IMG/VR virus record: IMGVR_UViG_3300042673_002246
Length of the DNA: 64,000 bases
Direction: 5' to 3' (one strand)
Origin: a virus
The position numbers and the translations under genes were made by a program. Numbering within the stretch: the stretch's first letter is position 1; each line of letters opens with the position of its first letter. Below, piece by piece: positions 1 through 64,000 of this stretch. The notes below the pieces were generated by a model. That model was not told where the DNA came from and did not search any database. It was given only the letters and a program-made list of their open reading frames with translations.

Positions 1-55
1 GCCCATCTTCCACCACCGTCATCTTTCTAGTAACTTTTTTAAATTGCTTTTTTAT

Positions 56-724
56 TTATACCGTGAGCTCGAGGTTAAACCAACCTCGTTCCCACATAAT
101 TCCAATTGCTGAGTAGCCGACAATATCGGTGTATGTGTCTGAGATTGATTCGTTGTTAGGCGCAGCAGACTGCAGCATTAAGTTCTTTAATCTTGCAATT
201 TTGTCATGCACGCGCACGAGGAGACCATGGCGTCCAAATCTTGAAATATTATGGTGACCGTAGTCGTGCTGCTTGCGAATCAAAGTTTCGGTTATTTGTT
301 CCCGAATCATCCAGCTGTCGAAGACTTCGGTACCGCTAGCACTCAAATTTTCCATTTTTTTGTATTTGCTGCCGGCCGCAGCATCTGGCAAAAAACTTCC
401 ATTTTTCATTCCTCCAGAAGCAGCAATCGCCCCCAGCATTTTCCACTCTTCTGCCCAATACATCTGGTCAGCTTCGAACCATTTCGAAGTATTAATCATT
501 CCCTCGAATTGGATGTCGAGGTGACCTTGGAAAAGGAGGAACGTCTCGAGCTCGGAATTCAATTTTTCATAATTTTCTGAGGAGATTAGTGTGATTCTGG
601 ATTCTCCGCGGTCGGCCATGATGGCTGCCGTTGAGTCAAAAATCGAAGAAACACAAACCTTGGCAGCATCTTGCCATCTTCTGGGTTCAAATGGTCCCTC
701 GGTATCAACAGCTGTGATTTGCAT
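56..724 (-). CDS. DUF1599 / nucleotide-modification-associated domain protein (MazG-like all-alpha)
   Basis: C-terminal RKQHDYG...GLLVRVHDKIARLKNL...ESISDTYTDIVGY pattern; SD AAGGGA upstream. Confidence 0.6.
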   Translation of the reverse strand: MQITAVDTEGPFEPRRWQDAAKVCVSSIFDSTAAIMADRGESRITLISSENYEKLNSELETFLLFQGHLDIQFEGMINTSKWFEADQMYWAEEWKMLGAIAASGGMKNGSFLPDAAAGSKYKKMENLSASGTEVFDSWMIREQITETLIRKQHDYGHHNISRFGRHGLLVRVHDKIARLKNLMLQSAAPNNESISDTYTDIVGYSAIGIMWERGWFNLELTV

Positions 725-770
725 AATTTCCCTTTTCTTTTAATTTAAAACCAGGCGTCTTCCACCACCG

Positions 771-1247
771 TCATTCAGATTCATTGGAATCCAGCAATGA
801 TTCCCATTTATCTGGTGGGTTGGCTGCCAGCTCCAGCCTAACAATTTCCACTAGCTTTTCCAATTCGTTCATCCAGGCAACATCACCGATACCAGTGAGC
901 CCCGCGTTTTCTTCCAACAAATCAACTGTTTTAATCTTCGAGCGAATGAATTCATCAGAAAATGCCGCAATGATGTTCTTGTCATTTGCTCCCGGCATGA
1001 GGACAGGACCTTCCCGTCCATCGAGTGATGACTTTGGTGCATGAATTGCGGTAATTGCATATGTGCCCTCAGTGAAGACGAAGATGACATTGTGTTGATT
1101 TTTTGTTGTTTCTTGGATTTGAGTCTGGAGCTCTTTGGCTAGCTCTGGGTCGACATTGTTTTTGGACAATACTTCGGCCAGCTCTTTCTTGCCCTTGTCC
1201 CCGTGTCCTAGTTCAATCCATTCCTTTTGATTCTTTTTCTCTTCCAT
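771..1247 (-). CDS. hypothetical protein
   Basis: ORF; start moved to ATG 1247 behind AAGGGG SD; stop TGA lies inside a TGACGGTGGTGGAA box. Confidence 0.6.
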   Translation of the reverse strand: MEEKKNQKEWIELGHGDKGKKELAEVLSKNNVDPELAKELQTQIQETTKNQHNVIFVFTEGTYAITAIHAPKSSLDGREGPVLMPGANDKNIIAAFSDEFIRSKIKTVDLLEENAGLTGIGDVAWMNELEKLVEIVRLELAANPPDKWESLLDSNESE

Positions 1248-1511
1248 GGTGATGCACCCCTTGCTTGTTTGGTGCGTCAATGACATCGCAGGTTGCCATG
1301 GCGCTTTATATACAATTGTAGATATGGAAAAATTTGCCTGATTTGCTCATGCATTTATCCACGTCGTATACGTTAGCCGCCACGTGGGATAAAAGCAAAT
1401 CTATTTAAAAATATTTCCAAGATAAAAAAATCTTTTTTCTTCCACCACCGCGGCCGGCTGCAGCTCCGCGTTAATTGTAAAAAAATCAATTTATTTACTT
1501 GTCACCCCTGG

Positions 1512-1525
1512 CGAACATATGTTCG
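1512..1525. promoter_or_regulatory. LexA (SOS/Cheo-type) box CGAACATATGTTCG
   Basis: Perfect CGAAC-N4-GTTCG palindrome just upstream of a TATCGT -10 (1528-1533) and ATG 1541. Confidence 0.7.
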
Positions 1526-1540
1526 TCTATCGTTACAAGT

Positions 1541-1915
1541 ATGGACAACAACACCAAATTCAATACCTACATCAAGGCACTTGAGCAATACATTGCACGA
1601 GAAGGAAATTCAAAAGTTCCGGCAATTCATGTTGAAAATTTTGAAGAAAAAGATGTAACTCTTGGAGCTTGGGCTGGATACATTCGCCAGAGATTTCGCA
1701 AAGGTCAATTGAGTCAGGAAAGAATTGACATAATTTCACAAATTTCCCAGTGGCAGTGGGGCCCGTTTCAACCGGGTCCAGCAACTGACTCAAAAAGAAA
1801 TGAAGTAATTCGCAACATGCGGACCGAGGGTAAGTCCCTTCGGGAAATTGCAGATGAGTTTGATTTGAGCCGGCAGCGGGTCCATCAAATTGTTAAAAAA
1901 TTAAAGATTTCTTAA
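1541..1915 (+). CDS. helicase-associated (HA) domain + sigma-70 region-4-like HTH regulator
   Basis: LEQYIAREGNSKVP...LGAWAGYIRQ...LSQERI (HA repeat); KSLREIADEFDLSRQRVHQI (HTH); probably leaderless. Confidence 0.65.
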   Translation: MDNNTKFNTYIKALEQYIAREGNSKVPAIHVENFEEKDVTLGAWAGYIRQRFRKGQLSQERIDIISQISQWQWGPFQPGPATDSKRNEVIRNMRTEGKSLREIADEFDLSRQRVHQIVKKLKIS

Positions 1916-2058
1916 ATCCAGGAAAGTCTTCCACCACCGTCAAGTTCCTAGGAGCTCAGAAGAACATGCCTTCCAAAAATACTCAAAAAATTGGAAATTC
2001 TTTTCCTCGTCCGCTGCCGAACCCAATTTCTGGCGGGGCTCCAACGGTAAATGGGGGC

Positions 2059-2259
2059 ATGAAGGCAATTCTTGCGATTCTGAATCTTGTGTTTGTGTCG
2101 GTCATGCTCGGCTCGGTTCTGTATCTTGCTCTGCGTGTCGTGAGCGTGGACGGCAGTGGAGTGAGTATCACACTCTCTCTGTGGCGTTGCGTAGTGCTGG
2201 CGTTGTTCTACACGCTGTGGCGACTTGTCGTTACTGCACTCTTGCGTGTGCGTGACTAA
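2059..2259 (+). CDS. small membrane protein
   Basis: Two hydrophobic segments; start uncertain. Confidence 0.35.
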   Translation: MKAILAILNLVFVSVMLGSVLYLALRVVSVDGSGVSITLSLWRCVVLALFYTLWRLVVTALLRVRD

Positions 2260-2421
2260 CAACTTATCTAGTAAGTAGATACGAGCGAATCGCATGCACT
2301 TATCTAGTTCATGTGTATTGACTAGATAAGTACCAGTGGTGATACTGACTAGATAAGTACCGAGTGTGATACACGCAATACAAGTAAGCAGAATCATTAT
2401 CAGCACTTATCTAGTCCTTTC

Positions 2422-2643
2422 TCAAACAATTTCTAAGTCAAGTTCAGCGAGTGAACTCAACTGCGAAATGAAGTCAATACCTTCGTTCCACAGTAGATTC
2501 TCGTAGTCCTCACTTGCTTTCTTTGGTGTGTACGAGCCTGTCGTAATTTCGTCCAGTATTCCAGTCAAATAATGAATCGCATGTTTCAGGCTGTCTTGCA
2601 GTTCGCTCAATGCTTCCTGCACTGCTTCATCGGGTGTGTCCAC
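2422..2643 (-). CDS. hypothetical protein
   Basis: GTG start embedded in GAAAGG-ACTAGATAA-GTG. Confidence 0.6.
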   Translation of the reverse strand: MDTPDEAVQEALSELQDSLKHAIHYLTGILDEITTGSYTPKKASEDYENLLWNEGIDFISQLSSLAELDLEIV

Positions 2644-2853
2644 TTATCTAGTCCTTTCACTTATCTAGTAGGTATTGGGAGTGCCTAGCCCTCTCGTAGA
2701 GCGTTAGAAACGGAAAGTGTATCGCTTGGTATTCAGAGCGACACACGCTCGCCGAGAGAGCGTAGGCAAGTCGTACACGGTTCTCCCCAACTGTGTACGC
2801 CAAGAGTGGGGGCTGGCTCTCACCAACCCCCACCCGAGGACTTATCTAGTCAC

Positions 2854-4395
2854 TCAAGCGAGTGGGATTTTGCCCATGTGTCTGCGCCACACATCACGGA
2901 ACATCGCTGGATAGACACTCCGTGCCGTTCCACCGTTGCTCAATGACTTGAGTTGCTTTATCGCTTCCTCAACATGAGGAACAACGATGTAGTTGTTCTT
3001 GCGAGCGTAGGTGAGACACTGCATGGCGAGTGAATCGTGGAAATTGTCGTTCACGCCACACACTCCACCGTCTGTTACCCAAACAAGAGGAGTGCGAGAA
3101 TCTTTGCGATTCTTTACGCCCCACTGAATTGCTGGATAGTCCACGCCGTTGCCGTGTCCGTAGTCAATTCCTTCCACTGTCTCAACCATGCGTCCTTTGT
3201 CGCCAACGACCCATGCGTTATGACCACGACTACCTCTGTCGGAGTAGAGCAACACAGTAGCCCCAGGGGCATGCTCAATAATTTCGGCAATTTGTTCTGT
3301 CGTGAACGACATAGAACCACTTGCGTCAATAACGACCATGCCACCACTGCCACGCACCTTTCGGTCAAACACTCGCATAGCAGGGTCGGTCATCATGCGT
3401 TGCATACGGCGAGGTCTGCGACCTGCGTTCGTTGCAATACGCTTCTTACCGATACCACCTTTGCTGTAGCGAGGCATTGGCATACGCTCAAGACGAAGTT
3501 CGCCCCATTTCGGAGTGCCAGTGGTGATAGCAGACGGAGTTATGTCCTTGAGTGGATTTCCGTCCTTGTCGCCTTCACCTTCCTTGCCTTCACCTTCGTT
3601 GCTGTGGGCTTTGGACTTATCTAGTGAGTTACCTTCGCCCTCGCCACCAGCCTTGCTCTTGCTCGGCTTTGGTTGCTTCCGTTCCTTTGGTGGTGGGAAC
3701 GAAGCGAGCCTGTCCACCCACTCGGCGAGTTGTTCCGTGTAGGTGAATCCGAACGGCGCAAGTCCGTTGTGAACTGTCGTGTTAGCCAAGTGACCAGTGC
3801 GATGAGCCTTCTTCATCTCACGCACGGCTCGCTTGCCAATGTCTAGCAGTTGGTCGCCCCATGCACGATTCACTCTGCGAACGCCGTTGAGAAATTGCTT
3901 GTGTCCAGCACTTCCAGCAGTTCCAACGCACATAGCAACTGCCATTGCCCAGTCGTTAGTTTCTGCGCAACGCTGTCCACTTGCGAGTTCGCTTCCGTCA
4001 GCAAGGTGTTTCTTTACATCTATCCCTGCCTGTTGGCAGAGAAAGTTCACACGAAGTTCCTCAACGACAGTGAGTGCTGTAGCCGAAGCCATTTCACGCT
4101 TGACCCACTCTGCCATTTGTGCCGAATCAGGCGACACCTTTGCGTGCATGAGTTCGTGCGCACGAATCGCCCGAGCCTTGTCGTCATTGTCCGTTGGTGC
4201 GAACATGATTTTGTTAGTCACATCGGTCATTGGCTCGCCACGCACGGCTTGGCAGTGTTCTACTGTCCAAACTCCGTGTGCTTGGTCACGCCGACCGAGA
4301 AGGGTTGCCTCGGCTTTGGCGTTACCCCGAGTGGACTTATCTAGTCCACTCGGGAACGCCTTGCCAGCAACATGCTTGCCAGCAGGTTGAGACAT
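2854..4395 (-). CDS. VWA-domain protein with N-terminal HExxH metallopeptidase-like region (MoxR partner)
   Basis: AHELMH...EELRVN; MIDAS motif VIDASGSM and WVTDGG; translationally coupled to AAA+ gene. Confidence 0.8.
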   Translation of the reverse strand: MSQPAGKHVAGKAFPSGLDKSTRGNAKAEATLLGRRDQAHGVWTVEHCQAVRGEPMTDVTNKIMFAPTDNDDKARAIRAHELMHAKVSPDSAQMAEWVKREMASATALTVVEELRVNFLCQQAGIDVKKHLADGSELASGQRCAETNDWAMAVAMCVGTAGSAGHKQFLNGVRRVNRAWGDQLLDIGKRAVREMKKAHRTGHLANTTVHNGLAPFGFTYTEQLAEWVDRLASFPPPKERKQPKPSKSKAGGEGEGNSLDKSKAHSNEGEGKEGEGDKDGNPLKDITPSAITTGTPKWGELRLERMPMPRYSKGGIGKKRIATNAGRRPRRMQRMMTDPAMRVFDRKVRGSGGMVVIDASGSMSFTTEQIAEIIEHAPGATVLLYSDRGSRGHNAWVVGDKGRMVETVEGIDYGHGNGVDYPAIQWGVKNRKDSRTPLVWVTDGGVCGVNDNFHDSLAMQCLTYARKNNYIVVPHVEEAIKQLKSLSNGGTARSVYPAMFRDVWRRHMGKIPLA

Positions 4396-5123
4396 TATTT
4401 CACCCCGTCAATGGCGAGTGCGTCAAGAATCTGACGGGAACGGTCGCCGAAAGTGAGTGAGCATGCTCGTTCCATGCCAACGCTCGCACGGAGTTTGTCC
4501 AATGCGATGAACGCACGAAGTGAGATACGGTCGTCACCAGCGTCAGCCATGCGAACGGCGTACTTGCGCAAGTCAGGAGACAAGCGAAGCAGTGCGCTCG
4601 GGTGTGGCTCGTTGATACGAATACGAATCGGGAAACGGTCAGCGAGTGCTGTTGGCAACTCACCCATGTTCTCAATGTTCGTGGTCATAATTGCCGAGAA
4701 TCCACCGAGAGGACGAATCACTTCGCCAGTTTCAGGATGCTCAAACGAAGCAGATTCAGGTGAATCCAACATCGCCAAGAGTGTTGCGAACACATCGCCC
4801 GAAGCCTTATCTACTTCGTCCACGATGAGTCGTCCACCCTCTGTTCCGTTGCCCTTCCATGCCTTGAGAGCCGAACCGTCCAGCCACATGAAGCCACCTT
4901 TGCCGTTCGGCATGAAGCCACCTGTAACATCCATGTTCGTCATGTCCTCGGTGCAGACCAGTCGGAACGCACCAGCGTCCACTTTGCCGAGCGTCATGCC
5001 AGCGTAGGTCTTTCCGATACCTGATGGACCGTAGAGGATTACTCGGTCTATCCCTGCGTTGAGGCAGTCCTCAAGTGCTTTCCAGCACTCGGGGAGAGCC
5101 GTTGTTTCTGTCTGTGCAACCAT
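4395..5123 (-). CDS. MoxR/CbbQ-like AAA+ ATPase
   Basis: Walker A GPSGIGKT, Walker B LIVDEVD, sensor TTN, ALADRF arginine finger. Confidence 0.85.
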   Translation of the reverse strand: MVAQTETTALPECWKALEDCLNAGIDRVILYGPSGIGKTYAGMTLGKVDAGAFRLVCTEDMTNMDVTGGFMPNGKGGFMWLDGSALKAWKGNGTEGGRLIVDEVDKASGDVFATLLAMLDSPESASFEHPETGEVIRPLGGFSAIMTTNIENMGELPTALADRFPIRIRINEPHPSALLRLSPDLRKYAVRMADAGDDRISLRAFIALDKLRASVGMERACSLTFGDRSRQILDALAIDGVK

Positions 5124-5167
5124 TGGTATTTCTCCGTTTCTAGTAGTTGGGTTGGTTGTCGTGTACC

Positions 5168-5196
5168 ACTGTAGCGACCCGACAGCAGATTTATCT
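5168..5196 (-). promoter_or_regulatory. phage promoter AGATAAATCTGC-N11-TACAGT
   Basis: Member of 20-copy fixed-spacing class; upstream of AAA+ gene. Confidence 0.7.
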
Positions 5197-5311
5197 CGCC
5201 ACTTATCTAGTTAGTTCATACCACTTATCTAGTCAGTCCACTTATCTAGTTAGTTTCACTCGGACACTTATCTAGTTGGTTCCAGCCACTCGGTAATCGT
5301 TCGGCAACTTG

Positions 5312-5381
5312 CACCCGACCACCCCGAGCCTCGCCAACTTACACCCGACCACCCCGAGCCTCGCTTCCTTTGGAAGCCCCG
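5312..5381. repeat. boundary element: 2x CACCCGACCACCCCGAGCCTCGC then AGCCCCG
   Basis: 23-bp direct repeat at 5312 and 5342; AGCCCCG at 5375. Confidence 0.8.
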
Positions 5382-5430
5382 CGGACTTATCTAGTTAGAT
5401 ACAGAATTATTAGATTTTTGACTTATCTAG

Positions 5431-5910
5431 TTAGTCAGGTCGCTTGGCGATAGAGATTCGGTACAAGCCACGCTTGACCTTGATGAACTCTGGAGTTTCG
5501 TTCACGAACCCGAGTGTCGTCTGATACGAGAATCCACACTGCTCAACCAGTTGCTCGGTGGTGAACTCTTTACCGTCTTGGGTCTTTGCCCACTCCATAA
5601 ACGCACCCCATTTGTCCTTGCGTTTTTCAGGCTTCTGCATTGCTTCCCTCTGGACTTCCTTGCCACAGTATGTCTGAATAATGTGGTCGGCGATGTGGGG
5701 AAGCACGGAGTAAGAGTTCAGGTAAGAAAGCACATTTTTGCTTCCACCTTCCCTTTGCCATAATTGCAGTACATGTAGCCCACGAATCAGTTCGCTGGCA
5801 TTGGACGCTTGTTCTTTGGGAATCCGATACATCGTTCCGAATTCTTTTTCCATTTCCTTCCACATCTCTTTGTGGATTCCGTCAATGAATTCATCAGTCA
5901 GTTTTTTCAT
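5431..5910 (-). CDS. hypothetical protein with C-terminal winged-helix-like segment
   Basis: EFTTEQLVEQCGFSYQT...FIKVKRGLYRI; class promoter at 5956-5984. Confidence 0.6.
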   Translation of the reverse strand: MKKLTDEFIDGIHKEMWKEMEKEFGTMYRIPKEQASNASELIRGLHVLQLWQREGGSKNVLSYLNSYSVLPHIADHIIQTYCGKEVQREAMQKPEKRKDKWGAFMEWAKTQDGKEFTTEQLVEQCGFSYQTTLGFVNETPEFIKVKRGLYRISIAKRPD

Positions 5911-6274
5911 GGCTACCTTTCTAGCGGAACTTTATCCCGACTTGCCCGTCACTCCAGATTATCTTTTGGTAGGCAGACTTATCTGGTACGGCAACGCAAG
6001 AAAGTTATTTTTTTGACCACCTGACATCGAGGGCACTTCCTTTCCACCACCGTCAATTAGATTCACCACCCCCCGGGAATTAAATTTGTCAAATTTTTCA
6101 TTTTTTTGCACGTTCTGGCGGCCGGCTGCGGCGGCTCTGGATTTCTGGATTTTTTGGCAGCGAAACGCGGGGCTTACATGGTGAATCGGGTGCATAAAGA
6201 AAGAGGGTGGGTTTGACCCCACCCCCTGACTTATCTAGTTAGTTATCGGACTTATCTAGTAACTAGATAAGTGG

Positions 6275-6673
6275 CTACTGGTTCTTGAGAAAATCCTCAA
6301 TGTCGGGAATCGTCTCTTTGGCTATTTCCCGTGCTTCCGAATAAGCCATAGCGTCCATAATCAAGTCGTCCAGCATGTCTGCCAATGCACGGTCGTCCTC
6401 TGTGAGCAATGGTCCATCAGGACTTGGCACAAGAAACTTTAGCGCCTCATCCTTCTCCTTGTCGGGGAGTTGTGCAATTTCTTGCACCTGCGAGAAACTG
6501 AATCCCATTCGGTGACCATGATTCTGATAAACAAACAGTGCCTCGGTCAATGTCTGCAATGCGTCAAATCCGAATCTGATAAACGGATTCTCGGTGGGAA
6601 ACTCGGTGTTATCAGAGAACACTTTTTTCATTATTTCTTGCATTTCTTCATCATGGTTTTGTTGTTCGCTCAT
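6275..6673 (-). CDS. hypothetical protein
   Basis: ORF with GAGG SD. Confidence 0.65.
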   Translation of the reverse strand: MSEQQNHDEEMQEIMKKVFSDNTEFPTENPFIRFGFDALQTLTEALFVYQNHGHRMGFSFSQVQEIAQLPDKEKDEALKFLVPSPDGPLLTEDDRALADMLDDLIMDAMAYSEAREIAKETIPDIEDFLKNQ

Positions 6674-6822
6674 TTCACTTCCTCTTTCTGTTTGTCGTTG
6701 GTTATTAGCGAACGCAGGTCAAGCAACATGTCGGTCATTTCCGATGAAGCAACTAAGTCTCTGCCCGAGCAGTGACGAATCATTGTGTCCACCAGTTCGG
6801 TTGCTGTAAGTGTTTGGGTCAC
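6670..6822 (-). CDS. small hypothetical protein (50 aa, below ORF-track cutoff)
   Basis: GTG start inside ACTAGATAAGTG; MTQTLTATELVDTMIRHCSGRDLVASSEMTDMLLDLRSLITNDKQKEEVK; ATGA overlap with next gene. Confidence 0.65.
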   Translation of the reverse strand: MTQTLTATELVDTMIRHCSGRDLVASSEMTDMLLDLRSLITNDKQKEEVK

Positions 6823-6826
6823 TTAT

Positions 6827-7531
6827 CTAGTTCCCTTCTTTGTCGTTGTCGGCTTCGGTGAGCAAGGTGTGAAACGCCTTTGCCTTTATTGCCATTTTCA
6901 GGTATGAAATCGTCTGAAGCATGGCATTGGTGAAACGAGCCTCAGCCATTTCGCTGTTCTCATCTGTCAGGTGAACAATGTCAGTGTCCACATCATCAAA
7001 CATCGGTACACCTTGGTCGTCATAGGTGTAGGTGCTTGCGCTCATGTAAATCTTGTCCTGTTCCCAGTCCACGCCACTTACTACAAGACCCTCACGAACA
7101 TCGGTGAAAGGGTTGTTTTGGAACTCATCTTTCAGCGATTCTCTTTCACTGTCACGGTCGGCTGGAGTCGTCAGGTCTGTGAAGCGACGCATGTAACCCT
7201 CAACAGCAACAAAGATGAAGTTCACTGGTGCTGTAGGCAAGTGACCAACAGCGTCAATGTAAGCGTCGTATGGGTCGCCTTTGTGAATCAGTGGAAGCAT
7301 GGCAACATCGTATTGGCGTTCCAAGCCCAACTGCTTTGTGTATTGACTTGCTGATTCAGCCAATTCATCATCTGTATCATCAGACTGGTGAATACGACCA
7401 ATGATGAGCATTGGTGGGGTGTCGCTCATCGCAACCTCTTTGCACATTTCTTTTTTTGCATACTTGTTTCGGCGCATTACATCGCCGAGAATCTTTAGTA
7501 TGTCGTTTGAGATTACTTGCTGTTCGCTCAT
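6827..7531 (-). CDS. hypothetical protein
   Basis: AAGGAG SD; class promoter at 7562-7590. Confidence 0.7.
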   Translation of the reverse strand: MSEQQVISNDILKILGDVMRRNKYAKKEMCKEVAMSDTPPMLIIGRIHQSDDTDDELAESASQYTKQLGLERQYDVAMLPLIHKGDPYDAYIDAVGHLPTAPVNFIFVAVEGYMRRFTDLTTPADRDSERESLKDEFQNNPFTDVREGLVVSGVDWEQDKIYMSASTYTYDDQGVPMFDDVDTDIVHLTDENSEMAEARFTNAMLQTISYLKMAIKAKAFHTLLTEADNDKEGN

Positions 7532-7561
7532 GGCGTTTCTCCTTTGGTGGTAAGTACCAAC

Positions 7562-7590
7562 ACTGTATCTATTAGTAAGCAGACTTATCT
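7562..7590 (-). promoter_or_regulatory. phage promoter AGATAAGTCTGC-N11-TACAGT
   Basis: Fixed-spacing class member. Confidence 0.7.
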
Positions 7591-7638
7591 AGTGAGTATG
7601 GGTGGGGTGTCCACTCCCCACCCATTTCACATCAGGCA

Positions 7639-7863
7639 TTATTTTGCAATAATGTCTTGGGCGTTCACTTTCATCGCTTCGCACAACAATAGAAATGTCG
7701 TCATGCTTGGCGAGAAATGTCCGTTCTCAATGCGATTCACCGTTTTACGGTCAATGCCAGCCTTATTCGCCAGCGTTTCTTGTGACCACTCACGCTCAAG
7801 TCTTTCGTTCTTGAGTCGCTCTGCGATTCGCATTGTCTTTTTCTCAATGGCTGTAAGTGCCAT
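7639..7863 (-). CDS. XRE/Cro-C1 family HTH transcriptional regulator
   Basis: LKNERLEREWSQETLANKAGIDRKTVNRIENGHFSPS. Confidence 0.85.
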   Translation of the reverse strand: MALTAIEKKTMRIAERLKNERLEREWSQETLANKAGIDRKTVNRIENGHFSPSMTTFLLLCEAMKVNAQDIIAK

Positions 7864-7897
7864 GTCTTTCTCCTTTGTTTCTTGGTTGATTTTGGGT

Positions 7898-8665
7898 TTA
7901 GGACTTATCTAGTAAGTAATCGTCATACTGACTGAACGATAGTTTCTCCTTTCGCCTCTGATTAGAACGAATCCACGACACGATGAGTTGCATCGCCTTG
8001 TCGCACGAATCAACCATTTCATCGTCACGGTTTGCTCGCCACTCACTCTGTGCTTCCCAGTATTCGTCCATTTGTTCATCGGTATCTTGGGGCATGCCCT
8101 CTATCTCCGAATCCATTTCGGTTACACCTTCGCCCTCAACAATGAGTTCGCCATTGTGGATTACAACCCAACCAGCAAAGAACTCGGCTTCTTCCGTGAA
8201 CACGACACCGAATACAAGTTTCGGGAACTGCTTTGAGATACGAGCGATAAGACCGTTACACGGCGACCATGCTGACTGGTAATACATTGAGACAGAACCC
8301 TTGTTGTAGTCGTCATCAGATACGCCAACATCACCTGCGCCCCACTTGCTTCCCCATACGGCGTTGGCATAGTCGTACCAGTCCTTGTAGCCGTACTTAT
8401 CTAGGTTGTCTTGCATTTGCTTTTTGTGTTCAGCCTGTTTGTCCTCGGGAACTGAACCCGAAACCGTGTTCATCAACGCCTCGGGAATCGGGTCAAGGTG
8501 GTTGAGTGAATCAACTTCTACTTCTTTTTCACCAGTGGCTACCCATTTGCCGTCTTGGATTTCTCCAGTCTTTTGCAATTCCTTTATCTTGAGTGATTTC
8601 AGGAATCGCTTGAGTTCAGGTTTCGGACCTGACACCTTCATTGTGTTACTGCACCAGTTTGGCAT
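7898..8665 (-). CDS. DUF1281 / YubB ferredoxin-like family protein
   Basis: MPNWCSN start; DWYD...WGSKWGA...SAWSP motifs; class promoter at 8698-8726. Confidence 0.7.
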   Translation of the reverse strand: MPNWCSNTMKVSGPKPELKRFLKSLKIKELQKTGEIQDGKWVATGEKEVEVDSLNHLDPIPEALMNTVSGSVPEDKQAEHKKQMQDNLDKYGYKDWYDYANAVWGSKWGAGDVGVSDDDYNKGSVSMYYQSAWSPCNGLIARISKQFPKLVFGVVFTEEAEFFAGWVVIHNGELIVEGEGVTEMDSEIEGMPQDTDEQMDEYWEAQSEWRANRDDEMVDSCDKAMQLIVSWIRSNQRRKEKLSFSQYDDYLLDKS

Positions 8666-8943
8666 GCTCGCCCTTTCGTCTAGTAGTGGTACGACCCACT
8701 CTAGCCCCACACCAGCAGATTTATCAACCTGACTTATCTAGTCAGCATGTTCTTCCACCACCGTCAATGTCTTGATGTGTTCTCAACCCGACCCGACTTT
8801 CACCCGACCCACCCGTGAGCCGACCCAACTTCTTGCCGACCACCCCGAACCAGCCCCACCCCATCACTTACCGTGTAAGCCCCGCGTCCCACTGTTTAGC
8901 CGGGGCTCAAAGGGTCGAGCTGGTTTAATTTGGTTGGACTTAT

Positions 8944-9273
8944 CTAGTCAGTAATGATTTCGTCTGCGTAAACGAGTTGTGTTTCGCTGACACGCCAGCC
9001 GTTCTGATGGTCCGTCCATGCGTACTTGATAAGTGCCGTCCACTTATCTAGGTAGTCATAAATCTCATCATCGGGAATCCCATAGTCGTCAAAATACGAA
9101 GTGTCGTTCGGGTCTGGCGAGAAAGAGAAATAGACAAATGAGCGACCCTCTGGAAACTCCACTCTGCACTTGCTGCCGATGAGAATCAGACCACGAGCCT
9201 TTATTGCGAGCATGGTCAGAAAGAGCCGAATCGTAACCCATAGGGGAACGAAGAACTTATCTAGTAGGTTCAT
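8944..9273 (-). CDS. hypothetical protein
   Basis: ORF in coupled operon. Confidence 0.55.
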   Translation of the reverse strand: MNLLDKFFVPLWVTIRLFLTMLAIKARGLILIGSKCRVEFPEGRSFVYFSFSPDPNDTSYFDDYGIPDDEIYDYLDKWTALIKYAWTDHQNGWRVSETQLVYADEIITD

Positions 9274-9499
9274 ACGCCATCTCGTTTACGTCTTTGCCGA
9301 GAAGTTGGTCTGTAGTCAGCCGAATTATTGAGCGCACAATGTCGTCACTTGTTATGCCCCACGAATCAAGAGCCCACGCCAATAAAGTTCCATTTGCTAA
9401 ATCACCACAAATTGCTTCTATTGCTTGAGCCCGTGTCGTGGCAAGGAAGTAGTAGTTCTCCCACAAAATCTTGTCTAAATCTTCAGGCGTCAGAACCAT
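9257..9499 (-). CDS. hypothetical protein
   Basis: AAGGAG SD, overlaps neighbours. Confidence 0.6.
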   Translation of the reverse strand: MVLTPEDLDKILWENYYFLATTRAQAIEAICGDLANGTLLAWALDSWGITSDDIVRSIIRLTTDQLLGKDVNEMAYEPTR

Positions 9500-9765
9500 T
9501 TCTCTCCTTTCACGGAAACAGTAGTCCGTACCACCCCAGTTTCGGTAGCAGAAACCACGACTGGAGTCAGCACCTTGTATGCGTTTATCCAGTACTTAGA
9601 CCGTTCAGCAGACCTGACCCATTTCGCCCTTTCTTCATCGGTCATGTATTCCCACTCATCGGGCATTTCATTGGTGGGGATACTCCACTCCTCAATTATT
9701 TCTTCTTCTTCGTGTTTCACAATTTGTGCGCTCGCACGGACTGTGATGTGAACATGGGCAGTCAC
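9490..9765 (-). CDS. hypothetical protein
   Basis: GTG start in GAAAGG-ACTAGATAA-GTG. Confidence 0.6.
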   Translation of the reverse strand: MTAHVHITVRASAQIVKHEEEEIIEEWSIPTNEMPDEWEYMTDEERAKWVRSAERSKYWINAYKVLTPVVVSATETGVVRTTVSVKGEKWF

Positions 9766-9778
9766 TTATCTAGTCCTT

Positions 9779-10279
9779 TCAGTACCAGCAGGTAGAGCCG
9801 TCTGCCTCATCGGCAGTCCAACGAAGCCACCAAATCGCATAACGAATCTGAGGAATCAAATCCTCACCGTTCACGATGAACTCTGGAGAATCCTGAATCT
9901 TTTCGTTCAGAAACCATTCCATTTGGTTGGCAGTTGCTCGGCAACTCTCTGGAGACTTCTCCGTACCTTCCTCATTGTCGCCATAGAAATCGTATTCGCT
10001 AATGCCAAGAGCGTCAATGAGGTAGTTCCCCCACTTACCCCGATACCAGCACGGAGTTCCGAACATGCCGTACACAGCACCTTCGGTCATGCCACTTGCC
10101 TTGACTGCTGTCTGATACGGGCATGCGTTGCGATTAGCAGTTTCCTCACAGGAAATGCTTTCCACGAACTCACCGTCTTGTCCACGAATCGGCTGACCTT
10201 CCTTGTCCAGTCGCCTCACCATTACTGCCGTGCCTTTGGACTTGCACGGGTAGTTCTTCGGTATGTTGTCTAATCCCAT
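9779..10279 (-). CDS. hypothetical protein
   Basis: MGLD start, SD, class promoter at 10311-10339. Confidence 0.7.
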   Translation of the reverse strand: MGLDNIPKNYPCKSKGTAVMVRRLDKEGQPIRGQDGEFVESISCEETANRNACPYQTAVKASGMTEGAVYGMFGTPCWYRGKWGNYLIDALGISEYDFYGDNEEGTEKSPESCRATANQMEWFLNEKIQDSPEFIVNGEDLIPQIRYAIWWLRWTADEADGSTCWY

Positions 10280-10615
10280 TTTCTTCCCCTTTGGTTTAGT
10301 AGGTGATTACACGATACATGTGTACGAGCAGACTTATCTAGTAATCCTTTCCACCACCGTCAAACAGTTAGAGCCAGCAAACGACATTCCCCCGACACGC
10401 CCGAACTTTGCGCACTTTTCCCCGACCACCCCCGTTGCTCGCAAAAAAATCCATTTTTTATCACTTCCCGTGTGAGCCCCGGCTCATGGTCGGGGCGCGG
10501 GGCTTCCATCGTCGGAAGCGAACTTATCTAGTAAGTATTCGGGTCGGCACTTATCTAGTAAGTATCCAGCCAGCCCGACCCACCGTTGGCAAGTGGGTCA
10601 GACTGACTAGATAAG

Positions 10616-10927
10616 TCACTCGGCTTCGGCGATACCAGCCCTGCCCTCGTAGCCACGAACAGCGTTAGAGATTTGCCCGTAATAGTCACCGTTCTCGCAG
10701 TACCAGCCTTCGGGTCGTGCGATGAGTGTCCACACCACGAACGGCGAGTAGGTGTCGTTCGGCAAGTGGCACAGCACTGTCCACGAAGCGTACAGACCGT
10801 CACCAGCGACATTACGCAAGTGATACGCAAGCACCAAACCGTCATTGGCGTTAGTAAGCACCAGCCCCACTTTGGGGGCTGGTGACTTATCTAGTGAGTT
10901 GATGTGGTGAATAGTTGCTTCACTCAT
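10616..10927 (-). CDS. hypothetical protein
   Basis: Start moved to ATG overlapping upstream gene end. Confidence 0.6.
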   Translation of the reverse strand: MSEATIHHINSLDKSPAPKVGLVLTNANDGLVLAYHLRNVAGDGLYASWTVLCHLPNDTYSPFVVWTLIARPEGWYCENGDYYGQISNAVRGYEGRAGIAEAE

Positions 10928-11390
10928 TGGGAAGTTCACCGTTGGCGAAGTAGTTATCCATTTGCTCATCGGTCATACCGATTACCTTTGGTGCGAAGTT
11001 CTCATCATCGCTCGCCCAGTCGGTGAGCCAATTTGCGTACTCACCGTCAGTGCGAACGGTCTTGACGAGATTTGCGAATTGCTCACTCCATACGAACGCA
11101 GGAACATCGTGGTTCTCTCCGTCATACTCGCCCTGCTCGTTGAGCGCACCGATTACCACGCAGTCACCTGCCAGTGGTCTGCCGAACAGTGCCGAAGCGA
11201 CTGCGTTCATTGGCAAGCCGATGAGCAAGCCTTCATCGTTGATGTAACCAACAATGCCCAAGTTTCCCTCGTTCACGCTGTCAAACCAACCACCTACGAT
11301 TTCGTTGATGGCGATGTGAGCCGTGTCCTCGTCAAGAAAGAGTGGCAAGCACTCTCCCTCGCTTGTGATGTGTAATGCCTTTGTTGCCAT
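10920..11390 (-). CDS. DUF3846-like protein
   Basis: IVGGW...YINDEGLLIGLPMN...LAGDCVV; class promoter at 11431-11459. Confidence 0.65.
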   Translation of the reverse strand: MATKALHITSEGECLPLFLDEDTAHIAINEIVGGWFDSVNEGNLGIVGYINDEGLLIGLPMNAVASALFGRPLAGDCVVIGALNEQGEYDGENHDVPAFVWSEQFANLVKTVRTDGEYANWLTDWASDDENFAPKVIGMTDEQMDNYFANGELPNE

Positions 11391-11485
11391 TGTTCTACCC
11401 CCTTCGGGTCTAGGTATTTATTACGATTTCATCGTAATAGTGGGTGGGCAGACTTATCTAGTAAGTCCACCCACCCACTGAACGA

Positions 11486-11896
11486 CTAAGCGACTTTGCT
11501 CGCCTTGCTTGCTGGCTTGACTGCGCCCTTCGCTGGCTTCACCAGCACTCGGACATAGTTCGTGATTTCCACGACTGACTTGATTACCTTGTTTGGTATT
11601 TCGCCCTTGTCCACTGCGCTATCCCACGCCTTCGTGTCCACGCTTGGCTTCGTCACCTTACGGAACAGAGCAGGACTGACTGACTTGCGCAACTTATCTA
11701 GTGAGAAAGACCTGCGCTCGCTCGGCGTGACCGAGAGAGTGATTTCGTCTTGCGTGAAGTCGTTGATGCCGTTCTCGGCGAACACTGCGACAAGAGTTTC
11801 TCTTGCCACTTCGTGCGCCTGCTCGGCTTGTTCTTTCGCTGTGAGAGCGTTTAGGAACGCTTCCACTGCTTGCTTGACTTGGGTTTCTGTAGCCAT
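11486..11896 (-). CDS. hypothetical protein
   Basis: AAGGAG SD; class promoter at 11937-11965. Confidence 0.65.
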   Translation of the reverse strand: MATETQVKQAVEAFLNALTAKEQAEQAHEVARETLVAVFAENGINDFTQDEITLSVTPSERRSFSLDKLRKSVSPALFRKVTKPSVDTKAWDSAVDKGEIPNKVIKSVVEITNYVRVLVKPAKGAVKPASKASKVA

Positions 11897-12327
11897 TGGT
11901 TTAGTCTCCTTTGTGTTGGGTGGTGGCTTGCGCACCACCCTACACCCGTGAGAGCAGATTTACCAACATCGCTAGACAGATTTCTGAACTTGCCCCCGAC
12001 ACGCCCGATTTCCACTTGCCCCCGACCACCCCGTGCGCCCATTATTCTTGCCCTATGCGCCCTTTCCTTGTAAGCCCCGGCAGCCAGCCCTTCCAACGGG
12101 GCTCAGAAGGTTGGATAGAGGAAAGGCTGGCACTTATCTATGAAATGACAGCCGAAGCGAACAGACTGATAGCAATAGCCGAAGCAAGCAACGCCGAAGC
12201 GAAAGCCCTGCTCGCTCGTAGTCGCTTCTCGCTCGTCAGGGACTTATCTAGTTAGATAAGTGAAACGGGTGGCTCACCATTTCTGGCAAGCCACCCGTTA
12301 CTTTCGGTGGTTTAGTGGGAAAGGGGG

Positions 12328-12753
12328 TTAGAGATACTTCGCCACCGAGTTGTAGGTGCTTGCGCTCACCAACTGCTCGTCTGTGAGTTTCAGCACACGA
12401 ATTGCCTGTGAGATTTCCTCTTTTTCACGCTTGAACTCGTGTTCGCTGTAACCCGTAGGGCGTTCAGGCTCGGCTGGGAGTGCGCCTGCTGGAAGCAGAA
12501 CGCTGACGCTGAACGATACTTTGCCCTTGTGCTTGCGGTCACGGGAGTACCAATAGTTCTTGCTGGCTTCCTCAATTTCGCCTTTTCCTGCTTTGATGAG
12601 TTTCAGGACAGCGAGGTTGTACGCCTCAACTGCCTTTTCGTAGGCAAGTTCCTCTTTCTCTTGGTTCTTGTACCGAGCCTCACGCTCGGCAAGAGCCTTC
12701 TCTAAGTGAGAGATGAGAACACTCACCTTCACCTTGACTTTGACTGTGGACAT
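12328..12753 (-). CDS. hypothetical protein
   Basis: AAGGAG SD; class promoter at 12800-12828; hairpin 12264-12299 downstream. Confidence 0.65.
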   Translation of the reverse strand: MSTVKVKVKVSVLISHLEKALAEREARYKNQEKEELAYEKAVEAYNLAVLKLIKAGKGEIEEASKNYWYSRDRKHKGKVSFSVSVLLPAGALPAEPERPTGYSEHEFKREKEEISQAIRVLKLTDEQLVSASTYNSVAKYL

Positions 12754-13076
12754 TATTGCTCTCCTTGTTCGGGGTCTAGTTGGTATCCGAACACCACCCA
12801 CGCTACGAACACGACAGCAGACTTATCTCCACTTATCTAGTCAGTTCAGTTTCCTTTCCACCACCGTCAATAAGTTGAGGACAGATGTTGGTCGCCGTTT
12901 CTTTCAGCGCAAACTTTCGCCCGACCACCCCGAAGCGCACTCACTTCGCTTCACTCGCCTGCTTACCGTGTAAGCCCCGTGGTTTTTTGTTTTATTGAGC
13001 GAAGCGGGGCTCAAACCGTTGAGTGAGTGTTTGGCAACTTATCTAGTGAGTGTGTGTGGACTTCGGACTTATCTAG

Positions 13077-13376
13077 TTAGTTATCGTCTATCGGCAGGTC
13101 TATCGCCTGTCCTGCGTGTATAGTCGTGCCGTACTTATCTACTAAGTAATCGGCAACCTGCGTGATTTCGCCAGTACACTCTGTCTCTGCGATACTCCAT
13201 AGCGTGTCACCCTCTCTAACGATTATCGTTGCTTCCGAGCAAGCGTAATCGGGCTGATTTGCTGTGTGAGTGGCAAGCAACGCAATGATAATAACTGCGA
13301 TTATTGCGAACGCTCTGAACTTACGAGCAAGCATACGGTAGTGCTGGTCATACTTATCTAGTTCATTATTTCTCAT
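13077..13376 (-). CDS. membrane-anchored LysM-domain protein
   Basis: N-terminal TM helix; IIVREGDTLWSIA...IHAGQAIDLP; class promoter at 13405-13433. Confidence 0.75.
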   Translation of the reverse strand: MRNNELDKYDQHYRMLARKFRAFAIIAVIIIALLATHTANQPDYACSEATIIVREGDTLWSIAETECTGEITQVADYLVDKYGTTIHAGQAIDLPIDDN

Positions 13377-13637
13377 CAGTAACCCCCTGTATTTGGTTTC
13401 TCCAACTCTAACTCGTATCGGGCAGATTTATCTGACTTTCTCCCGACCACCCCGACGCTCCAATAAACGCAATAAACGCAACGCTACGCAGGGAGCCCCG
13501 GCTCCTCGCAGGCCGTGCTCGCCACCATGCTCGCAGGACTTATCTAGTTAGATAGATAAGTGTCGGCAATGGAATAAGCCCGACACACTCTCGCAAGTAT
13601 GTCGGGCTCGTCCGTGTCGGATGAGACGTGCTAGGTA

Positions 13638-13934
13638 CTACTCGTTATCCTCGCCGTACAGTTCCAAGTGTGCTTGCCAGTCAATGAATTGGCTTAGGTG
13701 CAATCCCTCTACAAGCGCATGAGTTGGGCAGGTTGCCTGCCCACGCCATAGGATGCCTGCAGGCAGGTCAATCTCCACGTCCCAGTCGGCTTGCTGTGCG
13801 TTTGCGATTGCAACCTTGCACGGCTCCACCATGACGGCTGGAATTGCTGGATAGTGATTGCTTGCTAGGTGCCAGCGAAGTGCAGTATCCATGTCTGCCA
13901 CTTCTAGCATCCCTTCTAGTGAGTATCGTCCCAT
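13638..13934 (-). CDS. hypothetical protein
   Basis: SD; class promoter at 13974-14002. Confidence 0.65.
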   Translation of the reverse strand: MGRYSLEGMLEVADMDTALRWHLASNHYPAIPAVMVEPCKVAIANAQQADWDVEIDLPAGILWRGQATCPTHALVEGLHLSQFIDWQAHLELYGEDNE

Positions 13935-14004
13935 TAGTAACCCCCTGTGTGTTGTGTGATTAGGACAAGTACCACGATAGTACCTGCCGTGCAGACTTAT
14001 CTAG

Positions 14005-14286
14005 TTAGTCTGGCAGTCCGTAATAAGTCTCGTACTGTGGCTCGCATACTGCCTGCCAGCAATCGTTGCACCATTCACGCTCGCCATCCTCGTCTATGCG
14101 CCAGTACGTGATTAGCGACATACCTTCACGCCAACCTATCTCCGTACTGCAACGCTCGCAGGTACGTTCACCTACTCGCAAGTCTTTACCCTCGTAGTCG
14201 GCGTAGTTCAGTTCGCTGATAAGTACGGGCTCGTATTCAGGGATACGTGTTATCCAGTTATCCAGTGCCTGTGTATCTAGTCTCAT
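14005..14286 (-). CDS. hypothetical Zn-ribbon protein
   Basis: CERC...CNDC; class promoter at 14329-14357. Confidence 0.6.
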   Translation of the reverse strand: MRLDTQALDNWITRIPEYEPVLISELNYADYEGKDLRVGERTCERCSTEIGWREGMSLITYWRIDEDGEREWCNDCWQAVCEPQYETYYGLPD

Positions 14287-14737
14287 AACTCTTACCTCGC
14301 TTAGTGATTGGATTAGTTCCTACTGATTACGGTATGGCGCAGTGGGCAGACTTATCTAATTAGTTCCACCCTCACTCTCGGCACTTGCCCCCGACCACCC
14401 CGACGCTCCACACCTGCTCGCTTGCGTTGGAAGCCCCGGGTTTCGCCGACTTCTGCGGGGCTTACAAGGTGCGAGCCGTTGGCTGGCATACGGGTATGTC
14501 GGGGGGAAGTTCGGCTCTTGCTCGGAGTGACTTCGTGGCTAGCGCACACGGCTATCGCCGTGCTTGCTCTCGGAGTGAACGCCTGACCGTCACGGTGGAG
14601 TTCGGTGCTTGCGTGAACTGACTAGATAAGTCGTATCGCTTGCGTGACGATGAACTAACTAGATAAGTCCATAAACGACTAAGCCCACCACGCAGGGGGT
14701 GCGTGGTGGGCTAGTCGGCTTGACCGAACGAACTTAT

Positions 14738-15178
14738 CTAGTTCGTATTCTTTCGTGCCTTGGCGAACAAGTTGTGTACTGCGTCAGCGAGCGAGCCTCT
14801 CGCTTGACCTTCATCGGTAACAACGCTGTCTGGCTCATCGGAGAAACGAAGCACACTCGCCACACTTTGACGGCTTGCCAAGACGAACAAGCGAACACGC
14901 CTACGCTGTGGGTGCTGGCTCGGTGCTACTTCCTCATCATCGTCATCGGTGATAGGTGAAGCCCAACCACAAGTGACCAATGCGATGAAGTCCGAAGCAT
15001 TGGCTACTGCCACGCTTTCGTCACTTTCTAGGAGTTCATACACATCGCCGTGTGTTCCAGCAATAGCGTACTCGCCGTACTTCGTGACGGAGTAAAGTTG
15101 GGCTTGACTAATCTCATAGCCAAGTTTGGTGTCGTTGAGACTTTGCTCAACTTCGGTGGCTAGGTCTATGGCTTTCAT
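14738..15178 (-). CDS. hypothetical protein
   Basis: AAAGGGG SD; class promoter at 15214-15242. Confidence 0.65.
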   Translation of the reverse strand: MKAIDLATEVEQSLNDTKLGYEISQAQLYSVTKYGEYAIAGTHGDVYELLESDESVAVANASDFIALVTCGWASPITDDDDEEVAPSQHPQRRRVRLFVLASRQSVASVLRFSDEPDSVVTDEGQARGSLADAVHNLFAKARKNTN

Positions 15179-15688
15179 TGAGTTCCCCTTTCGTGGGATT
15201 AGTAGATACTCATACGATAACGGTGGGTGGGCAGACTTATCTAGTGAGTTCACACTTATCTAGTTATTCCACACGCCACGAAGCCATTGACCGTTTGCGT
15301 TGCCTGCCACTTCCACCCGACCTACCCGTTGCGCCACGCCCACCCCACCCCCCCGACGCTGGAAGCCCCGCAGGGGCTGACGCCCCCCGGGGCTCCCAAA
15401 GGGAGCGAGGGCTGGGTGGTCACGGGGTAGTCGGCGCGAAGTTCGCTTTCGGTTGCTCTCTCGTGGTCTATGCTTCGCTTCGTGGTGGGCAACATACGGC
15501 TCGTTGCGAGTGGGGCTTCTTATCCTTTCTGACCCTACCCTGCTCAACCGTAATGGGTCTTTCGCTCGTAACGGAGTGGTTTACCGAGACAGCCGAGACT
15601 GCTCACCACAACTAACTAGATAAGTGACTAGATAAGTGGGGGCGTGGTCTTATCTAGTCAGTCATAGAACTAACTAGATAAGTGTCGC

Positions 15689-15991
15689 TCACTCGCTCTC
15701 GCAAGCACCACACAGAATGTCAGCACCTGCCCAGTCACCGACATAAGTACCGTGCTTGCAGTACAGGCTTTCCTCGTAGTCGTGTTGCAAGCGCACACGG
15801 GCTTCGTAGTTCGCTTCGTACTCGTCATAGTGCTTGTCACAACGGGCGAACATAATCGCCGTGCCGTTGCTACGGAAACGCATGGGCAACGCATAGCGAA
15901 ACTCAACGACACCTTCGCACGGGCTATTTGGGTGTTCGCCGAGACAGTCAAGGTGAGTGAGTTCAGGCGTGGTTACTTCGTGTTCGCTCAT
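15689..15991 (-). CDS. hypothetical Cys-rich protein
   Basis: Coupled to upstream ORF; AAGGAG SD. Confidence 0.6.
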   Translation of the reverse strand: MSEHEVTTPELTHLDCLGEHPNSPCEGVVEFRYALPMRFRSNGTAIMFARCDKHYDEYEANYEARVRLQHDYEESLYCKHGTYVGDWAGADILCGACESE

Positions 15992-16314
15992 TAGTAGTCG
16001 TCTCCTTCGTATGGGTTGTCGTCATAATTTGGCTCGCTGTAATAATCTGCGTACCTATCCTCATACGCTTTGATAATTGGTGCTTCCTCGTTCCAATGCG
16101 AGTAGTCGCTAAGTGATGAATGACGCTCATTACTACGACCACTGCTTTGCTTGCGCTCCTCGTAGTAGCACTTCTCGCACCACAGGTTGTCGTGCTTGTC
16201 CACAATGAAACCAAACGGCAAATCAGTTCGCTCATTCAGTTCTGACCAGTTTGCAGGCTCGTCACAATGCACACACTCGGTCATGCAGGTATCGGCTTCG
16301 TATTCAGTACTCAT
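15991..16314 (-). CDS. hypothetical Zn-finger protein
   Basis: CVHC...CEKC; class promoter at 16340-16368. Confidence 0.6.
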   Translation of the reverse strand: MSTEYEADTCMTECVHCDEPANWSELNERTDLPFGFIVDKHDNLWCEKCYYEERKQSSGRSNERHSSLSDYSHWNEEAPIIKAYEDRYADYYSEPNYDDNPYEGDDY

Positions 16315-16374
16315 AGTTCCCCTTTCGTTGGTACTGGTAATGGTATCGGCGTGTTGGCAGACTTATCTAGTTAG

Positions 16375-16857
16375 TTAGACACGCTTGGCGCACACGCTCC
16401 CGATACCTGCTCGCACGGACTTCTCGTTCGTTAGGTCTGCTCCACACACACAGCACACACCTGCGAGTGCCCCTATCTCTTGCGCTTGCTCAATGGTCAT
16501 ACGGTCACTTGCAGATAGTTCGTAAATAGCACCTGCTTCGTACACGAAACGCTCGGACTTCGTGCTTGCTTCGGGAACGAAACGCATAGCGTAGAAACTT
16601 CCACGCTTGGACTGCTTCACACGAAACACACCTTGCGAATTGCGATACATACCGACTTCAGTTACAGGGTTCACACTTGCTCGCTTACCTGACTTGTCTT
16701 GCTCTATCTGTCGCAATACTGCCGAGAGTTGCTTCTCGGTAATCACTCCGTGTCGCTCCCAGTAATTGAGAACGCTCGCAAGAAATTGGCTCTTATGCGA
16801 ATTAGCAACAAGGTAATCCCTTGCTCTATCTGTATCGGTTGTTGGCACTTGGCTCAT
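16375..16857 (-). CDS. DUF6011-like Zn-finger protein
   Basis: C-terminal CCVCGADLTNEKSVRAGIGSVC; class promoter at 16888-16916. Confidence 0.65.
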   Translation of the reverse strand: MSQVPTTDTDRARDYLVANSHKSQFLASVLNYWERHGVITEKQLSAVLRQIEQDKSGKRASVNPVTEVGMYRNSQGVFRVKQSKRGSFYAMRFVPEASTKSERFVYEAGAIYELSASDRMTIEQAQEIGALAGVCCVCGADLTNEKSVRAGIGSVCAKRV

Positions 16858-17196
16858 CAGTATCCCTTTCGTAGTATCCCTGTAATCAGCATAACCCACA
16901 TCACGCAGACTTATCTAGTATCTATTTACGCTTGCTCGCTCGCTGGACTTATCTAGTAAGTTCACGCCACCTTCACCTTGCGCCCTTCGCCTTCTCTCCC
17001 AGTCGCACTTCTCGCCCGACCCCACCCGACCCACCCACTTGCGCCCGACCCACCCGTTGCGCCTTCACTTCTCCCCCGACCCACCCCGTGTGGGAGCCCC
17101 GCTACCCGACCGGTCTTCCGGGTGACCTGACCGGTTTATACCGGGGCTTCTGTGGGCCATGGCCCGCAGGGGACTGAACCCCTGCGAGCTGCTGGC

Positions 17197-17421
17197 TCAG
17201 CGAGCCTTGGCCTTCCGGCGTGTGTCGCTGTCGAGATACCACCACAGCGAGCCATCGCTGTAGCCGAGCTGCTCAAGCTCTGCAGCAACTAAAGCCGAAT
17301 TGGCCCGATGCCGCTGCAGCTCTTCGTCACCATCGCCGACTTGTGTCGGGCAGAAAATGATTGCTCGAAGGATTGCCTCTTTCTGAGCTTCTGTCAGCCT
17401 CCACACAATCTCTCTTTTCAC
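17197..17421 (-). CDS. hypothetical protein
   Basis: AAAGGGG SD; variant class promoter at 17457-17485. Confidence 0.55.
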   Translation of the reverse strand: MKREIVWRLTEAQKEAILRAIIFCPTQVGDGDEELQRHRANSALVAAELEQLGYSDGSLWWYLDSDTRRKAKAR

Positions 17422-17656
17422 ATTGTCCCCTTTCGTTCGTGGCTTGCGCCAAGCGAAGCCTAGTAACAGGAGGGCAGAGTTATCTCGCGCGCAGCAGGAG
17501 CCCCGTGTTTTGTGTCTCGGTTATTCTCAACGGGGCTTCTTTGATGCGAGGAATGTTTTTCGCATCGGGGTGGTCGGCAAAAAGTTTGGCTGTTGTTGGA
17601 ATGATGTTTGCTCTCGCTACGATGTTTGCAACCTACTAGAAACGGAGAAATTGATA

Positions 17657-18076
17657 ATGACCAAAACCACGACTTCGCTAATTGGAAAGCGTATTCGTCT
17701 TGTCCGAACGAATGACCCGTACACGAAACTTGTTGCTGGCGACCTCGGAGTGATTACGAATGTGCGTGACGATTTATGGGGCGCCAGCATCGTGAGTGTT
17801 GATTGGGATAGTGGAAGCAGTCTCTCGCTAATTGAGGGTGAGGATTCTTTCACGATTATTAGTGAGCGTGAACAATTCGCAACAGCGTTAGAGAACTTCG
17901 TGCAATCCACACTGGAACTCTCGCTCGCTTGGGAGCGTCTTGACGAACAATTCGCCGAGTATCTGAACACTTTGGACTGGGGTTTCACTTCATCGCTTGA
18001 TGAGTATGTCCACGAACTCTCGCATCTGCGCCACAAGGTGCTGGACGCTATTCGTCAGTCTGCCAAAGAGAACTAG
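17657..18076 (+). CDS. DUF4314-like protein
   Basis: GKRIRLVRTNDPY...GVITNV...VDWDSGSSLSLIEGED. Confidence 0.65.
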   Translation: MTKTTTSLIGKRIRLVRTNDPYTKLVAGDLGVITNVRDDLWGASIVSVDWDSGSSLSLIEGEDSFTIISEREQFATALENFVQSTLELSLAWERLDEQFAEYLNTLDWGFTSSLDEYVHELSHLRHKVLDAIRQSAKEN

Positions 18077-18097
18077 ATAAGTCGGCAGAACAATAGT

Positions 18098-18124
18098 TCT
18101 CCCCCCGATTTCTCGGGGGGAGAG
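18098..18124. terminator. hairpin between convergent genes
   Basis: TCTCCCCCCGA-TTTC-TCGGGGGGAGA. Confidence 0.6.
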
Positions 18125-18138
18125 ACTAACTAGATAAG

Positions 18139-18600
18139 TCAGTCACCAGAGTAATTTTTGGACTCTGTGGTTTCTCCATCTAGACCACACTTGGAGCACT
18201 TGTGGTAGTTCGTTGCCGAAAAAGTGCCCAACACCGTGTTGTAGTGATGGACGATGAAGCCGACTTGTTGCCAATTGTGACCAAGCAATGCTTGGCGTAG
18301 CCAGTAGTTCTTATCGGAGTATTTCCGATAGAGCCGACCTACATACCACAATTGCTTTTGACTTAGTTCGCCTTTCTTGGCGTACTGGTCGGCAAGGCTT
18401 TTGACGAACTCAGCGTCATTCCCCTCTATCGTTGAGAGACGAACCAATTGCTCATCAAGTGTCGCTGACTGTGACCAAGCCTCTGGCGCTTCCACAGCGT
18501 GGCAATAGGTGTGTCTTGCCGAACGGCGTTGCTCGCTCGCTTGGTCGGAAAGGTCGGCAGGAATTTCCCCCGACCATCTGTCTGTAATGGTGCTCATCAT
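18139..18600 (-). CDS. hypothetical protein
   Basis: Class promoter at 18640-18668; shares F..S......G.L+.KQL segment with 16375 ORF. Confidence 0.6.
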   Translation of the reverse strand: MMSTITDRWSGEIPADLSDQASEQRRSARHTYCHAVEAPEAWSQSATLDEQLVRLSTIEGNDAEFVKSLADQYAKKGELSQKQLWYVGRLYRKYSDKNYWLRQALLGHNWQQVGFIVHHYNTVLGTFSATNYHKCSKCGLDGETTESKNYSGD

Positions 18601-18957
18601 GCTCCCCCTCTGGGGGAGACCATCTCCCCCGACAGAACCATCGTACCCAATGTGGGGCAGACTTATCTAGTCAGTTTAGATTTTGCTCACACTTATCTAG
18701 TCGGTTCATGGAACGACACGACACCGACAAAAGAACAGACAGAGAGAGCAGGTGCTCGGTCGGCAGACTTGCCCCCGACCCACCCGAACAGAAGGCGCAG
18801 CACACACTGTGTGAGCCCCGGCTAGGAACGCTTGCAGCGAAAGCTGCGGGGCTTACAGCGTTTTGGTGGCTGTCGAAACAGCCATGCCATCGGGGTAGTC
18901 GGCAGAAAGTGGAAAAAAGATTTGCTTTTTTATTGCAGTACCAGTAATGTGAAGAAC

Positions 18958-19584
18958 ATGATTACTGAACTAAACCCTGAACTACTGGAATACACCGAGA
19001 CGCATGATGTATTCGGAACGATTATTCGTCACCCATTGGTGATGTGGATAGGACCAGTAACAGACATTGACCTAATAAATAATCTTCTTGATAACAAGCG
19101 CAAGGCAACGGAAGAAGCACTAGATAAGTGTGAATGGTCACGATTTATTTATTTGCATGAGCGTCCATATCGTTTTGATGCTTTACACTTTGTTCTCAAC
19201 ACTTTTGATGAAATTACTGATGATGAGTATTGGTCACTTGTTTCGGATGTATGGATAGACACGGAGAACGCTTGGCAGAATGTTGGTTCGTGGACAGAAC
19301 TATTCGGAAGTGACCGTGCTTCACAACACTCGCTGATGAATGAAGAAGAACTGAAACTATTCGCATCGCTTGACGACACGCTGACAATTTATCGTGGATG
19401 CCGTAAGGATGTAAACGAAGAAGGTTTATCGTGGACGCTTGACAGAAGTAGGGCGAAGTGGTTCGCTGACCGTCACGGTCACGATGATAGGACGTTGCTT
19501 ACGAGAGAGATAAGCAAGAGTGAAGTAATCGCAGTGTTTACACGCAGAGGCGAAGAAGAAGTAATCGTACTTCCGTATTACTAA
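18958..19584 (+). CDS. putative ADP-ribosyltransferase-fold protein
   Basis: IYRG...LSWT...EEEVIV resembles the R-S-E triad. Confidence 0.5.
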   Translation: MITELNPELLEYTETHDVFGTIIRHPLVMWIGPVTDIDLINNLLDNKRKATEEALDKCEWSRFIYLHERPYRFDALHFVLNTFDEITDDEYWSLVSDVWIDTENAWQNVGSWTELFGSDRASQHSLMNEEELKLFASLDDTLTIYRGCRKDVNEEGLSWTLDRSRAKWFADRHGHDDRTLLTREISKSEVIAVFTRRGEEEVIVLPYY

Positions 19585-19598
19585 CTAGATAAGTGTCC

Positions 19599-19627
19599 AG
19601 ATAAATCTGCTCGTCATTTATTACCAT
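19599..19627 (+). promoter_or_regulatory. phage promoter AGATAAATCTGC-N11-TACCAT
   Basis: Plus-strand class member before a plus-strand gene. Confidence 0.7.
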
Positions 19628-19658
19628 TATTAGTACCTACTACCGAAAAGGGGAAAAT

Positions 19659-20081
19659 ATGTTGGTAACAGATGTAATCGTGAGAAGCAGGGGAACAGCG
19701 TTCTCAATAGCGCACAAATTTCAGCAAGGCGAAAAAATTGCCTTTCGCCAAGAAGGCGACAAAGATGTATTTCTCGTAGATACCGTACTTGTTTCTAATG
19801 ACGGCAATTCGGTTTATGTTGACGGCACTTGGCTTGATGCAGAGAACGATTATGAATTCGGTGGAGAGTGGGATAACGAATTTGATTCCCGTGATGCAAT
19901 TTTTGTTTCGTTCGTAGAAGTAGTAAAGCGTGAGCCTCGCAATTGGACGGAGTGCTTGCCTGCTGAATACAACAATGGCACTTACGCTTGGACGGAAGAA
20001 GTGGTCTGGGATGCAATTGCAGAATTTCACGGAGTAGATGTTTCCGAAATTGCTGACGGTGACCTTGCTTCTTATCTATGA
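19659..20081 (+). CDS. hypothetical protein
   Basis: AAAGGGG SD. Confidence 0.65.
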   Translation: MLVTDVIVRSRGTAFSIAHKFQQGEKIAFRQEGDKDVFLVDTVLVSNDGNSVYVDGTWLDAENDYEFGGEWDNEFDSRDAIFVSFVEVVKREPRNWTECLPAEYNNGTYAWTEEVVWDAIAEFHGVDVSEIADGDLASYL

Positions 20082-20096
20082 ACTAGATAAGTAATG

Positions 20097-20140
20097 AAAG
20101 ACCCACTTATCTAGTGAATAACTAGGTGAGTGGGTTTTTT
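20097..20140 (+). terminator. intrinsic terminator built from two inverted motif copies
   Basis: ACCCACTTATCTAGT-GAATA-ACTAGGTGAGTGGGT followed by a T run. Confidence 0.65.
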
Positions 20141-20320
20141 CGTATGCGTAACTAACTAGATAAGTGCATTGAGTTGGTTACTGCTACCGCAGCCCCGCCT
20201 TTCGTCGGTTTTTATGACATTGACTTATCTAGTAAATAGAAAAGCCCCCATCAGTTCCTGCGAGGACCGATGGGGGCGATTCGTACTGGGTGGAAATCGG
20301 GGGAAATCACCCAGCGAGCT

Positions 20321-21247
20321 TTAGAGACGTATGTATCCAGTCTCTGCCGGCTGTGTAACTGGCTTGATTGCTGCAACTGTCGTGTTCGTAACACTCTCGC
20401 GACGCAGCTTCATTGAGTCACGCACCTGACGCTTCTGTTCGAGCACATCGACGAGAGCAGCGAGCGATGCGTTCATCTCGCCCTTGCTAGTCGGGGTGTA
20501 CTGTCCGTAGAGGTTAAAGGTGCCGTCCGGCAAGGCTTCCTGGCTCGTAGTGAACTGCGAGAGGTCAAACCCGTAGCGAGTACTCCATTTCCAACGGAAC
20601 GTAAAGAACTCCTCGTTAGCCTTTGCTCCACTGCGCAACAAGACGCGAGAATTTGGGTGCTTGAGGACTTCGAGGAACAGCTCTTCAGTCTCGTTCATTG
20701 GGTACTTGATGACGTGATTCAGAGAGCCAGGCTTTGTTTTGGTTGCCTTCCCCATCCTGGTTGAGGTGACTGTCAACCCTGATTCGACAGCAGACTTGAT
20801 GGTTTGCAGCTTCTCACGAATTTGCTTAACCTTGCGGCCACCAGGGATTGTCAGTGCTCCACCCGTGAAGCGTGCATAGTGCTCAATCTCGCCAGCCTCA
20901 TTAGCGCGTGTGACGATTTCGATGCCTTTTGCAATGCTTCGCAGTGGGCCATTGCCACCACGCTTCTTTGACTTCTTGACGAGGAACCACTCATTCGGAG
21001 AATCGAGAAGTGTCATAATAACAACTTCGATGTTCGTCAATCGTGGGACTGCCTTGCTTGAGGTGCGACCAGTGGCCGACGATGGTGGTGCCATCTTTAC
21101 TGGTAGTGGTGCCATCCCACTAATAACCTTTGCCATTTTGACAATGGTTTGCTGGTCTACGTTAGAGGCACTCGATGTAAGTGTCTCAATGAGTTGTGCC
21201 TGTCCGGCACCGGACGGGGACTTACCCCGATGCTTTGTTGTCGCCAT
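20321..21247 (-). CDS. hypothetical protein
   Basis: 308-aa ORF with AAGGAG SD. Confidence 0.7.
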   Translation of the reverse strand: MATTKHRGKSPSGAGQAQLIETLTSSASNVDQQTIVKMAKVISGMAPLPVKMAPPSSATGRTSSKAVPRLTNIEVVIMTLLDSPNEWFLVKKSKKRGGNGPLRSIAKGIEIVTRANEAGEIEHYARFTGGALTIPGGRKVKQIREKLQTIKSAVESGLTVTSTRMGKATKTKPGSLNHVIKYPMNETEELFLEVLKHPNSRVLLRSGAKANEEFFTFRWKWSTRYGFDLSQFTTSQEALPDGTFNLYGQYTPTSKGEMNASLAALVDVLEQKRQVRDSMKLRRESVTNTTVAAIKPVTQPAETGYIRL

Positions 21248-21440
21248 GGTTGGCTCCTTCTAGTTACTTGTCTCAGGTGGCTTATTGCCACTTGGGGACA
21301 GACTAGGGCTTGCCAATACGAGTTCACAACCTCCAACAAAGATTTTTTTTATGTTGCATGGTGGCGTAAAGATGACTAATATTGCCTCCGACCGATGTGA
21401 AGCGCTCACAAAGGCAAACAAACAACTAGGAGATAGCTAA

Positions 21441-21719
21441 ATGGCTACAAAGAAAAAAGCTGCACCAAAGAAAGCAGCAAAGAAAAAGCCGGCCAAGAAA
21501 ACTGCAAAGAAAGCAGTAAAGAAAGCAGTAAAGAAGAAGCCAGCAAAGAAAGCCGTCAAGAAGGCAACCAAGAAGACAGCAAAGAAAGCAAAGACGGTCA
21601 AGAAGGCTGCCAAGAAGGCAGTTCGGATGCCAGCTCCTGCTCGCAAGAAGCTAAAGAAAGCTATTGCTAATAACTCATCAATTATCGACGGTCCAATCGT
21701 CGACAACGCGCAGAAGTAA
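21441..21719 (+). CDS. histone H1-like Lys/Ala-rich DNA-binding protein
   Basis: KKAA/KKPA/KKAV repeats; AGGAG SD. Confidence 0.7.
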   Translation: MATKKKAAPKKAAKKKPAKKTAKKAVKKAVKKKPAKKAVKKATKKTAKKAKTVKKAAKKAVRMPAPARKKLKKAIANNSSIIDGPIVDNAQK

Positions 21720-21725
21720 TTACGC

Positions 21726-22031
21726 ATGTCTCGCCTGCGAATAGAAAGAACAGAGATGTCTCAAATCGGTGAGCCCTCACAGCCTTCGTCAAAGGCGAAG
21801 ACAAGCACAATCAGCTTCGACGAGTGGCTCCACATCGGTCTAGAAAATGACTGGTGTGGACCACCCGTATGCTCAATACATGACGGTATCCCAATGAGCG
21901 AAGCTGAAGAAGAGGAATTTCAGGAAGGTGACCCGTGTGTGCACATCATTCGTTTGTACGAAGATGAAGAGCAAAAGAAGTTGGTAGAAGACTTCCACTC
22001 GCCATCCAATTGGCGTAAACCACTTATCTAG
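21726..22031 (+). CDS. hypothetical protein
   Basis: ORF; start uncertain. Confidence 0.55.
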   Translation: MSRLRIERTEMSQIGEPSQPSSKAKTSTISFDEWLHIGLENDWCGPPVCSIHDGIPMSEAEEEEFQEGDPCVHIIRLYEDEEQKKLVEDFHSPSNWRKPLI

Positions 22032-22208
22032 TTAAGTTCACCCACAGCACTTATAACGGCCACGACGAGGTGGTCTTTGGCTTGTTTTGGCTTCTGATAC
22101 AGGAACAGCACGACGAGTGAAATTTGGTGCTTCTGTTTCCTGCTCTTGTTTTTTCTTTTTAGCCATACCCTATTTTCTCATAGGGAAGCAGCTCTATGGT
22201 GGAAGCGC

Positions 22209-22415
22209 CTAGAACAGGGCTATTTGGATACCACCAGTATCTTCTACTTGTTTGCAGTAGTTGTGCTTGTATTCGTGAAGCTCGTCAATAACTTCGGAAA
22301 TTGTTGTCCCCTTGGCTTTAAGCCAAACAACAGCTTTACGTTCGCTAATCGAATCTTGTGGGCGCAACGGTAGACCACATACGCAACACGTGAACAACGG
22401 TGGGAGTGAAGCCAT
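22209..22415 (-). CDS. hypothetical Zn-binding protein
   Basis: CCVC...HNYC. Confidence 0.5.
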   Translation of the reverse strand: MASLPPLFTCCVCGLPLRPQDSISERKAVVWLKAKGTTISEVIDELHEYKHNYCKQVEDTGGIQIALF

Positions 22416-22421
22416 AATCTA

Positions 22422-22619
22422 TTACCACTTTCCTACTGGGCATTCAGCCTCAATTAGTCTTGTTTTTAAATGCATGAAGCAACCACACACAGCGCACTGC
22501 TGCGTTTGGCGCAAGAATTCAGGGCATGCCTTGCAGATAGCGAAGCGCTCCTGTTGTTTCTTTTCGGTCGTGTAATTCTGTCGGCGCAGCAAGTGCCAGG
22601 GCATGTTTCGTCGTCTCAT
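22422..22619 (-). CDS. small Cys-rich protein (DUF6171-like)
   Basis: RFAICKACP...CAVCGCFM..KT...AECPVGKW. Confidence 0.55.
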   Translation of the reverse strand: MRRRNMPWHLLRRQNYTTEKKQQERFAICKACPEFLRQTQQCAVCGCFMHLKTRLIEAECPVGKW

Positions 22620-22873
22620 AACTTAATCCCGACCACCCCGTGCCTTGCTATCAAATTTTAAAAATCCGTACAGAACTAGCAAGAGCAGCACGGAAACAAT
22701 AACGCTGTTGGTATCCATGGACCCATGATAGCGATTTTCTCGCTTTTCATCAAGCTCACTGATAAACCTGCTTTCCTCGACTTAGGATTCACATCGCAGA
22801 CCGGCAGGGCTCACACTCTCCTTTCGGTATCCAACACACGTGAGCCTTGTCGGTCCTCATTTTTATCTGTACA

Positions 22874-24811
22874 ATGTCCATCGTGAAGTTATTTTTAGAC
22901 CACAACGAAATAATTCTTGATTTTCCATTTGATGCCGGCCAGGTTGAGGAAATAAAACGCATATCAGGTGCAAGGTGGGACAAGATTGGCCGTGTGTGGC
23001 GCTTACCAATTACGGCTATCAATGAAGGTCGTGAGTTTGCATTGCGTCATAACTTTGAGGTCACTGTCGATGCTCTAAAGTTCTCCGTACCAATACCTGC
23101 TATAGGGCGCACCGGTGCTCGTGTGTATGTCGATAATGGTATGGCGGTTATCCGTGTGCCTTATGAGCGAGTAATCATTAAGGCTATTAAACAAATACCT
23201 GGCATTACATGGGATAGCAAAATGCTTGCATGGAAAGCCCCCCTTACATCGATTACAAATATCATTACGTGGGCCAAATCTTTCGGCGTTACCGTAGACA
23301 ATGAGCTAATGGACATGGCTGTACAAGTAGAGACAGAGATGACTGAATTGATACAGGCATCACGCTCGGTAGACGCAGAGATACAGATACCTGAACTACA
23401 AGGCGCACTGCTGCCGTATCAGAAAGCTGGAGTTTCGTACGCTGCAAGAGCCCGTAGGACATTTATCGCTGACGACATGGGTCTCGGAAAGACACTGCAG
23501 GCGATGTCCACGCTCGAATACGTTCACGACAGTTACCCAGCAGTCGTTGTATGTCCACCAAGTCTCGTGCTTAACTGGGCGAGTGAATATTCGAAGTGGT
23601 ATCCACATCGCAAGGTGGCCACTGTGACGAACCGTAAGTCATTCCCTGACGCAGGCACATATGACGTTGTGGTAGTTGGATACAGCAATATCGCTACATG
23701 GGAGAAGCAACTATCCAAACATCGCTCGTACGTATGGGATGAAAGCCACTATCTAAAAACGCCCACCTCGCAGAGAACGAAAGCAGCAGTCAAGATAGCT
23801 CGTAGCGCACCAAAAGAAGGTCTCGTATTGTGTCTCACGGGAACACCCGTAACGAACAGGCCGAACGAATACGCAAGCCAACTTGATGTACTGGGTCGCC
23901 TCAAGGACTTTGGTGGGTTGTGGGGTTTCTATCGACGCTATTGCGCTGCATACCAAGACAGTTTTGGTCAGTGGAATATCAGTGGACACTCACACCTAGA
24001 CGAACTCAATGACAGGCTTCGTGGCACTTGCTACATACGCCGTACGAAAGACCAAGTGTTATCGGAGTTGCCACCCGTAGTCCATAGCAAATTGCTGGTA
24101 GAGGGCTCATCACAAGCGATGAAAGAATACAAGAAAGCAGAGAACGACATTATTCTCTACATCGCAGAGCGAGCCCGACAACTCGCCATAGAGCAGGGCA
24201 AGTCACAGCACGGCGCTGCCATATCAGCAATGATTAGGGCAGAAGCGAACGAACATTTAGTCCGTCTGTCGGTGCTTCGCCGTCTTGCTGCGAAAGCAAA
24301 GATGGAAGTCGCTCATGAGTGGATTACTGAACGTATAGAGGCCGGCCGTAAGGTCGTTGTCGCTGCACACCATCGAGACATCGTTGACGAAATCGCCCGT
24401 AAGTATGGAGACCTACGTATTCAGGGTGGAATGAAGGTTGAGGAAGTAGAGGAGAATAAACGCAAGTTTCAGCAGTTAACCGTAGATAAAGCACCCGTAA
24501 TCGTGTTATCTATCCAGGCTGCCAAAACTGGACACACACTCACTGCGTCAGAGGAGTGTTTATTCATAGAACTTCCGTGGACACCAGCAGACGTAGACCA
24601 GACATACTCACGCCTACATCGCATCGGACAACAAGGAAGCGTGACGGCAACTTATCTATTAACTAAAGACACCATTGATGAGGAGATTTATCAACTCATC
24701 GAGCGAAAGCGTTCGGTGGTAAATGCGTCAGTAGAAGGTGGGGAGTTCGCTAACGAGGATAGTGCCGTGCAACTTATTCTGAATTTACTCGGTAAAGCAG
24801 AACAGAACTAA
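22874..24811 (+). CDS. SNF2-family helicase with tandem HARP-like N-terminal domains
   Basis: DDMGLGKT, WDESH, LTGTP, SRLHRIGQ; two FPFD/VPYE...IPG..WD....W repeats. Confidence 0.85.
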   Translation: MSIVKLFLDHNEIILDFPFDAGQVEEIKRISGARWDKIGRVWRLPITAINEGREFALRHNFEVTVDALKFSVPIPAIGRTGARVYVDNGMAVIRVPYERVIIKAIKQIPGITWDSKMLAWKAPLTSITNIITWAKSFGVTVDNELMDMAVQVETEMTELIQASRSVDAEIQIPELQGALLPYQKAGVSYAARARRTFIADDMGLGKTLQAMSTLEYVHDSYPAVVVCPPSLVLNWASEYSKWYPHRKVATVTNRKSFPDAGTYDVVVVGYSNIATWEKQLSKHRSYVWDESHYLKTPTSQRTKAAVKIARSAPKEGLVLCLTGTPVTNRPNEYASQLDVLGRLKDFGGLWGFYRRYCAAYQDSFGQWNISGHSHLDELNDRLRGTCYIRRTKDQVLSELPPVVHSKLLVEGSSQAMKEYKKAENDIILYIAERARQLAIEQGKSQHGAAISAMIRAEANEHLVRLSVLRRLAAKAKMEVAHEWITERIEAGRKVVVAAHHRDIVDEIARKYGDLRIQGGMKVEEVEENKRKFQQLTVDKAPVIVLSIQAAKTGHTLTASEECLFIELPWTPADVDQTYSRLHRIGQQGSVTATYLLTKDTIDEEIYQLIERKRSVVNASVEGGEFANEDSAVQLILNLLGKAEQN

Positions 24812-25275
24812 TCGGTTTCGGAACTTGTTTCCGACTTACCCGTGGCACCCTGGGTGCGACCGTAAAATATTTCCTCTGCAATTAGTTTGGAATATTTCTT
24901 ACGCAAGCGCCATATTTTCTTGTTCATTTCAGTCATCTCTTGGCTCATTCGAGCTTTGATTATTGCTTTGTCGTCATACACGCCGTGCCCATTAAATAGT
25001 GCGTCATGGATATCTGCGTCCTCAATGATGATGTCTGATATCCAACCGGCACGTTTGTCTATTGCCATCATTAATTCACACAAACCCTCTACGCCGAATT
25101 CATCGTGAATTCGATTTGCGATTATTGAGCAGAAGTGTGAACGATACATATTTCTCGCTTTCTGCGAGTTAGACATGAACTCGGATATGAACAGCGCAAG
25201 TTCTTCCTTTGTCGGCATTTCTTCGCCATCATCACCGGCAAATTCGTAAAAATCGTCTGCGCCGTCGTTATTCAT
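24808..25275 (-). CDS. hypothetical protein
   Basis: ORF with GAGG SD. Confidence 0.6.
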   Translation of the reverse strand: MNNDGADDFYEFAGDDGEEMPTKEELALFISEFMSNSQKARNMYRSHFCSIIANRIHDEFGVEGLCELMMAIDKRAGWISDIIIEDADIHDALFNGHGVYDDKAIIKARMSQEMTEMNKKIWRLRKKYSKLIAEEIFYGRTQGATGKSETSSETD

Positions 25276-25323
25276 CTTGCCTCACTTTTCTATGGGCTTG
25301 ACTAATAATACCCGTACTAGAAG

Positions 25324-26349
25324 TCAGACATTTGTTAATAGATAAGTTTGAGTTTTTAGTTTTGTTCTCGTCACCCATGAGTTGTTGTCCATGGACGCGA
25401 GCGCGCGTTCATCGCGAGAAGCATCTCGGTAGTGGTCGAGATATTCGCCGATGGCGTTATAGATTGACCAGCCGTTGTACCCGTAGTTCTTTGCGTTGTT
25501 TTCGTTTTCATAAATAGCGCGAACTAGCGACAACACGTCATCACGGTTCTTTCTCTGACGCTCTGTGCTATTTGGCTCTATCGGAAATGCTGTATTTAGG
25601 ACTTTGTCAAGAACTTGTGTGCGTGCTGGAACTTTCACTGCCAGTAGTCGTTCGGCAGTAGCAGCAAAGTTGTTTGCCCATTCATTAGATATCGCAAGAA
25701 CTTCATTCGCTTGCTCTATCGCTCTGTCTGCATTACGAGTGTGACGAGCAGTAAATACCCGTCGAGCGCTTTCTATGCCAAGCGTTACGGTATTTTGACA
25801 TACGGCACGAATAGAAGTGTTGGCGAATGTAATTGCCGTCTTTCCATCGTGTCCATTGCGAACAAGTAAGTAGCGCGCTATTTGGTCATTCACGCCAGCA
25901 GGGTCTACGACTATCGCGCCCAAGTCAAGTGAAGCAAAGAAACCTTTTCCATCGTGTAGAACACCGGCGGTATCTACAACTGCGTCTCCTTCGGAAGCAC
26001 CCACGATGCTTAGCGCATAATCCAAACACTCTTTATTCTGCTGAACTACATAACGCGTTCCAACGGTGGCCAAACCGGTGAATGTGCCGTCAATGTTGAC
26101 CCGTACGGTTGCACGACTGTCCGGCACGAGAATAGTTGTGCCATCAGGGTTCCGTAGTGGTTCGCCATTGTCATCGCAAATTGCCACCCGTGTTGTGACT
26201 ACATCGAAGTTCGCCTGTGAAGCTTCGAGCATTGCCTCTGCCGTTTGTAGCCCCTTCATTGGCGTTCCAAGCCTGTGCCACGGGATTTCTCTGTCGGCGT
26301 ATGCCATTCTCGCTGTGCCGTCTTTATTGATTTCTAGTCCGTGTGCCAT
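25324..26349 (-). CDS. DUF932 family phage/plasmid protein
   Basis: MAHGLE...PWHRLG...YLLVRNGHDG...IRAVCQNT...RHT. Confidence 0.85.
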   Translation of the reverse strand: MAHGLEINKDGTARMAYADREIPWHRLGTPMKGLQTAEAMLEASQANFDVVTTRVAICDDNGEPLRNPDGTTILVPDSRATVRVNIDGTFTGLATVGTRYVVQQNKECLDYALSIVGASEGDAVVDTAGVLHDGKGFFASLDLGAIVVDPAGVNDQIARYLLVRNGHDGKTAITFANTSIRAVCQNTVTLGIESARRVFTARHTRNADRAIEQANEVLAISNEWANNFAATAERLLAVKVPARTQVLDKVLNTAFPIEPNSTERQRKNRDDVLSLVRAIYENENNAKNYGYNGWSIYNAIGEYLDHYRDASRDERALASMDNNSWVTRTKLKTQTYLLTNV

Positions 26350-26489
26350 TTCGTGTCTTTCCTTCTCTCTCTTTTAGATAAATCTAACCGAGTATTGCCT
26401 GGTTCATTGTACACCGGGGCTCCAGAGGCAGGGGCAGTGGTTGGGGTTCGGTCTGTGGCGAGGGCGCACGGGTGGGTCGGCAGAAAGTC

Positions 26490-26518
26490 GGATAATTCTG
26501 CTCGTCAATGGTTATGAT
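26490..26518 (+). promoter_or_regulatory. phage promoter GGATAATTCTGC-N11-TATGAT
   Basis: Variant class member. Confidence 0.6.
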
Positions 26519-26554
26519 TTATTCAGGAACTAACGCTCGTGAAAGGGGCAACTA

Positions 26555-26833
26555 ATGAAGTTACTAGATAAGTGCGAAAACTGGTGTCAGGAACATTATC
26601 TCGGAACGATGAAGGCTCTGCTCGGCATTATCTCTGCCGTGCCGACTATCGGACTGTTCGGAGTGGTTCAGGCGTACTACAACAGCAACATCGGCGACCT
26701 GCTGACCTGTTTGTTCATCGTGGTAGGTGGAACGGTGATTACCACCCTATTCGCTCTGACCGTGTACAACGAACATCAAGACGAACGCTACGGCTCTATT
26801 CGCCGTCACCCAGTCACGAAGCGAGTGCGCTAA
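26555..26833 (+). CDS. small membrane protein
   Basis: Two TM segments; AAAGGGG SD. Confidence 0.6.
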   Translation: MKLLDKCENWCQEHYLGTMKALLGIISAVPTIGLFGVVQAYYNSNIGDLLTCLFIVVGGTVITTLFALTVYNEHQDERYGSIRRHPVTKRVR

Positions 26834-27534
26834 TGACTACGACAGCACTGGACACCCGTAGCGTGTTAGCAGAAATGCTAACAGAAAACACTGGAACGCA
26901 CATCTTGGACAGTGGTGGCGCATACGGCAGGAACTGGGAACGAAACAATGGCAAGACGCTTGCCGATTTTGAGAACGAACCGACTGCGTGGGCTGACGGT
27001 TATGGCGTAGTGCTTTCAGTTTTTCACTTTCTTGCGAACCGTGTGGAGTTTCTGCCGAGTATCCAAGCCGAGTTAGATGATTTGGCACGGTGTATGCCTG
27101 ATGAGGGCTGGTTGGCTATCGCCGAGACACTGGCTGAACGCTACGACCCTAAGCCTCGTACTTGGAACACTTACAACGGCGAGGACAGTCTTTCGCAAAC
27201 ACTACAAGGCGTATCGTTCACCCGTAATGACGGTGAGACTGTGAGCCTTATTCAGATACACGGGGGCTGTGATGTTCGTGGTGGATACACGAAGCCTCGT
27301 GCTTTCCGTGTGACGGTGGAAATGGCTGACTGTTTCCCATACGACCACAACTCTTATGAGTTGGAGTGTCCGACTGATAACGAACACTCTCTCTCGTATT
27401 TGGGTGAGTACATCGGTTGGCACGGGTCAAGCATTGACGCTGATGAGTATCCGACATACGACAGCGAGAAGCGAACAGCGAACTGTGTGAAGTGTGGTTC
27501 GCCATTCATCGTTCACGCCTCTGAACCGTACTAG
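26833..27534 (+). CDS. hypothetical protein
   Basis: Start at TAATG overlap; ENTGTHILDSGGAYGRNW, IHGGCDVRGGY. Confidence 0.7.
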   Translation: MTTTALDTRSVLAEMLTENTGTHILDSGGAYGRNWERNNGKTLADFENEPTAWADGYGVVLSVFHFLANRVEFLPSIQAELDDLARCMPDEGWLAIAETLAERYDPKPRTWNTYNGEDSLSQTLQGVSFTRNDGETVSLIQIHGGCDVRGGYTKPRAFRVTVEMADCFPYDHNSYELECPTDNEHSLSYLGEYIGWHGSSIDADEYPTYDSEKRTANCVKCGSPFIVHASEPY

Positions 27535-27767
27535 ATAAGTCTCAACGGTCACCCGTAGCCTCTGCGCTCTTATCCCCAACCCCCTTTCATCAAGGGCGTA
27601 GGGGTTACGGGGTTTCACTTATCTAGTGAGCATTACTCTGCTACGGCGAGACTATGACTTACTAGATAAGTGTTCATCACAAGTGAGGGCAAAGTGCGAA
27701 GCACTGCGCCAGCCGGGGCTCCGAGCGTTTGAGTGTGGTTTGTGTTGTAACTAGATAAGATGATGAG

Positions 27768-28100
27768 ATGAACGAGAACACCTATCGAACAGCAAAGACA
27801 ATTCTCATCGCTATCGCAATAACACTTGCGTCAGTATTCGCATTTGGGTATTTGGAAAGACAGCAAGCAAGAGACAGTGAGTTCTTTTGTGATGGCACAC
27901 CAGTCACTATCAAAGAAGGCGACACTCTCTATTGGATAGCCCGAACAAAGTGTGAAGGCAACACTATGGAAGTGGTGGACAGACTTGTCGCCCTGTACGG
28001 CACGACATTGACTATCGGTGACACCATCTATCTGCCGACACACAACTCCTGTGAGTTGCGTATGACAGACGGTGGTCAAGTAATGGAAGAGTGTGCGTGA
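27768..28100 (+). CDS. membrane-anchored LysM-domain protein (paralog of 13077-13376)
   Basis: TM helix; TIKEGDTLYWIA...LTIGDTIYLP. Confidence 0.75.
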   Translation: MNENTYRTAKTILIAIAITLASVFAFGYLERQQARDSEFFCDGTPVTIKEGDTLYWIARTKCEGNTMEVVDRLVALYGTTLTIGDTIYLPTHNSCELRMTDGGQVMEECA

Positions 28101-28109
28101 TGAACTTAT

Positions 28110-28313
28110 CTAGTTCAGTATCTGTCCAACACTGACAACGAAAACTTCTCCACAGTAAAGCACACGGGCGTACTGTTTATCTGTGTCGTGGTATGAGATG
28201 AACTCTGCTTCCACAGCACCCGTAGTCATTCGGCGTGCCTTGTCTGAAACGATGTGACCGAACGACACTGGTATCAACAGCGTCTGACCTACGGTAAGTC
28301 CTTTGGTAATCAC
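28110..28313 (-). CDS. hypothetical protein
   Basis: Coupled ORF. Confidence 0.5.
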   Translation of the reverse strand: MITKGLTVGQTLLIPVSFGHIVSDKARRMTTGAVEAEFISYHDTDKQYARVLYCGEVFVVSVGQILN

Positions 28314-28498
28314 TAGATGCCGTATGTTCCGAGTTGAGTGCGCTCTGCTTGGCGCAAGACTTCGTAGATTTCGGAAACATGCGCTTCCGTGTGTTCATCA
28401 TCAGCGAACAACCTGACTATCTGTAAGACACACTCCAAGCGAGCAACCTGCTGTGCCGTAAGTGTGATAGTGAGTTCTGCGTTTCGTGCTATTCCCAT
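28313..28498 (-). CDS. hypothetical protein
   Basis: SD; class promoter at 28520-28548. Confidence 0.55.
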   Translation of the reverse strand: MGIARNAELTITLTAQQVARLECVLQIVRLFADDEHTEAHVSEIYEVLRQAERTQLGTYGI

Positions 28499-28546
28499 TG
28501 TGTTCCCCTTTCGGTATTGACCTTAGGGTAGGGCGAGCAGACTTAT

Positions 28547-28954
28547 CTATTTACTATCTGTGACATCACGCCACTGACCATCAACGACCACCTGATAGTG
28601 CGCCCCCGACACTGGCACGAGTTCGCCATTAGCATTGCGTTCATACTTGCCGAAGTTCTCAGTGGAACGCCATGCCCACTCACAGCACGGTGTTTCACTA
28701 TCGCAGGGGTGTGTCCCCTTACCTATCGTCTCTGCCAATGCTGGGAACAGAGTAAGGAACTTCACTATGCAGTCGTGACACAGTATCCAACTACGGCTAC
28801 GGCGATTACTAAACAGTACATCTACCTCATCAGTGAAGCCACCATAGTAACCAAATAGGTCAAATGGTAAATCCCAACCGTTACTAGGTAGGTGCTTTTG
28901 TTCATCGCACTGGACATCGTAGTCACAACCTGAACAGCGAACATGGTTACTCAT
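28547..28954 (-). CDS. hypothetical Cys-rich protein
   Basis: Class promoter at 28964-28992, near-leaderless. Confidence 0.6.
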   Translation of the reverse strand: MSNHVRCSGCDYDVQCDEQKHLPSNGWDLPFDLFGYYGGFTDEVDVLFSNRRSRSWILCHDCIVKFLTLFPALAETIGKGTHPCDSETPCCEWAWRSTENFGKYERNANGELVPVSGAHYQVVVDGQWRDVTDSK

Positions 28955-29016
28955 AACATCTCAACGATAGTCGTATGCGAGCAGACTTATCTAGTACCCG
29001 TAGCACTTGGCGACTT

Positions 29017-29430
29017 CTATGACTGGCGTGTGTTGAGGCGAAGGTAGGCAGAGTAGGCGTAGTTGCGTTGGCGTTGGCGTTCGGCGTGTGCCCTCTCTGC
29101 GTCTGCTGGGGGCATACGGTCTATCTCATCATCAGTGGGTGCGAAGCCTATCTCCCTCTCTGCTTCTAGCATCAGTGACACAAGGCTAAGCGTGTGGGTG
29201 TCTGCGTACTCACCCGTAGCGATGTGGCAACCTTGTTCATCTAAGTCAAGTGCCAACAGTTCGCTTGCTACCTTTGAGATGAATACACCTGTGAGTTTCA
29301 TCTGCGACAGGCGTTGGTGTGTGGTCAGGTGTTCGTTCGCTGTCCTCTTAGACCGAAGCAACTGTGTGTACATACTGTTGCTTGGAACGAAAGCGACAAA
29401 CTCTGATGGGGTTGGCTCTTGTGTTGTCAT
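29017..29430 (-). CDS. hypothetical protein
   Basis: ORF. Confidence 0.5.
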   Translation of the reverse strand: MTTQEPTPSEFVAFVPSNSMYTQLLRSKRTANEHLTTHQRLSQMKLTGVFISKVASELLALDLDEQGCHIATGEYADTHTLSLVSLMLEAEREIGFAPTDDEIDRMPPADAERAHAERQRQRNYAYSAYLRLNTRQS

Positions 29431-30135
29431 CTCATCTCTCTCTTGTGTTTGTGTGTGTCGTGTGTATGCGATGTGTATGAGCGAGGCTCTGCGTGGCTAA
29501 GCCCACACCAGACCCGAAACCCGACAGACCCGACAGTGCTGTTGGTTTTGTTGGCGTGTCGTGTTGCGTGTTGGATTACATCGGGTGTGTGGTCTCTCTC
29601 TCGGCGTGTGTCTTACTGAAACACTTGGATAAATCGTCTTGCTGTTTTTTGGGGTGTCGTATTCGGGTCGTGACTTATCTAGTGAGTTGTGTCGTTTTGT
29701 AATCAGCCAGAAACCATCGGCACACACTGCGAGAGACTGCTGTGTGTCCTCTGCGTGTGTGGACTTGTTGCCGACTACCCCGAGTACCGACACAAATTGC
29801 GAAAAATTGTTCGCAGTGTCGCCTCGCAGCACCTGTCTCTTGTAGCCCCGCGAAACTTTCTCGGTTGAGGCAGGGTGGGTGGGGGAGCAAAATCGCAAAA
29901 AATTCATCCCAGGTTTTTCACTTAAATTTATCCAATGCATACAGCTCGGCCGCCAGTTTGCGGACTTTCTTCCAGTGTCTTGATTGTCTCCCATTTGCCC
30001 CCAGACAGCATGGGATGAGCCCTGTGAAGGACAAATGCATGAATGCCCTGTCTTCGTATGCTTCAATCACGTCCGGTGAATCCGAGTACAAAGCGTCCTG
30101 TGTTTCTTTCACGGTTCAAGCGTATACTGAAATTC

Positions 30136-30366
30136 ATGCAAACCCAATACCTGTCGTTTAATGATTTTCTTGCTGATGTCAGCATTAAGTATGAGCACCA
30201 GAAGAACGATAAATACCCACTTCGCTATGGGCAAATGTACTTCAACCTTCTGGAAGAATTCAGGCCGGCACTTGCTATCAAACTACGGGAATCACCATAT
30301 GACCCGTACTACTCAGTACATGAGGAGATTCCAGAGACTCACGCATTTGTTGAGTCGAACTGGTAA
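30136..30366 (+). CDS. hypothetical protein
   Basis: TATACT -10 at 30123, leaderless ATG. Confidence 0.55.
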   Translation: MQTQYLSFNDFLADVSIKYEHQKNDKYPLRYGQMYFNLLEEFRPALAIKLRESPYDPYYSVHEEIPETHAFVESNW

Positions 30367-30653
30367 CTAGCTGTTTGATTTCTTTTTTGCTAGTTGTGTT
30401 ATTTGTATAACCTCAAACATTGAGCCCTTTTCCAGCAGCGACTTAATCAGCGACTCACTAGAGAATCGTGCTATGTCGCCTCCTGTTGACTTCCTTACTG
30501 AAATCATAAAGCTCTCTTCGTTATTGGTTGTCACTTCTACTGTTCCTCCTATTAGTTCTCCGTGAATGGAGATTATTAAAGAGTGCCGGCATTTTTATTA
30601 GCATTTTCGGCACCCTAGATATATATAAAACATGTTCCGCATTTAGGATAAAT

Positions 30654-31121
30654 TTATCTAATAAATATGTCAGCGCAGCATTTTTCACCGACATTAATTG
30701 TGAGTAATCCATAACCAATTGGTATTGATATCTCTACAAATTCCCGGGAAATTATTCCGCACAAATCACAGTCTGTGCTTTTCATCTGCTCGTGCAGCAG
30801 GGGCATGAAGTCCGGCAAACACATTGAACAGCATGCAACCTGAATTGCTGGCAGCAGTAAATGGTCAATTGTTGGTGGCACCGTATTGATGTGCGGACAG
30901 AATTTTTCTATTCTTTGGAGTAAGTCATCTAGTGCTTCGGCAACTGCATCAGGCACATTGTCTCTTTGTACTGATTGGAATCCTCTTGGCAGCAGTTCTT
31001 CGTTGAGTTTGTCGGCTTGTTCAGCCTGTTTCTGTGTCAGCTCGGAGATGAATTTGTTCATTTCCTTTTCGCTGTCGAAATGTTTTCCATCGGGTGCGGA
31101 TTTTCTAAAACGTGGGTCCAT
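30654..31121 (-). CDS. hypothetical Cys-rich protein
   Basis: ORF. Confidence 0.55.
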   Translation of the reverse strand: MDPRFRKSAPDGKHFDSEKEMNKFISELTQKQAEQADKLNEELLPRGFQSVQRDNVPDAVAEALDDLLQRIEKFCPHINTVPPTIDHLLLPAIQVACCSMCLPDFMPLLHEQMKSTDCDLCGIISREFVEISIPIGYGLLTINVGEKCCADIFIR

Positions 31122-31260
31122 TAGTGGATAAATCTATCTGAAGTAAATGCCATTTTCAAAAAAAAATTTTGGAGTGTTGCTATAGCAGTGATTGTATTTT
31201 TCATTACTTTTTGTTGGAAGTACCCGCGCCGGTCGCTCATATTTTGAGTTTTCTTTGGCG

Positions 31261-31333
31261 TGCGCCCTCTGGGGTTCGAACCCAGGACCAACGGATTAAA
31301 AGTCCGGTGCTCTACCGGCTGAGCTAAAGGCGC
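31261..31333 (-). tRNA. tRNA-Lys(TTT)
   Basis: Cloverleaf GCGCCTT...CTTTTAA loop...GTTCGAACC. Confidence 0.9.
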
Positions 31334-31814
31334 GAAAAACACGCTATTTATTTCTTTTTCTTTTTCTTTTTTGATTGTTTCTGTATCTTGCGCGTAACAG
31401 AAAAAATATACACCCACATAGCAAAGCTCAAAACGAGCACAATCTGCCAAGCTATAAAAAGAAAATTAGGCATTACTTCTCCAGTTTTTTAAGTTGGTTT
31501 TCCCTCAGCAGTCTATATGTGTCTGGGGATATGTCAAGCACCCATTTTCTTGTCGGATACTTGCGTGTCAGCCACGCCTTGTAGTCGGCCAGGGTTGGCG
31601 GAATGTCTGGGTGGGTGTTCATTTTTCTCCATTTATAAATGATGCGTTGTATTCAGCATTTTTGTGGCGCCTTTGATACGAACAGTCTTCATGTTCGAGC
31701 TCGCAGTAACAGTCATAGTACGGAAACTTGGTTAAACACGTATTACATACGGTCACATTTCCGTAATACGTGAATCCAGGTGGCTTTGTGGCGCTACAGC
31801 AGTAGTCGTCCTGT

Positions 31815-32144
31815 TCAGTAGTCATGTCCCTCTAGGTCTATGTTGAATGCTTCATTTTCAAACGCTGTATAAGCATCTTTCCAAGTCTGCGGAACAGCGA
31901 AGTCTGGGTTTATCCTATCGCTGATTTGATTATTGTACAAACATTCTTCGGCGTAGTAGTTCCTGATTATCTTCTTTAGTCTATGTATTTCGTACGCCTG
32001 TTCAGCGATAATTCCCATAAGTTCATCGTTGACAGAGTCATTTGCTTTTATCACTTCTGCGGCTTTGGAGATTATTGACCCACCTCTACCATGTTGGAGT
32101 TTGCGAGCAATTGACTCAAGCTGTTCGATTATTTCATTAGCCAT
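31815..32144 (-). CDS. hypothetical protein
   Basis: ORF. Confidence 0.55.
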   Translation of the reverse strand: MANEIIEQLESIARKLQHGRGGSIISKAAEVIKANDSVNDELMGIIAEQAYEIHRLKKIIRNYYAEECLYNNQISDRINPDFAVPQTWKDAYTAFENEAFNIDLEGHDY

Positions 32145-32278
32145 TAGCGGCTTTCTTTTCGTCCAGAATTTTTCCGCATACAGAACAGAAGATTACACCG
32201 CCTTTTTCGTTGCCAAGAAAGTGTTGCCAATTACCGCAGCGATGAGGCATGCGAGATGTCAGCCAAATCCAGAAGTAT

Positions 32279-32554
32279 CTAATTTGTTCCATCTTCCCCC
32301 CAGTGTTGCTTGTCCAGCGTGGACATTAACTCATCGATTGCACGCCACAGCTCTGGCCAGTCTCTGCGGAGCTTGGCCATCATGCGCCTGTGTCGCCTCG
32401 TATCATCGTCAATCCATGTGATTGCCATGCGAAATGCAAATACTTTATGCAATAGCTCATGGTATTTTTCCTCAAGGTCGTCATACGCGAACATCAGAAG
32501 CTCATGTTCTGACTCAAACCCCTTGATTATGTTTTTCATTTTTTCTTTTTTCAT
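32279..32554 (-). CDS. hypothetical protein
   Basis: GAGGAGG SD. Confidence 0.55.
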   Translation of the reverse strand: MKKEKMKNIIKGFESEHELLMFAYDDLEEKYHELLHKVFAFRMAITWIDDDTRRHRRMMAKLRRDWPELWRAIDELMSTLDKQHWGEDGTN

Positions 32555-32566
32555 TTTTCCTCCTCG

Positions 32567-32639
<73 letters not shown>

Positions 32640-32644
32640 TTTGA

Positions 32645-32926
32645 TTATAAATCTCTTGGCGGTATCGGTATTCCGCCTCCAGCCATTCTGAGGAATGTTT
32701 TTTCGTCAATAACCTCAAACGACCATGCGTCTTGAGTGAATCCATTATTTATTTCGTGCGGTCTTCTGTCAATCAACGAAATCAGTCTGCACCTAGCGAT
32801 ATTCCCGTCAATTTTAGTGTTTACGTACCATGTTTTTACTGGGTCTCTTGTTTGCCAAATAACATAAATGCAGTCATCGGTTTGGCCTGTTTTTGTTATT
32901 TTTCCAATTGTCCCTTTTTGTGACAT
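32645..32926 (-). CDS. hypothetical protein
   Basis: ORF. Confidence 0.5.
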   Translation of the reverse strand: MSQKGTIGKITKTGQTDDCIYVIWQTRDPVKTWYVNTKIDGNIARCRLISLIDRRPHEINNGFTQDAWSFEVIDEKTFLRMAGGGIPIPPRDL

Positions 32927-32939
32927 GTTATTACCATTC

Positions 32940-33329
32940 TTATTTCTCGACTACTTTATATTTTGCATAGTGCAGACTTTTTTCAGCATACTCGGGATTT
33001 AGCGTTTTACGCCATCCGCCGATAGATTCCATGAGCACACCAGGCTGTCCTGTTGCCTCGCACGTGCGAGCCGCAATCTCCTCATGTTTGGTGATTATTT
33101 CACTAAGCCTGACTGGCTCATGACATGACTCCGACACCTCGATGTAATATCTCAACCCACCAAATTTTTGTTTCACTTGAAGGATTGTGTAATTTGGGTC
33201 TATCGCGAGAAGTTCTTTGTCGCAGTCAAGGACAATCTTGTACCACCCCTCATCGACGTCGATGTTCTTCCACCACCCATCTTTTATTCTTTGGGCTAGT
33301 TCTCTTATTTCTATGCTTATGTTGTTCAT
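32940..33329 (-). CDS. conserved phage hypothetical protein
   Basis: GW..IV...QVKQKFGGLRYY...TCEATG motif. Confidence 0.65.
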   Translation of the reverse strand: MNNISIEIRELAQRIKDGWWKNIDVDEGWYKIVLDCDKELLAIDPNYTILQVKQKFGGLRYYIEVSESCHEPVRLSEIITKHEEIAARTCEATGQPGVLMESIGGWRKTLNPEYAEKSLHYAKYKVVEK

Positions 33330-33331
33330 AG

Positions 33332-33403
33332 TGGGAGCCGAGGGTCTCGAACCCTCCGCCTACTCGATGTAAACGAGTTGCTCTACCGCTGAGCTAGGCA
33401 CCC
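33332..33403 (-). tRNA. tRNA-Val(TAC)
   Basis: Cloverleaf; ACTCG-TTTACAT-CGAGT arm. Confidence 0.85.
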
Positions 33404-33419
33404 TGCGTGTTCACCTTAG

Positions 33420-33494
33420 TGCCCCTGGTTGGAATTGAACCAACGTGGACCGCTACGGTTTCTACACCTTATAAGAGTGAGCCGATACAGGGGC
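33420..33494 (-). ncRNA. D-armless tRNA-like RNA, TAT anticodon
   Basis: Perfect 7-bp acceptor and T-arm, anticodon loop CTTATAA, extra hairpin, no D-stem. Confidence 0.65.
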
Positions 33495-33499
33495 CAGTT

Positions 33500-33826
33500 T
33501 CACTTGAATAGCTCCACTGCCTCGGTTATTCGTTCACGCAAAGCACTCACGCTTCCAGACGACGACATTTTCCCTTGGAAAACACCTTTGTGGAAAAGAA
33601 GCAATGAAGGAATAGACATAATTTCGAAGTCCTTCGCTGTCGCCATATTGTCGTCTGTGTTGATTTTAACAAAATCTACTTTCTCACTGAATTCACCAGA
33701 TAGTTCATCAAGAATTGGGGAAAGTTTTAAGCACGGTCCGCACCATGGTGCCCAAAAATCTACAAGAACCAGCTTGTCTGATGAGTTGATAAATTCACTA
33801 AATGTTTGGTCGGTAAGTTCTAACAT
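33500..33826 (-). CDS. trxA: thioredoxin
   Basis: VDFWAPWCGPC, IMSIP. Confidence 0.9.
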   Translation of the reverse strand: MLELTDQTFSEFINSSDKLVLVDFWAPWCGPCLKLSPILDELSGEFSEKVDFVKINTDDNMATAKDFEIMSIPSLLLFHKGVFQGKMSSSGSVSALRERITEAVELFK

Positions 33827-33836
33827 GATTTAAATA

Positions 33837-34295
33837 CTACTCCGTTTCATCGTAATTTTTGTCGTACATCATCTTAATTACATCTTCTGGGTAGATAAGA
33901 AAACCCTTTGCCGGGTTGTCATCTCCACCAAAATTTCTTTTTGTCTCAGGATTGAATTTATCAGGATGTTTCCTGAGAAAACGCTTTAGACGGGCTACCG
34001 ATATTATTACGAACGAACCGTCCATTGCGTAAATGTATACCCACCATTTTGCGGTTGTTACATTTATTCCGCTTGCTACCCAAACTTGCTCACCGTTTTC
34101 ATCACGCGCACCGCGTGGATTTTGTTGCGTTTCCACAACCATTCTGCCATTGCGATATCTATCGCTTTTTACTTCAAATTCCCCACCGGAGAGTGATTCA
34201 AGAAACTGAGAAATCAGTTTCTCTCCTTCCTGCCCATACGCCAGGTCGGATTTAAAATCAAATGTTCTAGCTGGTAAATCCCAAGAGTCTTTCAT
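33837..34295 (-). CDS. hypothetical protein, possible PD-(D/E)XK nuclease fold
   Basis: FEVKSD...MVVE...SGINVTTAKWW. Confidence 0.5.
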   Translation of the reverse strand: MKDSWDLPARTFDFKSDLAYGQEGEKLISQFLESLSGGEFEVKSDRYRNGRMVVETQQNPRGARDENGEQVWVASGINVTTAKWWVYIYAMDGSFVIISVARLKRFLRKHPDKFNPETKRNFGGDDNPAKGFLIYPEDVIKMMYDKNYDETE

Positions 34296-34337
34296 TCCTG
34301 AAAGAATACTAATTCAGCGATGGAATAACAACCGTTA

Positions 34338-34940
34338 CTACATTCTCCAGTTGGCTAATCCGCCCTTACTATTGTTCATAATGTAACGAGCCATCATTAA
34401 ATTGCAGTGCACTGTCTTAAGCCCTTGCATTCGGTTTTCGACAGCATTGTCCCCGCATACATTTTTTACTGCCGAGTACCAACTGGAATTGATTTGCAAC
34501 AATCCCGTATCGTATGAGCCGTCCTTGTTTAGAGCGTAGGTCATGTTGCCAGCGGCATCCCACTTCGCATTTTGTGCTTTCGGGCGACAACCCGACTCCC
34601 TCCACGCAATGTATGACCATGTTTGTATTGGGTAAAGACCATAAGCTTCGAAAACTGGCTCAAGCTTTGGGCAGCGCTTACTCGGGTCGCTTGGAACTTC
34701 TTTCCTGTGCCCCTCGTGGTCGCTTTTCACTGGTGGGAACTGCGGCAAGCTTCGCTTGGCCCTAAACCCTGGGTCGGCTTCCCTGACCTCTTGGTTTGCG
34801 GCCCACACCGGATTTTCAACTAACACCTCCTCAACCGATAAATTGACCGAAGTGTTTGCTGTTTCCGTTGTGTTTGTCGGAATTCCAACTCCAGCTATAA
34901 AAAGGAGTATAGAAAATCCCCATCCAATAAATGTGTTCAA
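34338..34940 (-). CDS. SLT-type lytic transglycosylase
   Basis: Signal anchor; IAWRESG, DTGLLQINS. Confidence 0.8.
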   Translation of the reverse strand: MNTFIGWGFSILLFIAGVGIPTNTTETANTSVNLSVEEVLVENPVWAANQEVREADPGFRAKRSLPQFPPVKSDHEGHRKEVPSDPSKRCPKLEPVFEAYGLYPIQTWSYIAWRESGCRPKAQNAKWDAAGNMTYALNKDGSYDTGLLQINSSWYSAVKNVCGDNAVENRMQGLKTVHCNLMMARYIMNNSKGGLANWRM

Positions 34941-35094
34941 TTGCTTCTCCTGTTGTCGGCGGATAAGACGTGGCGTTTAGTAAAAAGCCAATATTTGGTT
35001 TGCTTTGGTCACCCCGCCAGGGGCACTATTAATTATAACAGTTTGATTACGCCAGCTGCAACCGCGTAGCAACCAATAAAAATAAGGGTTTTAT

Positions 35095-35328
35095 CTATTG
35101 AAAGTTATCTGGTCCAAGAATCTCAAAAACAGCAAGCACTTTACCCTGTGGCGTCGGACCGATAATAATTTCAAATTGCATTGACCGAAGTATCAGTTCG
35201 GCTATGTCTTCCGCTTGTCGTTTTGCGTCTGCAGCATCTTGCTCATCATTTTGTTTAACGGAAATATAATTTAAAATCACTTCCGCTAAATGGTCAATGA
35301 CCGTGAGTCTAGATACTGGTTCTGACAT
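35095..35328 (-). CDS. hypothetical protein
   Basis: ORF. Confidence 0.5.
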   Translation of the reverse strand: MSEPVSRLTVIDHLAEVILNYISVKQNDEQDAADAKRQAEDIAELILRSMQFEIIIGPTPQGKVLAVFEILGPDNFQ

Positions 35329-35390
35329 GGTTGACAGGCTACACCAGTTGGGCTAGGGTGACACGCAATATCAACCCAGTAGGAGAAGAA

Positions 35391-35873
35391 ATGAACCTAG
35401 CGCCAATAACAGTAATTGGGAACGTCACGGCGGACCCAGAGCTCACCTACACGCAAAGCGAGCAGGCCCGCCTGTCGTTTTCTGTAGCAGTTAACCACAT
35501 CTGGTACGACCAGAAAAACGAAAAGCAGGAAAAGGTCAGCTACCACAACGTAACAGCGTGGAGATACCTTGCTGAAAACACTGCACGAGTAATCGAAAAG
35601 GGCATCGGCGTCGTTGTTTATGGACGACTAGAGCAGCGCTCATATGATGACAAGGACGGCAACAAGCGTTCAATCACGGAGATTGTCGCAGAAGACATTG
35701 GCGTACTGACTCGCTCAATTGAGACGATTACTCGTCGTGTTGGAAAGAATTCTGGTGAGGGCCAGCCTCAGCAGTCTGGCTCGCGTCAGTCGTCTCAGCA
35801 GACTGGAGCACGTCGCGCGCGACCAGCAACCGCCGCAGTGGGCGCCCCATCGGACGAACCAGAGCCATTCTGA
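35391..35873 (+). CDS. ssb: single-stranded DNA-binding protein
   Basis: IGNVTADPEL...GRLEQRSY...acidic tail DEPEPF; AGGAG SD. Confidence 0.92.
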   Translation: MNLAPITVIGNVTADPELTYTQSEQARLSFSVAVNHIWYDQKNEKQEKVSYHNVTAWRYLAENTARVIEKGIGVVVYGRLEQRSYDDKDGNKRSITEIVAEDIGVLTRSIETITRRVGKNSGEGQPQQSGSRQSSQQTGARRARPATAAVGAPSDEPEPF

Positions 35874-35903
35874 GCCCAACCCCGAGATTCGGGGAAAAGT
35901 TTA

Positions 35904-35949
35904 AGCGCCTGTTAATTTGCGCCAGGGAGCGTAAAACAGGCGCTTTTTC
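35904..35949 (+). terminator. intrinsic terminator after ssb
   Basis: AGCGCCTGTT...AACAGGCGCT followed by a T run. Confidence 0.5.
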
Positions 35950-36062
35950 TATGCCCAAAATCAGTTTCTGACTCTAGAAAAAATAGTCAGAAAAAGGTTG
36001 CAATCTTAAAAATCAGACATTAAGTTTGTTGCCACCTAGACCACAGCCAAGGAGGTAGTGGA

Positions 36063-36302
36063 ATGTCAGAATACAGCAAGCTCAAAGAAAAAGGAATGGG
36101 ACGCGGTCGTCCACGTCACACAGAAGAGCAGAAAGTTCAGTCAGCAGCATTGAATACAATGCGTCAGGAAGCACGTCGACGTGCGCATTTGGTTCTCAAA
36201 AGTCGTCATATCGATGAATATAACGATATCTACGAGGCTGAATTGGGCGCGATGCAGTCAACTGAAACTACATCACGTCGCGTAAAGCGCACGCGCAAAT
36301 AA
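36063..36302 (+). CDS. small basic protein with AT-hook-like GRGRPR
   Basis: AAGGAGGT SD. Confidence 0.65.
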   Translation: MSEYSKLKEKGMGRGRPRHTEEQKVQSAALNTMRQEARRRAHLVLKSRHIDEYNDIYEAELGAMQSTETTSRRVKRTRK

Positions 36303-36866
36303 GTTTGAGCTGAGTTGGTGGGGCTAAATTTGCTCGTCCAACTCAGCTTTTCTTATTCTTTTTTCAGCGTTTGGACTAAGGTCAAGTAGAAACCTTCTTG
36401 CCCAGGTTCTTTTTTCGTTATCAGTCATTTCCCAGAAGTTCTCTGGCAACTTTTTAATTCGTTGAAGAGGTGCATCAGCCATTATCTTCTTCGCCTTTAT
36501 CGTCATTGACTAATTCGCCAGTTTTAAAACGCTTGTTTTTTGACATATGTTCCATGATTGCTACAAGGTCCATGTGGTTTTCATAACTTGATGTCCTCAT
36601 GCGGCCGTCAGCGTCTGCTATTTGGGCAAGCTGCTCTATCGATGCTTCAAATCCAGGTGTCGTCATTTATCTTCCATCCCTAATCTTGTTAATCCTAGTT
36701 GATGAATGTTTATGTGTTTTTTTCTTTGCTGAACCATACTCTATTTCTAGCCATTCATCAAAATCTTCGTACGCACCGGGGGTGTCCCTGATGTAGCGCT
36801 CGTACTCTTTAAGCAATTCGACGTATTCATCGTCGTCTTCATCAAATCTTCTACCCATAACTAAAA

Positions 36867-37370
36867 TCAATCAGCCTTCGATGACCTTGCGCGTTTTCCC
36901 GCAGATGAAGCGGCTTCTGTGTTTTTTACAAATTGTCGGCCAGAACGACTGCCTAATAGCTTTTTTCTATTTGTTGCTGCTCGCTGAGCTGGGGTAAGTC
37001 TTGACCACGCTTTTGCTGGGAGATATCTACGCATTCCACCAGGACGATTTGCTGGTTTTCCGTCTGATGTTCTCCATTTTTCTTTAGTCCATTTCTTTAG
37101 AGAGCGTTGACGTTTTTTAAGTCCACCCCTGTATCCGCCACCGGCTTTTTCATACTCAATGGCAAGTAGTTGGGCTTTACGCGCAGACCACTGTCCTGGT
37201 TTCCCGCCTTTTGAGCCGGCCATAATTCTGTTTTTTATTTTTTCGCGGAGTTGCGGTTTTGTGTAAGACATGTTTGCAGCCTTAGCCAAGATGACAGGAG
37301 CTTCGCCGACAAATGTATTGATTGACTCTTCCACCCACGCAGCTGTTGAATCTGAATTTCGCGTTCTCAT
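36867..37370 (-). CDS. DUF5872-like basic protein
   Basis: YTKPQLRE...GGKPGQWSARKAQLL...YEKAGGGY. Confidence 0.65.
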   Translation of the reverse strand: MRTRNSDSTAAWVEESINTFVGEAPVILAKAANMSYTKPQLREKIKNRIMAGSKGGKPGQWSARKAQLLAIEYEKAGGGYRGGLKKRQRSLKKWTKEKWRTSDGKPANRPGGMRRYLPAKAWSRLTPAQRAATNRKKLLGSRSGRQFVKNTEAASSAGKRARSSKAD

Positions 37371-37395
37371 ATCGATACCTATATTATTGCACTTT

Positions 37396-40300
37396 TTATG
37401 AAGATTTTTTCTTAGTGTTTTTTATGGGCAATCGTGGCTGTCCTTCATCGCCTGACTCAAAAGCAAGTAGGGCCTTTCTGAACCGTTCAATTGTTTCCCT
37501 AGTAATTGTTTGGCCGCCATCGCCGCCGGTATCAATAAAGGCAGGACTCAGGTCATCTGCCCCAGACTCGAGCAACTCCCACAGAACGTTCAGGTTGGTT
37601 ACGGCTTTTTGGTTTTCCTGCCCACCCAAATCCCTGGCTCGCGGAAGGAATTGCGCTGTTGGGTAAATATCGGTTACATCAAGATAAAGAGTTCCGTCAT
37701 CCACCCATCCGCCGATAGCGACTCTTTCTGCTCCATCCGATGGGTTGTTGAATACTTCAGGTCCGTGAAAGTCCAGCCATGCAACGAATGTGTCAATAAG
37801 TTCTTCTGTTGGCTCTCCATCCGGAGTGAAGTCTGCAGAAGCTGGAAAAATCATTCCTTTTTTATTTCTTGCTACTGCTATACCATTTTTTATGTCGTCC
37901 ATTGTGTCTAGCTCGACAGTAAAACCGCCTTGGAATCCTTTTTGCAGAGTCTTTCTTGCCAGTAGGCGTTTCTCTGGGGTTTCAGCATATTTGACCTCAA
38001 CCTGTGATGCTATTTGCCGTATCTGCTCTGGAGAGTACTTAACTCTTTTTTTCTTCACAGTAGCTCCAGATGAAAGGCGTGGCGCACTGCTTGAATTTCG
38101 TTCCTGAGATTTTTCTGCCAGATTTCCCCACGGTTCTGTATTGCCGTCAACAAACAGTATTGAATAAACATCTTCACGCAGTTTTTTATTTAGCGCATAT
38201 GTCTTCAACTTATCATTTGGGTGAAGTATCGCAACTACTGCCTCAGCAAATGCTTCAGCTTTATTTGTATTACCGTAAGAAGAGAGCGTCATCGGACTAT
38301 CTGTAACCGAATTTATGTCAACCCCGTCAGAGAATCTGGCCATCATGTCAGGATTCATAATTACATCGTTATACTCGGACGCAACCTGCAGCGCTTGCGC
38401 GTAACGCTTATCCTGAGGGTCACCAGAACCAAAATAATGGCGATTTTTTGGCTTGCCAGCTAGTTCGACGTCTTTTAGTGCTCGGAAATGCAACCAATGT
38501 CCCCACTCATGGGTTATGACTCCAGCTATTGATTTGTCAATAGTGTTATCACGGCTCGTTACGAGTCTCGTCGGGTCCATGGTCACGTTTTCGCGTGCTG
38601 TGTCTAGCGAATTTGATTCCCTGTCGATAATCAGTCTTCGGTTAAAGGATACGGAATTAAGGAATGGAGTTGTCCTGGCGCGAACATATGGGTCTTTTGA
38701 ACCGATTCCGCGAACACTCTTTATTTGTTCAAGTTTTGACGAAACCTGAGGCAAGCTTTCATACGCCCTCGAAGCATCAGCTGTTTGCATGTAGAAAACG
38801 GGAGCACCGTGTGTCTCAAATGCCCACTTTAGTTTTGGATTTGATTCGACAGCTTGCTCAACAGCGTTACGCACAGCTTCAACTGCTTCGGGGGAGAAAT
38901 CTATATCATCCCATGGATTGTTTTTAAAATACTCGTCATGGACGGCGTTGAATTTTTTTACGTATTCTTCAGAGTCTCGTCCTCCTGGCGCAAAATCATC
39001 AATAAGCATTTCAAAGTATTGCTCTTTTGATGTTGGGACGAGCAATTCAGACATTTGTCTTGGAGTCATGCCCTTTAGCCAGTTCGACTTGCTTCTGCGA
39101 ACATTTCCGCCAAGTTCACTTTGGTCTCCGTATTTATATTTTTTCAATTGATGCGCTTTTATATCTGGCTGATTCATTTTGAGTATTGGACGCTCGCCTC
39201 CAGACGAAAGACGGTTAGAGGTTCGTCTATTTTTCCTGCCACCACGCGATAGGAGGCGATTAACCACAGTCCTTGGAGCTGACTGCTGGCTCTTGCGCTT
39301 GATGTCACGCTTCATTAAAATAGTGACGCCTTCTCCGGCTCTAAATAGCTCATCGGCTTCTTCAAAATCAACAAGCTGTTCTGCTGTTGCATTTGTTTTG
39401 AATTTTCCGTTTTTTGATTTTTCGTAGAGCGATGTTATTCTCTTCTTTTCTTCGTCCGTAAACCAGTTTCGTGATGAATCATTTACCGCATTATCTATTA
39501 CTTCTATAAATTTTTGCTGCTCGCCCTGCGACGCCCATGTAAAGCCATTTCTAGCCCAGTGTGTTGCGCCCATATAGTCGCCTTGTTTCCCAGACTGAGC
39601 GGAAGCCAATATTGTTTCTGCATCAATCTCTCTGTAAACAGCCTCGTTTCTGGCGTTGAAAATGCTCGCTATTCCATTGCCTCGAGCTGGGGCACCGACG
39701 GATAGTGAATCATGGACAATTATCTTATTTCTTCCATTGATTACAATTGTTCTGATTGAATCAGCAATTACCAGTTGGCCTTCGTTTTGCCCTTTTTCGA
39801 AGTCCTCCATATCTCCAATTCCGTCCCAACGTTCCCGCCGTGGAATTCCTGCTTGAGTAAGTCGTTTTACCGCGTCCTTGTCTTTTGTTTCAATGGTGAA
39901 TTTCAAGCTCACGCTTGTGGATGGCCGCTTTTTCACGCCTTCCATAATTCCATCGACCCCAAGGGCTTCACTTGCTTCTTCGAATTCTTCTTCGTCCATT
40001 TTCTGTACGACGACGTCTGTCGGTGAAACAACAACATCAAATGTTCTACCAAGATTTATTTTTTCTCCGTTTGTTGCCGTGACTATAACGTCGTTTCTTG
40101 TCGTTATTTCACCAGAAAACATATCTTTCGCTGCTGACTTTATTGATTCTTTGAGGGCTTTTCTTTCTTCGCTATCCGCGAGAACCTCTTCTTCGAATAC
40201 ATCGTATTCAATACCCTGAATTTTCTGAAATGAGGAATATCTTGGGTCATCTTTGGTAATCCACTCATCTTCTTTTTGGAGTTCGTCATTCAGCATCAGC

Positions 40301-43300
40301 GCAGAGAAACTCTCTACTCCTGCTCGCTGTTCGTTTGATAGGTAATTTTCCTCACTTACGACTGAATCGTAAATTTTACCTGAAGACAAACCGCGTATTT
40401 CATTAATTCTTTCCAACAAGCGATTATCTTCATTGATGTCATATTCTTCTGCAAGAATTTTACGAATTTTTCGTGCGTAGTTGTATCTCCTTCTAAATAA
40501 AGCACGAAGTTGTTTATCTTTTTCTTCATCACTTCTTCTAAGTGAGTTCGTACTAATATCCCGTATTGAGTCATATGCCAAAATAGGATTGTGAACTTCT
40601 ATTTCATAAGAATAAGTTGTACGCGTATTGCCATCTCTGTCTTTGACTTCTTTTTGTATATCCCTGAGTACGTATCCAAATTCTTTAATTGAATCATCAT
40701 CGCTAATCGCTTGAAATAAAATCCCACTGTCAGGTTTGAGTGAGGTCTCAATCCGCCCGCCATCATATTCAACTGCAGCTTTTGGAAGTTTGAATGTTTT
40801 TGGCTGAATTGCTCCGTCTTGCCCAGATGACAAGGAGTTGCGTTTATCTGGGTCATAACCCCACTCGAGCCATGAGTCACCGTTGGTGTAGATGTCTTTT
40901 GCTTTGACGCGTTTTTTGATTATTTCATAGTCCCCACGAAGAACTCCCTCACCGTGCTCAACTGCATACTGTCGTACGGGGGTCACCCAGTCACCTGGAT
41001 TTATTGATACAAGCTCAGATTCTTCCTGATTGCGTAGAGCATCTAGCTCAGATGCAAGTTTGTCGTAATAGTCGCTGTGATGGAGGTTTGTTGATACACC
41101 ACGAGGTACCCGACCATATTGGAGAATGTATTTCTGCTGTTTTTCGAGTCTTAGTATTTGCTCATCCCTCGATATCGGAACAGCCCTATACACGGTCACA
41201 TCGGCATTCGGTTTATTTCTGAAACGACGAACCACATCTACTGCGGCTGCGTCAAAACTGTCATTACCCGTTCCGTAGTAGCGGATACTTGAGGAGGAAT
41301 AAACATCATCTGGGTAAACACCAGTCAAATTGTGAAGTGGTGCTCCAGAATCTGCATCTGGGGCCATATGCATTCCTCTGTAGTCGCCATCATCTCCAGA
41401 TGAAAGACGGCGATACTCAGCGACATCTTGTTCGAATTTATCTACCGCTGCTGCAAATTTTGCATTATTTGAATTGAACTTTGCATCCCTTTTGTCTTTG
41501 TCCAAAACGTCAGTTGACCAACCATTAATGATGGCTCCATCGATAATCGCCGACATGACAAGACCGGTTGCTTCAGCATCTGCATCTGCCGTATGGTGTT
41601 TTTCACCTAAATCAACATTGAGGTATTTGGTTATGGCGGCAAGTCCATTGGACGGCTTCTTGTTCCCGTCTGCATCAAGAACGAATGGGCCGTCGTCTGT
41701 TTCTGGCGTCCAACGAGGAAGGGCCATATCTGAAATTTCTTTAGTGTCTAGGTAGCCCTTGGGTCTCCATGTAATGCCTGATTGAGATAGTGCCAGTTCG
41801 AGGACGTCTTTGTCAAATGATGCGTTTTGTACGCCGAATATTGCATCATCTCCAGCAAACTCGGCAAGTCGTTCATGTGCCTTTTTGATAGATGTTTGGG
41901 TTTTTAACCACTCATCTGTCAGCGGATTGCCATCTATGTCCTTGAGGTTCGCGCGAGACCATTCACCAAGAGATTCTTCTGGGTCCATGAAAATATTGAT
42001 GCTGTCAATTATTTTTCCGTCTTTCATCTTCACAGCACCAAACTGTGTTGGTTGGCCATTGGAAGAAGGTTTGCGGAATTCATCAAATACCAGACCAGTC
42101 GTCTCGTAATCAAAGAAAATTATTTCTCGATTTTTGTACTTGTCCTTAAATTCCTGCCATGTTTTAGCATCGCCAAATTCTTGCTCTGCTCCGCCAATAA
42201 AAGCACCGTATGTTGGTTTTCTAGGATAAGAAGGCCTGTCTGAGCCGCTAGACAAACGCTTTGAGTAGTCAATCGGTTCGTTTATGTCAGCTAGAAGCTC
42301 ATCAATGTCTACATATCCCCTTTCATCATGCATTTTGACAATTCTTGGAGTCATCGCAAACAATATGTCGTCATAATCAGTCTGGCTGAAACCCTGAGGC
42401 TTCGAGAGTCCGGCAATCGGCTTGTTTTTTCCTAGTACTTGCCACTCCCCACCAGGACCAAGGATGTCGGTAATGTCATGACCCCATTTTCCTACACCAA
42501 ACCATGATGTGCCTCTACGATGTCGTGCTGTTGCTAAATCCTGCAACCATAATGTGCGTATTTCCTTTATCATCGAGGAAAAGGCTTCAGTTGGATATCT
42601 GTCGAGATATCCAGAATATTTTGTAGCAGCTTGATACAGACCAGAGTGAGTAGACATAAAGTTCTTGTCATCACCAAGTGCAGCCAATACCGACTGCATC
42701 TCTGATGCTGCTTTTTCTTCGACTCCTAGATTTAACTCGACCTCACTGATAATCCCGTCAAGATTAAATGCATTGCCTTTTCTGGCATTTATGTCAGATA
42801 TTCTCAGGCTGTCACCAACTTCCCAGCCTTTTGTAAATTTATCGTCAGAAGCAAATGCCACGTACGGACTACCAATGATGTTCGCAATAGCTCTAACTTC
42901 GTCTTGATTCTCAATTACTGAAGACTCATCATTTGCGCGAAGCTTTTGCAATAATGAGCGATATGCTTTGACTTTGACTGACGTTGAAGCAAAATCACGG
43001 CGTAAATTTCGTGACTGTGTCTCATTTAGCTCGCGTGTATTACCTAGTATCTGTCCAGAGCCAATTCCTCCACCTTTTGTGCGTTCAGGTATGAATATTC
43101 CATCATCTAGTTCTGCTACTCCATGATGAATAAAGTACGCGTTAGTTGGTGTTGGTGAAATAAAAAGGTTATCTTGTTCTTGCTGACTCAGAGACCTTAT
43201 CGAATCAGCTTCGCTTTTAAGAACTGCAATTTTTTCTTTTGGTATTTCTTCAACATCTAGAACATTTTGTTCATCTCGTATTTTTTTGCGATTTTCTTCA

Positions 43301-44013
43301 AATTCTTGAATTCGTAGGCTTTCTTCAGCAAGATAAAGTTTTTCTTTTGCTTCCGTAACCCTACTTGACAGGGCTTTTTTAATTTCGCTTTCCCGTTGCG
43401 CAGGGTCGTTAATGTTTCTACTATCGAGGTCTTGCTCGATGAGTGCTACGTGTTCTTCACGTGTTTGATTTGCTGGATTTATTCCAGGTTTATCAATATC
43501 GATGGTGTCGACTGGCTCGTTGCTTCTTGAATTACCGCTAAGAACGACACCGTTATCTTTTCCTGTCCAATTCCCGGACCGCTCTAATTCGGCAATTGCA
43601 GCCCTTAGCCCTTCAACTCTTTTACGAGCCACAGCAACTCTTTCTTCTACTGGGCTGGTTTGTTCTGTTGTGTTTGCCTGCCCAGAAGAGAGTCGCACGG
43701 CTTGTCGAACCGCCTGGGTTTCATCGTTTGTGCCTATAAACCTTGGACGCGTTGTGCCCTCATCGACCCACCCGTCTGCATCCGGGTCGAAATTACTGCC
43801 GGTTGGTTTTCTGCTTCCTGGCACCCCTCCTGTTGGAACATCAATGTCTCCACGACGACGCCTACGTCCGCCTCCAACATTTGGCCTATCAATAAGACGA
43901 CTGCCCACATACGAGGCAAGGCGACGACCAATGGCCTTGGTTTCCTGCTCTAGCTCTCTACCTTTTCGGGAAAGCTCAAACGGAATCTCAAATTCCTCAT
44001 CTGCGTTAGACAT
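37396..44013 (-). CDS. large polyvalent protein (DEDDh exonuclease, GNAT-like, HExxH zincin and other domains)
   Basis: FFDYETTG...QNASFD...HTADAD; ARGNGIAS...WARNGF; THEWGH...AEAFAE; seven LSSG linkers. Confidence 0.8.
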   Translation of the reverse strand: MSNADEEFEIPFELSRKGRELEQETKAIGRRLASYVGSRLIDRPNVGGGRRRRRGDIDVPTGGVPGSRKPTGSNFDPDADGWVDEGTTRPRFIGTNDETQAVRQAVRLSSGQANTTEQTSPVEERVAVARKRVEGLRAAIAELERSGNWTGKDNGVVLSGNSRSNEPVDTIDIDKPGINPANQTREEHVALIEQDLDSRNINDPAQRESEIKKALSSRVTEAKEKLYLAEESLRIQEFEENRKKIRDEQNVLDVEEIPKEKIAVLKSEADSIRSLSQQEQDNLFISPTPTNAYFIHHGVAELDDGIFIPERTKGGGIGSGQILGNTRELNETQSRNLRRDFASTSVKVKAYRSLLQKLRANDESSVIENQDEVRAIANIIGSPYVAFASDDKFTKGWEVGDSLRISDINARKGNAFNLDGIISEVELNLGVEEKAASEMQSVLAALGDDKNFMSTHSGLYQAATKYSGYLDRYPTEAFSSMIKEIRTLWLQDLATARHRRGTSWFGVGKWGHDITDILGPGGEWQVLGKNKPIAGLSKPQGFSQTDYDDILFAMTPRIVKMHDERGYVDIDELLADINEPIDYSKRLSSGSDRPSYPRKPTYGAFIGGAEQEFGDAKTWQEFKDKYKNREIIFFDYETTGLVFDEFRKPSSNGQPTQFGAVKMKDGKIIDSINIFMDPEESLGEWSRANLKDIDGNPLTDEWLKTQTSIKKAHERLAEFAGDDAIFGVQNASFDKDVLELALSQSGITWRPKGYLDTKEISDMALPRWTPETDDGPFVLDADGNKKPSNGLAAITKYLNVDLGEKHHTADADAEATGLVMSAIIDGAIINGWSTDVLDKDKRDAKFNSNNAKFAAAVDKFEQDVAEYRRLSSGDDGDYRGMHMAPDADSGAPLHNLTGVYPDDVYSSSSIRYYGTGNDSFDAAAVDVVRRFRNKPNADVTVYRAVPISRDEQILRLEKQQKYILQYGRVPRGVSTNLHHSDYYDKLASELDALRNQEESELVSINPGDWVTPVRQYAVEHGEGVLRGDYEIIKKRVKAKDIYTNGDSWLEWGYDPDKRNSLSSGQDGAIQPKTFKLPKAAVEYDGGRIETSLKPDSGILFQAISDDDSIKEFGYVLRDIQKEVKDRDGNTRTTYSYEIEVHNPILAYDSIRDISTNSLRRSDEEKDKQLRALFRRRYNYARKIRKILAEEYDINEDNRLLERINEIRGLSSGKIYDSVVSEENYLSNEQRAGVESFSALMLNDELQKEDEWITKDDPRYSSFQKIQGIEYDVFEEEVLADSEERKALKESIKSAAKDMFSGEITTRNDVIVTATNGEKINLGRTFDVVVSPTDVVVQKMDEEEFEEASEALGVDGIMEGVKKRPSTSVSLKFTIETKDKDAVKRLTQAGIPRRERWDGIGDMEDFEKGQNEGQLVIADSIRTIVINGRNKIIVHDSLSVGAPARGNGIASIFNARNEAVYREIDAETILASAQSGKQGDYMGATHWARNGFTWASQGEQQKFIEVIDNAVNDSSRNWFTDEEKKRITSLYEKSKNGKFKTNATAEQLVDFEEADELFRAGEGVTILMKRDIKRKSQQSAPRTVVNRLLSRGGRKNRRTSNRLSSGGERPILKMNQPDIKAHQLKKYKYGDQSELGGNVRRSKSNWLKGMTPRQMSELLVPTSKEQYFEMLIDDFAPGGRDSEEYVKKFNAVHDEYFKNNPWDDIDFSPEAVEAVRNAVEQAVESNPKLKWAFETHGAPVFYMQTADASRAYESLPQVSSKLEQIKSVRGIGSKDPYVRARTTPFLNSVSFNRRLIIDRESNSLDTARENVTMDPTRLVTSRDNTIDKSIAGVITHEWGHWLHFRALKDVELAGKPKNRHYFGSGDPQDKRYAQALQVASEYNDVIMNPDMMARFSDGVDINSVTDSPMTLSSYGNTNKAEAFAEAVVAILHPNDKLKTYALNKKLREDVYSILFVDGNTEPWGNLAEKSQERNSSSAPRLSSGATVKKKRVKYSPEQIRQIASQVEVKYAETPEKRLLARKTLQKGFQGGFTVELDTMDDIKNGIAVARNKKGMIFPASADFTPDGEPTEELIDTFVAWLDFHGPEVFNNPSDGAERVAIGGWVDDGTLYLDVTDIYPTAQFLPRARDLGGQENQKAVTNLNVLWELLESGADDLSPAFIDTGGDGGQTITRETIERFRKALLAFESGDEGQPRLPIKNTKKKSS

Positions 44014-44074
44014 CTACAAAATGATACCACTTACATAAAACTCAATAAAAATGAATTTACGTGGTGTTAAGACT

Positions 44075-44437
44075 TTACTGAAGTCTTGTGTTGCATTTTG
44101 TGCAGGTTACGGACCATGGATACCGCTTAACCATACTTGGCGGGTGCTGGCAATCCAGGGCTCGTGTGGCGCGCTCGTTAAGGCAGTTTCGTATCCACGC
44201 AGAAAGGGATAGTTGCTCCTCGGATGAGGCTTGTTTCCAGCGCTCTCTTTCTGCTTCTGTGGTTCGGATGAGAACGGACTTATCGATTGGGGCGTCGTCT
44301 TCTTTTGCAACAGGAGCAATAGTTGGACTGATTGTGTCAGCAACTTTTTTCATTGCCGCCATCATATTTGAAGCGCTTATATCTTCACTCGTCAAAATCT
44401 TTATCTGCTTCTTCACCGTAATCCTCCTCGGATTCAT
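44075..44437 (-). CDS. ribbon-helix-helix-like DNA-binding protein
   Basis: VLIRTTEAERERWKQAS...LSLSAWIR; start uncertain. Confidence 0.5.
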   Translation of the reverse strand: MNPRRITVKKQIKILTSEDISASNMMAAMKKVADTISPTIAPVAKEDDAPIDKSVLIRTTEAERERWKQASSEEQLSLSAWIRNCLNERATRALDCQHPPSMVKRYPWSVTCTKCNTRLQ

Positions 44438-45053
44438 CCAGACCTGAAAGCTCGACTAATTCGGCATCAATTATGTCCGAACTATCTGTCCCTAGAAGAG
44501 ACTTTACTGTACTTTCGGGCAACACGCCGGATATAGCCATCAGTTCCAAAAGTTTTTTTGCTTCGGACTCTGGGTCAAAACCAATCGCCGGTCTTTCAAC
44601 TCCTGGCTGGCCGGCAATAACTGCTCGTATATTCGTATTGTTGTTGACATCCATTTGCACATTGACGTTCGTCTGTTCCATGCCAAGGAGTTTTGTCCTC
44701 CTGTCCATGATTGATAAAACCTGCTGAATAGCCTTGAGGTCTGGCTCAATTTGAATTTCCGTGCCATCCTCCTGAACCTCCCTGCGATGTTGCGTCATTG
44801 GCCAAATCGCCTGCTGTAGGTTGTCCAGCCGCTCGAGCTCAAGCCGAAGAACTTCGGGGTAAGCAAGAATTGCTTCCTTGTTCATTTTTTCCAATTGGCG
44901 CTGAACTGAACGAGTGACAGATGATGTGGATACCCCGAATCTTCTGGCTATTTCCTGCACTGACGTTCCAGCCTGGCGCATCTTAAAGATGCGTATATCG
45001 CGCTCGTTCAGAAATTCACGAGTCGTTATCGGCTTTGTTTTATCATCACTCAT
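44385..45053 (-). CDS. HTH protein, terminase-small-subunit-like
   Basis: MRQAGTSVQEIARRFGVS; LELERLD...W...AI..VL.IMDRR.KLLG. Confidence 0.6.
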   Translation of the reverse strand: MSDDKTKPITTREFLNERDIRIFKMRQAGTSVQEIARRFGVSTSSVTRSVQRQLEKMNKEAILAYPEVLRLELERLDNLQQAIWPMTQHRREVQEDGTEIQIEPDLKAIQQVLSIMDRRTKLLGMEQTNVNVQMDVNNNTNIRAVIAGQPGVERPAIGFDPESEAKKLLELMAISGVLPESTVKSLLGTDSSDIIDAELVELSGLDESEEDYGEEADKDFDE

Positions 45054-46846
45054 GTTGTTGTCTTCATCCACTCTATCACTTCGAATGGGAAGCGTTTTCC
45101 GCGTTTCATCTTCAGCGGCCAGTGGCGTTCATCGCGAGCACCTCTAAAGTGCTTAACGTCATAGACGTAATCGCCACCAGCAGTTGGGTCTGGTTGCAGG
45201 GACAAGCCAAATTCTGGCCAGCGCGACCAAACTGCAGAACCGAATGGACGCAAATCCCTTGACGTAGAACTTGTACCAAGTGGGGCATGGTGCTCAATCC
45301 ATAGAGCGCAACCATAAACAACGCGAATTGTGTCCAAGTATTTAGCCACTTCAATGGCGATTGATTCAGAAGTTCTCCCACCTGGGTCAAGAAATGCCTT
45401 ATATAGCGGCCCTATCACGAGAAGCTGTGGCCTAACTTGGTCTAGCGCATCTTCAAGGATTGCCCTGTCTGCTGCCTTGAGCAAGTCCATTCCTGATGGT
45501 TTGGAAAGCAGGTGTGCGTCGATGCTGTCAGTTCCTGCGTGGGACATGGCCTGGAGAGCAATTGAGCGTGATGTTCTTCGGATGATTCGTTCTGGGTTTT
45601 CTAGGTCAACGGTAAGCGTTGTGATTCTTGGCATTTGCTGAAAAGAAAAAGGATTTATTCCAGCAGCCGTAAGAATTCCAACCTGACGTGCAAGCATGGT
45701 TTTACCAACACCTTCTGCGGCTACGACTATCACTCTTTCGCTTTTTTCTAATAACCCAGGAATAACCCATTCATATGTGTCGCCAGTGGTTTCACTAAGA
45801 AATTCATTCCACTGAACAAGACGACCAGTATCCAGAACAAAGGACACAGTTGAAGAAGCAATGATTAGATTGCTCTTTGCAATTTTTTGTTTTGCATTTA
45901 GGTCGGTTCGCGCAATCAGTTCGCTTAGCTTCTCAATTGCGGCATCTTCTGGAGTTTGGGGCGACTCAACTTCAACCTCTTCAAAATCAATTTGCTCAAA
46001 ATCTTGATTTTCCGCGTCCTCGAAAATTGGCAGCAATCCATCGATTGAGCCACCACTCGACATGTGGTCAGTAATATCCTTGTGTGATGGGCAAACCCAT
46101 GCCTGCGCGCTGCATCCAGCTGCAGAAAGTGTCTCCACTACTTCATTGGCGTGTTTTACCCCAATTTCATCATTGTCGGCGATGACCTCTACAACGGCTC
46201 CAGCCAGTGCCTCTGTGTGGATGTCGAGCCATTTACCAGCACCGCCAGGCATTGTTGTTGCAACAATCCCCATGTCAATGAGCGTGTTGGCATCCTTTTC
46301 CCCCTCAACAACCCAAATTGGCACACCATTTTTCTTGGCTTCAAGAACTGCTGGCAAATTGTAAAGAACTTTCGGCGTATCGCCGAGAGCATAAACCCAG
46401 CCATTTCGCCCATCTGGCTTTCTCTGACTGAATGACTTCTTGCCATTTTCATCGACGTATCTAACTTTTTGAAATAGCAACTGATGATTTTCATCAACAA
46501 AGTCATACGACTCGACAAAAGTCAACTTCGGTTTCTGTGTGGGTATTGGTTTTTTTTCTGTCTTTATTGGCTTGTCTGTTGCAGCATTTCTGATGACGGG
46601 TTTTGAATCCTGCGGCATTAAGTCCGAAACGCGCAAACCAACCGAACTGCAAATTTCATCAACATTGCACGACATTGCGCGGTGGCAAGTAACTAGAACA
46701 CGGCCGTCGTTCCCCTCCGAGACAGATAAGGACGGGTTTGAGTCGTCGTTTCTGCACGGACAGCGAGCAACCCATCCGGTGCTTGTTTTACGGACGCCAT
46801 CAAGCAGTCCGAGAAAATTTTCTACTGGGTCGGATATTTGGGTCAT
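45050..46846 (-). CDS. DNA primase-helicase (Zn finger + TOPRIM + RecA-like AAA)
   Basis: ARCPC...CHR; VVEGEKD, IADND; AAEGVGKT. Confidence 0.85.
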   Translation of the reverse strand: MTQISDPVENFLGLLDGVRKTSTGWVARCPCRNDDSNPSLSVSEGNDGRVLVTCHRAMSCNVDEICSSVGLRVSDLMPQDSKPVIRNAATDKPIKTEKKPIPTQKPKLTFVESYDFVDENHQLLFQKVRYVDENGKKSFSQRKPDGRNGWVYALGDTPKVLYNLPAVLEAKKNGVPIWVVEGEKDANTLIDMGIVATTMPGGAGKWLDIHTEALAGAVVEVIADNDEIGVKHANEVVETLSAAGCSAQAWVCPSHKDITDHMSSGGSIDGLLPIFEDAENQDFEQIDFEEVEVESPQTPEDAAIEKLSELIARTDLNAKQKIAKSNLIIASSTVSFVLDTGRLVQWNEFLSETTGDTYEWVIPGLLEKSERVIVVAAEGVGKTMLARQVGILTAAGINPFSFQQMPRITTLTVDLENPERIIRRTSRSIALQAMSHAGTDSIDAHLLSKPSGMDLLKAADRAILEDALDQVRPQLLVIGPLYKAFLDPGGRTSESIAIEVAKYLDTIRVVYGCALWIEHHAPLGTSSTSRDLRPFGSAVWSRWPEFGLSLQPDPTAGGDYVYDVKHFRGARDERHWPLKMKRGKRFPFEVIEWMKTTT

Positions 46847-46850
46847 TTGG

Positions 46851-47219
46851 TCACTTGAGATTCATTCCTGGAATAAGAATTATCGGTTCACGCGGAACCA
46901 ATTGTATTTTCATTCTACGTCGCAAAGTCTTCCGTTGTCGCTCGGTTGTACCAGCCCAGATACCGTACTTTTCGTGGTAAATGCTGTATGCAAAACACTG
47001 TTCTATTTTTGCGCATTCATTGCAAATTTCAATAGCGAGCTTGGTGTTGTCTCGAGACTCGATATAGCTTTCCTTGAAATCATCGCTCTCTCGGTCAGCG
47101 TGTGGAAAGAAAATGTTTGGGCTGTAATTTTTGCATGCGCCATCAGTCGGCGGTCTATCCACTCGTACTGGAATTTCACTTTGCGTATATGGATAGCTTG
47201 GCACTGTTCCCCCAATCAT
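46851..47219 (-). CDS. whiB: WhiB-family transcription factor
   Basis: C...FFP...CNEC...C...YGIWAGT. Confidence 0.85.
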   Translation of the reverse strand: MIGGTVPSYPYTQSEIPVRVDRPPTDGACKNYSPNIFFPHADRESDDFKESYIESRDNTKLAIEICNECAKIEQCFAYSIYHEKYGIWAGTTERQRKTLRRRMKIQLVPREPIILIPGMNLK

Positions 47220-47244
47220 GAACTATAAATTGATGGGAGTGATG

Positions 47245-47655
47245 TTAGCGGGTGTCAACCAATCTTGTCACGTCTCTGGCGGAAAGAAATATTGTCGCAC
47301 TGCGAATAACCAGTTGACCAGATATATCTTCTGAAAGAACATCTACAGCGTCTACGGGAATCGAGAATCTTGTTGCTAGCGCGGCTCGCGTGCGTTCAAT
47401 TTTTACTTCGTCGTCAGCAAGGGCTTCATCTTCGGTTCTTATCACCCGAGGTCCGACGAGCGCGCGAATCTCACTGGCTTTTTGTTCAGCGCGCAAACAC
47501 CACGCACAAGCTAATTCTCCAGTTGATGCTGCACGTTTACGTATCTCAGTATGACCACATACTAGGACGTGATGATACGAAACATGACCCCAAGCACCGA
47601 CTCTTTTTATTTCGGCTATTTTGCGTCTTGGTGAGCGCCTACGCTCGGATGTCAT
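47245..47655 (-). CDS. hypothetical protein
   Basis: ORF. Confidence 0.6.
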   Translation of the reverse strand: MTSERRRSPRRKIAEIKRVGAWGHVSYHHVLVCGHTEIRKRAASTGELACAWCLRAEQKASEIRALVGPRVIRTEDEALADDEVKIERTRAALATRFSIPVDAVDVLSEDISGQLVIRSATIFLSARDVTRLVDTR

Positions 47656-47673
47656 TAAGACTCGGTCTGAAAA

Positions 47674-47961
47674 TTATTTAAAAAGCTTTCGCAAGAAGCT
47701 CTTTAGCCAATTTTTTGCCTTAGTTGTATCGACTTCAACCTTGTCTGGAACTGACTGTTCAATTTTTTCTTCAATGGCATCCCATGCCTTCATGAATTCA
47801 TCTGTGTCAGCAAGATACGAGGAGGCAGAATCCTTTATCTTGACTGCAGCTTTCGATGCTGACGTCTTTTTCGCCGCAGGCTTTTTGGCTGCTGGCTTTT
47901 TCTTGGCCGGAGCCTTCTTAGCTGCGGCTTTTTTTGCTGTTGGTTTTTTGTTCGTTGTCAT
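47674..47961 (-). CDS. Lys/Ala-rich histone-like protein
   Basis: KKPAAKKPAAKK repeats. Confidence 0.6.
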   Translation of the reverse strand: MTTNKKPTAKKAAAKKAPAKKKPAAKKPAAKKTSASKAAVKIKDSASSYLADTDEFMKAWDAIEEKIEQSVPDKVEVDTTKAKNWLKSFLRKLFK

Positions 47962-48063
47962 GGAACAGACTCTAGTGCATAAATCGAGTCCGCGGTGAAA
48001 GGGGTATTTTATTCAAAAAACATATTTACGGTTCAACTTTTTAATAATGATTAGTATTTCGAT

Positions 48064-48702
48064 GTGGAGCAATACGTTGACGATTTCGGCAAGATGGCCT
48101 TAGCCCTGACGTCGGCCCAGTTGGCTAAAGATGTTGCCATTTCCGAGCACGGAATCGGAGAGGACGTGGCTACACACTTTCTTGGATGGTCTCCAAAGTA
48201 CTTAATGCTTATTGCCCAGATGAAGCAGTCTGTCACCAATCTCCCACACGAAATAAAATTTGAAAAGTGTAAAGAATTATGCGAGTTAATGCGAAAATAC
48301 TGGGGTATTGCGTCGCTGACGATGGTGGCTGAGGGGTACTGCTCCTACGACGCAGCACAGACCAAAGGGTCCAGTCTTGCAGCCGCATTCGTGGACAGGG
48401 ACAACTCTGTGTCTGAGTGCATAACGATAAGCCATGCCTCTATTGACGATTCAGACTCGGTAACGCCGGTTTCGATGGTCGCCGCACCATATTCCGTTTC
48501 AATAGGTAAAAAAGTTGATTGGGCAGAAATGCTCTTTTACCCAGAAAAAGCAGACAAATACCTAAAACAGGCGAAATATCCGCAGATGATAAGAAATTCG
48601 TTAATGGGGAACGTGGTCGATGAAGTGAGCCAGGGGCAAATCATGCGGGTTAGGGATGAAATAGACGAACTTGGCTTTTTAATTCAAGATTTTACTGTTT
48701 AA
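48064..48702 (+). CDS. hypothetical protein
   Basis: ORF. Confidence 0.6.
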   Translation: MEQYVDDFGKMALALTSAQLAKDVAISEHGIGEDVATHFLGWSPKYLMLIAQMKQSVTNLPHEIKFEKCKELCELMRKYWGIASLTMVAEGYCSYDAAQTKGSSLAAAFVDRDNSVSECITISHASIDDSDSVTPVSMVAAPYSVSIGKKVDWAEMLFYPEKADKYLKQAKYPQMIRNSLMGNVVDEVSQGQIMRVRDEIDELGFLIQDFTV

Positions 48703-48724
48703 ATATTAGGTATAATTAAATATT

Positions 48725-49054
48725 ATGGGAGCTTTTTACGATAGTCCTGCATTTGGAGACGGCTCCAAGGGGGAAGTAGAAATAATTGCAGGCGTAAAGA
48801 TTCACCGAGCGAGCCGTCAACCATGCCCAGTTTGTGGTCATCCGACCGGTGATTGTAGTGGAGAATCTGGGCCACCAAAAACTATTTTTGGTTACAACAC
48901 GAATTCATCACTAGATGACAATTTGACTTTTTATGTTGAAGAAGATTATGTTGAGGAACACGAAATAGCACCAGGCGTTACAACGAAAACAATAATTTAT
49001 CGAGCTGGACAACACATTCCATTAAATACAGCAAAAGAGCTCGGACTAATTTAA
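48725..49054 (+). CDS. hypothetical protein
   Basis: TATAAT just upstream (leaderless); CPVCGHPTGDC. Confidence 0.6.
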   Translation: MGAFYDSPAFGDGSKGEVEIIAGVKIHRASRQPCPVCGHPTGDCSGESGPPKTIFGYNTNSSLDDNLTFYVEEDYVEEHEIAPGVTTKTIIYRAGQHIPLNTAKELGLI

Positions 49055-49152
49055 TTTTTTCCACGACGCTGGACCATTTCAGTATTTTTTTTTCGGCTAC
49101 ACTCTTTTCTCTTATACGCTCACCGCACCACACAGTAAGGAATTAAATTAAA

Positions 49153-51081
49153 ATGTCTATTCTTGACCCATCTTTCATCGCAAGTTACGCAGATAAAAAA
49201 ACACCATGGGGTTTCGGTGGTTTGGGCGAGGTTGTATACCTGCGCACATACAGCCGCCCAGTCGATGGAACTGGTCGCAATGAGACGTGGACCGAAACAA
49301 TTACCCGCGCAATTAATGGCGCAATTGAAATTGGCGTTCCATTTACGCCAGAGGAAGCAGAAAAGCTTTTTGACCACATGTTCAACCTGCGTTGCTCGCT
49401 TTCTGGGCGTGCTCTTTGGCAACTTGGCACACCGCTTGTCAAGAAGTTCAATGCAACTTCTTTGAATAATTGTTACTTCACAAATATTGAATCGATTGAA
49501 GATTTTGAATTGCTGTTTGAATACCTGATGCTGGGTGGCGGCGTTGGATTCTCGGTAGAGCGCTCGAAGATTCACGAGCTACCAAAAGTTAAGCCAGGCG
49601 TCGTCATCACTCACGAGCGGTCAAATGACGCAGACATTATCGTTCCTGACTCTCGTCAAGGATGGAAGCGACTCCTTCATGCAGTTCTTAAGTCATACTT
49701 TGATACTGGCAAGTCTTTTTCATACTCGACAATTTTAATTCGTGAATATGGCGCGCCATTGAAGACGTTCGGCGGTACCGCATCTGGTCCAGGCGCATTA
49801 ATTGACGGAGTTGCCGACATATGCAAGGTAATGCAGAATCGCGAGGGCAAGAAGCTTCGTTCAATTGACGTGCTCGACATTTGCAACATCATTGGTCGCA
49901 TCGTTGTTTCTGGTTCATCACGTCGTTCAGCACAGATTGCAATTGGTGACCCAGACGACGTTCTGTTTATTCGAGCAAAGAACTGGTCAACTGGCAGCGT
50001 TCCAGCGTGGCGTGCTAACTCCAACAACTCCATCTATGCAGATGCGTACGAAGAAATCATGACAGAACTCTGGAAGGGTTACGACGGCTCAGGCGAGCCA
50101 TACGGTCTTGTTAATCGCAAGCTTGCAAGGAATTATGGCCGACTAGGCGAAAGAATGGTCGACAATAGCATTGAGGGCTTCAATCCGTGTGCGGAAATTG
50201 CCCTCGCAGATGGCGAGTCATGCAATCTAGCCACAATATTTTTGCCAAATGTCGAATCACTTGAACAGCTAAAAGAAATATCAATGTTGCTATACAAGGT
50301 GCAGAAACAGATAACCAGGCTTGACTACCCATACGCAAAGACAACCGAGATTGTTCGCAAGAACGCAAGACTCGGCCAGAGCGTCACTGGAATCTTGCAG
50401 GTGGAGCAGGAAAAGATTGAGTGGCTTGATAAGGCGTATATAAATCTCCGTGAATTTGATAAAAAGTACTCGGCAGAAAATAATTGGCCAGAATCGGTTC
50501 GCCTTACAACAGTTCAGCCATCTGGTACCTTGGCGCTGCTCCCAGGCAACACGCCTGGTATACATCCAGGATTTGCGCAGTACTACATCCGACGTGTGCG
50601 CTTTGGTTCATCAGACCCATTGGTCGATGGTTGCCGTAAGCGCGGTTATAAAGTTCAGTGGGATATCGGAATTGACGGTCGCGAAGACCACACTAAATAT
50701 GTGGTTGATTTTCCGTGCGAATCGCCAGAGGGCGCAGTTCTTGCCGCAAGCATGACAGCAGTTGAGCAGCTTGAATGGGTGAAGAAGATGCAAACCGTAT
50801 GGGCAGACAACGCTGTGTCCGTAACCGTCTACTATCGCAAGGAAGAGCTCGATTCAATCAAAGAATGGTTATCCAAGAACTACGACAAGGGCGTCAAATC
50901 GGTGTCGTTTCTTTTGCACAGCGACCACAACTTCCCGCTTCCGCCATACGAAGAAATCACCAAAGAGGAATACCAAAAACTGATATCAAAAATAGATTTT
51001 TCAATTCCTTTGGTGCAAAATTCCTTTGACGGACTGCTTGCGCTTGATGATTGTGCTACTGGTGCTTGTCCTGTAAAGTAA
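49153..51081 (+). CDS. nrdJ: class II (adenosylcobalamin) ribonucleotide reductase, monomeric type
   Basis: RTYSR, NNC, GGGVG, NPCAEI, TTVQPSGT, C-terminal CATGAC. Confidence 0.9.
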   Translation: MSILDPSFIASYADKKTPWGFGGLGEVVYLRTYSRPVDGTGRNETWTETITRAINGAIEIGVPFTPEEAEKLFDHMFNLRCSLSGRALWQLGTPLVKKFNATSLNNCYFTNIESIEDFELLFEYLMLGGGVGFSVERSKIHELPKVKPGVVITHERSNDADIIVPDSRQGWKRLLHAVLKSYFDTGKSFSYSTILIREYGAPLKTFGGTASGPGALIDGVADICKVMQNREGKKLRSIDVLDICNIIGRIVVSGSSRRSAQIAIGDPDDVLFIRAKNWSTGSVPAWRANSNNSIYADAYEEIMTELWKGYDGSGEPYGLVNRKLARNYGRLGERMVDNSIEGFNPCAEIALADGESCNLATIFLPNVESLEQLKEISMLLYKVQKQITRLDYPYAKTTEIVRKNARLGQSVTGILQVEQEKIEWLDKAYINLREFDKKYSAENNWPESVRLTTVQPSGTLALLPGNTPGIHPGFAQYYIRRVRFGSSDPLVDGCRKRGYKVQWDIGIDGREDHTKYVVDFPCESPEGAVLAASMTAVEQLEWVKKMQTVWADNAVSVTVYYRKEELDSIKEWLSKNYDKGVKSVSFLLHSDHNFPLPPYEEITKEEYQKLISKIDFSIPLVQNSFDGLLALDDCATGACPVK

Positions 51082-51093
51082 TAGGCCACGCAG

Positions 51094-51170
51094 GCGTTGG
51101 TAGCTCAATCGGATAGAGCAACAGACTTCTAATCTGTAGGTTGTAGGTTCGAGTCCTACCCGACGCGCCA
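51094..51170 (+). tRNA. tRNA-Arg(TCT)
   Basis: Cloverleaf with encoded CCA. Confidence 0.92.
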
Positions 51171-51185
51171 TCAAACACATCAATC

Positions 51186-51884
51186 ATGGAGGCTGCAATG
51201 GAAGTGAAAGAAAGAAAAATTGATGAGTTTGGGTTTGTGCGTCTAGACGCACATATGGCCGACGATATGTCGGTTGTCAATGCAGCACGTGTATCTTTTG
51301 CACGACACCAAGAGGAGCTTGATGAAGCAGCAAAAGGATTGATAAATTTCTTAATGCGCGAAAGACATGGCACTCCTTTTGAGCACAATGCATTTAGATT
51401 CCATATTAAGTGTCCAATATTTGTTGCTAGGGAATGGTTTAGGCACAGAATAGGTTCATTTAATGAATTTTCAGCTCGATACAGTATGGTCAACGATGAG
51501 TTTTTCGTTCCTGCAGAGCACGATGTGAGAACTCAGGTTGGAAAACCGGGCGCATACCACTTTGACCCCGTTGAAAAAGATGTCGCCGATAGAACTATTG
51601 AAAGAATTAAAAATATAAACGAAATGGCGTACGGCACCTACAAGGAATTGATTAATGACGGCGTTGCAAAAGAGCTTGCACGAACAGTTTTGCCAATGGG
51701 AATGTACACACAGTTTTATTGGACGGTAAATGCTCGCTCGTTAATGAATTTTTTATCTCTTCGTCTAGACAAGTCTGCACAGGTGGACATTCGCCGATAT
51801 GCAACATGTGTTGAAATTGTTTTGGCTCAAACTATGCCTGTCACGTATAAGGCATGGGTTGAAAATGGAATGGTATGTCCATAG
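51186..51884 (+). CDS. thyX: flavin-dependent thymidylate synthase
   Basis: HGTPFEH, RHRIGSFNEFSARY. Confidence 0.95.
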   Translation: MEAAMEVKERKIDEFGFVRLDAHMADDMSVVNAARVSFARHQEELDEAAKGLINFLMRERHGTPFEHNAFRFHIKCPIFVAREWFRHRIGSFNEFSARYSMVNDEFFVPAEHDVRTQVGKPGAYHFDPVEKDVADRTIERIKNINEMAYGTYKELINDGVAKELARTVLPMGMYTQFYWTVNARSLMNFLSLRLDKSAQVDIRRYATCVEIVLAQTMPVTYKAWVENGMVCP

Positions 51885-51916
51885 TTGATTGAAGGTGTAA
51901 AAATTAACCATATTTT

Positions 51917-51992
51917 TGGCGAGTAGCTCAGTTGGCAGAGCAAGGGACTGTTAATCCCTGGGTCGTAGGTTCGAGCCCTACCTCGCCAGCCA
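51917..51992 (+). tRNA. tRNA-Asn(GTT)
   Basis: Cloverleaf with CCA. Confidence 0.92.
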
Positions 51993-52055
51993 TTATGTGG
52001 ATTATTTAATTGTTTCCGATAGGGTACATCTAAACCACAAATTTAAAGGAAAATC

Positions 52056-52832
52056 ATGAGAAACATGAAGAAGATAGTTGTAGTTGCCGCCCTTTTGTTT
52101 GCAACGCTCGGCTCTAGTGAGGCAACCGCTCAAGATTGCGGCGAATACACAGAAGCTCCATCATCATTGGCCCCCTCAATGATTACGATTATTGATACAG
52201 AAGTTGGAACCGATGCATATCAACGATTGGTTGCTTACAGTAATGGTGGGCACAAGGCTCTGGGAATGGCGATTGCTGGTTTCTATAACTACCTTGATAA
52301 GTGCCAGTACGTAGGCATTGGCATCGGAGACGGAAGTGGTGGTAATGGCTTTCGCCCGAATTACACACTAGCTATTTGGTACGAAGGTATTGATTTGTCC
52401 GTGGCTCGTTCTGCTATTTACTCCCTTATTGGAGCCAGCGCGAATCCAGTTGTGAGTAATGGTGATTGCAATATCTCATGTGACGGAACGACTGGTCGTC
52501 AGTTTGATGGCACCATTGCTACTTCCACCACTACGACGAACATTCCCGAGACGACCACCACTACGACGACAATTATTCCGCAAGTTATTGTGCCCGTTGC
52601 TCCTCCAAGGCCAGCAGAAGAATTAGATGTTGCTCCAGTTGAAGTACCAACAGTCCCAAGTGAAGCACCAGTAATCGTTGAAACAACGACAACCACCTCC
52701 CTTGCTTCCATGCAAGTAATTGAGTCTGTTTCATTGAGTGTTGCTACTGCAAACAAGGAAGTTGCCAGCAATAAGAAGACTTTGCCCCCTAAGAAGAAGG
52801 CAAAGAAGGTGGTTGTTCAGCGCCGAAAATAA
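52056..52832 (+). CDS. secreted protein with Thr/Pro-rich stalk
   Basis: Signal peptide; poly-Thr runs; basic tail. Confidence 0.65.
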   Translation: MRNMKKIVVVAALLFATLGSSEATAQDCGEYTEAPSSLAPSMITIIDTEVGTDAYQRLVAYSNGGHKALGMAIAGFYNYLDKCQYVGIGIGDGSGGNGFRPNYTLAIWYEGIDLSVARSAIYSLIGASANPVVSNGDCNISCDGTTGRQFDGTIATSTTTTNIPETTTTTTTIIPQVIVPVAPPRPAEELDVAPVEVPTVPSEAPVIVETTTTTSLASMQVIESVSLSVATANKEVASNKKTLPPKKKAKKVVVQRRK

Positions 52833-52842
52833 CATAGGCGTC

Positions 52843-52932
52843 GGAGCGGTGGCAGAGAGGCTTATTGCACCTGTCTTGAAAACAGGAGTCCGTTTGCGCG
52901 GACCGGGGGTTCAAATCCCTCCCGCTCCTCCA
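52843..52932 (+). tRNA. tRNA-Ser(TGA)
   Basis: Long variable arm, CCA. Confidence 0.92.
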
Positions 52933-52938
52933 TATCCA

Positions 52939-53011
52939 GTCTGGGTAGCCCAATGGCAGAGGCACGGCGCTTAGGACGCCGCCAGTGAGAGTTCGAGTCT
53001 CTCTCCAGACA
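52939..53011 (+). tRNA. tRNA-Leu(TAG), short variable loop
   Basis: CGGCG-CTTAGGA-CGCCG arm. Confidence 0.8.
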
Positions 53012-53028
53012 CTATATTTTTAAGGGCT

Positions 53029-53100
53029 GCCCTTGTAGCTCAGTGGTAGAGCACCTCACTTGTAATGAGGTGGCCGTGGGTTCGACTCCCACCGAGGGCT
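53029..53100 (+). tRNA. tRNA-Thr(TGT)
   Basis: Cloverleaf. Confidence 0.9.
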
Positions 53101-53123
53101 CTACTTTTTGCTAGGTTCTATTT

Positions 53124-53906
53124 ATGTCCGTAAAAATCATCAAAAATGTCGATATCGGCAATATTCCGCCTACCCCGGCGATTCCGATTATTGATGATGC
53201 TCGGACCCCGGAAGCCACATCCAACCTTATTGAAATCGCTGGATTCCACGGATATCCAGTAAGTTACCGACAAGAACAGGGTGGGCGACTGATTCAGAAT
53301 ATTGTCCCTGTGCATAAAAACGAAAACCAACAAATATCTACGTCGTCAAAAGTTGAATTATATCTTCATACCGAGACGGCTTTTCACCCGTATAAGCCAA
53401 CACATGTAATTTTGATGTGTTTACGCGGCGACGAAACAGCACTGACAACATACTCCTCCCTTGACGACATAGTCTCCGAGCTTTCTGAAGAGCAGATAAA
53501 TGTTCTCCGAACTCCAAACTTCACAACTTCATTGGATGACAGCTTCATGATGGATGGGGAACCGGATTTTACTCTCGGAATAACTCCTCTTTCTCGCGAC
53601 AAAGCCGGCCATGATGTATTCACATTTGATTGGGCGTTAATGAGAGGTAAGACCACAGAAGCGCAATCGACTCTTTCCGCTGTTCGTGATGCAATATCAA
53701 AGACCACAAAAGAAGTGGCGCTCAAGTCTGGTGAAGTTATGGTTATAGACAACAGAGTTGCTGTACATGGCAGAAAGCCGTTTCAACCAAAATATGATGG
53801 GAGCGATAGGTGGGTGAAGCGAATCCTAACCATAGATAGACTTCCGCCAAGAAAATACATGGACGAACATGTAATTGATTTCGATTTTGAAGAGGAGGCG
53901 ATGTGA
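53124..53906 (+). CDS. TauD/clavaminate-synthase-like Fe(II)/2OG dioxygenase
   Basis: LHTETAF (HxE), IDNRVAVHGR, DRWVKR. Confidence 0.85.
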   Translation: MSVKIIKNVDIGNIPPTPAIPIIDDARTPEATSNLIEIAGFHGYPVSYRQEQGGRLIQNIVPVHKNENQQISTSSKVELYLHTETAFHPYKPTHVILMCLRGDETALTTYSSLDDIVSELSEEQINVLRTPNFTTSLDDSFMMDGEPDFTLGITPLSRDKAGHDVFTFDWALMRGKTTEAQSTLSAVRDAISKTTKEVALKSGEVMVIDNRVAVHGRKPFQPKYDGSDRWVKRILTIDRLPPRKYMDEHVIDFDFEEEAM

Positions 53907-53964
53907 GCCTTAAAGAAATAGGTCTCTCCGAAGATTTCGATTTTTTGCGCACACGTTTTTCAGC

Positions 53965-54267
53965 ATGGACCAGAAGACTACGGGTTTATTAGTGCATCCA
54001 CAATATACCACTAGCATGTATCCAATAACGATAAGGCAATCTCGTTATGGTGGGACATATGAGGGCGGCGAGTGGTATGCGTATCACGGAGACATAGAGC
54101 TCGCACAGGGGTATTACGACTACATTGACGGCGATGACTGCGACGCTCTGGATTTTTGGGATTCGGACGACTCAAAATTTTTTGGTATTGGCGACACGCC
54201 GAACCAGGCACTCGAGGATATGTTGGACAGAAATCCAGTTATTCGTACATCTCCCGATTGGGAATAG
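53965..54267 (+). CDS. hypothetical protein
   Basis: ORF; start uncertain. Confidence 0.55.
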   Translation: MDQKTTGLLVHPQYTTSMYPITIRQSRYGGTYEGGEWYAYHGDIELAQGYYDYIDGDDCDALDFWDSDDSKFFGIGDTPNQALEDMLDRNPVIRTSPDWE

Positions 54268-54369
54268 ACAGGTCTTTTCTCATTCTGAGAAATGTTTTTA
54301 GCATTACCGCGACTATTACCGGAGCAAATACAACTGCAGAAACAAACCGGCAGCCCTTCTTGATGTCAA

Positions 54370-54696
54370 TCACCTAAAATCACCACTCCCACTTATCGCC
54401 CCACGCTCTTTCCTGTCGGCAAGTTTCGCAAGATTCTCATGAGCTACATTATCCAGCGTGACATTTAGCTCAAGCGCTAATTGAGAAACATACCAAAGAA
54501 CATCCCCTAGCTCTGATGCTAATTCAAACCGCTTTTCTTCCGTCAGGTGTGAATCATAATCACGAATGACTTTCTTTAGTTTTCCCGCTACTTCCCCAGC
54601 CTCGGAGCAGAGACCAAGAGCTAAGTATTCGAGTGCTTTGCCCTTTGGGTAGATTGCAGTAGAGCTGGTTCGATGTTGGTAGTCGTTAAAATCCAT
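54370..54696 (-). CDS. mazG: MazG-like nucleotide pyrophosphohydrolase
   Basis: LCSEAGEV...ELGDVLWY...NLAKL. Confidence 0.88.
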   Translation of the reverse strand: MDFNDYQHRTSSTAIYPKGKALEYLALGLCSEAGEVAGKLKKVIRDYDSHLTEEKRFELASELGDVLWYVSQLALELNVTLDNVAHENLAKLADRKERGAISGSGDFR

Positions 54697-54926
54697 GATG
54701 GGGCCTATCTATTTTTATGATACTTAACTTTGTTGTATTCATTTTAGTGATTGCAATGCAATAATGATTGCCATGACAGCACTAATAATACTTGGGTTTT
54801 TGGGCATTGTTGCCGGAATATTTCACCTTTTTCTAGTTAGGTCGGTAGACCAGTACACCGCCTATGGTCAGGGCGGCACATTCCGCGAGTGGAATGAATT
54901 CGAGCGACAGAAGCTCAATTTCTAGA

Positions 54927-55535
54927 CTACTTAACGTATATTCCAAGTCTTTCCAGCTCTGTGCCCTCATCGCTAATAAACCTATAACCATCTGGCTTTG
55001 GGTCTGGCTCGTCTTTCCATACAGGAATCATTGAATTGTTCCCATATGCAAAGTCCGGATTTTCTCGCAGGTGAATTTCGATTAGTTTGCCGCCAATAAA
55101 CTCGCAGTTGATTGTTCTGTACTGAAGCGGGATTAACCCTATGAACTGCGGCAGAGGGTGCCATTTATCTGTTTTTTCCCATTTGGTGAATCTCTGATAG
55201 GGGCGCTCTGAATGCTTTGTCCCAACTGTTTTGAGGATTGGCTGATATCCCTTGTAGTCGATGCTTAGATGTTCTCCCTCAAAAACCTCACACCAGAACT
55301 CGCCTGGATGAAGAAGTTCTGTGGTTTTTTCTTCTATGTATATTTTTCTTGCTTTTTCGCCCATACCCTCGATGTTCATCACGGGCTTCACGAAGTACTC
55401 ACCCGGCTTCGGAACGGGGGTTCCACGTGGGCCACAGATATGTCCGGAGAGCCTGGAAACAATTAACTTGTCAAATACCCAGAGGTGTTTTGGGTCGCAG
55501 TTAAGCCATGCTTTTGCTTCTAGTGATTGCTCCAC
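54927..55535 (-). CDS. ATP-grasp-like phage protein
   Basis: YFVKPV.N..GMG; FEGEHLSIDY; INCEFIGGKLIEIHLR. Confidence 0.55.
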   Translation of the reverse strand: MEQSLEAKAWLNCDPKHLWVFDKLIVSRLSGHICGPRGTPVPKPGEYFVKPVMNIEGMGEKARKIYIEEKTTELLHPGEFWCEVFEGEHLSIDYKGYQPILKTVGTKHSERPYQRFTKWEKTDKWHPLPQFIGLIPLQYRTINCEFIGGKLIEIHLRENPDFAYGNNSMIPVWKDEPDPKPDGYRFISDEGTELERLGIYVK

Positions 55536-55537
55536 AT

Positions 55538-55783
55538 TTACGGCTCAATAAAGATGCACTCACCAGGGCACTCTTCGGCAGCTTCAATTACGTCAGATAG
55601 TCTTTCGTCTGCGAAAGAAGCCATTCCTTCCGCTCCTTCCGGGTTCCCCACAGCGGCCGCATAAATCTTGTCCCCTTCGCGCACATACGCAAGACCGTCT
55701 GGCATCATGTGAAAAACATCTGGGGCTATCTCTGCGCATAGTCCATCTCCAGTACATAGGTCTTGGTCAATCCATACTCTCAT
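55538..55783 (-). CDS. fdx: ferredoxin (single cluster, actinobacterial type)
   Basis: IDQDLCTGDGLC...APDVF...AAEECPGECI. Confidence 0.9.
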   Translation of the reverse strand: MRVWIDQDLCTGDGLCAEIAPDVFHMMPDGLAYVREGDKIYAAAVGNPEGAEGMASFADERLSDVIEAAEECPGECIFIEP

Positions 55784-56112
55784 TGCGCAGTTTCTTGTCC
55801 GCAGTAAATCTTTGCTTCATGGAGAACTTCGAACCACTTCTCATCTATGTTCGCGCCGAATTGACTCAGTTCCATGAACAGTCGGTCACCAAGGCCCTTG
55901 TCTGACATGTCCTTAAACAATGCAAAGAACTCATGACTCTTCGTGCTTAGGTGTATATCCTTGCGCGTGAATGGATGTGTAATTCTTATGTGCGCAGCAT
56001 TAAGCATTGGAGTGCAAATGTTGTATTCAGAGTTTTTTGCAGTTGTAAATGCAATCTCTTCGCTGTTCTTTTCCTCACGAACAACTTTTTTCTTCGGGGG
56101 TGCTCCAGCCAT
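55780..56112 (-). CDS. hypothetical protein
   Basis: ORF in operon. Confidence 0.55.
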   Translation of the reverse strand: MAGAPPKKKVVREEKNSEEIAFTTAKNSEYNICTPMLNAAHIRITHPFTRKDIHLSTKSHEFFALFKDMSDKGLGDRLFMELSQFGANIDEKWFEVLHEAKIYCGQETAQ

Positions 56113-56170
56113 TACTTATCCTCCGTAATCGGTCCGCCGGTAACCCATGCCCGGCATGATGTTTCACTTT

Positions 56171-56458
56171 TCACAGTTGCTCCTCGCTATCTGGGATGCC
56201 ATTGCCGTTTTTGTCTTCAGCATTTCTTCCAGTGGAAATCATCAGTCCTGCAAGTGTTCCAGTTATGAAAGTCGCGACGCTCGAAAGCACGCTAAAAAAC
56301 ATTTTATCGTTTTCTGCTTGAGCTCCTATCGGCTGCGTAACGAATACGAGAGCGTACAAAACACCTATAGTTGTTAGTGTTAAAACTGCAGCAAGTACGC
56401 ACCCAACAACAAACTTAAGACGAGCATCAAGGTCCGCTGGTGTGAGTCGTGGTTTCAT
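56171..56458 (-). CDS. two-TM membrane protein (holin-like)
   Basis: Two hydrophobic helices; GGAGG SD. Confidence 0.55.
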   Translation of the reverse strand: MKPRLTPADLDARLKFVVGCVLAAVLTLTTIGVLYALVFVTQPIGAQAENDKMFFSVLSSVATFITGTLAGLMISTGRNAEDKNGNGIPDSEEQL

Positions 56459-56478
56459 ATTTTAATTAACCCTCCTGA

Positions 56479-57009
56479 TTAATCAAGGTTGGAAAAAGAA
56501 CGGACTGGGCGCACAAAGTACAATTGGTCCTTACTAACGTTGTAGCCACTAGACCCACTAGCACCAAAAATCTGCACATGTGCGGTTTCGTATGTGAAGT
56601 TCATTCCTGGAACACCTTGGGTTGAACTCCAGTATGCGCTACCATCATCAAAGCCTCCAACCATGTCTCGATGGGCGTATAGCTGGGCCATCTCGTCATC
56701 GGAAGGCAGGAACCAATCTGTAAATCCATTCCATGAATAACTAGTGCAATATGCTGCTGCGCAGTTGTCCTTTGTATTTCCACTCATTGACGCAATAAGT
56801 TTTGTATTGCTTTCTCCTGTGCCAATTTTGTTTCCCGAAGCACCAGAATCTCCGTATCCAGAAGACCAGGGTATTTGGACGAAATCGGGATTTCTGCATG
56901 GACCTGCTTCAAACCACAAACCAGTAGTATTTCCATGTGTGGTCGGATTGATAAAAATAACTCCACCCGCAGGTCCTTTATCACCGATTCTTAAATGTTC
57001 TATTTTCAT
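56479..57009 (-). CDS. DUF1566 (Lcl C-terminal-like) protein
   Basis: IGDKGPAGGVIF; DWFLPS..E; YWSST; VRPVRSF. Confidence 0.7.
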   Translation of the reverse strand: MKIEHLRIGDKGPAGGVIFINPTTHGNTTGLWFEAGPCRNPDFVQIPWSSGYGDSGASGNKIGTGESNTKLIASMSGNTKDNCAAAYCTSYSWNGFTDWFLPSDDEMAQLYAHRDMVGGFDDGSAYWSSTQGVPGMNFTYETAHVQIFGASGSSGYNVSKDQLYFVRPVRSFSNLD

Positions 57010-57224
57010 GGCGCCGTTGTTACCTCTGGTGAAATCGTATCTACGCTTATTTCGTTCGGGTCCCATCCAAGCAGCGTTTTTGTGCACGCTCCATCTACCT
57101 CGCATATTGGCGGCTTACATTCACTCTTGCCCCAGTTTTCAGGGTCTTGACATTCATATCGGTACTTACCGTCATAGCCGCAAGAAGCAATAAGAAGTGC
57201 AGAAACAAGAATTAACCTTTTCAT
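57006..57224 (-). CDS. small lipoprotein
   Basis: Lipobox LIASC. Confidence 0.65.
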   Translation of the reverse strand: MKRLILVSALLIASCGYDGKYRYECQDPENWGKSECKPPICEVDGACTKTLLGWDPNEISVDTISPEVTTAP

Positions 57225-57622
57225 TTTGTCTTGAATTCATTCCAGGTTTTGTCACCCACACCAAAATATTCACGAGCAAAACCAGATTGGATAATGTCTT
57301 TGTTTAAACAAGCAGTTGTGGGGTCATCTATTTTGTCTGATGAGTAAATTCTTGCCAAAACTCTTCCATATTTATCATTTTTGTCTGGAATAGTGTTTAC
57401 AAAAACCCATTTATGACCATCAAGCCAGTCCTTGGTAAAAGACTTTGCCTTAAGCCCAAGTTCTTTTTCCTTGAGGTCTTTGGTGCGTGACTCTGGTGTA
57501 TTAACGCCATATAGACGAACACGAATTTTATGATGGACACTAAATCCAAGGTCAATCATTAGGTCGACCGTGTCTCCATCAACTACATTGAGTACCGTTG
57601 CCCCATACCAGAATCGTTCCAC
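57221..57622 (-). CDS. thermonuclease (SNase-like)
   Basis: VVDGDTV, VRLYGVNTPE, DKYGRVLA. Confidence 0.85.
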   Translation of the reverse strand: MERFWYGATVLNVVDGDTVDLMIDLGFSVHHKIRVRLYGVNTPESRTKDLKEKELGLKAKSFTKDWLDGHKWVFVNTIPDKNDKYGRVLARIYSSDKIDDPTTACLNKDIIQSGFAREYFGVGDKTWNEFKTK

Positions 57623-57634
57623 GACAAGTTATCC

Positions 57635-59050
57635 CTACTTGCTGTTCTTTGGATTTAGGCGATTCATTATCGCATCTTGGCCCGGAAACTTGGGACCCAT
57701 AACGCGTCCTGTTTCTGGCTTCTTTTCTACTCGCGGACCTGGTGCGATTGTTGGTGGCTGTGGCCTATCAGCTCCTGGTCTTTTTGATGAAGGAGTTCCA
57801 GGATTTGGTTTTTGTCCTGGTGGGTACTTCTTTCCAGGACTCGGAATACGGTCTGCTGGCTTGCTTGGTTGAGGCCTACTTGGGCTTGGGTATCTGTCGG
57901 CTGGCTTGGTGTCTTTTGGCTCCGGTTTTTGCCCAGGAGGATACTTTTTCCCTGGACTTGGATATCTGTCGGCAGGCTTCTGGTCCCTTGGTTTGGATGG
58001 TGACGGCTTTTGCCCTGGTGGGTATTTCTTTGGCGGGTCTGGATACCTATCTGCAGGCTTCTGGTCACGTGGTTTTGAAGGAGATGGCTTCTGTCCCGGA
58101 GGTGATGATGGTCCCTTTGGAAGACCGTCAGCAGATGGCTTACCATCTGCCCCTCTTAGAACCTTGTCGAAAGCTGCTCTAGCTCTTGCACGAGCATCTC
58201 TTTCTTCCTTGCTTCTATCCTCAACACGTCGATTCATTTTTATTCCCTGAAGCTTTAGCTGCTGACGAACAAATTTTCTTCTCTGCGCTTCATAGTTCGC
58301 ATCGCTTGAGCGTTGATATGGTTTTCTTTGCTCTTGTGGAGTGCCATCGAAAATCATTCCATCGCTGTCGTGGTCTACGGCTTCCGCTGGATTTGTTCCG
58401 GTAGGAGCAGCGCCGCCAGCGCGTTGGCCAATTGACATTCCAAGAGCGGCTTTGTACTCATAATCTTCAAGTTCATCTGACTTCTTCTTTGAGTTTTGGT
58501 AACGCTCAAGAAGTCTTTTCCCTTTTGCAGCAAGCGCTGCTGCATCTTCCATATTTTTGGGAACTGGTTCCCCCCATGCTGCAGCAGAAAGAGCAAGTCT
58601 TGTTGCTCTTCCTTTTTCGTCTTTCATTGGTCCACGTGGGTTGGTGAAAAATCTAGTAAGGAATGAACCCTTGCGACGCATTTTTTCCGGTGTATCAGCT
58701 GGGCCTCTTACTCCTGGCTTTAGATTTGCGCCTTCTGTTCTCTTGAAGAACGCTCTACCAGCAGCTGTCAAACCACCCTTTGGGTCTTTGAGTGGTTTTT
58801 TCCCGCCCTTTGTTTTTATGTATTCAGGAATTGCCGAGATTTGTTCCTCGGATGGGAATTCGAATTGACCGACACGATTAGAACCGTAATACTCATCGAA
58901 TATCGGCATGAAATCTTCTGATTTAAGTTCGATTAGCGTTTCATCAATTAGCTGCTCGAGCTCATCTTGTTCTTGGATATTGTTCGCTATTTGCTCTAAT
59001 TCGGCAAAAAGCTCTTCATCGCTTTTGATTTGTGACATCGCATCTTCCAT
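57635..59050 (-). CDS. putative head-associated protein with Pro/Lys-rich repeats
   Basis: Next to MCP; KDPKGGLTAAGR domain; KPADRYP/KKYPPGQKP repeats. Confidence 0.6.
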   Translation of the reverse strand: MEDAMSQIKSDEELFAELEQIANNIQEQDELEQLIDETLIELKSEDFMPIFDEYYGSNRVGQFEFPSEEQISAIPEYIKTKGGKKPLKDPKGGLTAAGRAFFKRTEGANLKPGVRGPADTPEKMRRKGSFLTRFFTNPRGPMKDEKGRATRLALSAAAWGEPVPKNMEDAAALAAKGKRLLERYQNSKKKSDELEDYEYKAALGMSIGQRAGGAAPTGTNPAEAVDHDSDGMIFDGTPQEQRKPYQRSSDANYEAQRRKFVRQQLKLQGIKMNRRVEDRSKEERDARARARAAFDKVLRGADGKPSADGLPKGPSSPPGQKPSPSKPRDQKPADRYPDPPKKYPPGQKPSPSKPRDQKPADRYPSPGKKYPPGQKPEPKDTKPADRYPSPSRPQPSKPADRIPSPGKKYPPGQKPNPGTPSSKRPGADRPQPPTIAPGPRVEKKPETGRVMGPKFPGQDAIMNRLNPKNSK

Positions 59051-59086
59051 GGTTCAATTTTCGCACAGATATGAAACTATAAAAGA

Positions 59087-59134
59087 AACAACCCCCGGTT
59101 TCACCGTTTTCACGATTACTCCCGGGGGTTATTT
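59087..59134 (-). terminator. intrinsic terminator after major capsid gene
   Basis: AACCCCCGG...CCGGGGGTT followed by a T-rich tail on the minus strand. Confidence 0.6.
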
Positions 59135-59167
59135 CAACTCAAACTGGATAACCAGTTATTGGATTAA

Positions 59168-60517
59168 TCAGCTTGGCTCGTTGTCGAAGTCAACTTTGAC
59201 GAATGCTTCTGGACGCTTGACAGCAAGGGCGAGTCTCTGCTCGGCCAAGATGACGATTGCGTTGCGCACGAAGAAGTCTGAGTGCTGTTCCGAAATTCGG
59301 ATTGAAGCCTCTTCTCTGTCGTACAGCTGAGCACCGGTACCGAATGCACCGACCAGGGCTGTTCCCTCAGCGATTGCCGGGGTGTCAACGACTGGCATTC
59401 TCCAAACGCGTGGCTCGCCACCCATTGCCACTGACACAGCGACCAAGTACTGGCCGTTTGTATCCTTGGTCAATTCGATGTCTTCCCAGTCGTTCGGGTG
59501 CAACACGATGCCGGATGGCTCGTAGTAAGCAAGGAACGAGAGGGTTGCGGCACGACGAATTGCATCAGCCTTTGTGTCTGGAACTGGTGTGTCTGCACCG
59601 TCTGACCATGCGTACTCCTGAATGTTTGGAGTCTGAAGAACACCAAGAAGGTTTTCGCCAGTTCCATCGCCATTCAAAATCTGCGAGTCTTCTAGGAGAC
59701 GCAGACCGTACATGAGTTCGTTGTCGATGATTGAACGTAGCTGTGGCTCATCGGCGAGGACGTTGCGGTGTGCAGCTTCCCAGTGTGCCAATGTGCGAAC
59801 AGGAGCCTGCTCACCAACGAATGCGAACGATGACTGCGGCTTGATACCGAAGTTGCCACCAGAACGCTCAGCAACTGAAGATGCCGAGTTAACACCATGG
59901 CCAGCCTGAAGGGTTGTGAAACCGAGCTGACGGAAGTATTCGATTACTGCTGCAGATGTTCTGCGAACTGGGAACAGGTCGCGAACACGCTTTGTACGCA
60001 TTGGAGGAAGAACCATGGCATCGCGCTGAACGTTTCCGAAGCTGCCGAGGCGGCTGTCTGTAACTAGCGTTGTTGGCAATGCTGAGTAAACGTCCTTTAC
60101 GTTGTAAGCGGTCAATGAAGCAGCGACTTGCCATGGTGCAACCATGTTTGCGCCGTTACGGCCACCATTGAGTGTCTTGAACTCAGGTGACTCGATAAAC
60201 ATTTGACCGATTGACTTGATTTCGCGTGAGCTCAATTGACTGAGGTCTGCAGCTGCTGCAGCATAGCTTGAAGCTACTGCTTCTCCCTGTGGCTGTGATG
60301 ACCATGAGTCAACATCGCCCATTGTCTGAAGGTCAGCGAGCAGTGACTTAATTGACTTAATGTCCTGCATGTTCTTGTCGAATGCTGACTTCTGCTCAGA
60401 AGAAACAACTACTGTGCCTTCCTCGATTTTGAATGAGTCCGCAATGGCTTTATTGTCTGCCATTTTGGTGCGAAGAGCTGACTGCAGCTCTTCAATTCTT
60501 GCTTTGTCTTGTGACAT
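59168..60517 (-). CDS. major capsid protein, HK97 fold
   Basis: N-terminal coiled delta domain; ILNGDGTGENLLG, VLHPNDW, FVRN...AEQRLALAVKRPEAF. Confidence 0.93.
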   Translation of the reverse strand: MSQDKARIEELQSALRTKMADNKAIADSFKIEEGTVVVSSEQKSAFDKNMQDIKSIKSLLADLQTMGDVDSWSSQPQGEAVASSYAAAAADLSQLSSREIKSIGQMFIESPEFKTLNGGRNGANMVAPWQVAASLTAYNVKDVYSALPTTLVTDSRLGSFGNVQRDAMVLPPMRTKRVRDLFPVRRTSAAVIEYFRQLGFTTLQAGHGVNSASSVAERSGGNFGIKPQSSFAFVGEQAPVRTLAHWEAAHRNVLADEPQLRSIIDNELMYGLRLLEDSQILNGDGTGENLLGVLQTPNIQEYAWSDGADTPVPDTKADAIRRAATLSFLAYYEPSGIVLHPNDWEDIELTKDTNGQYLVAVSVAMGGEPRVWRMPVVDTPAIAEGTALVGAFGTGAQLYDREEASIRISEQHSDFFVRNAIVILAEQRLALAVKRPEAFVKVDFDNEPS

Positions 60518-60675
60518 GATTTGCTCCGTATTGGAATTTGAAGGGTTGAATTACTGCTTACGTCGTGGCTTAGGTAAGCACCCAGCCCTCGTAATATCAA
60601 AAATAACAGATGGTTTACATTCTTTAGTGCAACTAATAAAGTTTTATACAAAAGTGTGTAAATAGTAATTGCTAT

Positions 60676-61416
60676 TTATTTTTGACTGAGTTCCTCAGAA
60701 ATTGCGTGCTTTTTCTTTAGGTTGCTCTTGCCACCGGAACGAAAAACAGTACGAACGGCGTTCATTATTTCTCGGCTTCTGGTTCTCTCCGCATTTCTTC
60801 TTCCCAGCGAAGTTGAGCCGGTTCTATTTGCGTAATCGGTCATATTTGTGCAAGGCATCCAAACTGTTCTTCCGTTTTTGCTAACTCTCCTGCTTACGCC
60901 AATGCAACCGATTTGCCTAGCTCTTGACCGAGCTGAGTCTGGGTCCATGAACACATCTGTGTCATCTTCCCTTACGTATTGAGGGCCCTGAAGAGCTTTG
61001 CCGCTTACCGGGACACAGTTTGGGACCATGCTCCCATTTTTCCCAGGTTTCATTCCAACCTGTTTGTATCCAGGCCAACATGGACTGGATTCCGCTTTTC
61101 CAGCAAAATTCCCAGACACCAATCCACCGCCGTCGATTGTTTCTATTCCTCGAATCGGCATCTCGTTCAAGTTTTCCCAATTATCTATTCTTCGTTTTTT
61201 CTTTTTCTTTCCAGTGCTTCTTCCGGCAGCTTTTCTTTCTCCGGCAACAACGGTTCTCCATTTACTTGTTTCAGCAATATCTGATAGACGCTCAAGCTCA
61301 CCCATTGATGCACATGGCATCCAGTTGCCATCTTTATCCTTGTGCGCCCCAAAGCAACCCATTTCACGCGCAATTGCAAGTGCGTCAAGCTTCTTGACCA
61401 AGTCTGGTTTTTTCAT
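60676..61416 (-). CDS. hypothetical head-module protein
   Basis: Duplicated AR.(M/I)GC.G......WMPC unit; CWPGYKQVG...VPNCVP. Confidence 0.6.
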   Translation of the reverse strand: MKKPDLVKKLDALAIAREMGCFGAHKDKDGNWMPCASMGELERLSDIAETSKWRTVVAGERKAAGRSTGKKKKKRRIDNWENLNEMPIRGIETIDGGGLVSGNFAGKAESSPCWPGYKQVGMKPGKNGSMVPNCVPVSGKALQGPQYVREDDTDVFMDPDSARSRARQIGCIGVSRRVSKNGRTVWMPCTNMTDYANRTGSTSLGRRNAERTRSREIMNAVRTVFRSGGKSNLKKKHAISEELSQK

Positions 61417-62156
61417 ATCTTCCTGCCAAGTTTTGACTGCAGTGCAGCGATGAGTCTTTGATTTCCCTCTGGGACTATTGGCTCGCGCTTTGATTCAACA
61501 AGGAATTCAGCGTGCCTATTTGCGCGCCGTGAAGGTGATTCTGGATTTGCCGTTTTTTCGGCAACGTGTGCTCTCACTATTGCTTTTTGTCCGATTCTTT
61601 CAACTATCCGATTGATTGCAATAGACGCAAGACTATTAGCCTCTCTTGAAATTAGTTGTCCAGATTTTTTATCAAATCCAATTTTTTGATTATTTTTTAT
61701 AGAACTAAATACTTCTGAGCGCCTAGCTGAAGATGAGAACAACCTTGCCTTGAAGTCAACTATGTTGATTTTTTCAATAGGGCTCTTGAATTTATCAATC
61801 CCCCTGCTAGACGGGGAACGAAATCCATTGGTTTTTGTCTCTGATGGAAATCTTGAAGCGTTCAGTATTTTCTTCTGTGATGTCACGATTGGGGTAGATG
61901 GAACGATTACTTCTGGAGAATCAAAATTTATTCCATCAACTATTCTCTGTACCGAAGAGTTAATTTCCTTGAAATCAGTTGCAACAAATCCAGCAGGAAG
62001 TGATTTTGTTGCGTACGACTCACGCGAAACAACACCATCTATTAGGCTGTTTCCGAATTCGGTTAGTGATTTAACAATAAACTTTGAATCATCATCAATA
62101 GCTATGGCATGCGGCATATTGCGCAGCGCATCTTTTATTATGGAAATACGTTTCAC
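61413..62156 (-). CDS. hypothetical protein
   Basis: Coupled ORF. Confidence 0.6.
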   Translation of the reverse strand: MKRISIIKDALRNMPHAIAIDDDSKFIVKSLTEFGNSLIDGVVSRESYATKSLPAGFVATDFKEINSSVQRIVDGINFDSPEVIVPSTPIVTSQKKILNASRFPSETKTNGFRSPSSRGIDKFKSPIEKINIVDFKARLFSSSARRSEVFSSIKNNQKIGFDKKSGQLISREANSLASIAINRIVERIGQKAIVRAHVAEKTANPESPSRRANRHAEFLVESKREPIVPEGNQRLIAALQSKLGRKI

Positions 62157-63985
62157 TTGCCACCTCCGGAAATGAGACTTCGAAGTACTTGTTTTTGATT
62201 TTGTAGTACGTCAAGTCTTGAATTGAACAGTTTAGAAATAATGTTTAAGTGAATTTTTTCCCCATCAGACATCCCATACCCATTCATGTCGGATACAAAT
62301 TTTTTTGAGTTAAAACTTCTTGCCCGATTAATCATTTGTGACAAAAGTTTCATAAAAAGAACTCTTTGCTCTGCTCTTAGTTTTTGATAATAGTCAGAAT
62401 ATGCTGGAGTGAGTTGTGCGCCATAAAAATCATTGAGACGCATCTTCATTCTTTTTGTTATTTCTATTTTTGAGAGGTCAATCAATCCTGATGTGGTGTT
62501 ATCTGCCAATACCGCCCTGGTTCCATCAGCTGTATCTATTGGATAAATTGAGGATGCTGGTCTTGAGCGCTGGTCTGTCAAGAAGTCGCTTACAAGCATT
62601 CTTGCAACATCCGCAATATCAAGGTTTTCAAATTTTTGATTCGGGTTGAATACGCCACCAGGCACAGCAGACTCCACGTCCTGTCTCAGATACATTCTTT
62701 TATCGTTTGGTTTTCCAACAAATATCACATCCGGAGACTCCATGCCCAGATGCTGCTGGAGGTCTGACGCAAATCTCTCCGCTAGGTGCTGATAGTTTTT
62801 TGGCTTTTCGTAAACGAAATACTTTTGAGCCCCAGACTCAACCGCTGATATTGAATTTGATATTTTCTCCTTGCGGACTAATTGTTGATTTGCTAGAAGT
62901 TTTGCGAGAACGATAGGTGTAATTCGTGAAAAACTACCTCCGTCTGCAATGAAACTTATTGCATCATCAAGATTGTTTATTAGCTTTCCTCTCCCGGAAA
63001 GTGAAACCGTAGTTCGCGAGGTGCCCTGTTCTTCTTTTGGCAATTTCTGTAGTTTTCGCTTACCAAATAGCTTCTTTGCCCAGGCTGTTGTCCCATCAAT
63101 TATTTCATTAGGATTTTTGATTCCATCAAACGATTCGGAATACTGAATACCATCGCCTATTTCGTCGGCAACATTTCTCAGCCTTGCTCCTGGGTCTTTG
63201 CTGTTATTTATTTTTTGTGCTGAATTGACTACTCTTCCAAGTTTTCTTCTCTCGCCAACAGAGAGATTTCTGGCCTTAGACAGGCTTATTGTTGAACCAC
63301 CAGGTAGAACATAAATCAAACTTTTAATTCCAGTATTGGAAAGAAGTCCAAGCTCTTCTCCGCCGAGGTCGGATGAAGAAAGAGTCGACATAAGGTAGTA
63401 GGCGCCTTCCATGTCCCTGTTATCCGGGATAGCTCTCAGCACCTTCGTTGGAACTACTGGTTCCAGAACGAATCCATCACGCCTAACCATTCTCCTGGCT
63501 TTAGTGTTGGACGACAGGTTGAATTGACCGATTTCTTTTATGAGCGCTTTCACCTTGTCTGATGACGCTCTTCTGTTTTCGTTTCCAACGCGGGTAATTT
63601 GTGGTTTCCTGCTTGCAATAAGAGAGCTGTCGATTGGTCCGCCAGTAACAGTGCGACCCTGAACAGTGGATGGAAGTCCTGATGTGCCAGCTCCTCGTAT
63701 TGCTCTAATTGTTGCTCCGAGAGCGGAAGGAATATCAAAAAGTTTTGCACCGCACGTAGAAAGTCTGTTGTCAGTGAATCGCCCGCCGTACTGGTACCCT
63801 TCCGGACACCTGTAACCACGATTCTGACCCGGCCTTGAGCCACCCCTGCTCCCACCAAATCCAGGAGTTATTGTTCTGTATGTTGCAGAACGAATAGGGG
63901 AACGAATTGGTCCTGTATCTCCTGGCAGAAATGTGCTGAGCAATGTGCTTCCGAGTTGGCGGCCAAATTTTGCCTTAGTGCTCAT
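62153..63985 (-). CDS. hypothetical head-module protein, C-terminal degenerate kinase-like region
   Basis: YRCPEG..YGGRFTD...TCG; LAERFAS.L...LG...P...SDFLTDQRSR...LADN. Confidence 0.6.
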   Translation of the reverse strand: MSTKAKFGRQLGSTLLSTFLPGDTGPIRSPIRSATYRTITPGFGGSRGGSRPGQNRGYRCPEGYQYGGRFTDNRLSTCGAKLFDIPSALGATIRAIRGAGTSGLPSTVQGRTVTGGPIDSSLIASRKPQITRVGNENRRASSDKVKALIKEIGQFNLSSNTKARRMVRRDGFVLEPVVPTKVLRAIPDNRDMEGAYYLMSTLSSSDLGGEELGLLSNTGIKSLIYVLPGGSTISLSKARNLSVGERRKLGRVVNSAQKINNSKDPGARLRNVADEIGDGIQYSESFDGIKNPNEIIDGTTAWAKKLFGKRKLQKLPKEEQGTSRTTVSLSGRGKLINNLDDAISFIADGGSFSRITPIVLAKLLANQQLVRKEKISNSISAVESGAQKYFVYEKPKNYQHLAERFASDLQQHLGMESPDVIFVGKPNDKRMYLRQDVESAVPGGVFNPNQKFENLDIADVARMLVSDFLTDQRSRPASSIYPIDTADGTRAVLADNTTSGLIDLSKIEITKRMKMRLNDFYGAQLTPAYSDYYQKLRAEQRVLFMKLLSQMINRARSFNSKKFVSDMNGYGMSDGEKIHLNIISKLFNSRLDVLQNQKQVLRSLISGGGK

Positions 63986-64000
63986 GATTCCATTTGAATC

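What the first reader, a model, noticed from the sequence alone, without database searches (positions are those of the whole stretch)
2034..29850. AGCCCCG/CGGGGCT boundary elements partition the region and mark compositional switches
Seen: AGCCCCG...CGGGGCT pairs at 5375/6168, 8878/8901, 10475/10498, 12073/12097, 12973/13005, 14432/14456, 15364/15388, 17095/17142, 17499/17531, 18814/18847 and 20191/26415. Collapsed forms occur at 13494 and 27711, and lone outer half-sites at 2034 and 29844. AGCCCCG is usually preceded 20-75 bp earlier by CCGACCACCCCG-like boxes, and CGGGGCT is often followed by the mirror CGGGGT(G/A)GTCGG (15423, 17567, 18891). The half-sites at 2034, 20191, 26415 and 29844 lie where motif-rich, palindrome-free DNA changes to motif-poor ordinary DNA. 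Inference: motif-rich blocks are discrete units with bipartite inverted ends, such as recombination or cassette-exchange sites, loop anchors or borders of a protected domain. No recombinase is visible in the window. Exceptions: AGCCCCG at 898 inside a gene, and the 17142-17499 block.
Basis: partly seen in the sequence, partly recalled or inferred. Interest (0 to 1): 0.85.

Follow-up and report, generated by a model that had tools for sequence, protein, structure and literature searches.

The report
Repeated control modules between phage accessory genes
The AGCCCCG/CGGGGCT pairs are the conserved core of a control module repeated between the small accessory genes of an uncultured ~160-kb phage. 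They resemble the promoter/stem-loop cassettes known from T4-like phages and are not sites of a dedicated recombination system.

Summary
The heptamer occurs 27 times in the window against 4.3 expected. All 27 copies lie in the first ~30 kb of a 134-kb phage record, and none in the other 100 kb. Nine tight inverted pairs and eight lone half-sites sit in intergenic DNA.

The functional unit is an oriented ~15-bp half-site. A 20-bp G-rich box follows it 26-40 nt further out, in steps of one helical turn. Copies of an 11-mer come next, then a host-type promoter 26-54 nt before the start codon.

The stem is identical in all 33 hairpins from relatives at 99% to ~70% identity, with no compensatory change. 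Hairpins occupy orthologous positions in syntenic genomes, and lone half-sites are conserved too.

No integrase, resolvase, T7-type polymerase or sigma factor was found.

The few gene gains and losses do join at repeated motifs: three at the 11-mer or promoter, two at heptamer sites. This fits homologous exchange as in T4-type PeSL cassettes.

My reading is sequence-specific control and insulator modules, with recombination as a by-product. This scan has already reported PeSL-like arrays in other phages.

Unexplained: metagenomic contig ends cluster at these sites.

The parts
2034..29850 (.). Motif-rich domain of small accessory (probably early) genes. It holds every heptamer copy but one (898), nearly all the G-boxes and every exact 11-mer.
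   Evidence: Change-points at ~2100 and ~29800. Families found: DUF1281_C, DUF3846, DUF6011, DUF4314, DUF932, SNF2, AAA_5.
8878..8907 (.). Inverted heptamer pair, 16-nt loop
   Evidence: RNA fold -19.8 kcal/mol. The record of relative G004 ends 18 nt to its right.
10475..10504 (.). Inverted heptamer pair, 16-nt loop
12073..12103 (.). Inverted heptamer pair, 17-nt loop
   Evidence: The orthologue in L311 keeps only one half.
12973..13011 (.). Inverted heptamer pair, 25-nt loop
   Evidence: Orthologue in G001 at 718.
14432..14462 (.). Inverted heptamer pair, 17-nt loop, with a degenerate right-facing G-box
15364..15394 (.). Inverted heptamer pair, 17-nt loop, with G-boxes on both sides. It is the strongest hairpin.
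   Evidence: Fold -36.6 kcal/mol, z -4.7. Contig G006 ends 15 nt to its left.
17095..17148 (.). Inverted heptamer pair with a 40-nt loop holding a nested inverted repeat and three tandem G-boxes to its left. It is a recurrent contig breakpoint.
   Evidence: Contig ends map at 17070, 17078, 17134 and 17180.
17499..17537 (.). Inverted heptamer pair, 25-nt loop, with a right-facing G-box. In G002 the left half is replaced by different sequence.
18814..18853 (.). Inverted heptamer pair, 26-nt loop, lying between divergent genes with a G-box on each side
2034..2040 (+). Lone half-site facing right, at the left compositional border
   Evidence: Conserved in G002 and G005.
5375..5381 (-). Lone half-site facing left, followed by two tandem G-boxes
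   Evidence: Contig L311 ends here.
6168..6174 (+). Lone half-site facing right
13494..13500 (-). Lone half-site facing left. Its G001 orthologue is a full pair.
20191..20197 (-). Lone half-site at the left edge of a 6.2-kb motif-poor island
   Evidence: Contig G002 ends 48 nt to its right.
26415..26421 (+). Lone half-site facing right, followed by a G-box, a promoter and the gene at 26572
27714..27720 (+). Lone half-site facing right
29844..29850 (-). Lone half-site facing left, at the right compositional border, with a G-box 61 nt further out
   Evidence: Contig G003 ends 26 nt to its right.
5307..29782 (-). 15 left-facing G-boxes (12-nt G-rich block, N4, AAGT). Starts: 5307, 5337, 8796, 8828, 12014, 12913, 13435, 14383, 15309, 17007, 17037, 17067, 18767, 22621, 29763.
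   Evidence: Tandem copies are 28-32 nt apart.
15423..26488 (+). 4 right-facing G-boxes. Starts: 15423, 17566, 18891, 26469.
2262..29683 (.). 69 exact copies of the 11-mer ACTAGATAAGT. It reads this way on the strand of the neighbouring genes and often overlaps stop codons or the upstream half of promoters.
   Evidence: Only 1 substitution in 671 nt against a 93%-identical relative.
5168..28991 (.). 18 promoter-like sites (GATAA-R-TCTGC, 11 nt, TAnnnT), each 26-54 nt before a start codon
   Evidence: which tests a pattern first proposed in note e1-5739395
17149..17498 (-). One-gene block (ORF 17197-17421) lying between two hairpins. G001 lacks it and has a single hairpin there.

Best explanation
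The pairs are the centre of a control module that recurs between genes across a block of small accessory, probably early, genes. The block is ~28 kb here and ~31 kb in complete relatives. It belongs to an uncultured tailed phage of ~160 kb.

The working unit is not the hairpin. It is an oriented half-site of ~15 bp, made of the heptamer plus a weaker outward flank (consensus CGGGGCT-YMCANGGT).

Reading outward from a half-site, the order is:
- a 20-bp G-rich box, 26-40 nt out, in steps of one helical turn;
- one to four copies of the 11-mer;
- a host-type promoter;
- the gene.
Two half-sites back to back make the 'pair', which can also fold as a 7-9 bp stem-loop.

I infer that a sequence-specific protein, not yet identified, binds the half-sites and G-boxes on DNA. 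I also infer that the module separates and controls neighbouring transcription units, acting as an insulator plus an upstream control region.

Because the modules are repeated, they also offer short stretches of homology at which genes are occasionally gained or lost. This is the role described for PeSL cassettes in T4-type phages.

Shown here: the anatomy, the confinement to one domain, the conservation, the phasing and the indel junctions. Inferred: protein binding and the effect on transcription.
For: 1. All three motif classes are confined to one domain of the genome.
2. The order of motifs is fixed and follows gene direction on both strands.
3. All 33 hairpins from lineages at 99% to ~70% identity carry the identical stem, with 0 compensatory variants. 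The sequence is what is constrained, not just the pairing.
4. Against a 93%-identical relative the stems show 5 substitutions in 168 nt. All five lie in one half-site where the sequence is replaced. The comparable rates are 9.7% in other intergenic DNA and 7.5% in loops.
5. Lone half-sites keep the same flank consensus. They are conserved in relatives at 75-93% identity.
6. A distant relative, L236 (SNF2 58% identical), keeps 9 unpaired copies in one orientation inside a different module.
7. The distance from a half-site to the first G-box is bimodal, 26-30 and 35-40 nt. The best period is 10.5-11 nt: R 0.70 for 26 sites, and R 0.68 with permutation P 0.002 for the 15 sites of this window.
8. 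Tandem G-boxes lie 28-32 nt apart.
9. RNA folds are no better on the gene strand than on the opposite strand.
10. Three pairs (15364, 17499, 18814) carry outward-facing G-boxes on both sides. At 18814 the flanking genes are divergent, so an RNA terminator has little to do there.
11. Hairpins occupy orthologous intergenic positions in a syntenic relative with 32-79% protein identity.
12. Indel junctions fall on repeated motifs, as reported for PeSLs (PMC2839356, PMC4122927).
Against: - No binding protein has been identified. Pfam finds no DNA-binding domain among about 40 ORFs of the domain.
- There are no expression data.
- In five of the nine pairs the second half-site faces the 3' end of the upstream gene and has no G-box. 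A pure 'one site per outward unit' model does not explain this, but a hairpin model does.
- The region has no excess of canonical intrinsic terminators, so something must end transcripts, and the stem-loops are the obvious candidates.
- The phasing statistic rests on 15 to 26 partly orthologous sites.
- The spacing between the two halves of a pair (16, 17, 25, 26 and 40 nt) does not suit a rigid dimer.
Confidence: 0.5

Rival explanations
1. The pair acts as a nucleic-acid stem-loop in the transcript. It would be a factor-dependent or U-tract-less terminator or attenuator, or a 3'/5'-end protector, sitting between one gene and the next promoter. That would make it the exact counterpart of the PeSL stem-loop.
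For: - Each pair lies after a stop codon and before the next promoter cluster.
- The folds are stable, at -16 to -37 kcal/mol, with z from -1.4 to -4.7.
- The flanks extend the stem by 2 to 6 imperfect pairs.
- The region has no excess of canonical terminators.
- PeSL stem-loops are GGGG...CCCC rich, fairly conserved, and were shown to terminate transcription (PMC2839356).
- This model explains the 'orphan' second half-sites.
Against: - No U-tract follows the stem on either strand.
- All 33 stems are invariant, with no compensatory change.
- There is no sense-strand advantage in pairing or energy.
- Eight lone half-sites with no partner are conserved.
- L236 carries only unpaired copies, and these sit next to ordinary T-run terminators.
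- The helical phasing with the G-box has no meaning for an RNA element.
Confidence: 0.28
2. The half-sites mark places where the DNA itself is processed: site-specific nicks, genome termini or packaging cuts, or replication or priming signals. In that case the hairpin at 17095/17142 would be a physical discontinuity in virion DNA.
For: - 9 of 18 contig ends inside the domain lie within 50 nt of a half-site, where 7.4% would be expected (P 1.8e-6).
- Four or five ends from at least three samples sit at the single hairpin 17095/17142.
- The record of G004 runs from 17134 round to 8925. It therefore lacks exactly the 8.2 kb between two hairpins.
Against: - Several contigs (G000, G002, G003 and L276) read straight through the 17095/17142 site, and five (G000, G002, G003, G006 and L311) read through 8925.
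- The ends scatter over about 110 nt and do not share one nucleotide.
- A direct terminal repeat does not by itself branch an assembly graph.
- Loss of coverage at strong GC hairpins, or strain heterogeneity, would give the same picture.
- No reads were available.
Confidence: 0.1
3. The inverted pairs are target sites of a dedicated recombination or cassette-exchange system, integron-like or inverton-like, and they define mobile gene units.
For: - The W-only one-gene block at 17149-17498 lies between two hairpins, and a G001-only cassette starts with a half-site.
- Contig ends cluster at the sites.
Against: - Neither PF00589 nor PF00239 is found in this record or in a relative rated 100% complete, while the control genomes are positive.
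- Hairpin positions are orthologous in syntenic genomes down to 32-79% protein identity.
- Lineages at 81-83% identity are collinear.
- The three recent indels join at the 11-mer or promoter repeats.
- No loop is inverted among relatives.
- The loops of 16-40 nt are too short for recombinase-mediated inversion (established knowledge).
Confidence: 0.04

Closest known systems
PeSLs (promoter-early stem-loop cassettes) of T4-type phages RB49/phi1, PST and nt-1 (Arbiol et al. 2010, PMC2839356; Comeau et al. 2014, PMC4122927)
   Same: - Small composite motifs repeated between non-essential small ORFs.
- Confined to plastic regions of a large phage genome.
- GC stem built on a run of C and a run of G, and fairly conserved in sequence.
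- A promoter lies beside it.
- Indels between close relatives are flanked by the repeats.
- The PeSL authors themselves proposed that the stem might be a protein target.
   Different: - The phage lineage is different. Its HK97-type capsid protein is 49% identical to those of Brevibacterium and Gordonia phages.
- The module is 200-350 bp, against ~80-100 bp for a PeSL.
- It has four separate motif classes.
- It has no sigma-70 consensus promoter and no AT-rich UP region.
- The stem is strictly invariant.
- Functional lone half-sites exist.
- The half-site is helically phased with a G-rich box.
- Gene order is largely conserved, not hyperplastic.
Stoperators of cluster A mycobacteriophages (L5 gp71 type; PMC9283540)
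   Same: This comparison concerns the companion 11-mer, not the heptamer. Both are short asymmetric sites present in dozens of copies. Both are oriented with transcription, lie in short intergenic gaps or over stop codons, and have one class that overlaps the promoter.
   Different: No repressor has been identified, and there is no sign of lysogeny because no integrase is found. The sites are confined to one domain, whereas stoperators are spread over the genome.
RNase III processing hairpins between T7/T3 early genes
   Same: Both are hairpins placed between consecutive early genes.
   Different: T7 sites are ~20-bp two-tier RNA helices whose stems vary. Here the stem is 7-9 bp and invariant, it shows no strand preference, and unpaired copies are conserved.
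Integron attC sites
   Same: Both are imperfect inverted repeats with variable centres that separate single promoterless-looking small genes in one orientation.
   Different: There is no IntI and no R/L box consensus. Each gene has its own promoter, and the positions are orthologous between diverged genomes.

Membership tests
PeSL cassettes | Repeated intergenic motif concentrated in a region of small non-essential ORFs of a large phage | tested here: met
   All copies lie in one 28-kb domain of small ORFs that mostly have no family assignment.
PeSL cassettes | A strong sigma-70 consensus early promoter with an AT-rich upstream region, directly beside the stem-loop | tested here: not met
   The sigma-70 scan gives 14 sites against 15.2 expected. 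The promoter-like sites have a TAnnnT -10 element and a non-canonical upstream element, and they lie about 110-190 nt from the hairpin.
PeSL cassettes | Stable GC-rich stem-loop that terminates transcription | tested here: inconclusive
   The stem-loops are stable. There is no U-tract and no strand asymmetry. Termination itself cannot be tested with these tools.
PeSL cassettes | Insertions, deletions and replacements between close relatives are bounded by the cassettes | tested here: met
   All five events found are bounded by repeated motifs of the module. Three are at the 11-mer or promoter and two are at heptamer sites.
PeSL cassettes | Mini-circles formed by recombination between neighbouring cassettes | not testable with these tools
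   This needs reads or inverse PCR.
Integron (attC array) | Integron integrase (tyrosine recombinase) adjacent to or within the element | tested here: not met
   PF00589 is absent from G000 and from the relative G004 rated 100% complete, while 14 of 14 control genomes are positive.
Integron (attC array) | Cassettes are promoterless and their order and content change freely between relatives | tested here: not met
   Most genes have their own promoter-like site. Gene order is conserved down to ~70% nucleotide identity.
Intrinsic (Rho-independent) terminators | GC stem with a 3-8 nt loop, followed by a U-tract | tested here: not met
   Loops are 16-40 nt and no T-run follows on either strand. 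The terminator scan shows no enrichment.
Known RNA families (Rfam 15) | Match to a curated covariance model | tested here: not met
   Apart from a tRNA, window 1-32000 gives only two weak hits (E 0.011 and 0.84), both far below their gathering scores. Neither lies at a heptamer module: one is the tRNA locus read on the opposite strand, the other is at 1951-1999.

The most novel reading that the evidence does not exclude
The half-sites are places where the phage chromosome is physically or structurally special. One possibility is strand-specific nicks or ends made by a site-specific enzyme. Another is anchoring points of a phage-encoded protein scaffold that organises the accessory domain as a separate unit. 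This would explain four things together: convergent half-sites sit at the two sharpest compositional borders of the window; the stem sequence is invariant; the sites are phased with arrays of G-boxes; and independent metagenome assemblies break at these sites, above all at 17095/17142.
Probability: 0.12. Interest if true: 0.75.

Novelty: new variant of a known kind. Interest (0 to 1): 0.45.

Why it matters
Large phages keep their fast-evolving accessory and anti-defence genes in special regions, and how those regions are expressed and reshuffled is known in detail only for T4-type phages.

This phage belongs to an unrelated, uncultured lineage. Its virion carries giant polyvalent proteins (ArdC, helicase, exonuclease). 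It has built an analogous but more elaborate system of four motif classes, kept letter for letter across lineages that differ by 30% in sequence.

The invariance and the helical phasing point to at least one unknown sequence-specific regulator. They also supply its binding site ready-made. The module could serve as a portable, insulated expression unit, and the motifs are a simple marker for finding the accessory domain in related metagenomic phages.

Tried and rejected
- Integron or attC reading. Rejected: no integrase, each gene has its own promoter, and positions are orthologous.
- Serine recombinase. None found.
- Phage RNA polymerase or sigma factor that might own the motifs. PF00940 and PF04542 are absent. 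The 2458-aa virion protein matches nothing in Pfam, PHROGs or PDB sequences, and by eye it shows only an HExxH motif and a ParB-like DGHHR motif. The protein-atlas call failed on protein length.
- Sigma-54 reading of the G-box, which has the same geometry as TGGCACG-N4-TTGC. Rejected by inspection, because several copies have TAG in place of the essential GG.
- Strand-specific RNA structure, tested as G-U versus A-C pairs and as energies on each strand. No asymmetry.
- Loop inversion (flip-flop) among close relatives. None.
- Long terminal repeat 8926-17133 as the cause of the G004 record ends. Unsupported, because only one assembly breaks at 8925 and a terminal repeat does not branch a graph.
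- Rfam, including the idea of a trans-acting ribozyme taken from note e1-3293241. Nothing found.
- Literature search for the motif strings. Only unrelated primer hits.
- Megablast of the region against cultured phages. No match.
The 161-kb metagenome contig behind L260 and L276 is not held, so its ends could not be read.

Full report
**What the window is.** The window is bases 459-64458 of a 133,891-bp IMG/VR phage record rated 89% complete.
- It encodes an HK97-type major capsid protein about 49% identical to those of Brevibacterium and Gordonia phages.
- It also encodes a portal, a ribonucleotide reductase, a primase and eight tRNAs.
- It has giant virion-associated polyvalent proteins. One fuses a prohead protease to ArdC, a zincin peptidase and a UvrD helicase.
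- No cultured phage matches the region at the DNA level.

**Check of the observation.** The heptamer occurs 27 times against 4.27 expected, and no shuffle reaches that number. All coordinates are right except 27711, which is 27714. In the whole record all 27 copies lie in the first ~30 kb and none in the remaining 100 kb. The same confinement holds for 69 exact copies of an 11-mer and, apart from background hits of the short core, for the C/G-rich boxes. There are nine tight inverted pairs (loops 16-40 nt), eight lone half-sites and one copy inside an ORF. The two sharpest 3-mer change-points of the 64-kb window, at ~2100 and ~29800, coincide with the outermost half-sites at 2034 and 29844. 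The half-site at 26415 has a weak peak and 20191 has none.

**Anatomy.** Genes from 2.4 to 17.4 kb run on the minus strand. On the gene strand the order of elements is:
- stop codon;
- 11-mer (one to four copies);
- heptamer pair;
- G-rich box (12-nt G-rich block, N4, AAGT; one to three copies, 28-32 nt apart);
- 11-mer again;
- a promoter-like site (GATAA-R-TCTGC, 11 nt, TAnnnT) 26-54 nt before the start codon.

Where the flanking units diverge (clearly at 18814, and by the motifs also at 15364 and 17499), a G-box faces outward on each side. Aligning all half-sites in the outward direction extends the conserved site to about 15 nt. That flank is present on paired and lone copies alike.

**Sequence, not just structure.** I found relatives by motif scans and by the SNF2 protein. 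They range from ~99% identity (G003, G004, G006) through 93% (G002) and 81-83% (L311, L312) to ~70-77% (G001, G005 and ocean-survey fragments).
- All 33 hairpins in these lineages have the identical 7-bp stem. None shows a compensatory change.
- Loops are conserved only among close relatives.
- Against G002, the stems carry 5 substitutions in 168 nt, and all five lie in one half-site where the sequence is replaced. Loops differ by 7.5% and other intergenic DNA by 9.7%. The 11-mer has 1 change in 671 nt.
- Lone half-sites are conserved at 75-93% identity.
- In a more distant relative, L236 (SNF2 58% identical), the 11-mer and G-box are absent. Nine unpaired heptamers persist, all in one orientation, each inside a different conserved module that follows an ordinary T-run terminator.

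**DNA level or RNA level.** The stem-loops are stable as RNA, at -16 to -37 kcal/mol. They fold no better on the gene strand than on the opposite strand, and G-U pairs show no strand bias. No U-tract follows on either strand, and Rfam has nothing. By contrast, the distance from a half-site to the first G-box is bimodal at 26-30 and 35-40 nt, with outliers at 18, 47, 49 and 61. The best period is 10.5-11 nt: R 0.70 for 26 sites, and R 0.68 with permutation P 0.002 for the 15 sites of this window alone. Tandem G-boxes lie about three helical turns apart. Phasing of this kind is what proteins bound to one face of the duplex would produce. The distance from the G-box to the downstream promoter varies from about 2 to 111 nt by my reading of the map, so the half-site and G-box form a unit of their own.

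**Direction.** Inside the minus-gene block, 42 copies of the 11-mer read with the genes and 9 read the other way. All 9 lie 94-314 nt to the right of a right-facing half-site. Every right-facing G-box is followed by 11-mers in the same orientation. Each half-site therefore heads an outward-directed unit, either long with genes or short with none recognised.

- Against a dedicated exchange system:
  - no tyrosine or serine recombinase in this record or in a relative rated 100% complete;
  - hairpins at orthologous positions in a syntenic genome whose proteins are 32-79% identical;
  - collinearity at 81-83% identity;
  - no inverted loops.
- For occasional exchange at the repeats:
  - an 863-bp insertion in G004 is flanked by 21-bp direct repeats centred on the 11-mer;
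  - an extra gene in G002 is flanked by a duplicated ~80-nt stretch of 11-mer, promoter and ribosome site;
  - a ~290-bp indel in G003 starts right after an 11-mer;
  - the one-gene block 17149-17498 lies between two hairpins where G001 has one;
  - a G001-only cassette begins with a half-site, G-box and promoter.

This is the behaviour described for PeSL cassettes of T4-type phages, whose GGGG...CCCC stem-loops terminate transcription. The authors suspected those stems of being protein targets (PMC2839356, PMC4122927).

**An unexplained extra.** Of 18 contig ends from independent assemblies that fall inside the domain, 9 lie within 50 nt of a half-site, where 7.4% would be expected (P 1.8e-6). 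Four or five of them are at the single hairpin 17095/17142. The G004 record runs from inside that hairpin round to 18 nt past the hairpin at 8878/8901, so it lacks the 8.2 kb between them. The arms are too short to tangle an assembly graph. Strain-level rearrangement, nicks or ends in virion DNA, and loss of coverage at strong hairpins all remain possible. Reads were not obtainable.

**Verdict.** The elements are best read as sequence-specific control or insulator modules of an accessory-gene domain. They are a more elaborate variant of PeSL-type regulatory cassettes in an unrelated phage lineage, with recombination as a by-product, not a purpose. A stem-loop terminator role is the main rival. 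Whether the site works as DNA or as RNA, and what binds it, remains to be shown. This scan has already reported PeSL-like arrays in other phages, so the class is not new. The invariant half-site, the phasing and the contig-end clustering are the parts worth a follow-up.

Noticed in passing
window 2262-29683: The 11-mer with its usual upstream bases (TAACTAGATAA) carries stop codons in all three frames, and many genes end inside it. It is the most conserved element of the region, with 1 change in 671 nt at 93% overall identity. It looks like an oriented stop or operator site, similar to a stoperator.
   Followed up: partly
window 8-20, 760-772, 1929-1941, 6042-6054, 8753-8765, 10349-10361, 12856-12868: A further exact 13-mer (GACGGTGGTGGAA) occurs 7 times, always on the gene strand upstream of genes (9 hits allowing 2 mismatches, against 1.3 expected). 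Its core also sits in the conserved module of the distant relative L236. It may be another promoter-associated element, including in the motif-poor DNA to the left of the domain.
   Followed up: partly
window 17095-17148 and 8878-8925: The G004 record, rated 100% complete at 153.9 kb, starts and ends at these two hairpins and lacks the 8.2 kb between them. A 161-kb metagenome contig (Ga0209358_10000022) contains that segment.
   Followed up: partly
window 15443-15690; L005 1720-1870 and 3806-4030: Short outward units of 150-300 nt lie downstream of right-facing G-boxes and end in 11-mers. They hold no conserved ORF and might be small RNAs or abortive divergent transcripts.
   Followed up: partly
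G000:C1:65789-73165 (L227), beyond the window: A 2458-aa virion-region protein has no Pfam, PHROG or PDB-sequence match. By eye it shows an HExxH motif and a ParB-like DGHHR motif, which suggests another polyvalent ejected protein.
   Followed up: partly
window 20198-26414: A motif-poor island lies inside the domain, between two outward-facing lone half-sites. It holds a 308-aa ORF, an SNF2 helicase and a DUF932 protein.
   Followed up: no
window 4395-5123 and 2854-4395: A MoxR-like AAA_5 ATPase is followed by a 513-aa partner with no Pfam family. The pair sits at the left of the domain, and two 11-mers lie inside the coding sequence (3615, 4335).
   Followed up: no
window 31260-33403 and 51094-53101: Eight tRNA genes lie in two clusters just outside the motif domain.
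   Followed up: no

Follow-up and report, generated by a model that had tools for sequence, protein, structure and literature searches.

This study found that two blocks of a viral DNA stretch of 64,000 nucleotides (the window, from IMG/VR record IMGVR_UViG_3300042673_002246) are nearly free of a set of short words that are frequent in the neighbouring sequence, and this segment-specific avoidance is real and stronger than was first noted. The explanation that we favour, and consider probable, is that the blocks are early or accessory DNA which acts before the protection of the phage, and that host Type II restriction selects against the words there. The virus is likely an uncultured tailed phage of ~160 kb, with the blocks as its hyperplastic region of early and accessory genes.

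Depletion of words in the two blocks

The same vocabulary is avoided in the first block (2034..20197, both strands) and in the second (26415..29850, 3.4 kb), comprising ACGT, AGCT, ATAT, CCGG, CGCG, GATC, GGCC, TATA, TCGA, TTAA, CCGC/GCGG, CCWGG, GGWCC, TTSAA, CGWCG and GGAGG/CCTCC, that is, at least 16 words depleted 10- to 50-fold. A preliminary description had singled out by eye CCGG, GGCC, AGCT, TCGA, TTAA and CGCG as nearly absent from both segments and common outside them, and the counts bear this out while adding more words. The 18,150 bp of 2041-20190 hold AGCT 7, CCGG 14, CGCG 7, GGCC 6, TCGA 5 and TTAA 2 times, and the 3,422 bp of 26422-29843 contain a single CCGG and a single TCGA, with AGCT, CGCG, GGCC and TTAA all at zero, against 141, 66, 86, 68, 124 and 113 copies of AGCT, CCGG, CGCG, GGCC, TCGA and TTAA, respectively, in the bulk (29844-64000). 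Four further palindromes are depleted in the first block (ACGT 8, ATAT 2, TATA 2, GATC 0), and the non-palindrome CCGC/GCGG and several 5-mers, which were not on the early list either, are depleted in the blocks. GATC has zero copies in the whole 134-kb record (G000).

In the blocks, 10 of the 16 4-bp palindromes, together with CCGC/GCGG, show observed/expected ratios of 0.00-0.17, and the next lowest value among the 136 strand-symmetric 4-mers is 0.40; the chance of finding ten palindromes among the 11 lowest 4-mers is P = 2e-10. CCWGG, GGWCC, TTSAA and CGWCG occur at normal frequency in the bulk and hardly at all in the blocks, GGAGG/CCTCC is nearly missing from the blocks, and six of the seven lowest 5-mers there are quasi-palindromes. 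Contrasting bulk with block words disclosed GAAGAC, CTCTTC, GAATGC and CCATCC as further words missing from the block, which we take to be Type IIS-like sites. We know of no restriction enzyme for ATAT or TATA, a point against restriction as the cause. The density of the 11 words falls from 31/kb in the bulk and 23/kb in the island between the blocks to 8.3/kb in block non-coding and 1.15/kb in block coding DNA, and the longest run without any of them is 3,346 bp.

The blocks are richer in G+C (0.51-0.54 vs 0.45) and abundant in one 11-mer, ACTAGATAAGT, features that could suggest that base composition, codon usage or a repeated motif produces the depletion incidentally. The probability of this is negligible, because the depletion persists under zero-, first- and second-order Markov nulls (the 11 words remain at or below 0.29 under first- and second-order expectations) and under synonymous-codon shuffling of 30 block genes (z = -5.0 to -9.7 per avoided word), so that the correction for codon and dinucleotide composition proposed in the preliminary description leaves the signal in place and a composition or codon artefact is ruled out. 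Six palindromes of similar composition are unaffected, with AATT, CATG, CTAG, GCGC and GTAC within ~2 sd of the codon-shuffle null and TGCA at z = -3.7. The enrichment of CTAG through the motif, also noted earlier, amounts to 1.15-1.5 times expectation and arises mostly via ACTAGATAAGT. The motif is ruled out as the cause, since a relative (G002; ~65% aa and ~72% nt identity) carries a syntenic 17.6-kb block that avoids the same words with a different 11-mer, AATAGATAAGT, and without CTAG enrichment.

In the part coded on the minus strand, CCGC/GCGG, CCAGG/CCTGG, TTCAA/TTGAA, GAGTC/GACTC and GGAGG/CCTCC are near zero in both orientations. As asymmetric words are missing in both, what is read is double-stranded DNA, and strand-specific avoidance at the RNA level is ruled out by the depletion on both strands.

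Architecture of the blocks and the island

The block edges, refined to 2034, 20191, 26415 and 29844, are sharp to a few bases and coincide with half-copies of an AGCCCCG/CGGGGCT hairpin. On the plus strand, CGGGGCT half-elements form the left edges of the first (2034..2040) and second block (26415..26421), and AGCCCCG half-elements the right edges (20191..20197 and 29844..29850, respectively), the last with a homologous element at 73018 of G002. Most residual sites also sit at hairpin half-elements, clustering at 5924-6167, 8882-8925, 13498-13511, 17099-17488, 18818-18873 and 27785 (TCGA); the clusters listed previously were recovered, plus a few additional ones. The second block retains only two sites, CCGG at 27713 inside a CGGGGCT element and the TCGA at 27785. 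A site-dense spacer, or mini-island, at 5924..6167 lies mostly upstream of a motif copy (5977-5987) and ends at the CGGGGCT of 6168. A palindrome-rich spacer between divergent gene sets (17099..17531) holds ~30 sites in 390 bp, with a density above that of the bulk at 17099-17488, and the contigs of two relatives end in it (aligned to window 17078 and 17134). A cassette at 13626..14245 tolerates ACGT only (5 copies).

The first block packs ~30 small genes into 18 kb, mostly on the minus strand to ~17000 and on the plus strand at 17423-20081, and the products of block genes are often acidic (pI 4.1-4.8). The best conserved is a MoxR-class AAA_5 ATPase (4395..5123, minus strand; 83% aa identity to G002). 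Its 513-aa partner (2854..4395, minus strand), the last large gene before the left edge, has no Pfam family and belongs to PHROG 33218, of unknown function, and sequence comparison found no relative of known structure. PHROGs and NCBIfam searches gave no function for most block proteins, and megablast of the block against GenBank phages gave no match. Among the domains detected are DUF3846, DUF4314, DUF6011 and DUF1281_C, which we count as typical of anti-restriction neighbourhoods, supporting the restriction reading.

The blocks are separated by a 6.2-kb island (20198..26414) with near-normal word frequencies (23 sites/kb) and without GATC, encoding a 308-aa basic protein, a 92-aa Lys/Ala-rich protein, an SNF2 helicase, a 155-aa protein and a DUF932 protein. 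A recent insertion is ruled out, as the island is syntenic and also site-rich in G002 (68-76% aa identity) and is itself free of GATC. The conserved island splits the exposed DNA, in G002 as well, so that there is no one contiguous stretch of the T5 type, and a single contiguous first-entering segment would not predict it. It also counts against our favoured explanation, since the sites in the island and in the dense spacers of the first block should be purged if all of 2034-29850 were exposed together. Not expected from the textbook first-entry model, the island may be a sign of local shielding or repair.

Junction elements and exchange of cassettes

The 11-mer ACTAGATAAGT spans 2262..29683, is oriented with transcription and has 80 matches at <=1 mismatch vs 0.74 expected; it is almost confined to the blocks and thus coextensive with the avoidance. 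Hairpins of the form AGCCCCG-N(16-40)-CGGGGCT adjoin its copies between small ORFs, and the junctions of G002 carry a regular N17 hairpin loop followed ~15 nt later by its own motif. Alignments between close relatives break at 13454/13529 and ~14387, and relatives' contigs break at junctions (window 8925, ~14600, 15381 and 17078/17134). The cassette at 13529-14387, which holds the ACGT-tolerant stretch, is replaced in two relatives by an 83-85% identical allele between flanks that are ~95% identical. Judging from these alignments, cassette exchange at hairpin junctions evidently does occur. At the PeSL promoter/stem-loop junctions of T4-type hyperplastic regions (PMC2839356, PMC4122927), a short composite motif with a stem-loop likewise separates small, variable early ORFs and coincides with the points at which close relatives differ by replacements or indels. 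Neither the sequences nor the phage group are related to those here, and the abstracts of those reports mention no purging of restriction sites, whereas the present blocks are purged.

Selection might act on circulating cassettes and not on the phage, with related phages exchanging them by recombination at the hairpin and motif junctions. Site-free cassettes would then outlast the restriction of a doomed genome and be rescued into co-infecting or resident relatives, or the cassettes may bear the accumulated traces of restriction in many hosts. As a property of the mobile unit, avoidance would stop at junction elements, which agrees with the position of the block edges and most residual sites at hairpin half-elements, with the contig breaks and the allele swap at 13529-14387, with vocabularies particular to cassettes (ACGT tolerated at 13626-14245, and ACGT and TCGA at 71.0-73.0 kb of G002), and with the exemption of the non-mobile conserved genes of the island. 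We nevertheless regard this as unlikely: the syntenic, best-conserved block genes, which encode the AAA_5 ATPase and its 513-aa partner, lack sites to the same degree as the variable cassettes, and a purge this strong (O/E 0.02-0.1), together with a deficit of substitutions that create sites, is better explained by a lethal cost of each site than by an advantage in rescue.

Avoidance among relatives and ongoing selection

With the AAA_5 ATPase as search anchor, at least 111 related IMG/VR loci were obtained, with the same block on more than 100 related contigs, and vocabularies were compared across 43 AAA_5-anchored loci together with DUF932-anchored loci. Among the relatives examined, the avoided set differs by lineage: L036, L037, L045 and L052 add AATT, L030 and L066 tolerate ATAT, TATA and CCGG, and L115 avoids CATG, GTAC and TGCA. 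L066 avoids GATC in the block only, L095 purges it genome-wide together with AGCT and TCGA, and it is also missing from all 159 kb of G002. Two tiers can be observed, with a few words purged genome-wide and many in the block only.

In relatives that are 98-99% identical, block substitutions creating avoided words numbered 10, 4 and 7 against 47.9, 39.0 and 35.7 expected, and those creating tolerated palindromes 18, 16 and 18 against 23.6, 19.5 and 17.0, all being whole-haplotype counts, as per-substitution counting over-counts in the divergent cassette. Avoided words are therefore created at 10-20% of the random rate and tolerated palindromes at the expected rate, a deficit indicating that selection in the blocks is ongoing. 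Restriction pressure, suggested in the preliminary description, is well supported as the cause by the palindromic, enzyme-type character of the words, their loss on both strands, the selection visible in polymorphism and the lineage-varying sets. Its further suggestion, acquisition from a pool under different pressure, is insufficient alone, since the block is syntenic, vertically inherited between diverged relatives and selected in place; exchange of cassettes at hairpin junctions does take place.

The words could also be targets of the phage's own early nucleases, which would destroy host DNA and oblige any DNA present at that time to lack them, as Davison proposed for A1 of T5 (10.1101/866236). 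Such self-immunity, to a phage GATC nuclease, could account for the genome-wide absence of GATC. This is very improbable here, as at least 16 specificities would be required, the avoided set changes between close lineages with the same conserved block genes, and domain and family searches of the block proteins found no nuclease family.

Candidate protection of the bulk genome, and genome ends

In G000, no C5, N4/N6 or D12 DNA methyltransferase, TGT/DpdA or ThyA-like hydroxymethylase was found, and no DNA-modifying enzyme occurs among the ten largest ORFs of the 28 kb that is absent from G000 and was read from G001 (tail-fibre, endolysin and other genes). Self-methylation and known hypermodification were hence rejected as the protection of the bulk, which would not rely on the known routes of self-modification. 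No frequent bulk-specific word able to nucleate a shielding protein emerged from the bulk-versus-block contrast.

It may still be asked whether a covalent modification that blocks restriction is present in the bulk and the island and missing from the cassettes, for example to let host RNA polymerase read these, in which case the cassette DNA would have to avoid the words. A DUF1599 "nucleotide modification associated" protein lies at window 56-724, just left of the block, and a ParB / PAPS-reductase pair occurs elsewhere in the genome. Set against these are the missing enzymes in G000, the lack of a known mechanism by which 18 kb could escape a modification that enters through the nucleotide pool, and the avoidance of at least 16 unrelated words, for which no single modification motif accounts, and we judge this idea decidedly improbable.

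Genome termini were sought in the end repeats of relatives' contigs and were not located. Overlaps of 56-127 bp, equal to the k-mer size, close the circles of five complete relatives and are an artefact of assembling circular paths; no end repeat occurs in the 170-kb contig G004, and a (TACC)n microsatellite forms the start of three contigs from one lineage. Gordonia, Brevibacterium and Arthrobacter phages provide the nearest large terminases, and that of psiM2, a headful packager, is also among them. Of the earlier proposal, exposure before protection survives as the best reading; its "first-entering DNA" component lacks support, as the circular assemblies leave the termini unlocated and the site-rich island splits the blocks.

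Proposed exposure of the cassettes

From these patterns we infer restriction-modification as the selective agent, an early role for the genes of the cassettes, and the reason why exposure would be confined to them. The small, often acidic proteins would be encoded in cassettes joined by the hairpin (AGCCCCG-loop-CGGGGCT) and the 11-mer motif, and these cassettes would need to be intact and expressed while the incoming DNA is unprotected, we propose because they are first to enter, first transcribed, or both. Host Type II enzymes would select continuously against their own recognition words in the cassettes, and the rest of the genome would have protection of another kind or with a later onset, so that only words escaping it (GATC here) would be purged genome-wide.

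Tentatively, exposure may be set per cassette and not by position along the entering end, which we hold to be possible and no better than that: motif-driven early units would be naked or indispensable, and neighbouring DNA shielded or repairable. The island, spacers and bulk might then be shielded, e.g. by virion-delivered or histone-like proteins, or repaired after cutting, and the hairpin half-elements would be domain borders. If exposure is of this kind, the words that a lineage avoids would reveal which Type II restriction enzymes its uncultured host population carries, and the unprotected DNA of the phage would be mapped by the block at base-pair resolution.

Comparison with known systems

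In T5, EcoRI sites are cut only in the first-step-transfer DNA, and protection of the remaining genome is ascribed to early functions (10.1101/866236). That DNA and the present block both make up ~10% of the genome and carry small early genes (presumed early here), and in both phages restriction sites matter in the block and not elsewhere, with a palindrome-rich non-coding stretch within it. The T5 case, however, involves one enzyme, a defined terminal repeat and a two-step transfer, whereas the present phage, known from sequence alone, has at least 16 words near zero, termini that were not located, and a region split by a conserved site-rich island. In Autographiviridae (Murciavirus), sensitivity to restriction is decided solely by those Type I motifs that lie in the leading region, the first-injected, highly variable, anti-defence-rich DNA (PMC12455610), which we count as a likeness; a single Type I motif was studied there by experiment, in contrast to the many Type II-like 4- and 5-bp words seen here as a sequence footprint.

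Earlier evidence of regional avoidance came from T5, with single enzymes, and from T7-like phages, with one Type I motif. New here is its extreme strength in uncultured ~150-170-kb phages that form a large and widespread clade, with ongoing selection measurable in natural polymorphism, vocabularies that differ between lineages, and genome-wide and early-cassette-only tiers. This would provide a way, from sequence alone, to mark out which part of a phage genome is unprotected, to infer which restriction systems unknown hosts possess, and to separate enzymes neutralised by phage protection from those escaping it.

Whole-genome site avoidance in phages (Rusinov et al. 2018, PMC6286503) follows the same selective logic, and the absence of GATC here and in G002 is of this classical kind, whereas the main signal is regional with sharp edges and would be diluted in a whole-genome statistic. 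The leading regions of conjugative plasmids are also first-acting, anti-defence-rich DNA with a higher G+C than the rest of the element, but are "not consistently depleted" in 4-8 bp palindromes (PMC13478746), unlike the 10- to 50-fold depletion of the present block.

Results

We observed that blocks I and II, two arrays of small genes at window 2034-20197 and 26415-29850, are strongly depleted in short words of the restriction type. In 21.6 kb of these blocks (2041-20190 and 26422-29843), where base composition gives an expectation of about 80-90 for each palindrome tabulated, the counts were CCGG 15, ACGT 8, AGCT 7, CGCG 7, GGCC 6, TCGA 6, ATAT 2, TATA 2, TTAA 2 and GATC 0. When the 136 strand-symmetric 4-mers were ranked, these ten palindromes together with CCGC/GCGG made up the eleven lowest, with observed/expected ratios of 0.00-0.17, the twelfth standing at 0.40; the probability of ten palindromes falling among the eleven lowest by chance is 2e-10. 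The scarcity of 4-bp palindromes claimed in the preliminary description is thus confirmed by the counts, and its word list has been lengthened. A loss of the depletion after codon and dinucleotide correction, which that description had named as evidence against it, did not occur: the ratios of the avoided words remained at or below 0.29 under first- and second-order Markov expectations, and shuffling of synonymous codons within 30 block genes gave z of -5.0 to -9.7 for all of them. Under the same shuffling, the tolerated palindromes AATT, CATG, CTAG, GCGC and GTAC stayed within about 2 sd, and TGCA reached -3.7.

The avoidance extends to longer words. CCWGG (1 seen, 44 expected), TTSAA (1, 41), GGWCC (5, 44), CGWCG (6, 44) and GGAGG/CCTCC (2, 44) are all but missing from the blocks and reach normal or raised frequencies in the bulk, that is, outside the blocks and the island (20198-26414) between them. 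The 24 six-base palindromes with tolerated cores were found 45 times in the blocks against about 126 expected, and 626 times in the bulk against about 632. Asymmetric words are absent in both orientations within the minus-strand-coded part of the block, and therefore double-stranded DNA is read, not message. GGAGG/CCTCC, which is asymmetric, counts 0 and 0 on the two strands in 15 kb of block, both in this virus record (G000; window 2041-17000) and in the related phage genome G002 (42700-59900), although the ribosome-binding sites of these GGAGG-free stretches are AAGGAG- or AGGGGG-like; it behaves like another avoided recognition site. GAAGAC, CTCTTC, GAATGC, CCATCC and GTCAAC, which we take to be Type IIS-like sites, were seen 1-2 times in the block against 11-23 expected from their bulk frequency, being frequent in the bulk.

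The density of the eleven avoided words is 31 per kb in the bulk, 23 in the island, 8.3 in block non-coding DNA and 1.15 in block coding DNA, with a longest site-free run of 3,346 bp. The blocks are sharply bounded, each edge falling on a half-copy of one inverted repeat, CGGGGCT at the left edges (2034 and 26415) and AGCCCCG at the right edges (20191 and 29844), and inside block I the two form facing hairpins with loops of 16-40 nt and often extended stems. The block region contains 36 copies of this 7-mer; in the remaining ~106 kb of G000, for which about 8 are expected, there is a single one (window 898). An oriented 11-mer, ACTAGATAAGT, nearly confined to the blocks, has 80 matches against 0.74 expected. 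For 28 of the 73 residual avoided sites, an AGCCCCG/CGGGGCT element is no more than 12 nt away; the others are concentrated in a small number of spacers, above all 5924-6167 and 17099-17488. The palindrome-rich spacer of about 400 bp at 17099-17531, between divergently oriented gene sets, carries about 30 avoided-type sites, denser than bulk, and could be an origin, packaging site or terminus region; its site cluster is not conserved in G002. It holds a possible 74-aa ORF (17197-17421), and the contigs of two relatives stop within it.

The window corresponds to bases 459-64458 of G000, a linear record of 133,891 bp estimated to be 89% complete. G000 is from a tailed phage, since it encodes an HK97-type capsid protein, portal, T4-type large terminase, primase-helicase and class II ribonucleotide reductase. 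Near-identical to more distant IMG/VR contigs measure 151-170 kb, and five assemble as circles. The closest large terminases among GenBank phages are those of Gordonia, Brevibacterium and Arthrobacter phages and archaeal phage psiM2, and an actinobacterial host, probably one of freshwater or soil, is plausible.

The 513-aa protein of G002 (158.7 kb) shares about 65% amino acid identity with that of G000, and conserved genes share about 72% nucleotide identity. The eleven 4-mers purged from the collinear 17.6-kb block of G002 (42383-59966) are exactly those of G000, and the 5-mers agree as well, so the avoidance is kept up through about 28% nucleotide divergence. The repeated 11-mer of G002 is AATAGATAAGT, and its hairpins have regular loops of 17 nt, and since the same purge goes with a different 11-mer, the avoidance is independent of motif sequence. 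The island genes sit at the same place in G002 with 68-76% amino acid identity and are just as rich in sites, which makes the island ancestral and rules out a recent insertion. In the G002 counterpart of block II, ACGT and TCGA alone are tolerated.

With the AAA_5 protein of block I as query, at least 111 related loci were recovered. In those with sufficient sequence, a subset of palindromes that depends on the lineage is purged from the region upstream of the ATPase gene, and not from the flank past the 513-aa gene. AATT is added to the avoided set in L036, L037, L045 and L052, and L030 and L066 do not avoid ATAT, TATA and CCGG; the 11-mer also varies by lineage. Among loci anchored on the DUF932 protein, L115 avoids CATG, GTAC and TGCA and tolerates AATT, ATAT and TTAA, and in one lineage (L102/L103) the avoidance extends over the island genes. 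The vocabulary of L102/L103 differs greatly from that of G000: the 3 kb adjoining DUF932 (6001-9000) has a G+C of 0.58-0.66 and 19-25 CGCG per kb, with no or almost no copies of AATT, ATAT, TATA, TTAA, TGCA and AGCT (no more than 1 AGCT per kb).

Avoidance has two tiers, few words being purged genome-wide and many in the block only. GATC does not occur in any of the 133,891 bases of G000 or the 158,714 of G002, against about 400-500 expected. L066 avoids it in the block only (0.03 vs 0.91 in its bulk), L091 shows no GATC avoidance, and L095 has purged AGCT, TCGA and GATC from both block and bulk.

G000 was also compared with 98-99% identical relatives in three comparisons, using random substitutions of the same spectrum as null. 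Block substitutions created 10, 4 and 7 avoided words against 47.9 (sd 7.1), 39.0 (5.9) and 35.7 (6.5) expected, and 18, 16 and 18 tolerated palindromes against 23.6, 19.5 and 17.0. In island and flank DNA the gains were mildly under expectation (8 vs 14.4; 10 vs 17.4). We conclude that purifying selection against the avoided words is ongoing and localized to the blocks.

Small genes make up the blocks; many encode acidic products (pI 4.1-4.8), and the majority lack a known function. The families represented are DUF1281_C, DUF3846, DUF6011, DUF4314 and a MoxR-class AAA_5 ATPase, whose partner is the 513-aa protein. The island encodes an SNF2 helicase, a DUF932 protein, a 308-aa basic protein and a 92-aa Lys/Ala/Pro-rich protein (21441-21719, plus strand) with a good ribosome-binding site, which is histone-H1-like or HU-tail-like and has only weak Lys-rich matches in G002 (at 96.0 kb and 64.3 kb).

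Discussion

Four features point to host restriction-modification as the most likely selective agent: the avoided words are of the restriction type, both strands are affected alike, each lineage has its own set, and the avoidance is two-tiered. Some general form of protection must cover the bulk. Since C5, N4/N6 and D12 DNA methyltransferases, TGT/DpdA and a ThyA-like hydroxymethylase were not found in G000, this protection more likely depends on timing or on physical means than on self-modification, and might consist in a later entry, in anti-restriction functions that are early or carried by the virion, or in shielding; a phage DNA-coating protein, such as the 92-aa island product might be, would bear on the last. 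The sole hints of DNA modification were a DUF1599 "nucleotide modification associated" protein directly left of the block (window 56-724, minus strand) and a ParB_N and PAPS-reductase pair located elsewhere than the block (L134, 9295-11295).

One of two readings offered in the preliminary description was that the blocks are exposed to restriction before protection is established. Such pressure remains the best explanation, and we consider it rather probable that it falls on an early cassette region which is unprotected in the sense of first-entering, first-transcribed or unshielded. In T5, cutting by EcoRI is limited to sites within the first-step-transfer DNA (10.1101/866236), and the regional exposure here may be comparable, in the form of a sequence footprint; likewise, Type I motifs matter in the leading region only of Autographiviridae (PMC12455610), a possible parallel for sites that count in one region. 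Simple first entry, however, fits poorly with the conserved site-rich island between two purged blocks and with two block I spacers that are site-denser than bulk: were every site to carry an independent risk during the race with protection, exposed sites would be expected to be purged anywhere. The avoidance instead has the same extent as the motif-bearing cassettes, ending at the hairpin half-elements, which suggests one of three situations: exposure per cassette, in which transcribed early units would be naked or indispensable and other DNA shielded or repairable; termini that let the island enter late; or selection on mobile cassettes. In the search for genome termini, complete relatives showed end repeats of 56-127 bp, the size of assembly k-mers.

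The kind of phenomenon is known; its strength, breadth and sharpness, together with the population-level selection, the lineage-specific vocabularies and the exempt island, set the present case apart as a novel variant that merits experimental follow-up.

Cassette exchange is real in these phages, one cassette having been swapped for an 83-85% identical allele between flanks of about 95% identity, and cassette junctions are also where relatives' contigs break off. Both features resemble the PeSL junctions of T4-type phages (PMC2839356, PMC4122927). In one lineage, three contigs (L105, L109 and L111) have their start in a (TACC)n microsatellite bordering block II on its outer side, and a G-rich GGGTGGGTGGGGG run in G000, just outside the AGCCCCG edge element at window ~29870-29895, matches these starts in place.

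Follow-up and report, generated by a model that had tools for sequence, protein, structure and literature searches.

A lineage-specific 15-base word repeated through one gene block of an uncultured phage, and its possible role as an oriented operator or roadblock site

Why does a phage carry the same short word about 70 times in one part of its genome and practically nowhere else? The phage is uncultured, with a genome of roughly 160 kb, and the part concerned is a block of small genes. A first-pass annotation of the window (the whole 64,000-nucleotide stretch analysed, from a record of 133,891 bp) had counted some 70 cores and about 10 one-mismatch variants. Re-scanning gave 73 exact matches to the core CTAGATAAG, all within 2263-29682 (shuffles lead one to expect 0.23, with a maximum of 2), and a weight-matrix scan of the whole record added 12 near-variants, 10 in the block and 2 outside. 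The single copy in 20300-26500 (at 22023, antisense within an ORF) and the lack of copies in 30-64 kb were reproduced. The whole record holds 74 cores, 73 of them inside this 27.4-kb block at 2.66 copies per kb, and the remaining one, at record position 109,729 in the other ~104 kb, lies within a gene and has no flanks; the motif is thus confined to the block, as had been claimed, and not spread uniformly. It had been described as 11 bp long, and the 11-mer ACTAGATAAGT does occur 69 times in the record, always at record positions 2720-30141, but the conserved word is longer: 15 bases, asymmetric, of the form ACTnA-CTAGATAAG-T, also written ACTnACTAGATAAGT. An assembly artefact is ruled out, because contigs assembled independently from further samples (G001-G003, L231, L242 and L244) have identical copies at identical spacings. 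The GC content of the block is 50-54%, against 42-47% elsewhere.

Comparison with relatives shows how closely the word is maintained. Against G003, which is 94% identical, one of 576 core positions has changed, compared with 6.8% in the rest of the intergenic DNA and 5.6% in coding DNA, and on this alignment the core is under strong purifying selection. Two more distant genomes, G004 and G005, share 35-90% amino-acid identity with the genome of the window and little alignable DNA, yet have the identical word (31 and 15 cores respectively), including overlapping inverted pairs (ACTTATCTAGATAAGT) of the kind expected for sites read in DNA. Beyond these, a large clade of 145-170 kb phages follows the same grammar with words of its own in each lineage, among them AATAGATAAGT, GGTAGATAAGT, GAGTAGATAAGT and GGTGTAGGTAAGT. 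In the neighbourhood of homologues of two block genes, these words number 25-50 per 20 kb. Each of the complete genomes G007-G010 has 68-97 copies of its own word in one GC-raised block of 30-35 kb, with the words of other lineages at negligible counts. Related phages therefore do have equivalent motifs, with the same confinement. Given the purifying selection, the retention in unalignable relatives and the lineage-specific variants, the word has the properties of a target for a specific phage factor acting in trans, and the possession of one word per lineage makes it a putative recognition site of a phage-specific regulator. The earlier proposal of a phage protein acting on the block survives in this form; its suggestion of coating is not supported. 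The lineage-specific words match the pattern in Cluster A mycobacteriophages, where stoperators and repressors co-diverge (PMC6550527).

The placement of the copies is equally regular. Counted on gene calls made with our own crude heuristic, 64 of the 73 copies lie outside coding DNA (55 intergenic and 9 at gene edges; P = 1.7e-25), in a block that is 71% coding and 29% non-coding. As the first-pass annotation had noted, orientation mostly follows the local genes, with 62 of 73 copies co-oriented (P = 4.5e-10) and 11 antisense; the direction switches with the local gene strand, for example to plus in 18073-20156 and 26564-27751. All eight sense copies within genes are in frame 0 (CTA GAT AAG), the sole frame without a stop codon. 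The same patterns of placement, orientation and frame hold in four other complete genomes. Seventeen copies overlap or abut stop codons, about 11-12 are just upstream of strong hairpins, and four fill the spacer between ribosome-binding site and GTG start. The intergenic clusters described earlier are real, with sizes of 2-6 (for example 5202-5275, 2263-2414 and 15616-15682).

A further group of copies is tied to promoters. The block has its own promoter class, (A)GATAA(G/A)TCTGC-N11-TAnnnT. The pattern (A/T)GATAA[AG]TCTGC-N11-TAnnnT has 18 sites, all in the block, and three matches elsewhere, which is the chance level (2.7 expected). For 17 of the 18, a ribosome-binding site and a start codon follow 45-70 nt downstream; the exception (28987) is 489 nt from the nearest heuristic gene call. 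The motif itself forms the -35 region in about nine to ten copies, and a further nine copies are 11-52 nt upstream of a block promoter; about three quarters of all copies have no -10 element at the proper distance. G007 also has fused sites. In G008-G010, by contrast, a gap of 9-14 nt separates the end of the word from a clade-wide box downstream, AAGTCTGT[AC]C, so word and box are separable, like operator and promoter. The features are collected in Table 1.

Table 1. Features of the motif block and its edge (window coordinates; "fused" means that the motif is the -35 region).
Feature	Position	Strand	Details
Motif block	2263..29682	.	73 exact CTAGATAAG cores (word ACTnACTAGATAAGT) and 10 near-variants
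HA domain + sigma-70 region-4-like HTH protein	1541..1915	+	Left block edge; HTH invariant across lineages
Left-boundary cluster	2263..2414	.	5 copies (2263-, 2299-, 2322+, 2349+, 2406-), downstream of HA+sigma-region-4 gene
Shine-Dalgarno, motif, start	2643..2657	-	AAAGGA-CTAGATAA-GTG; likewise at 2406, 6822, 9765
In-frame copy in 513-aa gene	4327..4353	-	Loop of perfect 9-bp stem, CCCGAGTGG ... CCACTCGGG
Four tandem copies	5168..5275	-	5267, 5241, 5224, 5202 (spacings 26, 17, 22 bp), directly upstream of promoter GAGATAAATCTGC-N11-TACAGT (box at 5191, -) serving the AAA_5 / 513-aa operon
159-aa protein	5431..5910	-	Winged-helix-like C-terminus, nearly identical across lineages with different words
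Block promoter	5956..5979	-	Box AGTCTG-N12-TAATCT; one-mismatch word CCAGATAAGT
Fused motif-promoter	7562..7592	-	CTAGATAAGTCTGC-N11-TACAGT, 54 nt upstream of start codon
Cro/C1-type HTH_3 protein	7639..7863	-	Recognition helix invariant; also in lineages without high-copy word
Motif copy and promoter	8698..8741	-	14 nt upstream of TTGATAAATCTGC-N11-TAGAGT
Fused motif-promoter	10311..10341	-	CTAGATAAGTCTGC-N11-TATCGT, preceded by TTGACGGTGGTGGAA
Fused motif-promoter	11431..11461	-	Motif and box in loop between GGGTGGGTGG and CCCACCCAC
Block promoter	11937..11960	-	TTGGTAAATCTGC-N11-TAGGGT, without full word
Motif copy and promoter	12800..12840	-	11 nt upstream of GGAGATAAGTCTGC-N11-TAGCGT
Block promoter	13405..13428	-	TCAGATAAATCTGC-N11-TAGAGT
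Compact junction	13974..14004	-	TAA stop of gene 14005-14286 abuts motif, which is the next promoter's -35 (TATCGT)
Block promoter	14329..14352	-	One-mismatch word ATTAGATAAGTCTGC-N11-TACCGT
Inward-facing copies	14622..14741	.	14622+, 14659+, 14733- flank strong GC hairpin (-29 to -34 kcal/mol); read from either direction, the motif precedes a terminator-like hairpin
Two copies, second fused	15214..15263	-	15255, 15236; TATCGT
Compact junction	16340..16370	-	Stop, motif, fused promoter (TACCAT)
Two copies, second fused	16888..16956	-	16948, 16910; TATGCT
Two copies, second fused	18640..18700	-	18692, 18662; TACGAT
Plus-strand junction	19585..19627	+	Stop, motif, 13 nt, promoter CCAGATAAATCTGC-N11-TACCAT; motif orientation thus follows gene strand
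Four copies at convergent gene boundary	20083..20232	.	20083+, 20106-, 20156+, 20224-; 20083 and 20106 are arms of one hairpin followed by T run
Motif-poor island	20321..26349	.	One antisense copy at 22023; conserved genes (308-aa basic protein, lysine/alanine-rich 92-aa protein, SNF2 helicase, DUF932)
Cassette junction	28099..28119	-	Single copy (core 28105-28113); compared with G001
Block promoter	28520..28543	-	One-mismatch word AATAGATAAGTCTGC-N11-TAAGGT
Fused motif-promoter	28964..28994	-	TATCGT

The explanation that we favour, with moderate confidence, is that a lineage-specific regulator uses the copies as oriented operator or roadblock sites, comparable to stoperators. The word would be the cis-acting recognition site of a phage-specified transcription regulator for this one block of small accessory genes, which are probably early or host-takeover genes. 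The factor would bind single asymmetric sites. At about ten promoters, where the site is itself the -35 region, and at about nine more, where it stands 11-52 nt upstream, occupancy would control initiation; sense copies that follow stops, precede hairpins or separate a ribosome-binding site from its start would serve as roadblocks or boundary elements whose effect depends on orientation. The whole block could then be switched as a unit, most likely off, as the L5 repressor does at its stoperators. Roadblocks placed directly before hairpins seem redundant, which counts against this reading.

Cluster A stoperators are short, asymmetric, multi-copy sites that mostly point one way with respect to transcription and lie for the most part at gene junctions. 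An early promoter is overlapped by one class, and the words of related phages resemble one another without being identical (PMC6550527, PMC9283540). The analogy with L5 drawn at first pass therefore holds for asymmetry, transcription-wise orientation, junction placement and overlap with the promoter -35 (PMC6550527), and the possession of distinct words among relatives is a further likeness to the sites of L5 gp71. There are also clear differences. Genomes of the present clade have 68-97 sites, two to three times the number of stoperators (as many as 30 per genome), and confine them to one block of 27-35 kb, whereas stoperators are spread over the genome; about ten promoters bear sites here, against one in Cluster A. 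A search for an integrase found none, nor could an immunity repressor be recognised; the logic of temperate-phage stoperators is therefore not directly transferable. Repressors with many dispersed sites, up to roughly 20, are also familiar from P1 (C1 operators, asymmetric and with overlapping inverted pairs) and phiC31 (conserved inverted repeats, as highly conserved intergenic copies), but both phages are temperate with known repressors, and their sites are far fewer and not confined to a block.

A further departure from Cluster A concerns the DNA-binding proteins, none of which, as far as they could be detected, changes together with the word. Six HTH-type or WhiB-like proteins were compared between lineages (HA+sigma4 HTH, HTH_3, 159-aa winged-helix-like, TerS-like HTH, WhiB-like and TrmB/MarR-like), and between lineages that differ in the word their DNA-reading residues are conserved fully or almost fully. 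The three HTH proteins put forward at first pass (1541-1915, 7639-7863 and 5431-5910) are poor candidates for a protein that reads the lineage-specific word, because these residues are essentially unchanged and the proteins are also present in lineages without a high-copy word; the invariant HTH at 1541-1915 is instead a candidate reader of clade-wide elements. The only fast-evolving candidate of the winged-helix-like type, a 155-aa protein found in G001 and not on this contig, varies without tracking the word: G010 and G015 have a word in common but differ in this protein. The phage also encodes a WhiB-like (Wbl) protein, and its host is therefore probably an actinobacterium.

This last protein bears on an alternative that we consider unlikely, namely that control is positive, the word being the site of an activator or specificity factor that brings host RNA polymerase to the promoters of the block, with non-promoter copies concentrating the factor on the block. 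The word overlaps the -35 or sits 9-14 nt upstream of it in fixed register with TAnnnT, a geometry seen in T4 middle promoters, where the MotA box at -30 replaces the -35 at a fixed distance from a sigma-70 -10 (PMC2988021), and in WhiB7 promoters, where a Wbl protein bound to sigma-A region 4 contacts AT-rich DNA next to the -35 (PMC3905903, PMC10245118). The word is likewise AT-rich in GC-richer DNA, the phage has both a WhiB-like and a sigma region-4-like HTH protein, four lineages have an isolated copy, in synteny, upstream of whiB, and canonical TTGACA/TATAAT promoters show no excess in the block. However, MotA boxes occur at promoters only, while 75% of the copies here have no -10 partner, and positive control leaves the orientation bias and post-stop placement unexplained. 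Both proteins are invariant where the word varies, including the C-terminal basic tail of the Wbl protein, and an exact 15-bp word is more than AT-hook binding would enforce. A search for phage sigma region 2, with working controls, found none, which favours the operator or roadblock reading; those for T7-type RNA polymerase and the MotA DNA-binding domain had no match, but their controls had none either, so they show nothing about absence.

It is worth adding that the copies between ribosome-binding site and start, and the one in a hairpin loop inside a gene, fit a role at the RNA level equally well. On that account, which we think improbable, the word would be a site for a phage endoribonuclease, a translational repressor or a termination/antitermination factor marking the ends of cistrons, in keeping with the strong co-orientation and with the copies at stop codons and hairpins. 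Against it, the nine to ten -35 copies would be transcribed only by read-through, 11 of the 73 copies are antisense, and the overlapping inverted and inward-facing pairs suggest double-stranded recognition; an Rfam search gave no family match, and no co-varying RNA-binding protein was found.

A further alternative is recombination. Where the window has one word-containing 22-bp stretch, G001 (98.5% identical) has two, and between them lies an 883-bp insert with two ORFs. Motif copies also abut other replacements that distinguish close relatives, and gene content in the block turns over fast, many genes having no orthologue in other lineages. The precedent is the PeSLs of T4-type phages, promoter and hairpin units that flank small, fast-turnover accessory genes in a hyperplastic region, with indels bounded by repeats (PMC2839356, PMC4122927). 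The copies could accordingly be kept mainly as borders of mobile promoter/terminator cassettes that shuffle accessory genes, their uniformity coming from concerted evolution and not from a recognising protein. We regard this as very unlikely. PeSLs are host-type early promoters with terminators and have no separate lineage-specific 15-bp word, whereas here promoters make up a minority of the copies and the words of different lineages are cleanly distinct. For homology-driven conversion a repeat of 15 bp is short, and a word that is identical at 35-90% protein identity and then changes cleanly fits selection by a reader better than drift with conversion. The fixed -10 register and the frame restriction within genes point to a function beyond recombination. 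If the copies are operator or roadblock sites, cassette gain and loss would be a by-product, for which identical 15-22 bp copies flanking cassettes offer homology.

Finally, a role in DNA handling (packaging, an ejection stop, Chi-like protection of the entering end, an uptake-type sequence, or site-specific nicking or modification), of which protection and DNA entry had been raised at first pass, is highly improbable and not supported: it would suit the confinement to one contiguous block, the giant and probably injected phage proteins with ArdC, UvrD-helicase and ParB-like parts, and the nucleotide-modification-associated domain that adjoins the block, but the 121-146 bp contig-end overlaps of relatives look like circular-assembly overlaps and so do not establish a physical end, the comparison with uptake sequences fails because copies avoid coding DNA and flip with gene strand instead of being fixed to a genome end, and the copies stand at gene boundaries and in promoter register.

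The 9-bp core CTAGATAAG has 73 exact matches within the window, all of them in a block between 2263 and 29682, where dinucleotide-preserving shuffles predict 0.23. The first-pass annotation was thus correct in reporting that some 70 copies saturate the early part of the window and that the motif is missing from 30-64 kb. The window corresponds to positions 459-64458 of a linear IMG/VR virus record of 133,891 bp. There are 74 cores in the whole record, the sole copy beyond the block being intragenic and without the flanks, and the 11-mer ACTAGATAAGT has 69 exact copies, every one within the first 30 kb. Alignment of the copies gives a longer, asymmetric word of 15 bp, A-C-T-n-A-CTAGATAAG-T, and a weight-matrix scan adds 12 near-variants, 10 of them in the block. 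The GC content of the block is 50-54%, compared to 42-47% elsewhere. The same copies recur in independent assemblies, which excludes an assembly artefact, a concern raised at first pass.

The word is real and strongly selected. In a relative with 94% identity over 20 kb (G003), the 9-bp core is changed at 1 of 576 aligned positions, against 6.8% in other intergenic DNA and 5.6% in coding DNA. Two fragments, G004 and G005, keep the synteny of the block at only 35-90% protein identity, with DNA that is mostly unalignable; they have 31 and 15 cores, respectively, of the identical word, and the promoter form is also identical.

The decisive result is that the word varies between lineages. The comparison used the surroundings of homologues of two conserved block genes in a large clade of 145-170 kb phages. 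The commonest 9-mers there are not CTAGATAAG but lineage-specific relatives of it, with 25-50 copies per 20 kb each: AATAGATAAGT, GGTAGATAAGT, GAGTAGATAAGT, AGAGTAGATAAC, TAATAGATAACT, GGTGTAGGTAAGT, GGGGTAGATAAGT, GTGGGATAAC, GGGGGATAAGTC, AAAGGATAATGTA and AATAAAGATAGC. In lineages further removed there are just 10-20 copies of promoter-like boxes. Four complete genomes each carry their own word 68-97 times in one GC-raised block of 30-35 kb and almost nowhere else, with negligible counts of the words of other lineages and with unchanged placement statistics. The stoperators of Cluster A mycobacteriophages (L5-type repressor sites) and their repressors likewise use related but distinct words in different phages (PMC6550527).

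By our own heuristic gene calls, 55 of the 73 copies lie between genes, 9 at a gene end and 9 within genes, so that 64 are non-coding or at gene edges; 62 are co-oriented with the local genes, and the same pattern of placement and orientation is found in four relatives. The sense copies inside genes are all (8/8) in the sole stop-free frame, and the antisense copies are mostly paired, facing inward or outward, where genes converge or around hairpins. Both the orientation with the local coding strand and the likeness to L5 stoperators noted in the first-pass annotation are upheld, the latter in asymmetry, orientation with transcription and location at gene junctions. Cluster A stoperators are asymmetric sites of 13-14 bp in tens of copies, with one main orientation, and one of them overlaps the early lytic promoter, as words do at predicted promoters here. 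The differences are that the Cluster A sites are spread genome-wide, in temperate phages with an immunity repressor and an integrase or parABS, whereas here they are restricted to 27 of about 162 kb, are 2-3 times as numerous and come with a dedicated promoter class in an apparently virulent phage. In Cluster A the bound repressor blocks elongating RNA polymerase. We give about an even chance to a stoperator-like reading, in which the words would be oriented operator or roadblock sites, bound by a transcription regulator that the phage specifies and that is particular to the lineage, and the block would be switched as a unit. We infer the binding of the regulator, the sign of the regulation and its timing.

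The block promoters, of the form (A/T)GATAA[AG]TCTGC-N11-TAnnnT, are predicted, not mapped, at 18 sites, all in the block; the rest of the record has 3 matches to this form, against 2.7 by chance. For 17 of the 18, a ribosome-binding site and start codon follow 45-70 nt downstream; the site at 28987 differs in being 489 nt from the nearest gene call (heuristic). The exact word forms the -35 region (CTAGATAAGTCTGC) in 9 of the 18, in fixed register with TAnnnT, and a one-mismatch word does so in 3 more; in 9 cases a copy lies 11-52 nt upstream of the promoter. An activator site or promoter-specificity site is a possible but doubtful alternative, in favour of which is the fixed register with TAnnnT, and against which are the approximately 75% of copies that have no -10 partner. 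The box in other lineages is AAGTCTGT[AC]C-N9-(TGG)TAnnnT, and the clade-wide form is GGAAGTCTGT[AC]C-N5-GTGGTAnnnT. In G007 the word of the lineage is likewise fused to the box, at 10 promoters, and in G008-G010 it ends 9-14 nt upstream of it, so word and box are separable elements. Canonical sigma-70-type (E. coli-type) promoters and terminators show no excess over shuffles in the block. The word was dropped as a -10 element, since it does not match at the key positions. Its ACTnACTA resemblance raised the idea of a T7-like promoter; this was dropped because the resemblance is missing in other lineages and no such RNA polymerase was detected, in a search without a working control: the profile PF00940 had zero matches, but zero in control genomes as well, and the same is true of the MotA profile PF09158 in five genomes.

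Read along transcription, the intergenic regions have the order stop, motif, hairpin, then motif, promoter. The word recurs in a post-stop slot (17 cases, with the stop codon within the word or up to 12 nt upstream), just before a strong GC hairpin (about 11-12 cases), at promoters, and between the ribosome-binding site and a GTG start (4 cases). In junctions of 60-70 nt, a single copy serves as post-stop and promoter slot together. An RNA-level signal for cistron ends, which would suit the post-stop, hairpin and GTG-start slots, is unlikely.

Other repeats are found in the same block. Several block promoters have the invariant element TTGACGGTGGTGGAA 20-45 nt upstream of them, and it also directly follows the HA+sigma-region-4 gene; it is co-oriented with the strand, block-specific, and kept even in lineages without a high-copy word. 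It was dropped as a promoter, having no consistent -10 partner, and as a C-terminal peptide code, since it sits in intergenic DNA. The repeat GGGGTGGTCGGG-nn-AAGT is present in 1-3 copies, 60-150 nt upstream of block promoters in long intergenic regions. Paired arms AGCCCCG ... CGGGGCT, 15-45 nt apart and followed by (T/C)(A/C)CA(C/A)GG, stand past the post-stop copy and ahead of the promoter region.

Positions of the features discussed in the text (those marked "e.g." are examples)
Feature	Position	Strand	Remarks
Predicted block promoters	window 5191-28987		range of the 18 sites
TTGACGGTGGTGGAA	window ~10345-10365, 8750-8770, 12850-12870, 6010-6030		also in G006, G011-G014
TTGACGGTGGTGGAA, reverse complement	window ~1925-1945		
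GGGGTGGTCGGG-nn-AAGT regions	e.g. window 5290-5360, 8790-8870, 10380-10450, 12000-12060, 12900-12930, 15290-15340, 16970-17060		
AGCCCCG/CGGGGCT arms	e.g. window 8870-8910, 10460-10500, 12960-13010, 12060-12110		block intergenic regions
HA+sigma-region-4 protein	window 1541-1915		
159-aa winged-helix-like protein	window 5431-5910		
Cro/C1-type HTH_3 protein	window 7639-7863		
Block genes	window 2854-29430		
92-aa nucleoid-like protein	window 21441-21719	+	
2205-aa protein	window 37396-44013	-	
228-aa TerS-like HTH protein	window 44385-45071	-	
Basic virion-module proteins	record 95787-96596 and 61871-62614		screen hits
WhiB-like protein	L126:765-1115	+	locus in G001
2954-aa protein	L009:10948-19812	-	

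The gene content of the block is poorly conserved between lineages. Its genes include those for an AAA_5 ATPase with a 513-aa partner, DUF1281_C/Api92-like, DUF3846, DUF6011 and DUF932 proteins and a SNF2 helicase. Such families are typical of plasmid leading-region or anti-defence islands, which suggests a host-takeover or anti-defence block. A motif-poor island in it encodes a 92-aa protein of pI 11.4 with KKAAKK-type repeats, resembling histone H1 / Hc1-like nucleoid proteins, adjoining a 308-aa basic protein.

At window 28105 there is one copy; in G001 (98.5% identical) the 22-bp stretch that contains it is found twice, in identical form, on either side of an 883-bp, two-ORF insert. This is the single clear case of a motif-bounded indel. 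The repeats thus appear to mediate the gain or loss of gene cassettes, a concrete route by which regulatory repeats can drive cassette exchange. Promoter/stem-loop cassettes (PeSLs) mediate such gain and loss in T4-type phages (PMC2839356, PMC4122927). PeSLs similarly combine a conserved promoter and a stem-loop around accessory ORFs in a hyperplastic region, with indels between close relatives bounded by repeats, of which we have the one example; a PeSL repeat, however, is a host-type early promoter in its own right, which does not hold for the three quarters or so of copies here that lack a -10 partner. That the repeats are kept mainly for recombination is quite improbable: the indel is in its favour, and the register at promoters and the restriction to one frame inside genes are against it. 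DNA-handling signals are very improbable. The DNA-uptake-type analogy of the first-pass annotation fails: uptake or Chi-like sequences would build up in coding DNA or keep one orientation with respect to replication or a DNA end, and the copies here shun coding DNA and flip with the gene strand.

In Cluster A the word diverges with its cognate repressor; here the word diverges, and no reader, that is, no co-diverging protein that would recognise it, was found among the DNA-binding candidates compared across lineages. The HA+sigma-region-4 HTH, the Cro/C1-type HTH_3 and the 159-aa winged-helix-like protein, all three proposed in the first-pass annotation, were rejected, as were the 228-aa TerS-like HTH protein, the WhiB-like protein and the TrmB/MarR-like protein: in each of them the DNA-reading residues are invariant, or nearly so, while the word differs. 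Most of these six are present in word-less lineages too, and they are better candidates for the clade-wide elements, namely the AAGTCTG box, TTGACGGTGGTGGAA and the GGGGTGGTCGGG repeats. A basic, fast-evolving winged-helix-like protein of 155 aa, encoded about 10 kb left of the block, turned up in seven genomes that bear a word, six of them with a tblastn hit and G015 with a profile hit, and in 0/2 word-less ones; it was rejected because G010 and G015 have a single word in common but differ in what is taken to be the recognition helix of this protein. Besides acidic proteins and a thioredoxin, screens for presence/absence and relative divergence returned just two basic virion-module proteins and a giant protease-ArdC-helicase protein. 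These are weak leads as readers, and look-ups in Pfam, PHROGs, PDB sequences and the Atlas gave no function for them.

Since the reader was not found, there is room for something more novel. The word could be a lineage "barcode" of the accessory block in large virulent actinophage-like myoviruses, read by a factor unlike the classical HTH repressors, either a virion-delivered protein or a phage RNA guide, that would switch the whole block on or off as a unit, with diversification driven by competition between co-infecting relatives. Examples of such a protein might be a module of the giant, presumably injected proteins or a fast-evolving basic head/neck protein confined to word-bearing lineages. 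We put this forward tentatively and would not expect it to hold; if true, it would amount to a principle of regulation that is new in lytic phages and separate from prophage immunity.

To our knowledge, silencing of the stoperator type is known from one group of temperate mycobacteriophages only. Here its cis grammar is found in an apparently virulent clade of ~160-kb phages, widespread in metagenomes. At least a dozen words have diverged in the clade while the architecture is conserved, and this natural series is an unusually clean system in which to look for a new reader, of DNA (or RNA), and for the code behind its specificity, and to ask how lytic phages silence or insulate a host-takeover or anti-defence block. 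For annotation, the word is a simple marker of the block and of phage lineage.

The phage is a myovirus: it has a tail sheath and a capsid of HK97 type, eight tRNAs, and giant ORFs (2205, 2458 and 2954 aa). G001, which is 153.9 kb long and rated complete, carries 29.5 kb missing here and itself breaks inside the motif block, which implies a full genome of ~162 kb. The extra DNA has only one word copy and encodes a WhiB-like protein (Pfam Whib, E = 2.5e-15). whiB serves as an actinophage marker (PMC10914622), and a search with the major capsid protein gave Brevibacterium and Gordonia phages as the closest cultivated relatives (46-49% identity). Together with the TAnnnT -10 elements and the lack of enrichment of E. 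coli-type promoters and terminators, these point to a host that is probably an actinobacterium, with the low-GC Actinomycetota as the expected group. A near-identity DNA search of INPHARED phages gave only a tRNA-sized match, Rfam found nothing in the block besides a tRNA, and a literature search with the literal word returned primers only. With working controls, no Phage_integrase was found in G000, G001, G008 or G010, and no sigma region 2.

It is worth adding some observations on individual features. Record positions 1-458 are matched by none of the close relatives, whose alignments all start exactly at 459, and may be a chimeric contig end. All lineages keep the WhiB-like 4Fe-4S transcription factor, and about 300 nt upstream of its gene the lineage's word stands as an isolated copy, in syntenic position, together with three GGGGTAAGGCA repeats. 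The 2458-aa protein has no family match, and the 2205-aa protein has exonuclease and ParB-like parts. The 2954-aa protein fuses prohead protease, ArdC-N, zincin peptidase and UvrD helicase; in G008 its family has diverged to an unusual degree compared with G010 and G015. The 228-aa protein, which is highly conserved in the clade, has an N-terminal HTH of sigma-70 region-4 / HTH_38 type, followed by a coiled coil and then an acidic tail; it resembles a small terminase subunit rather than a sigma factor.
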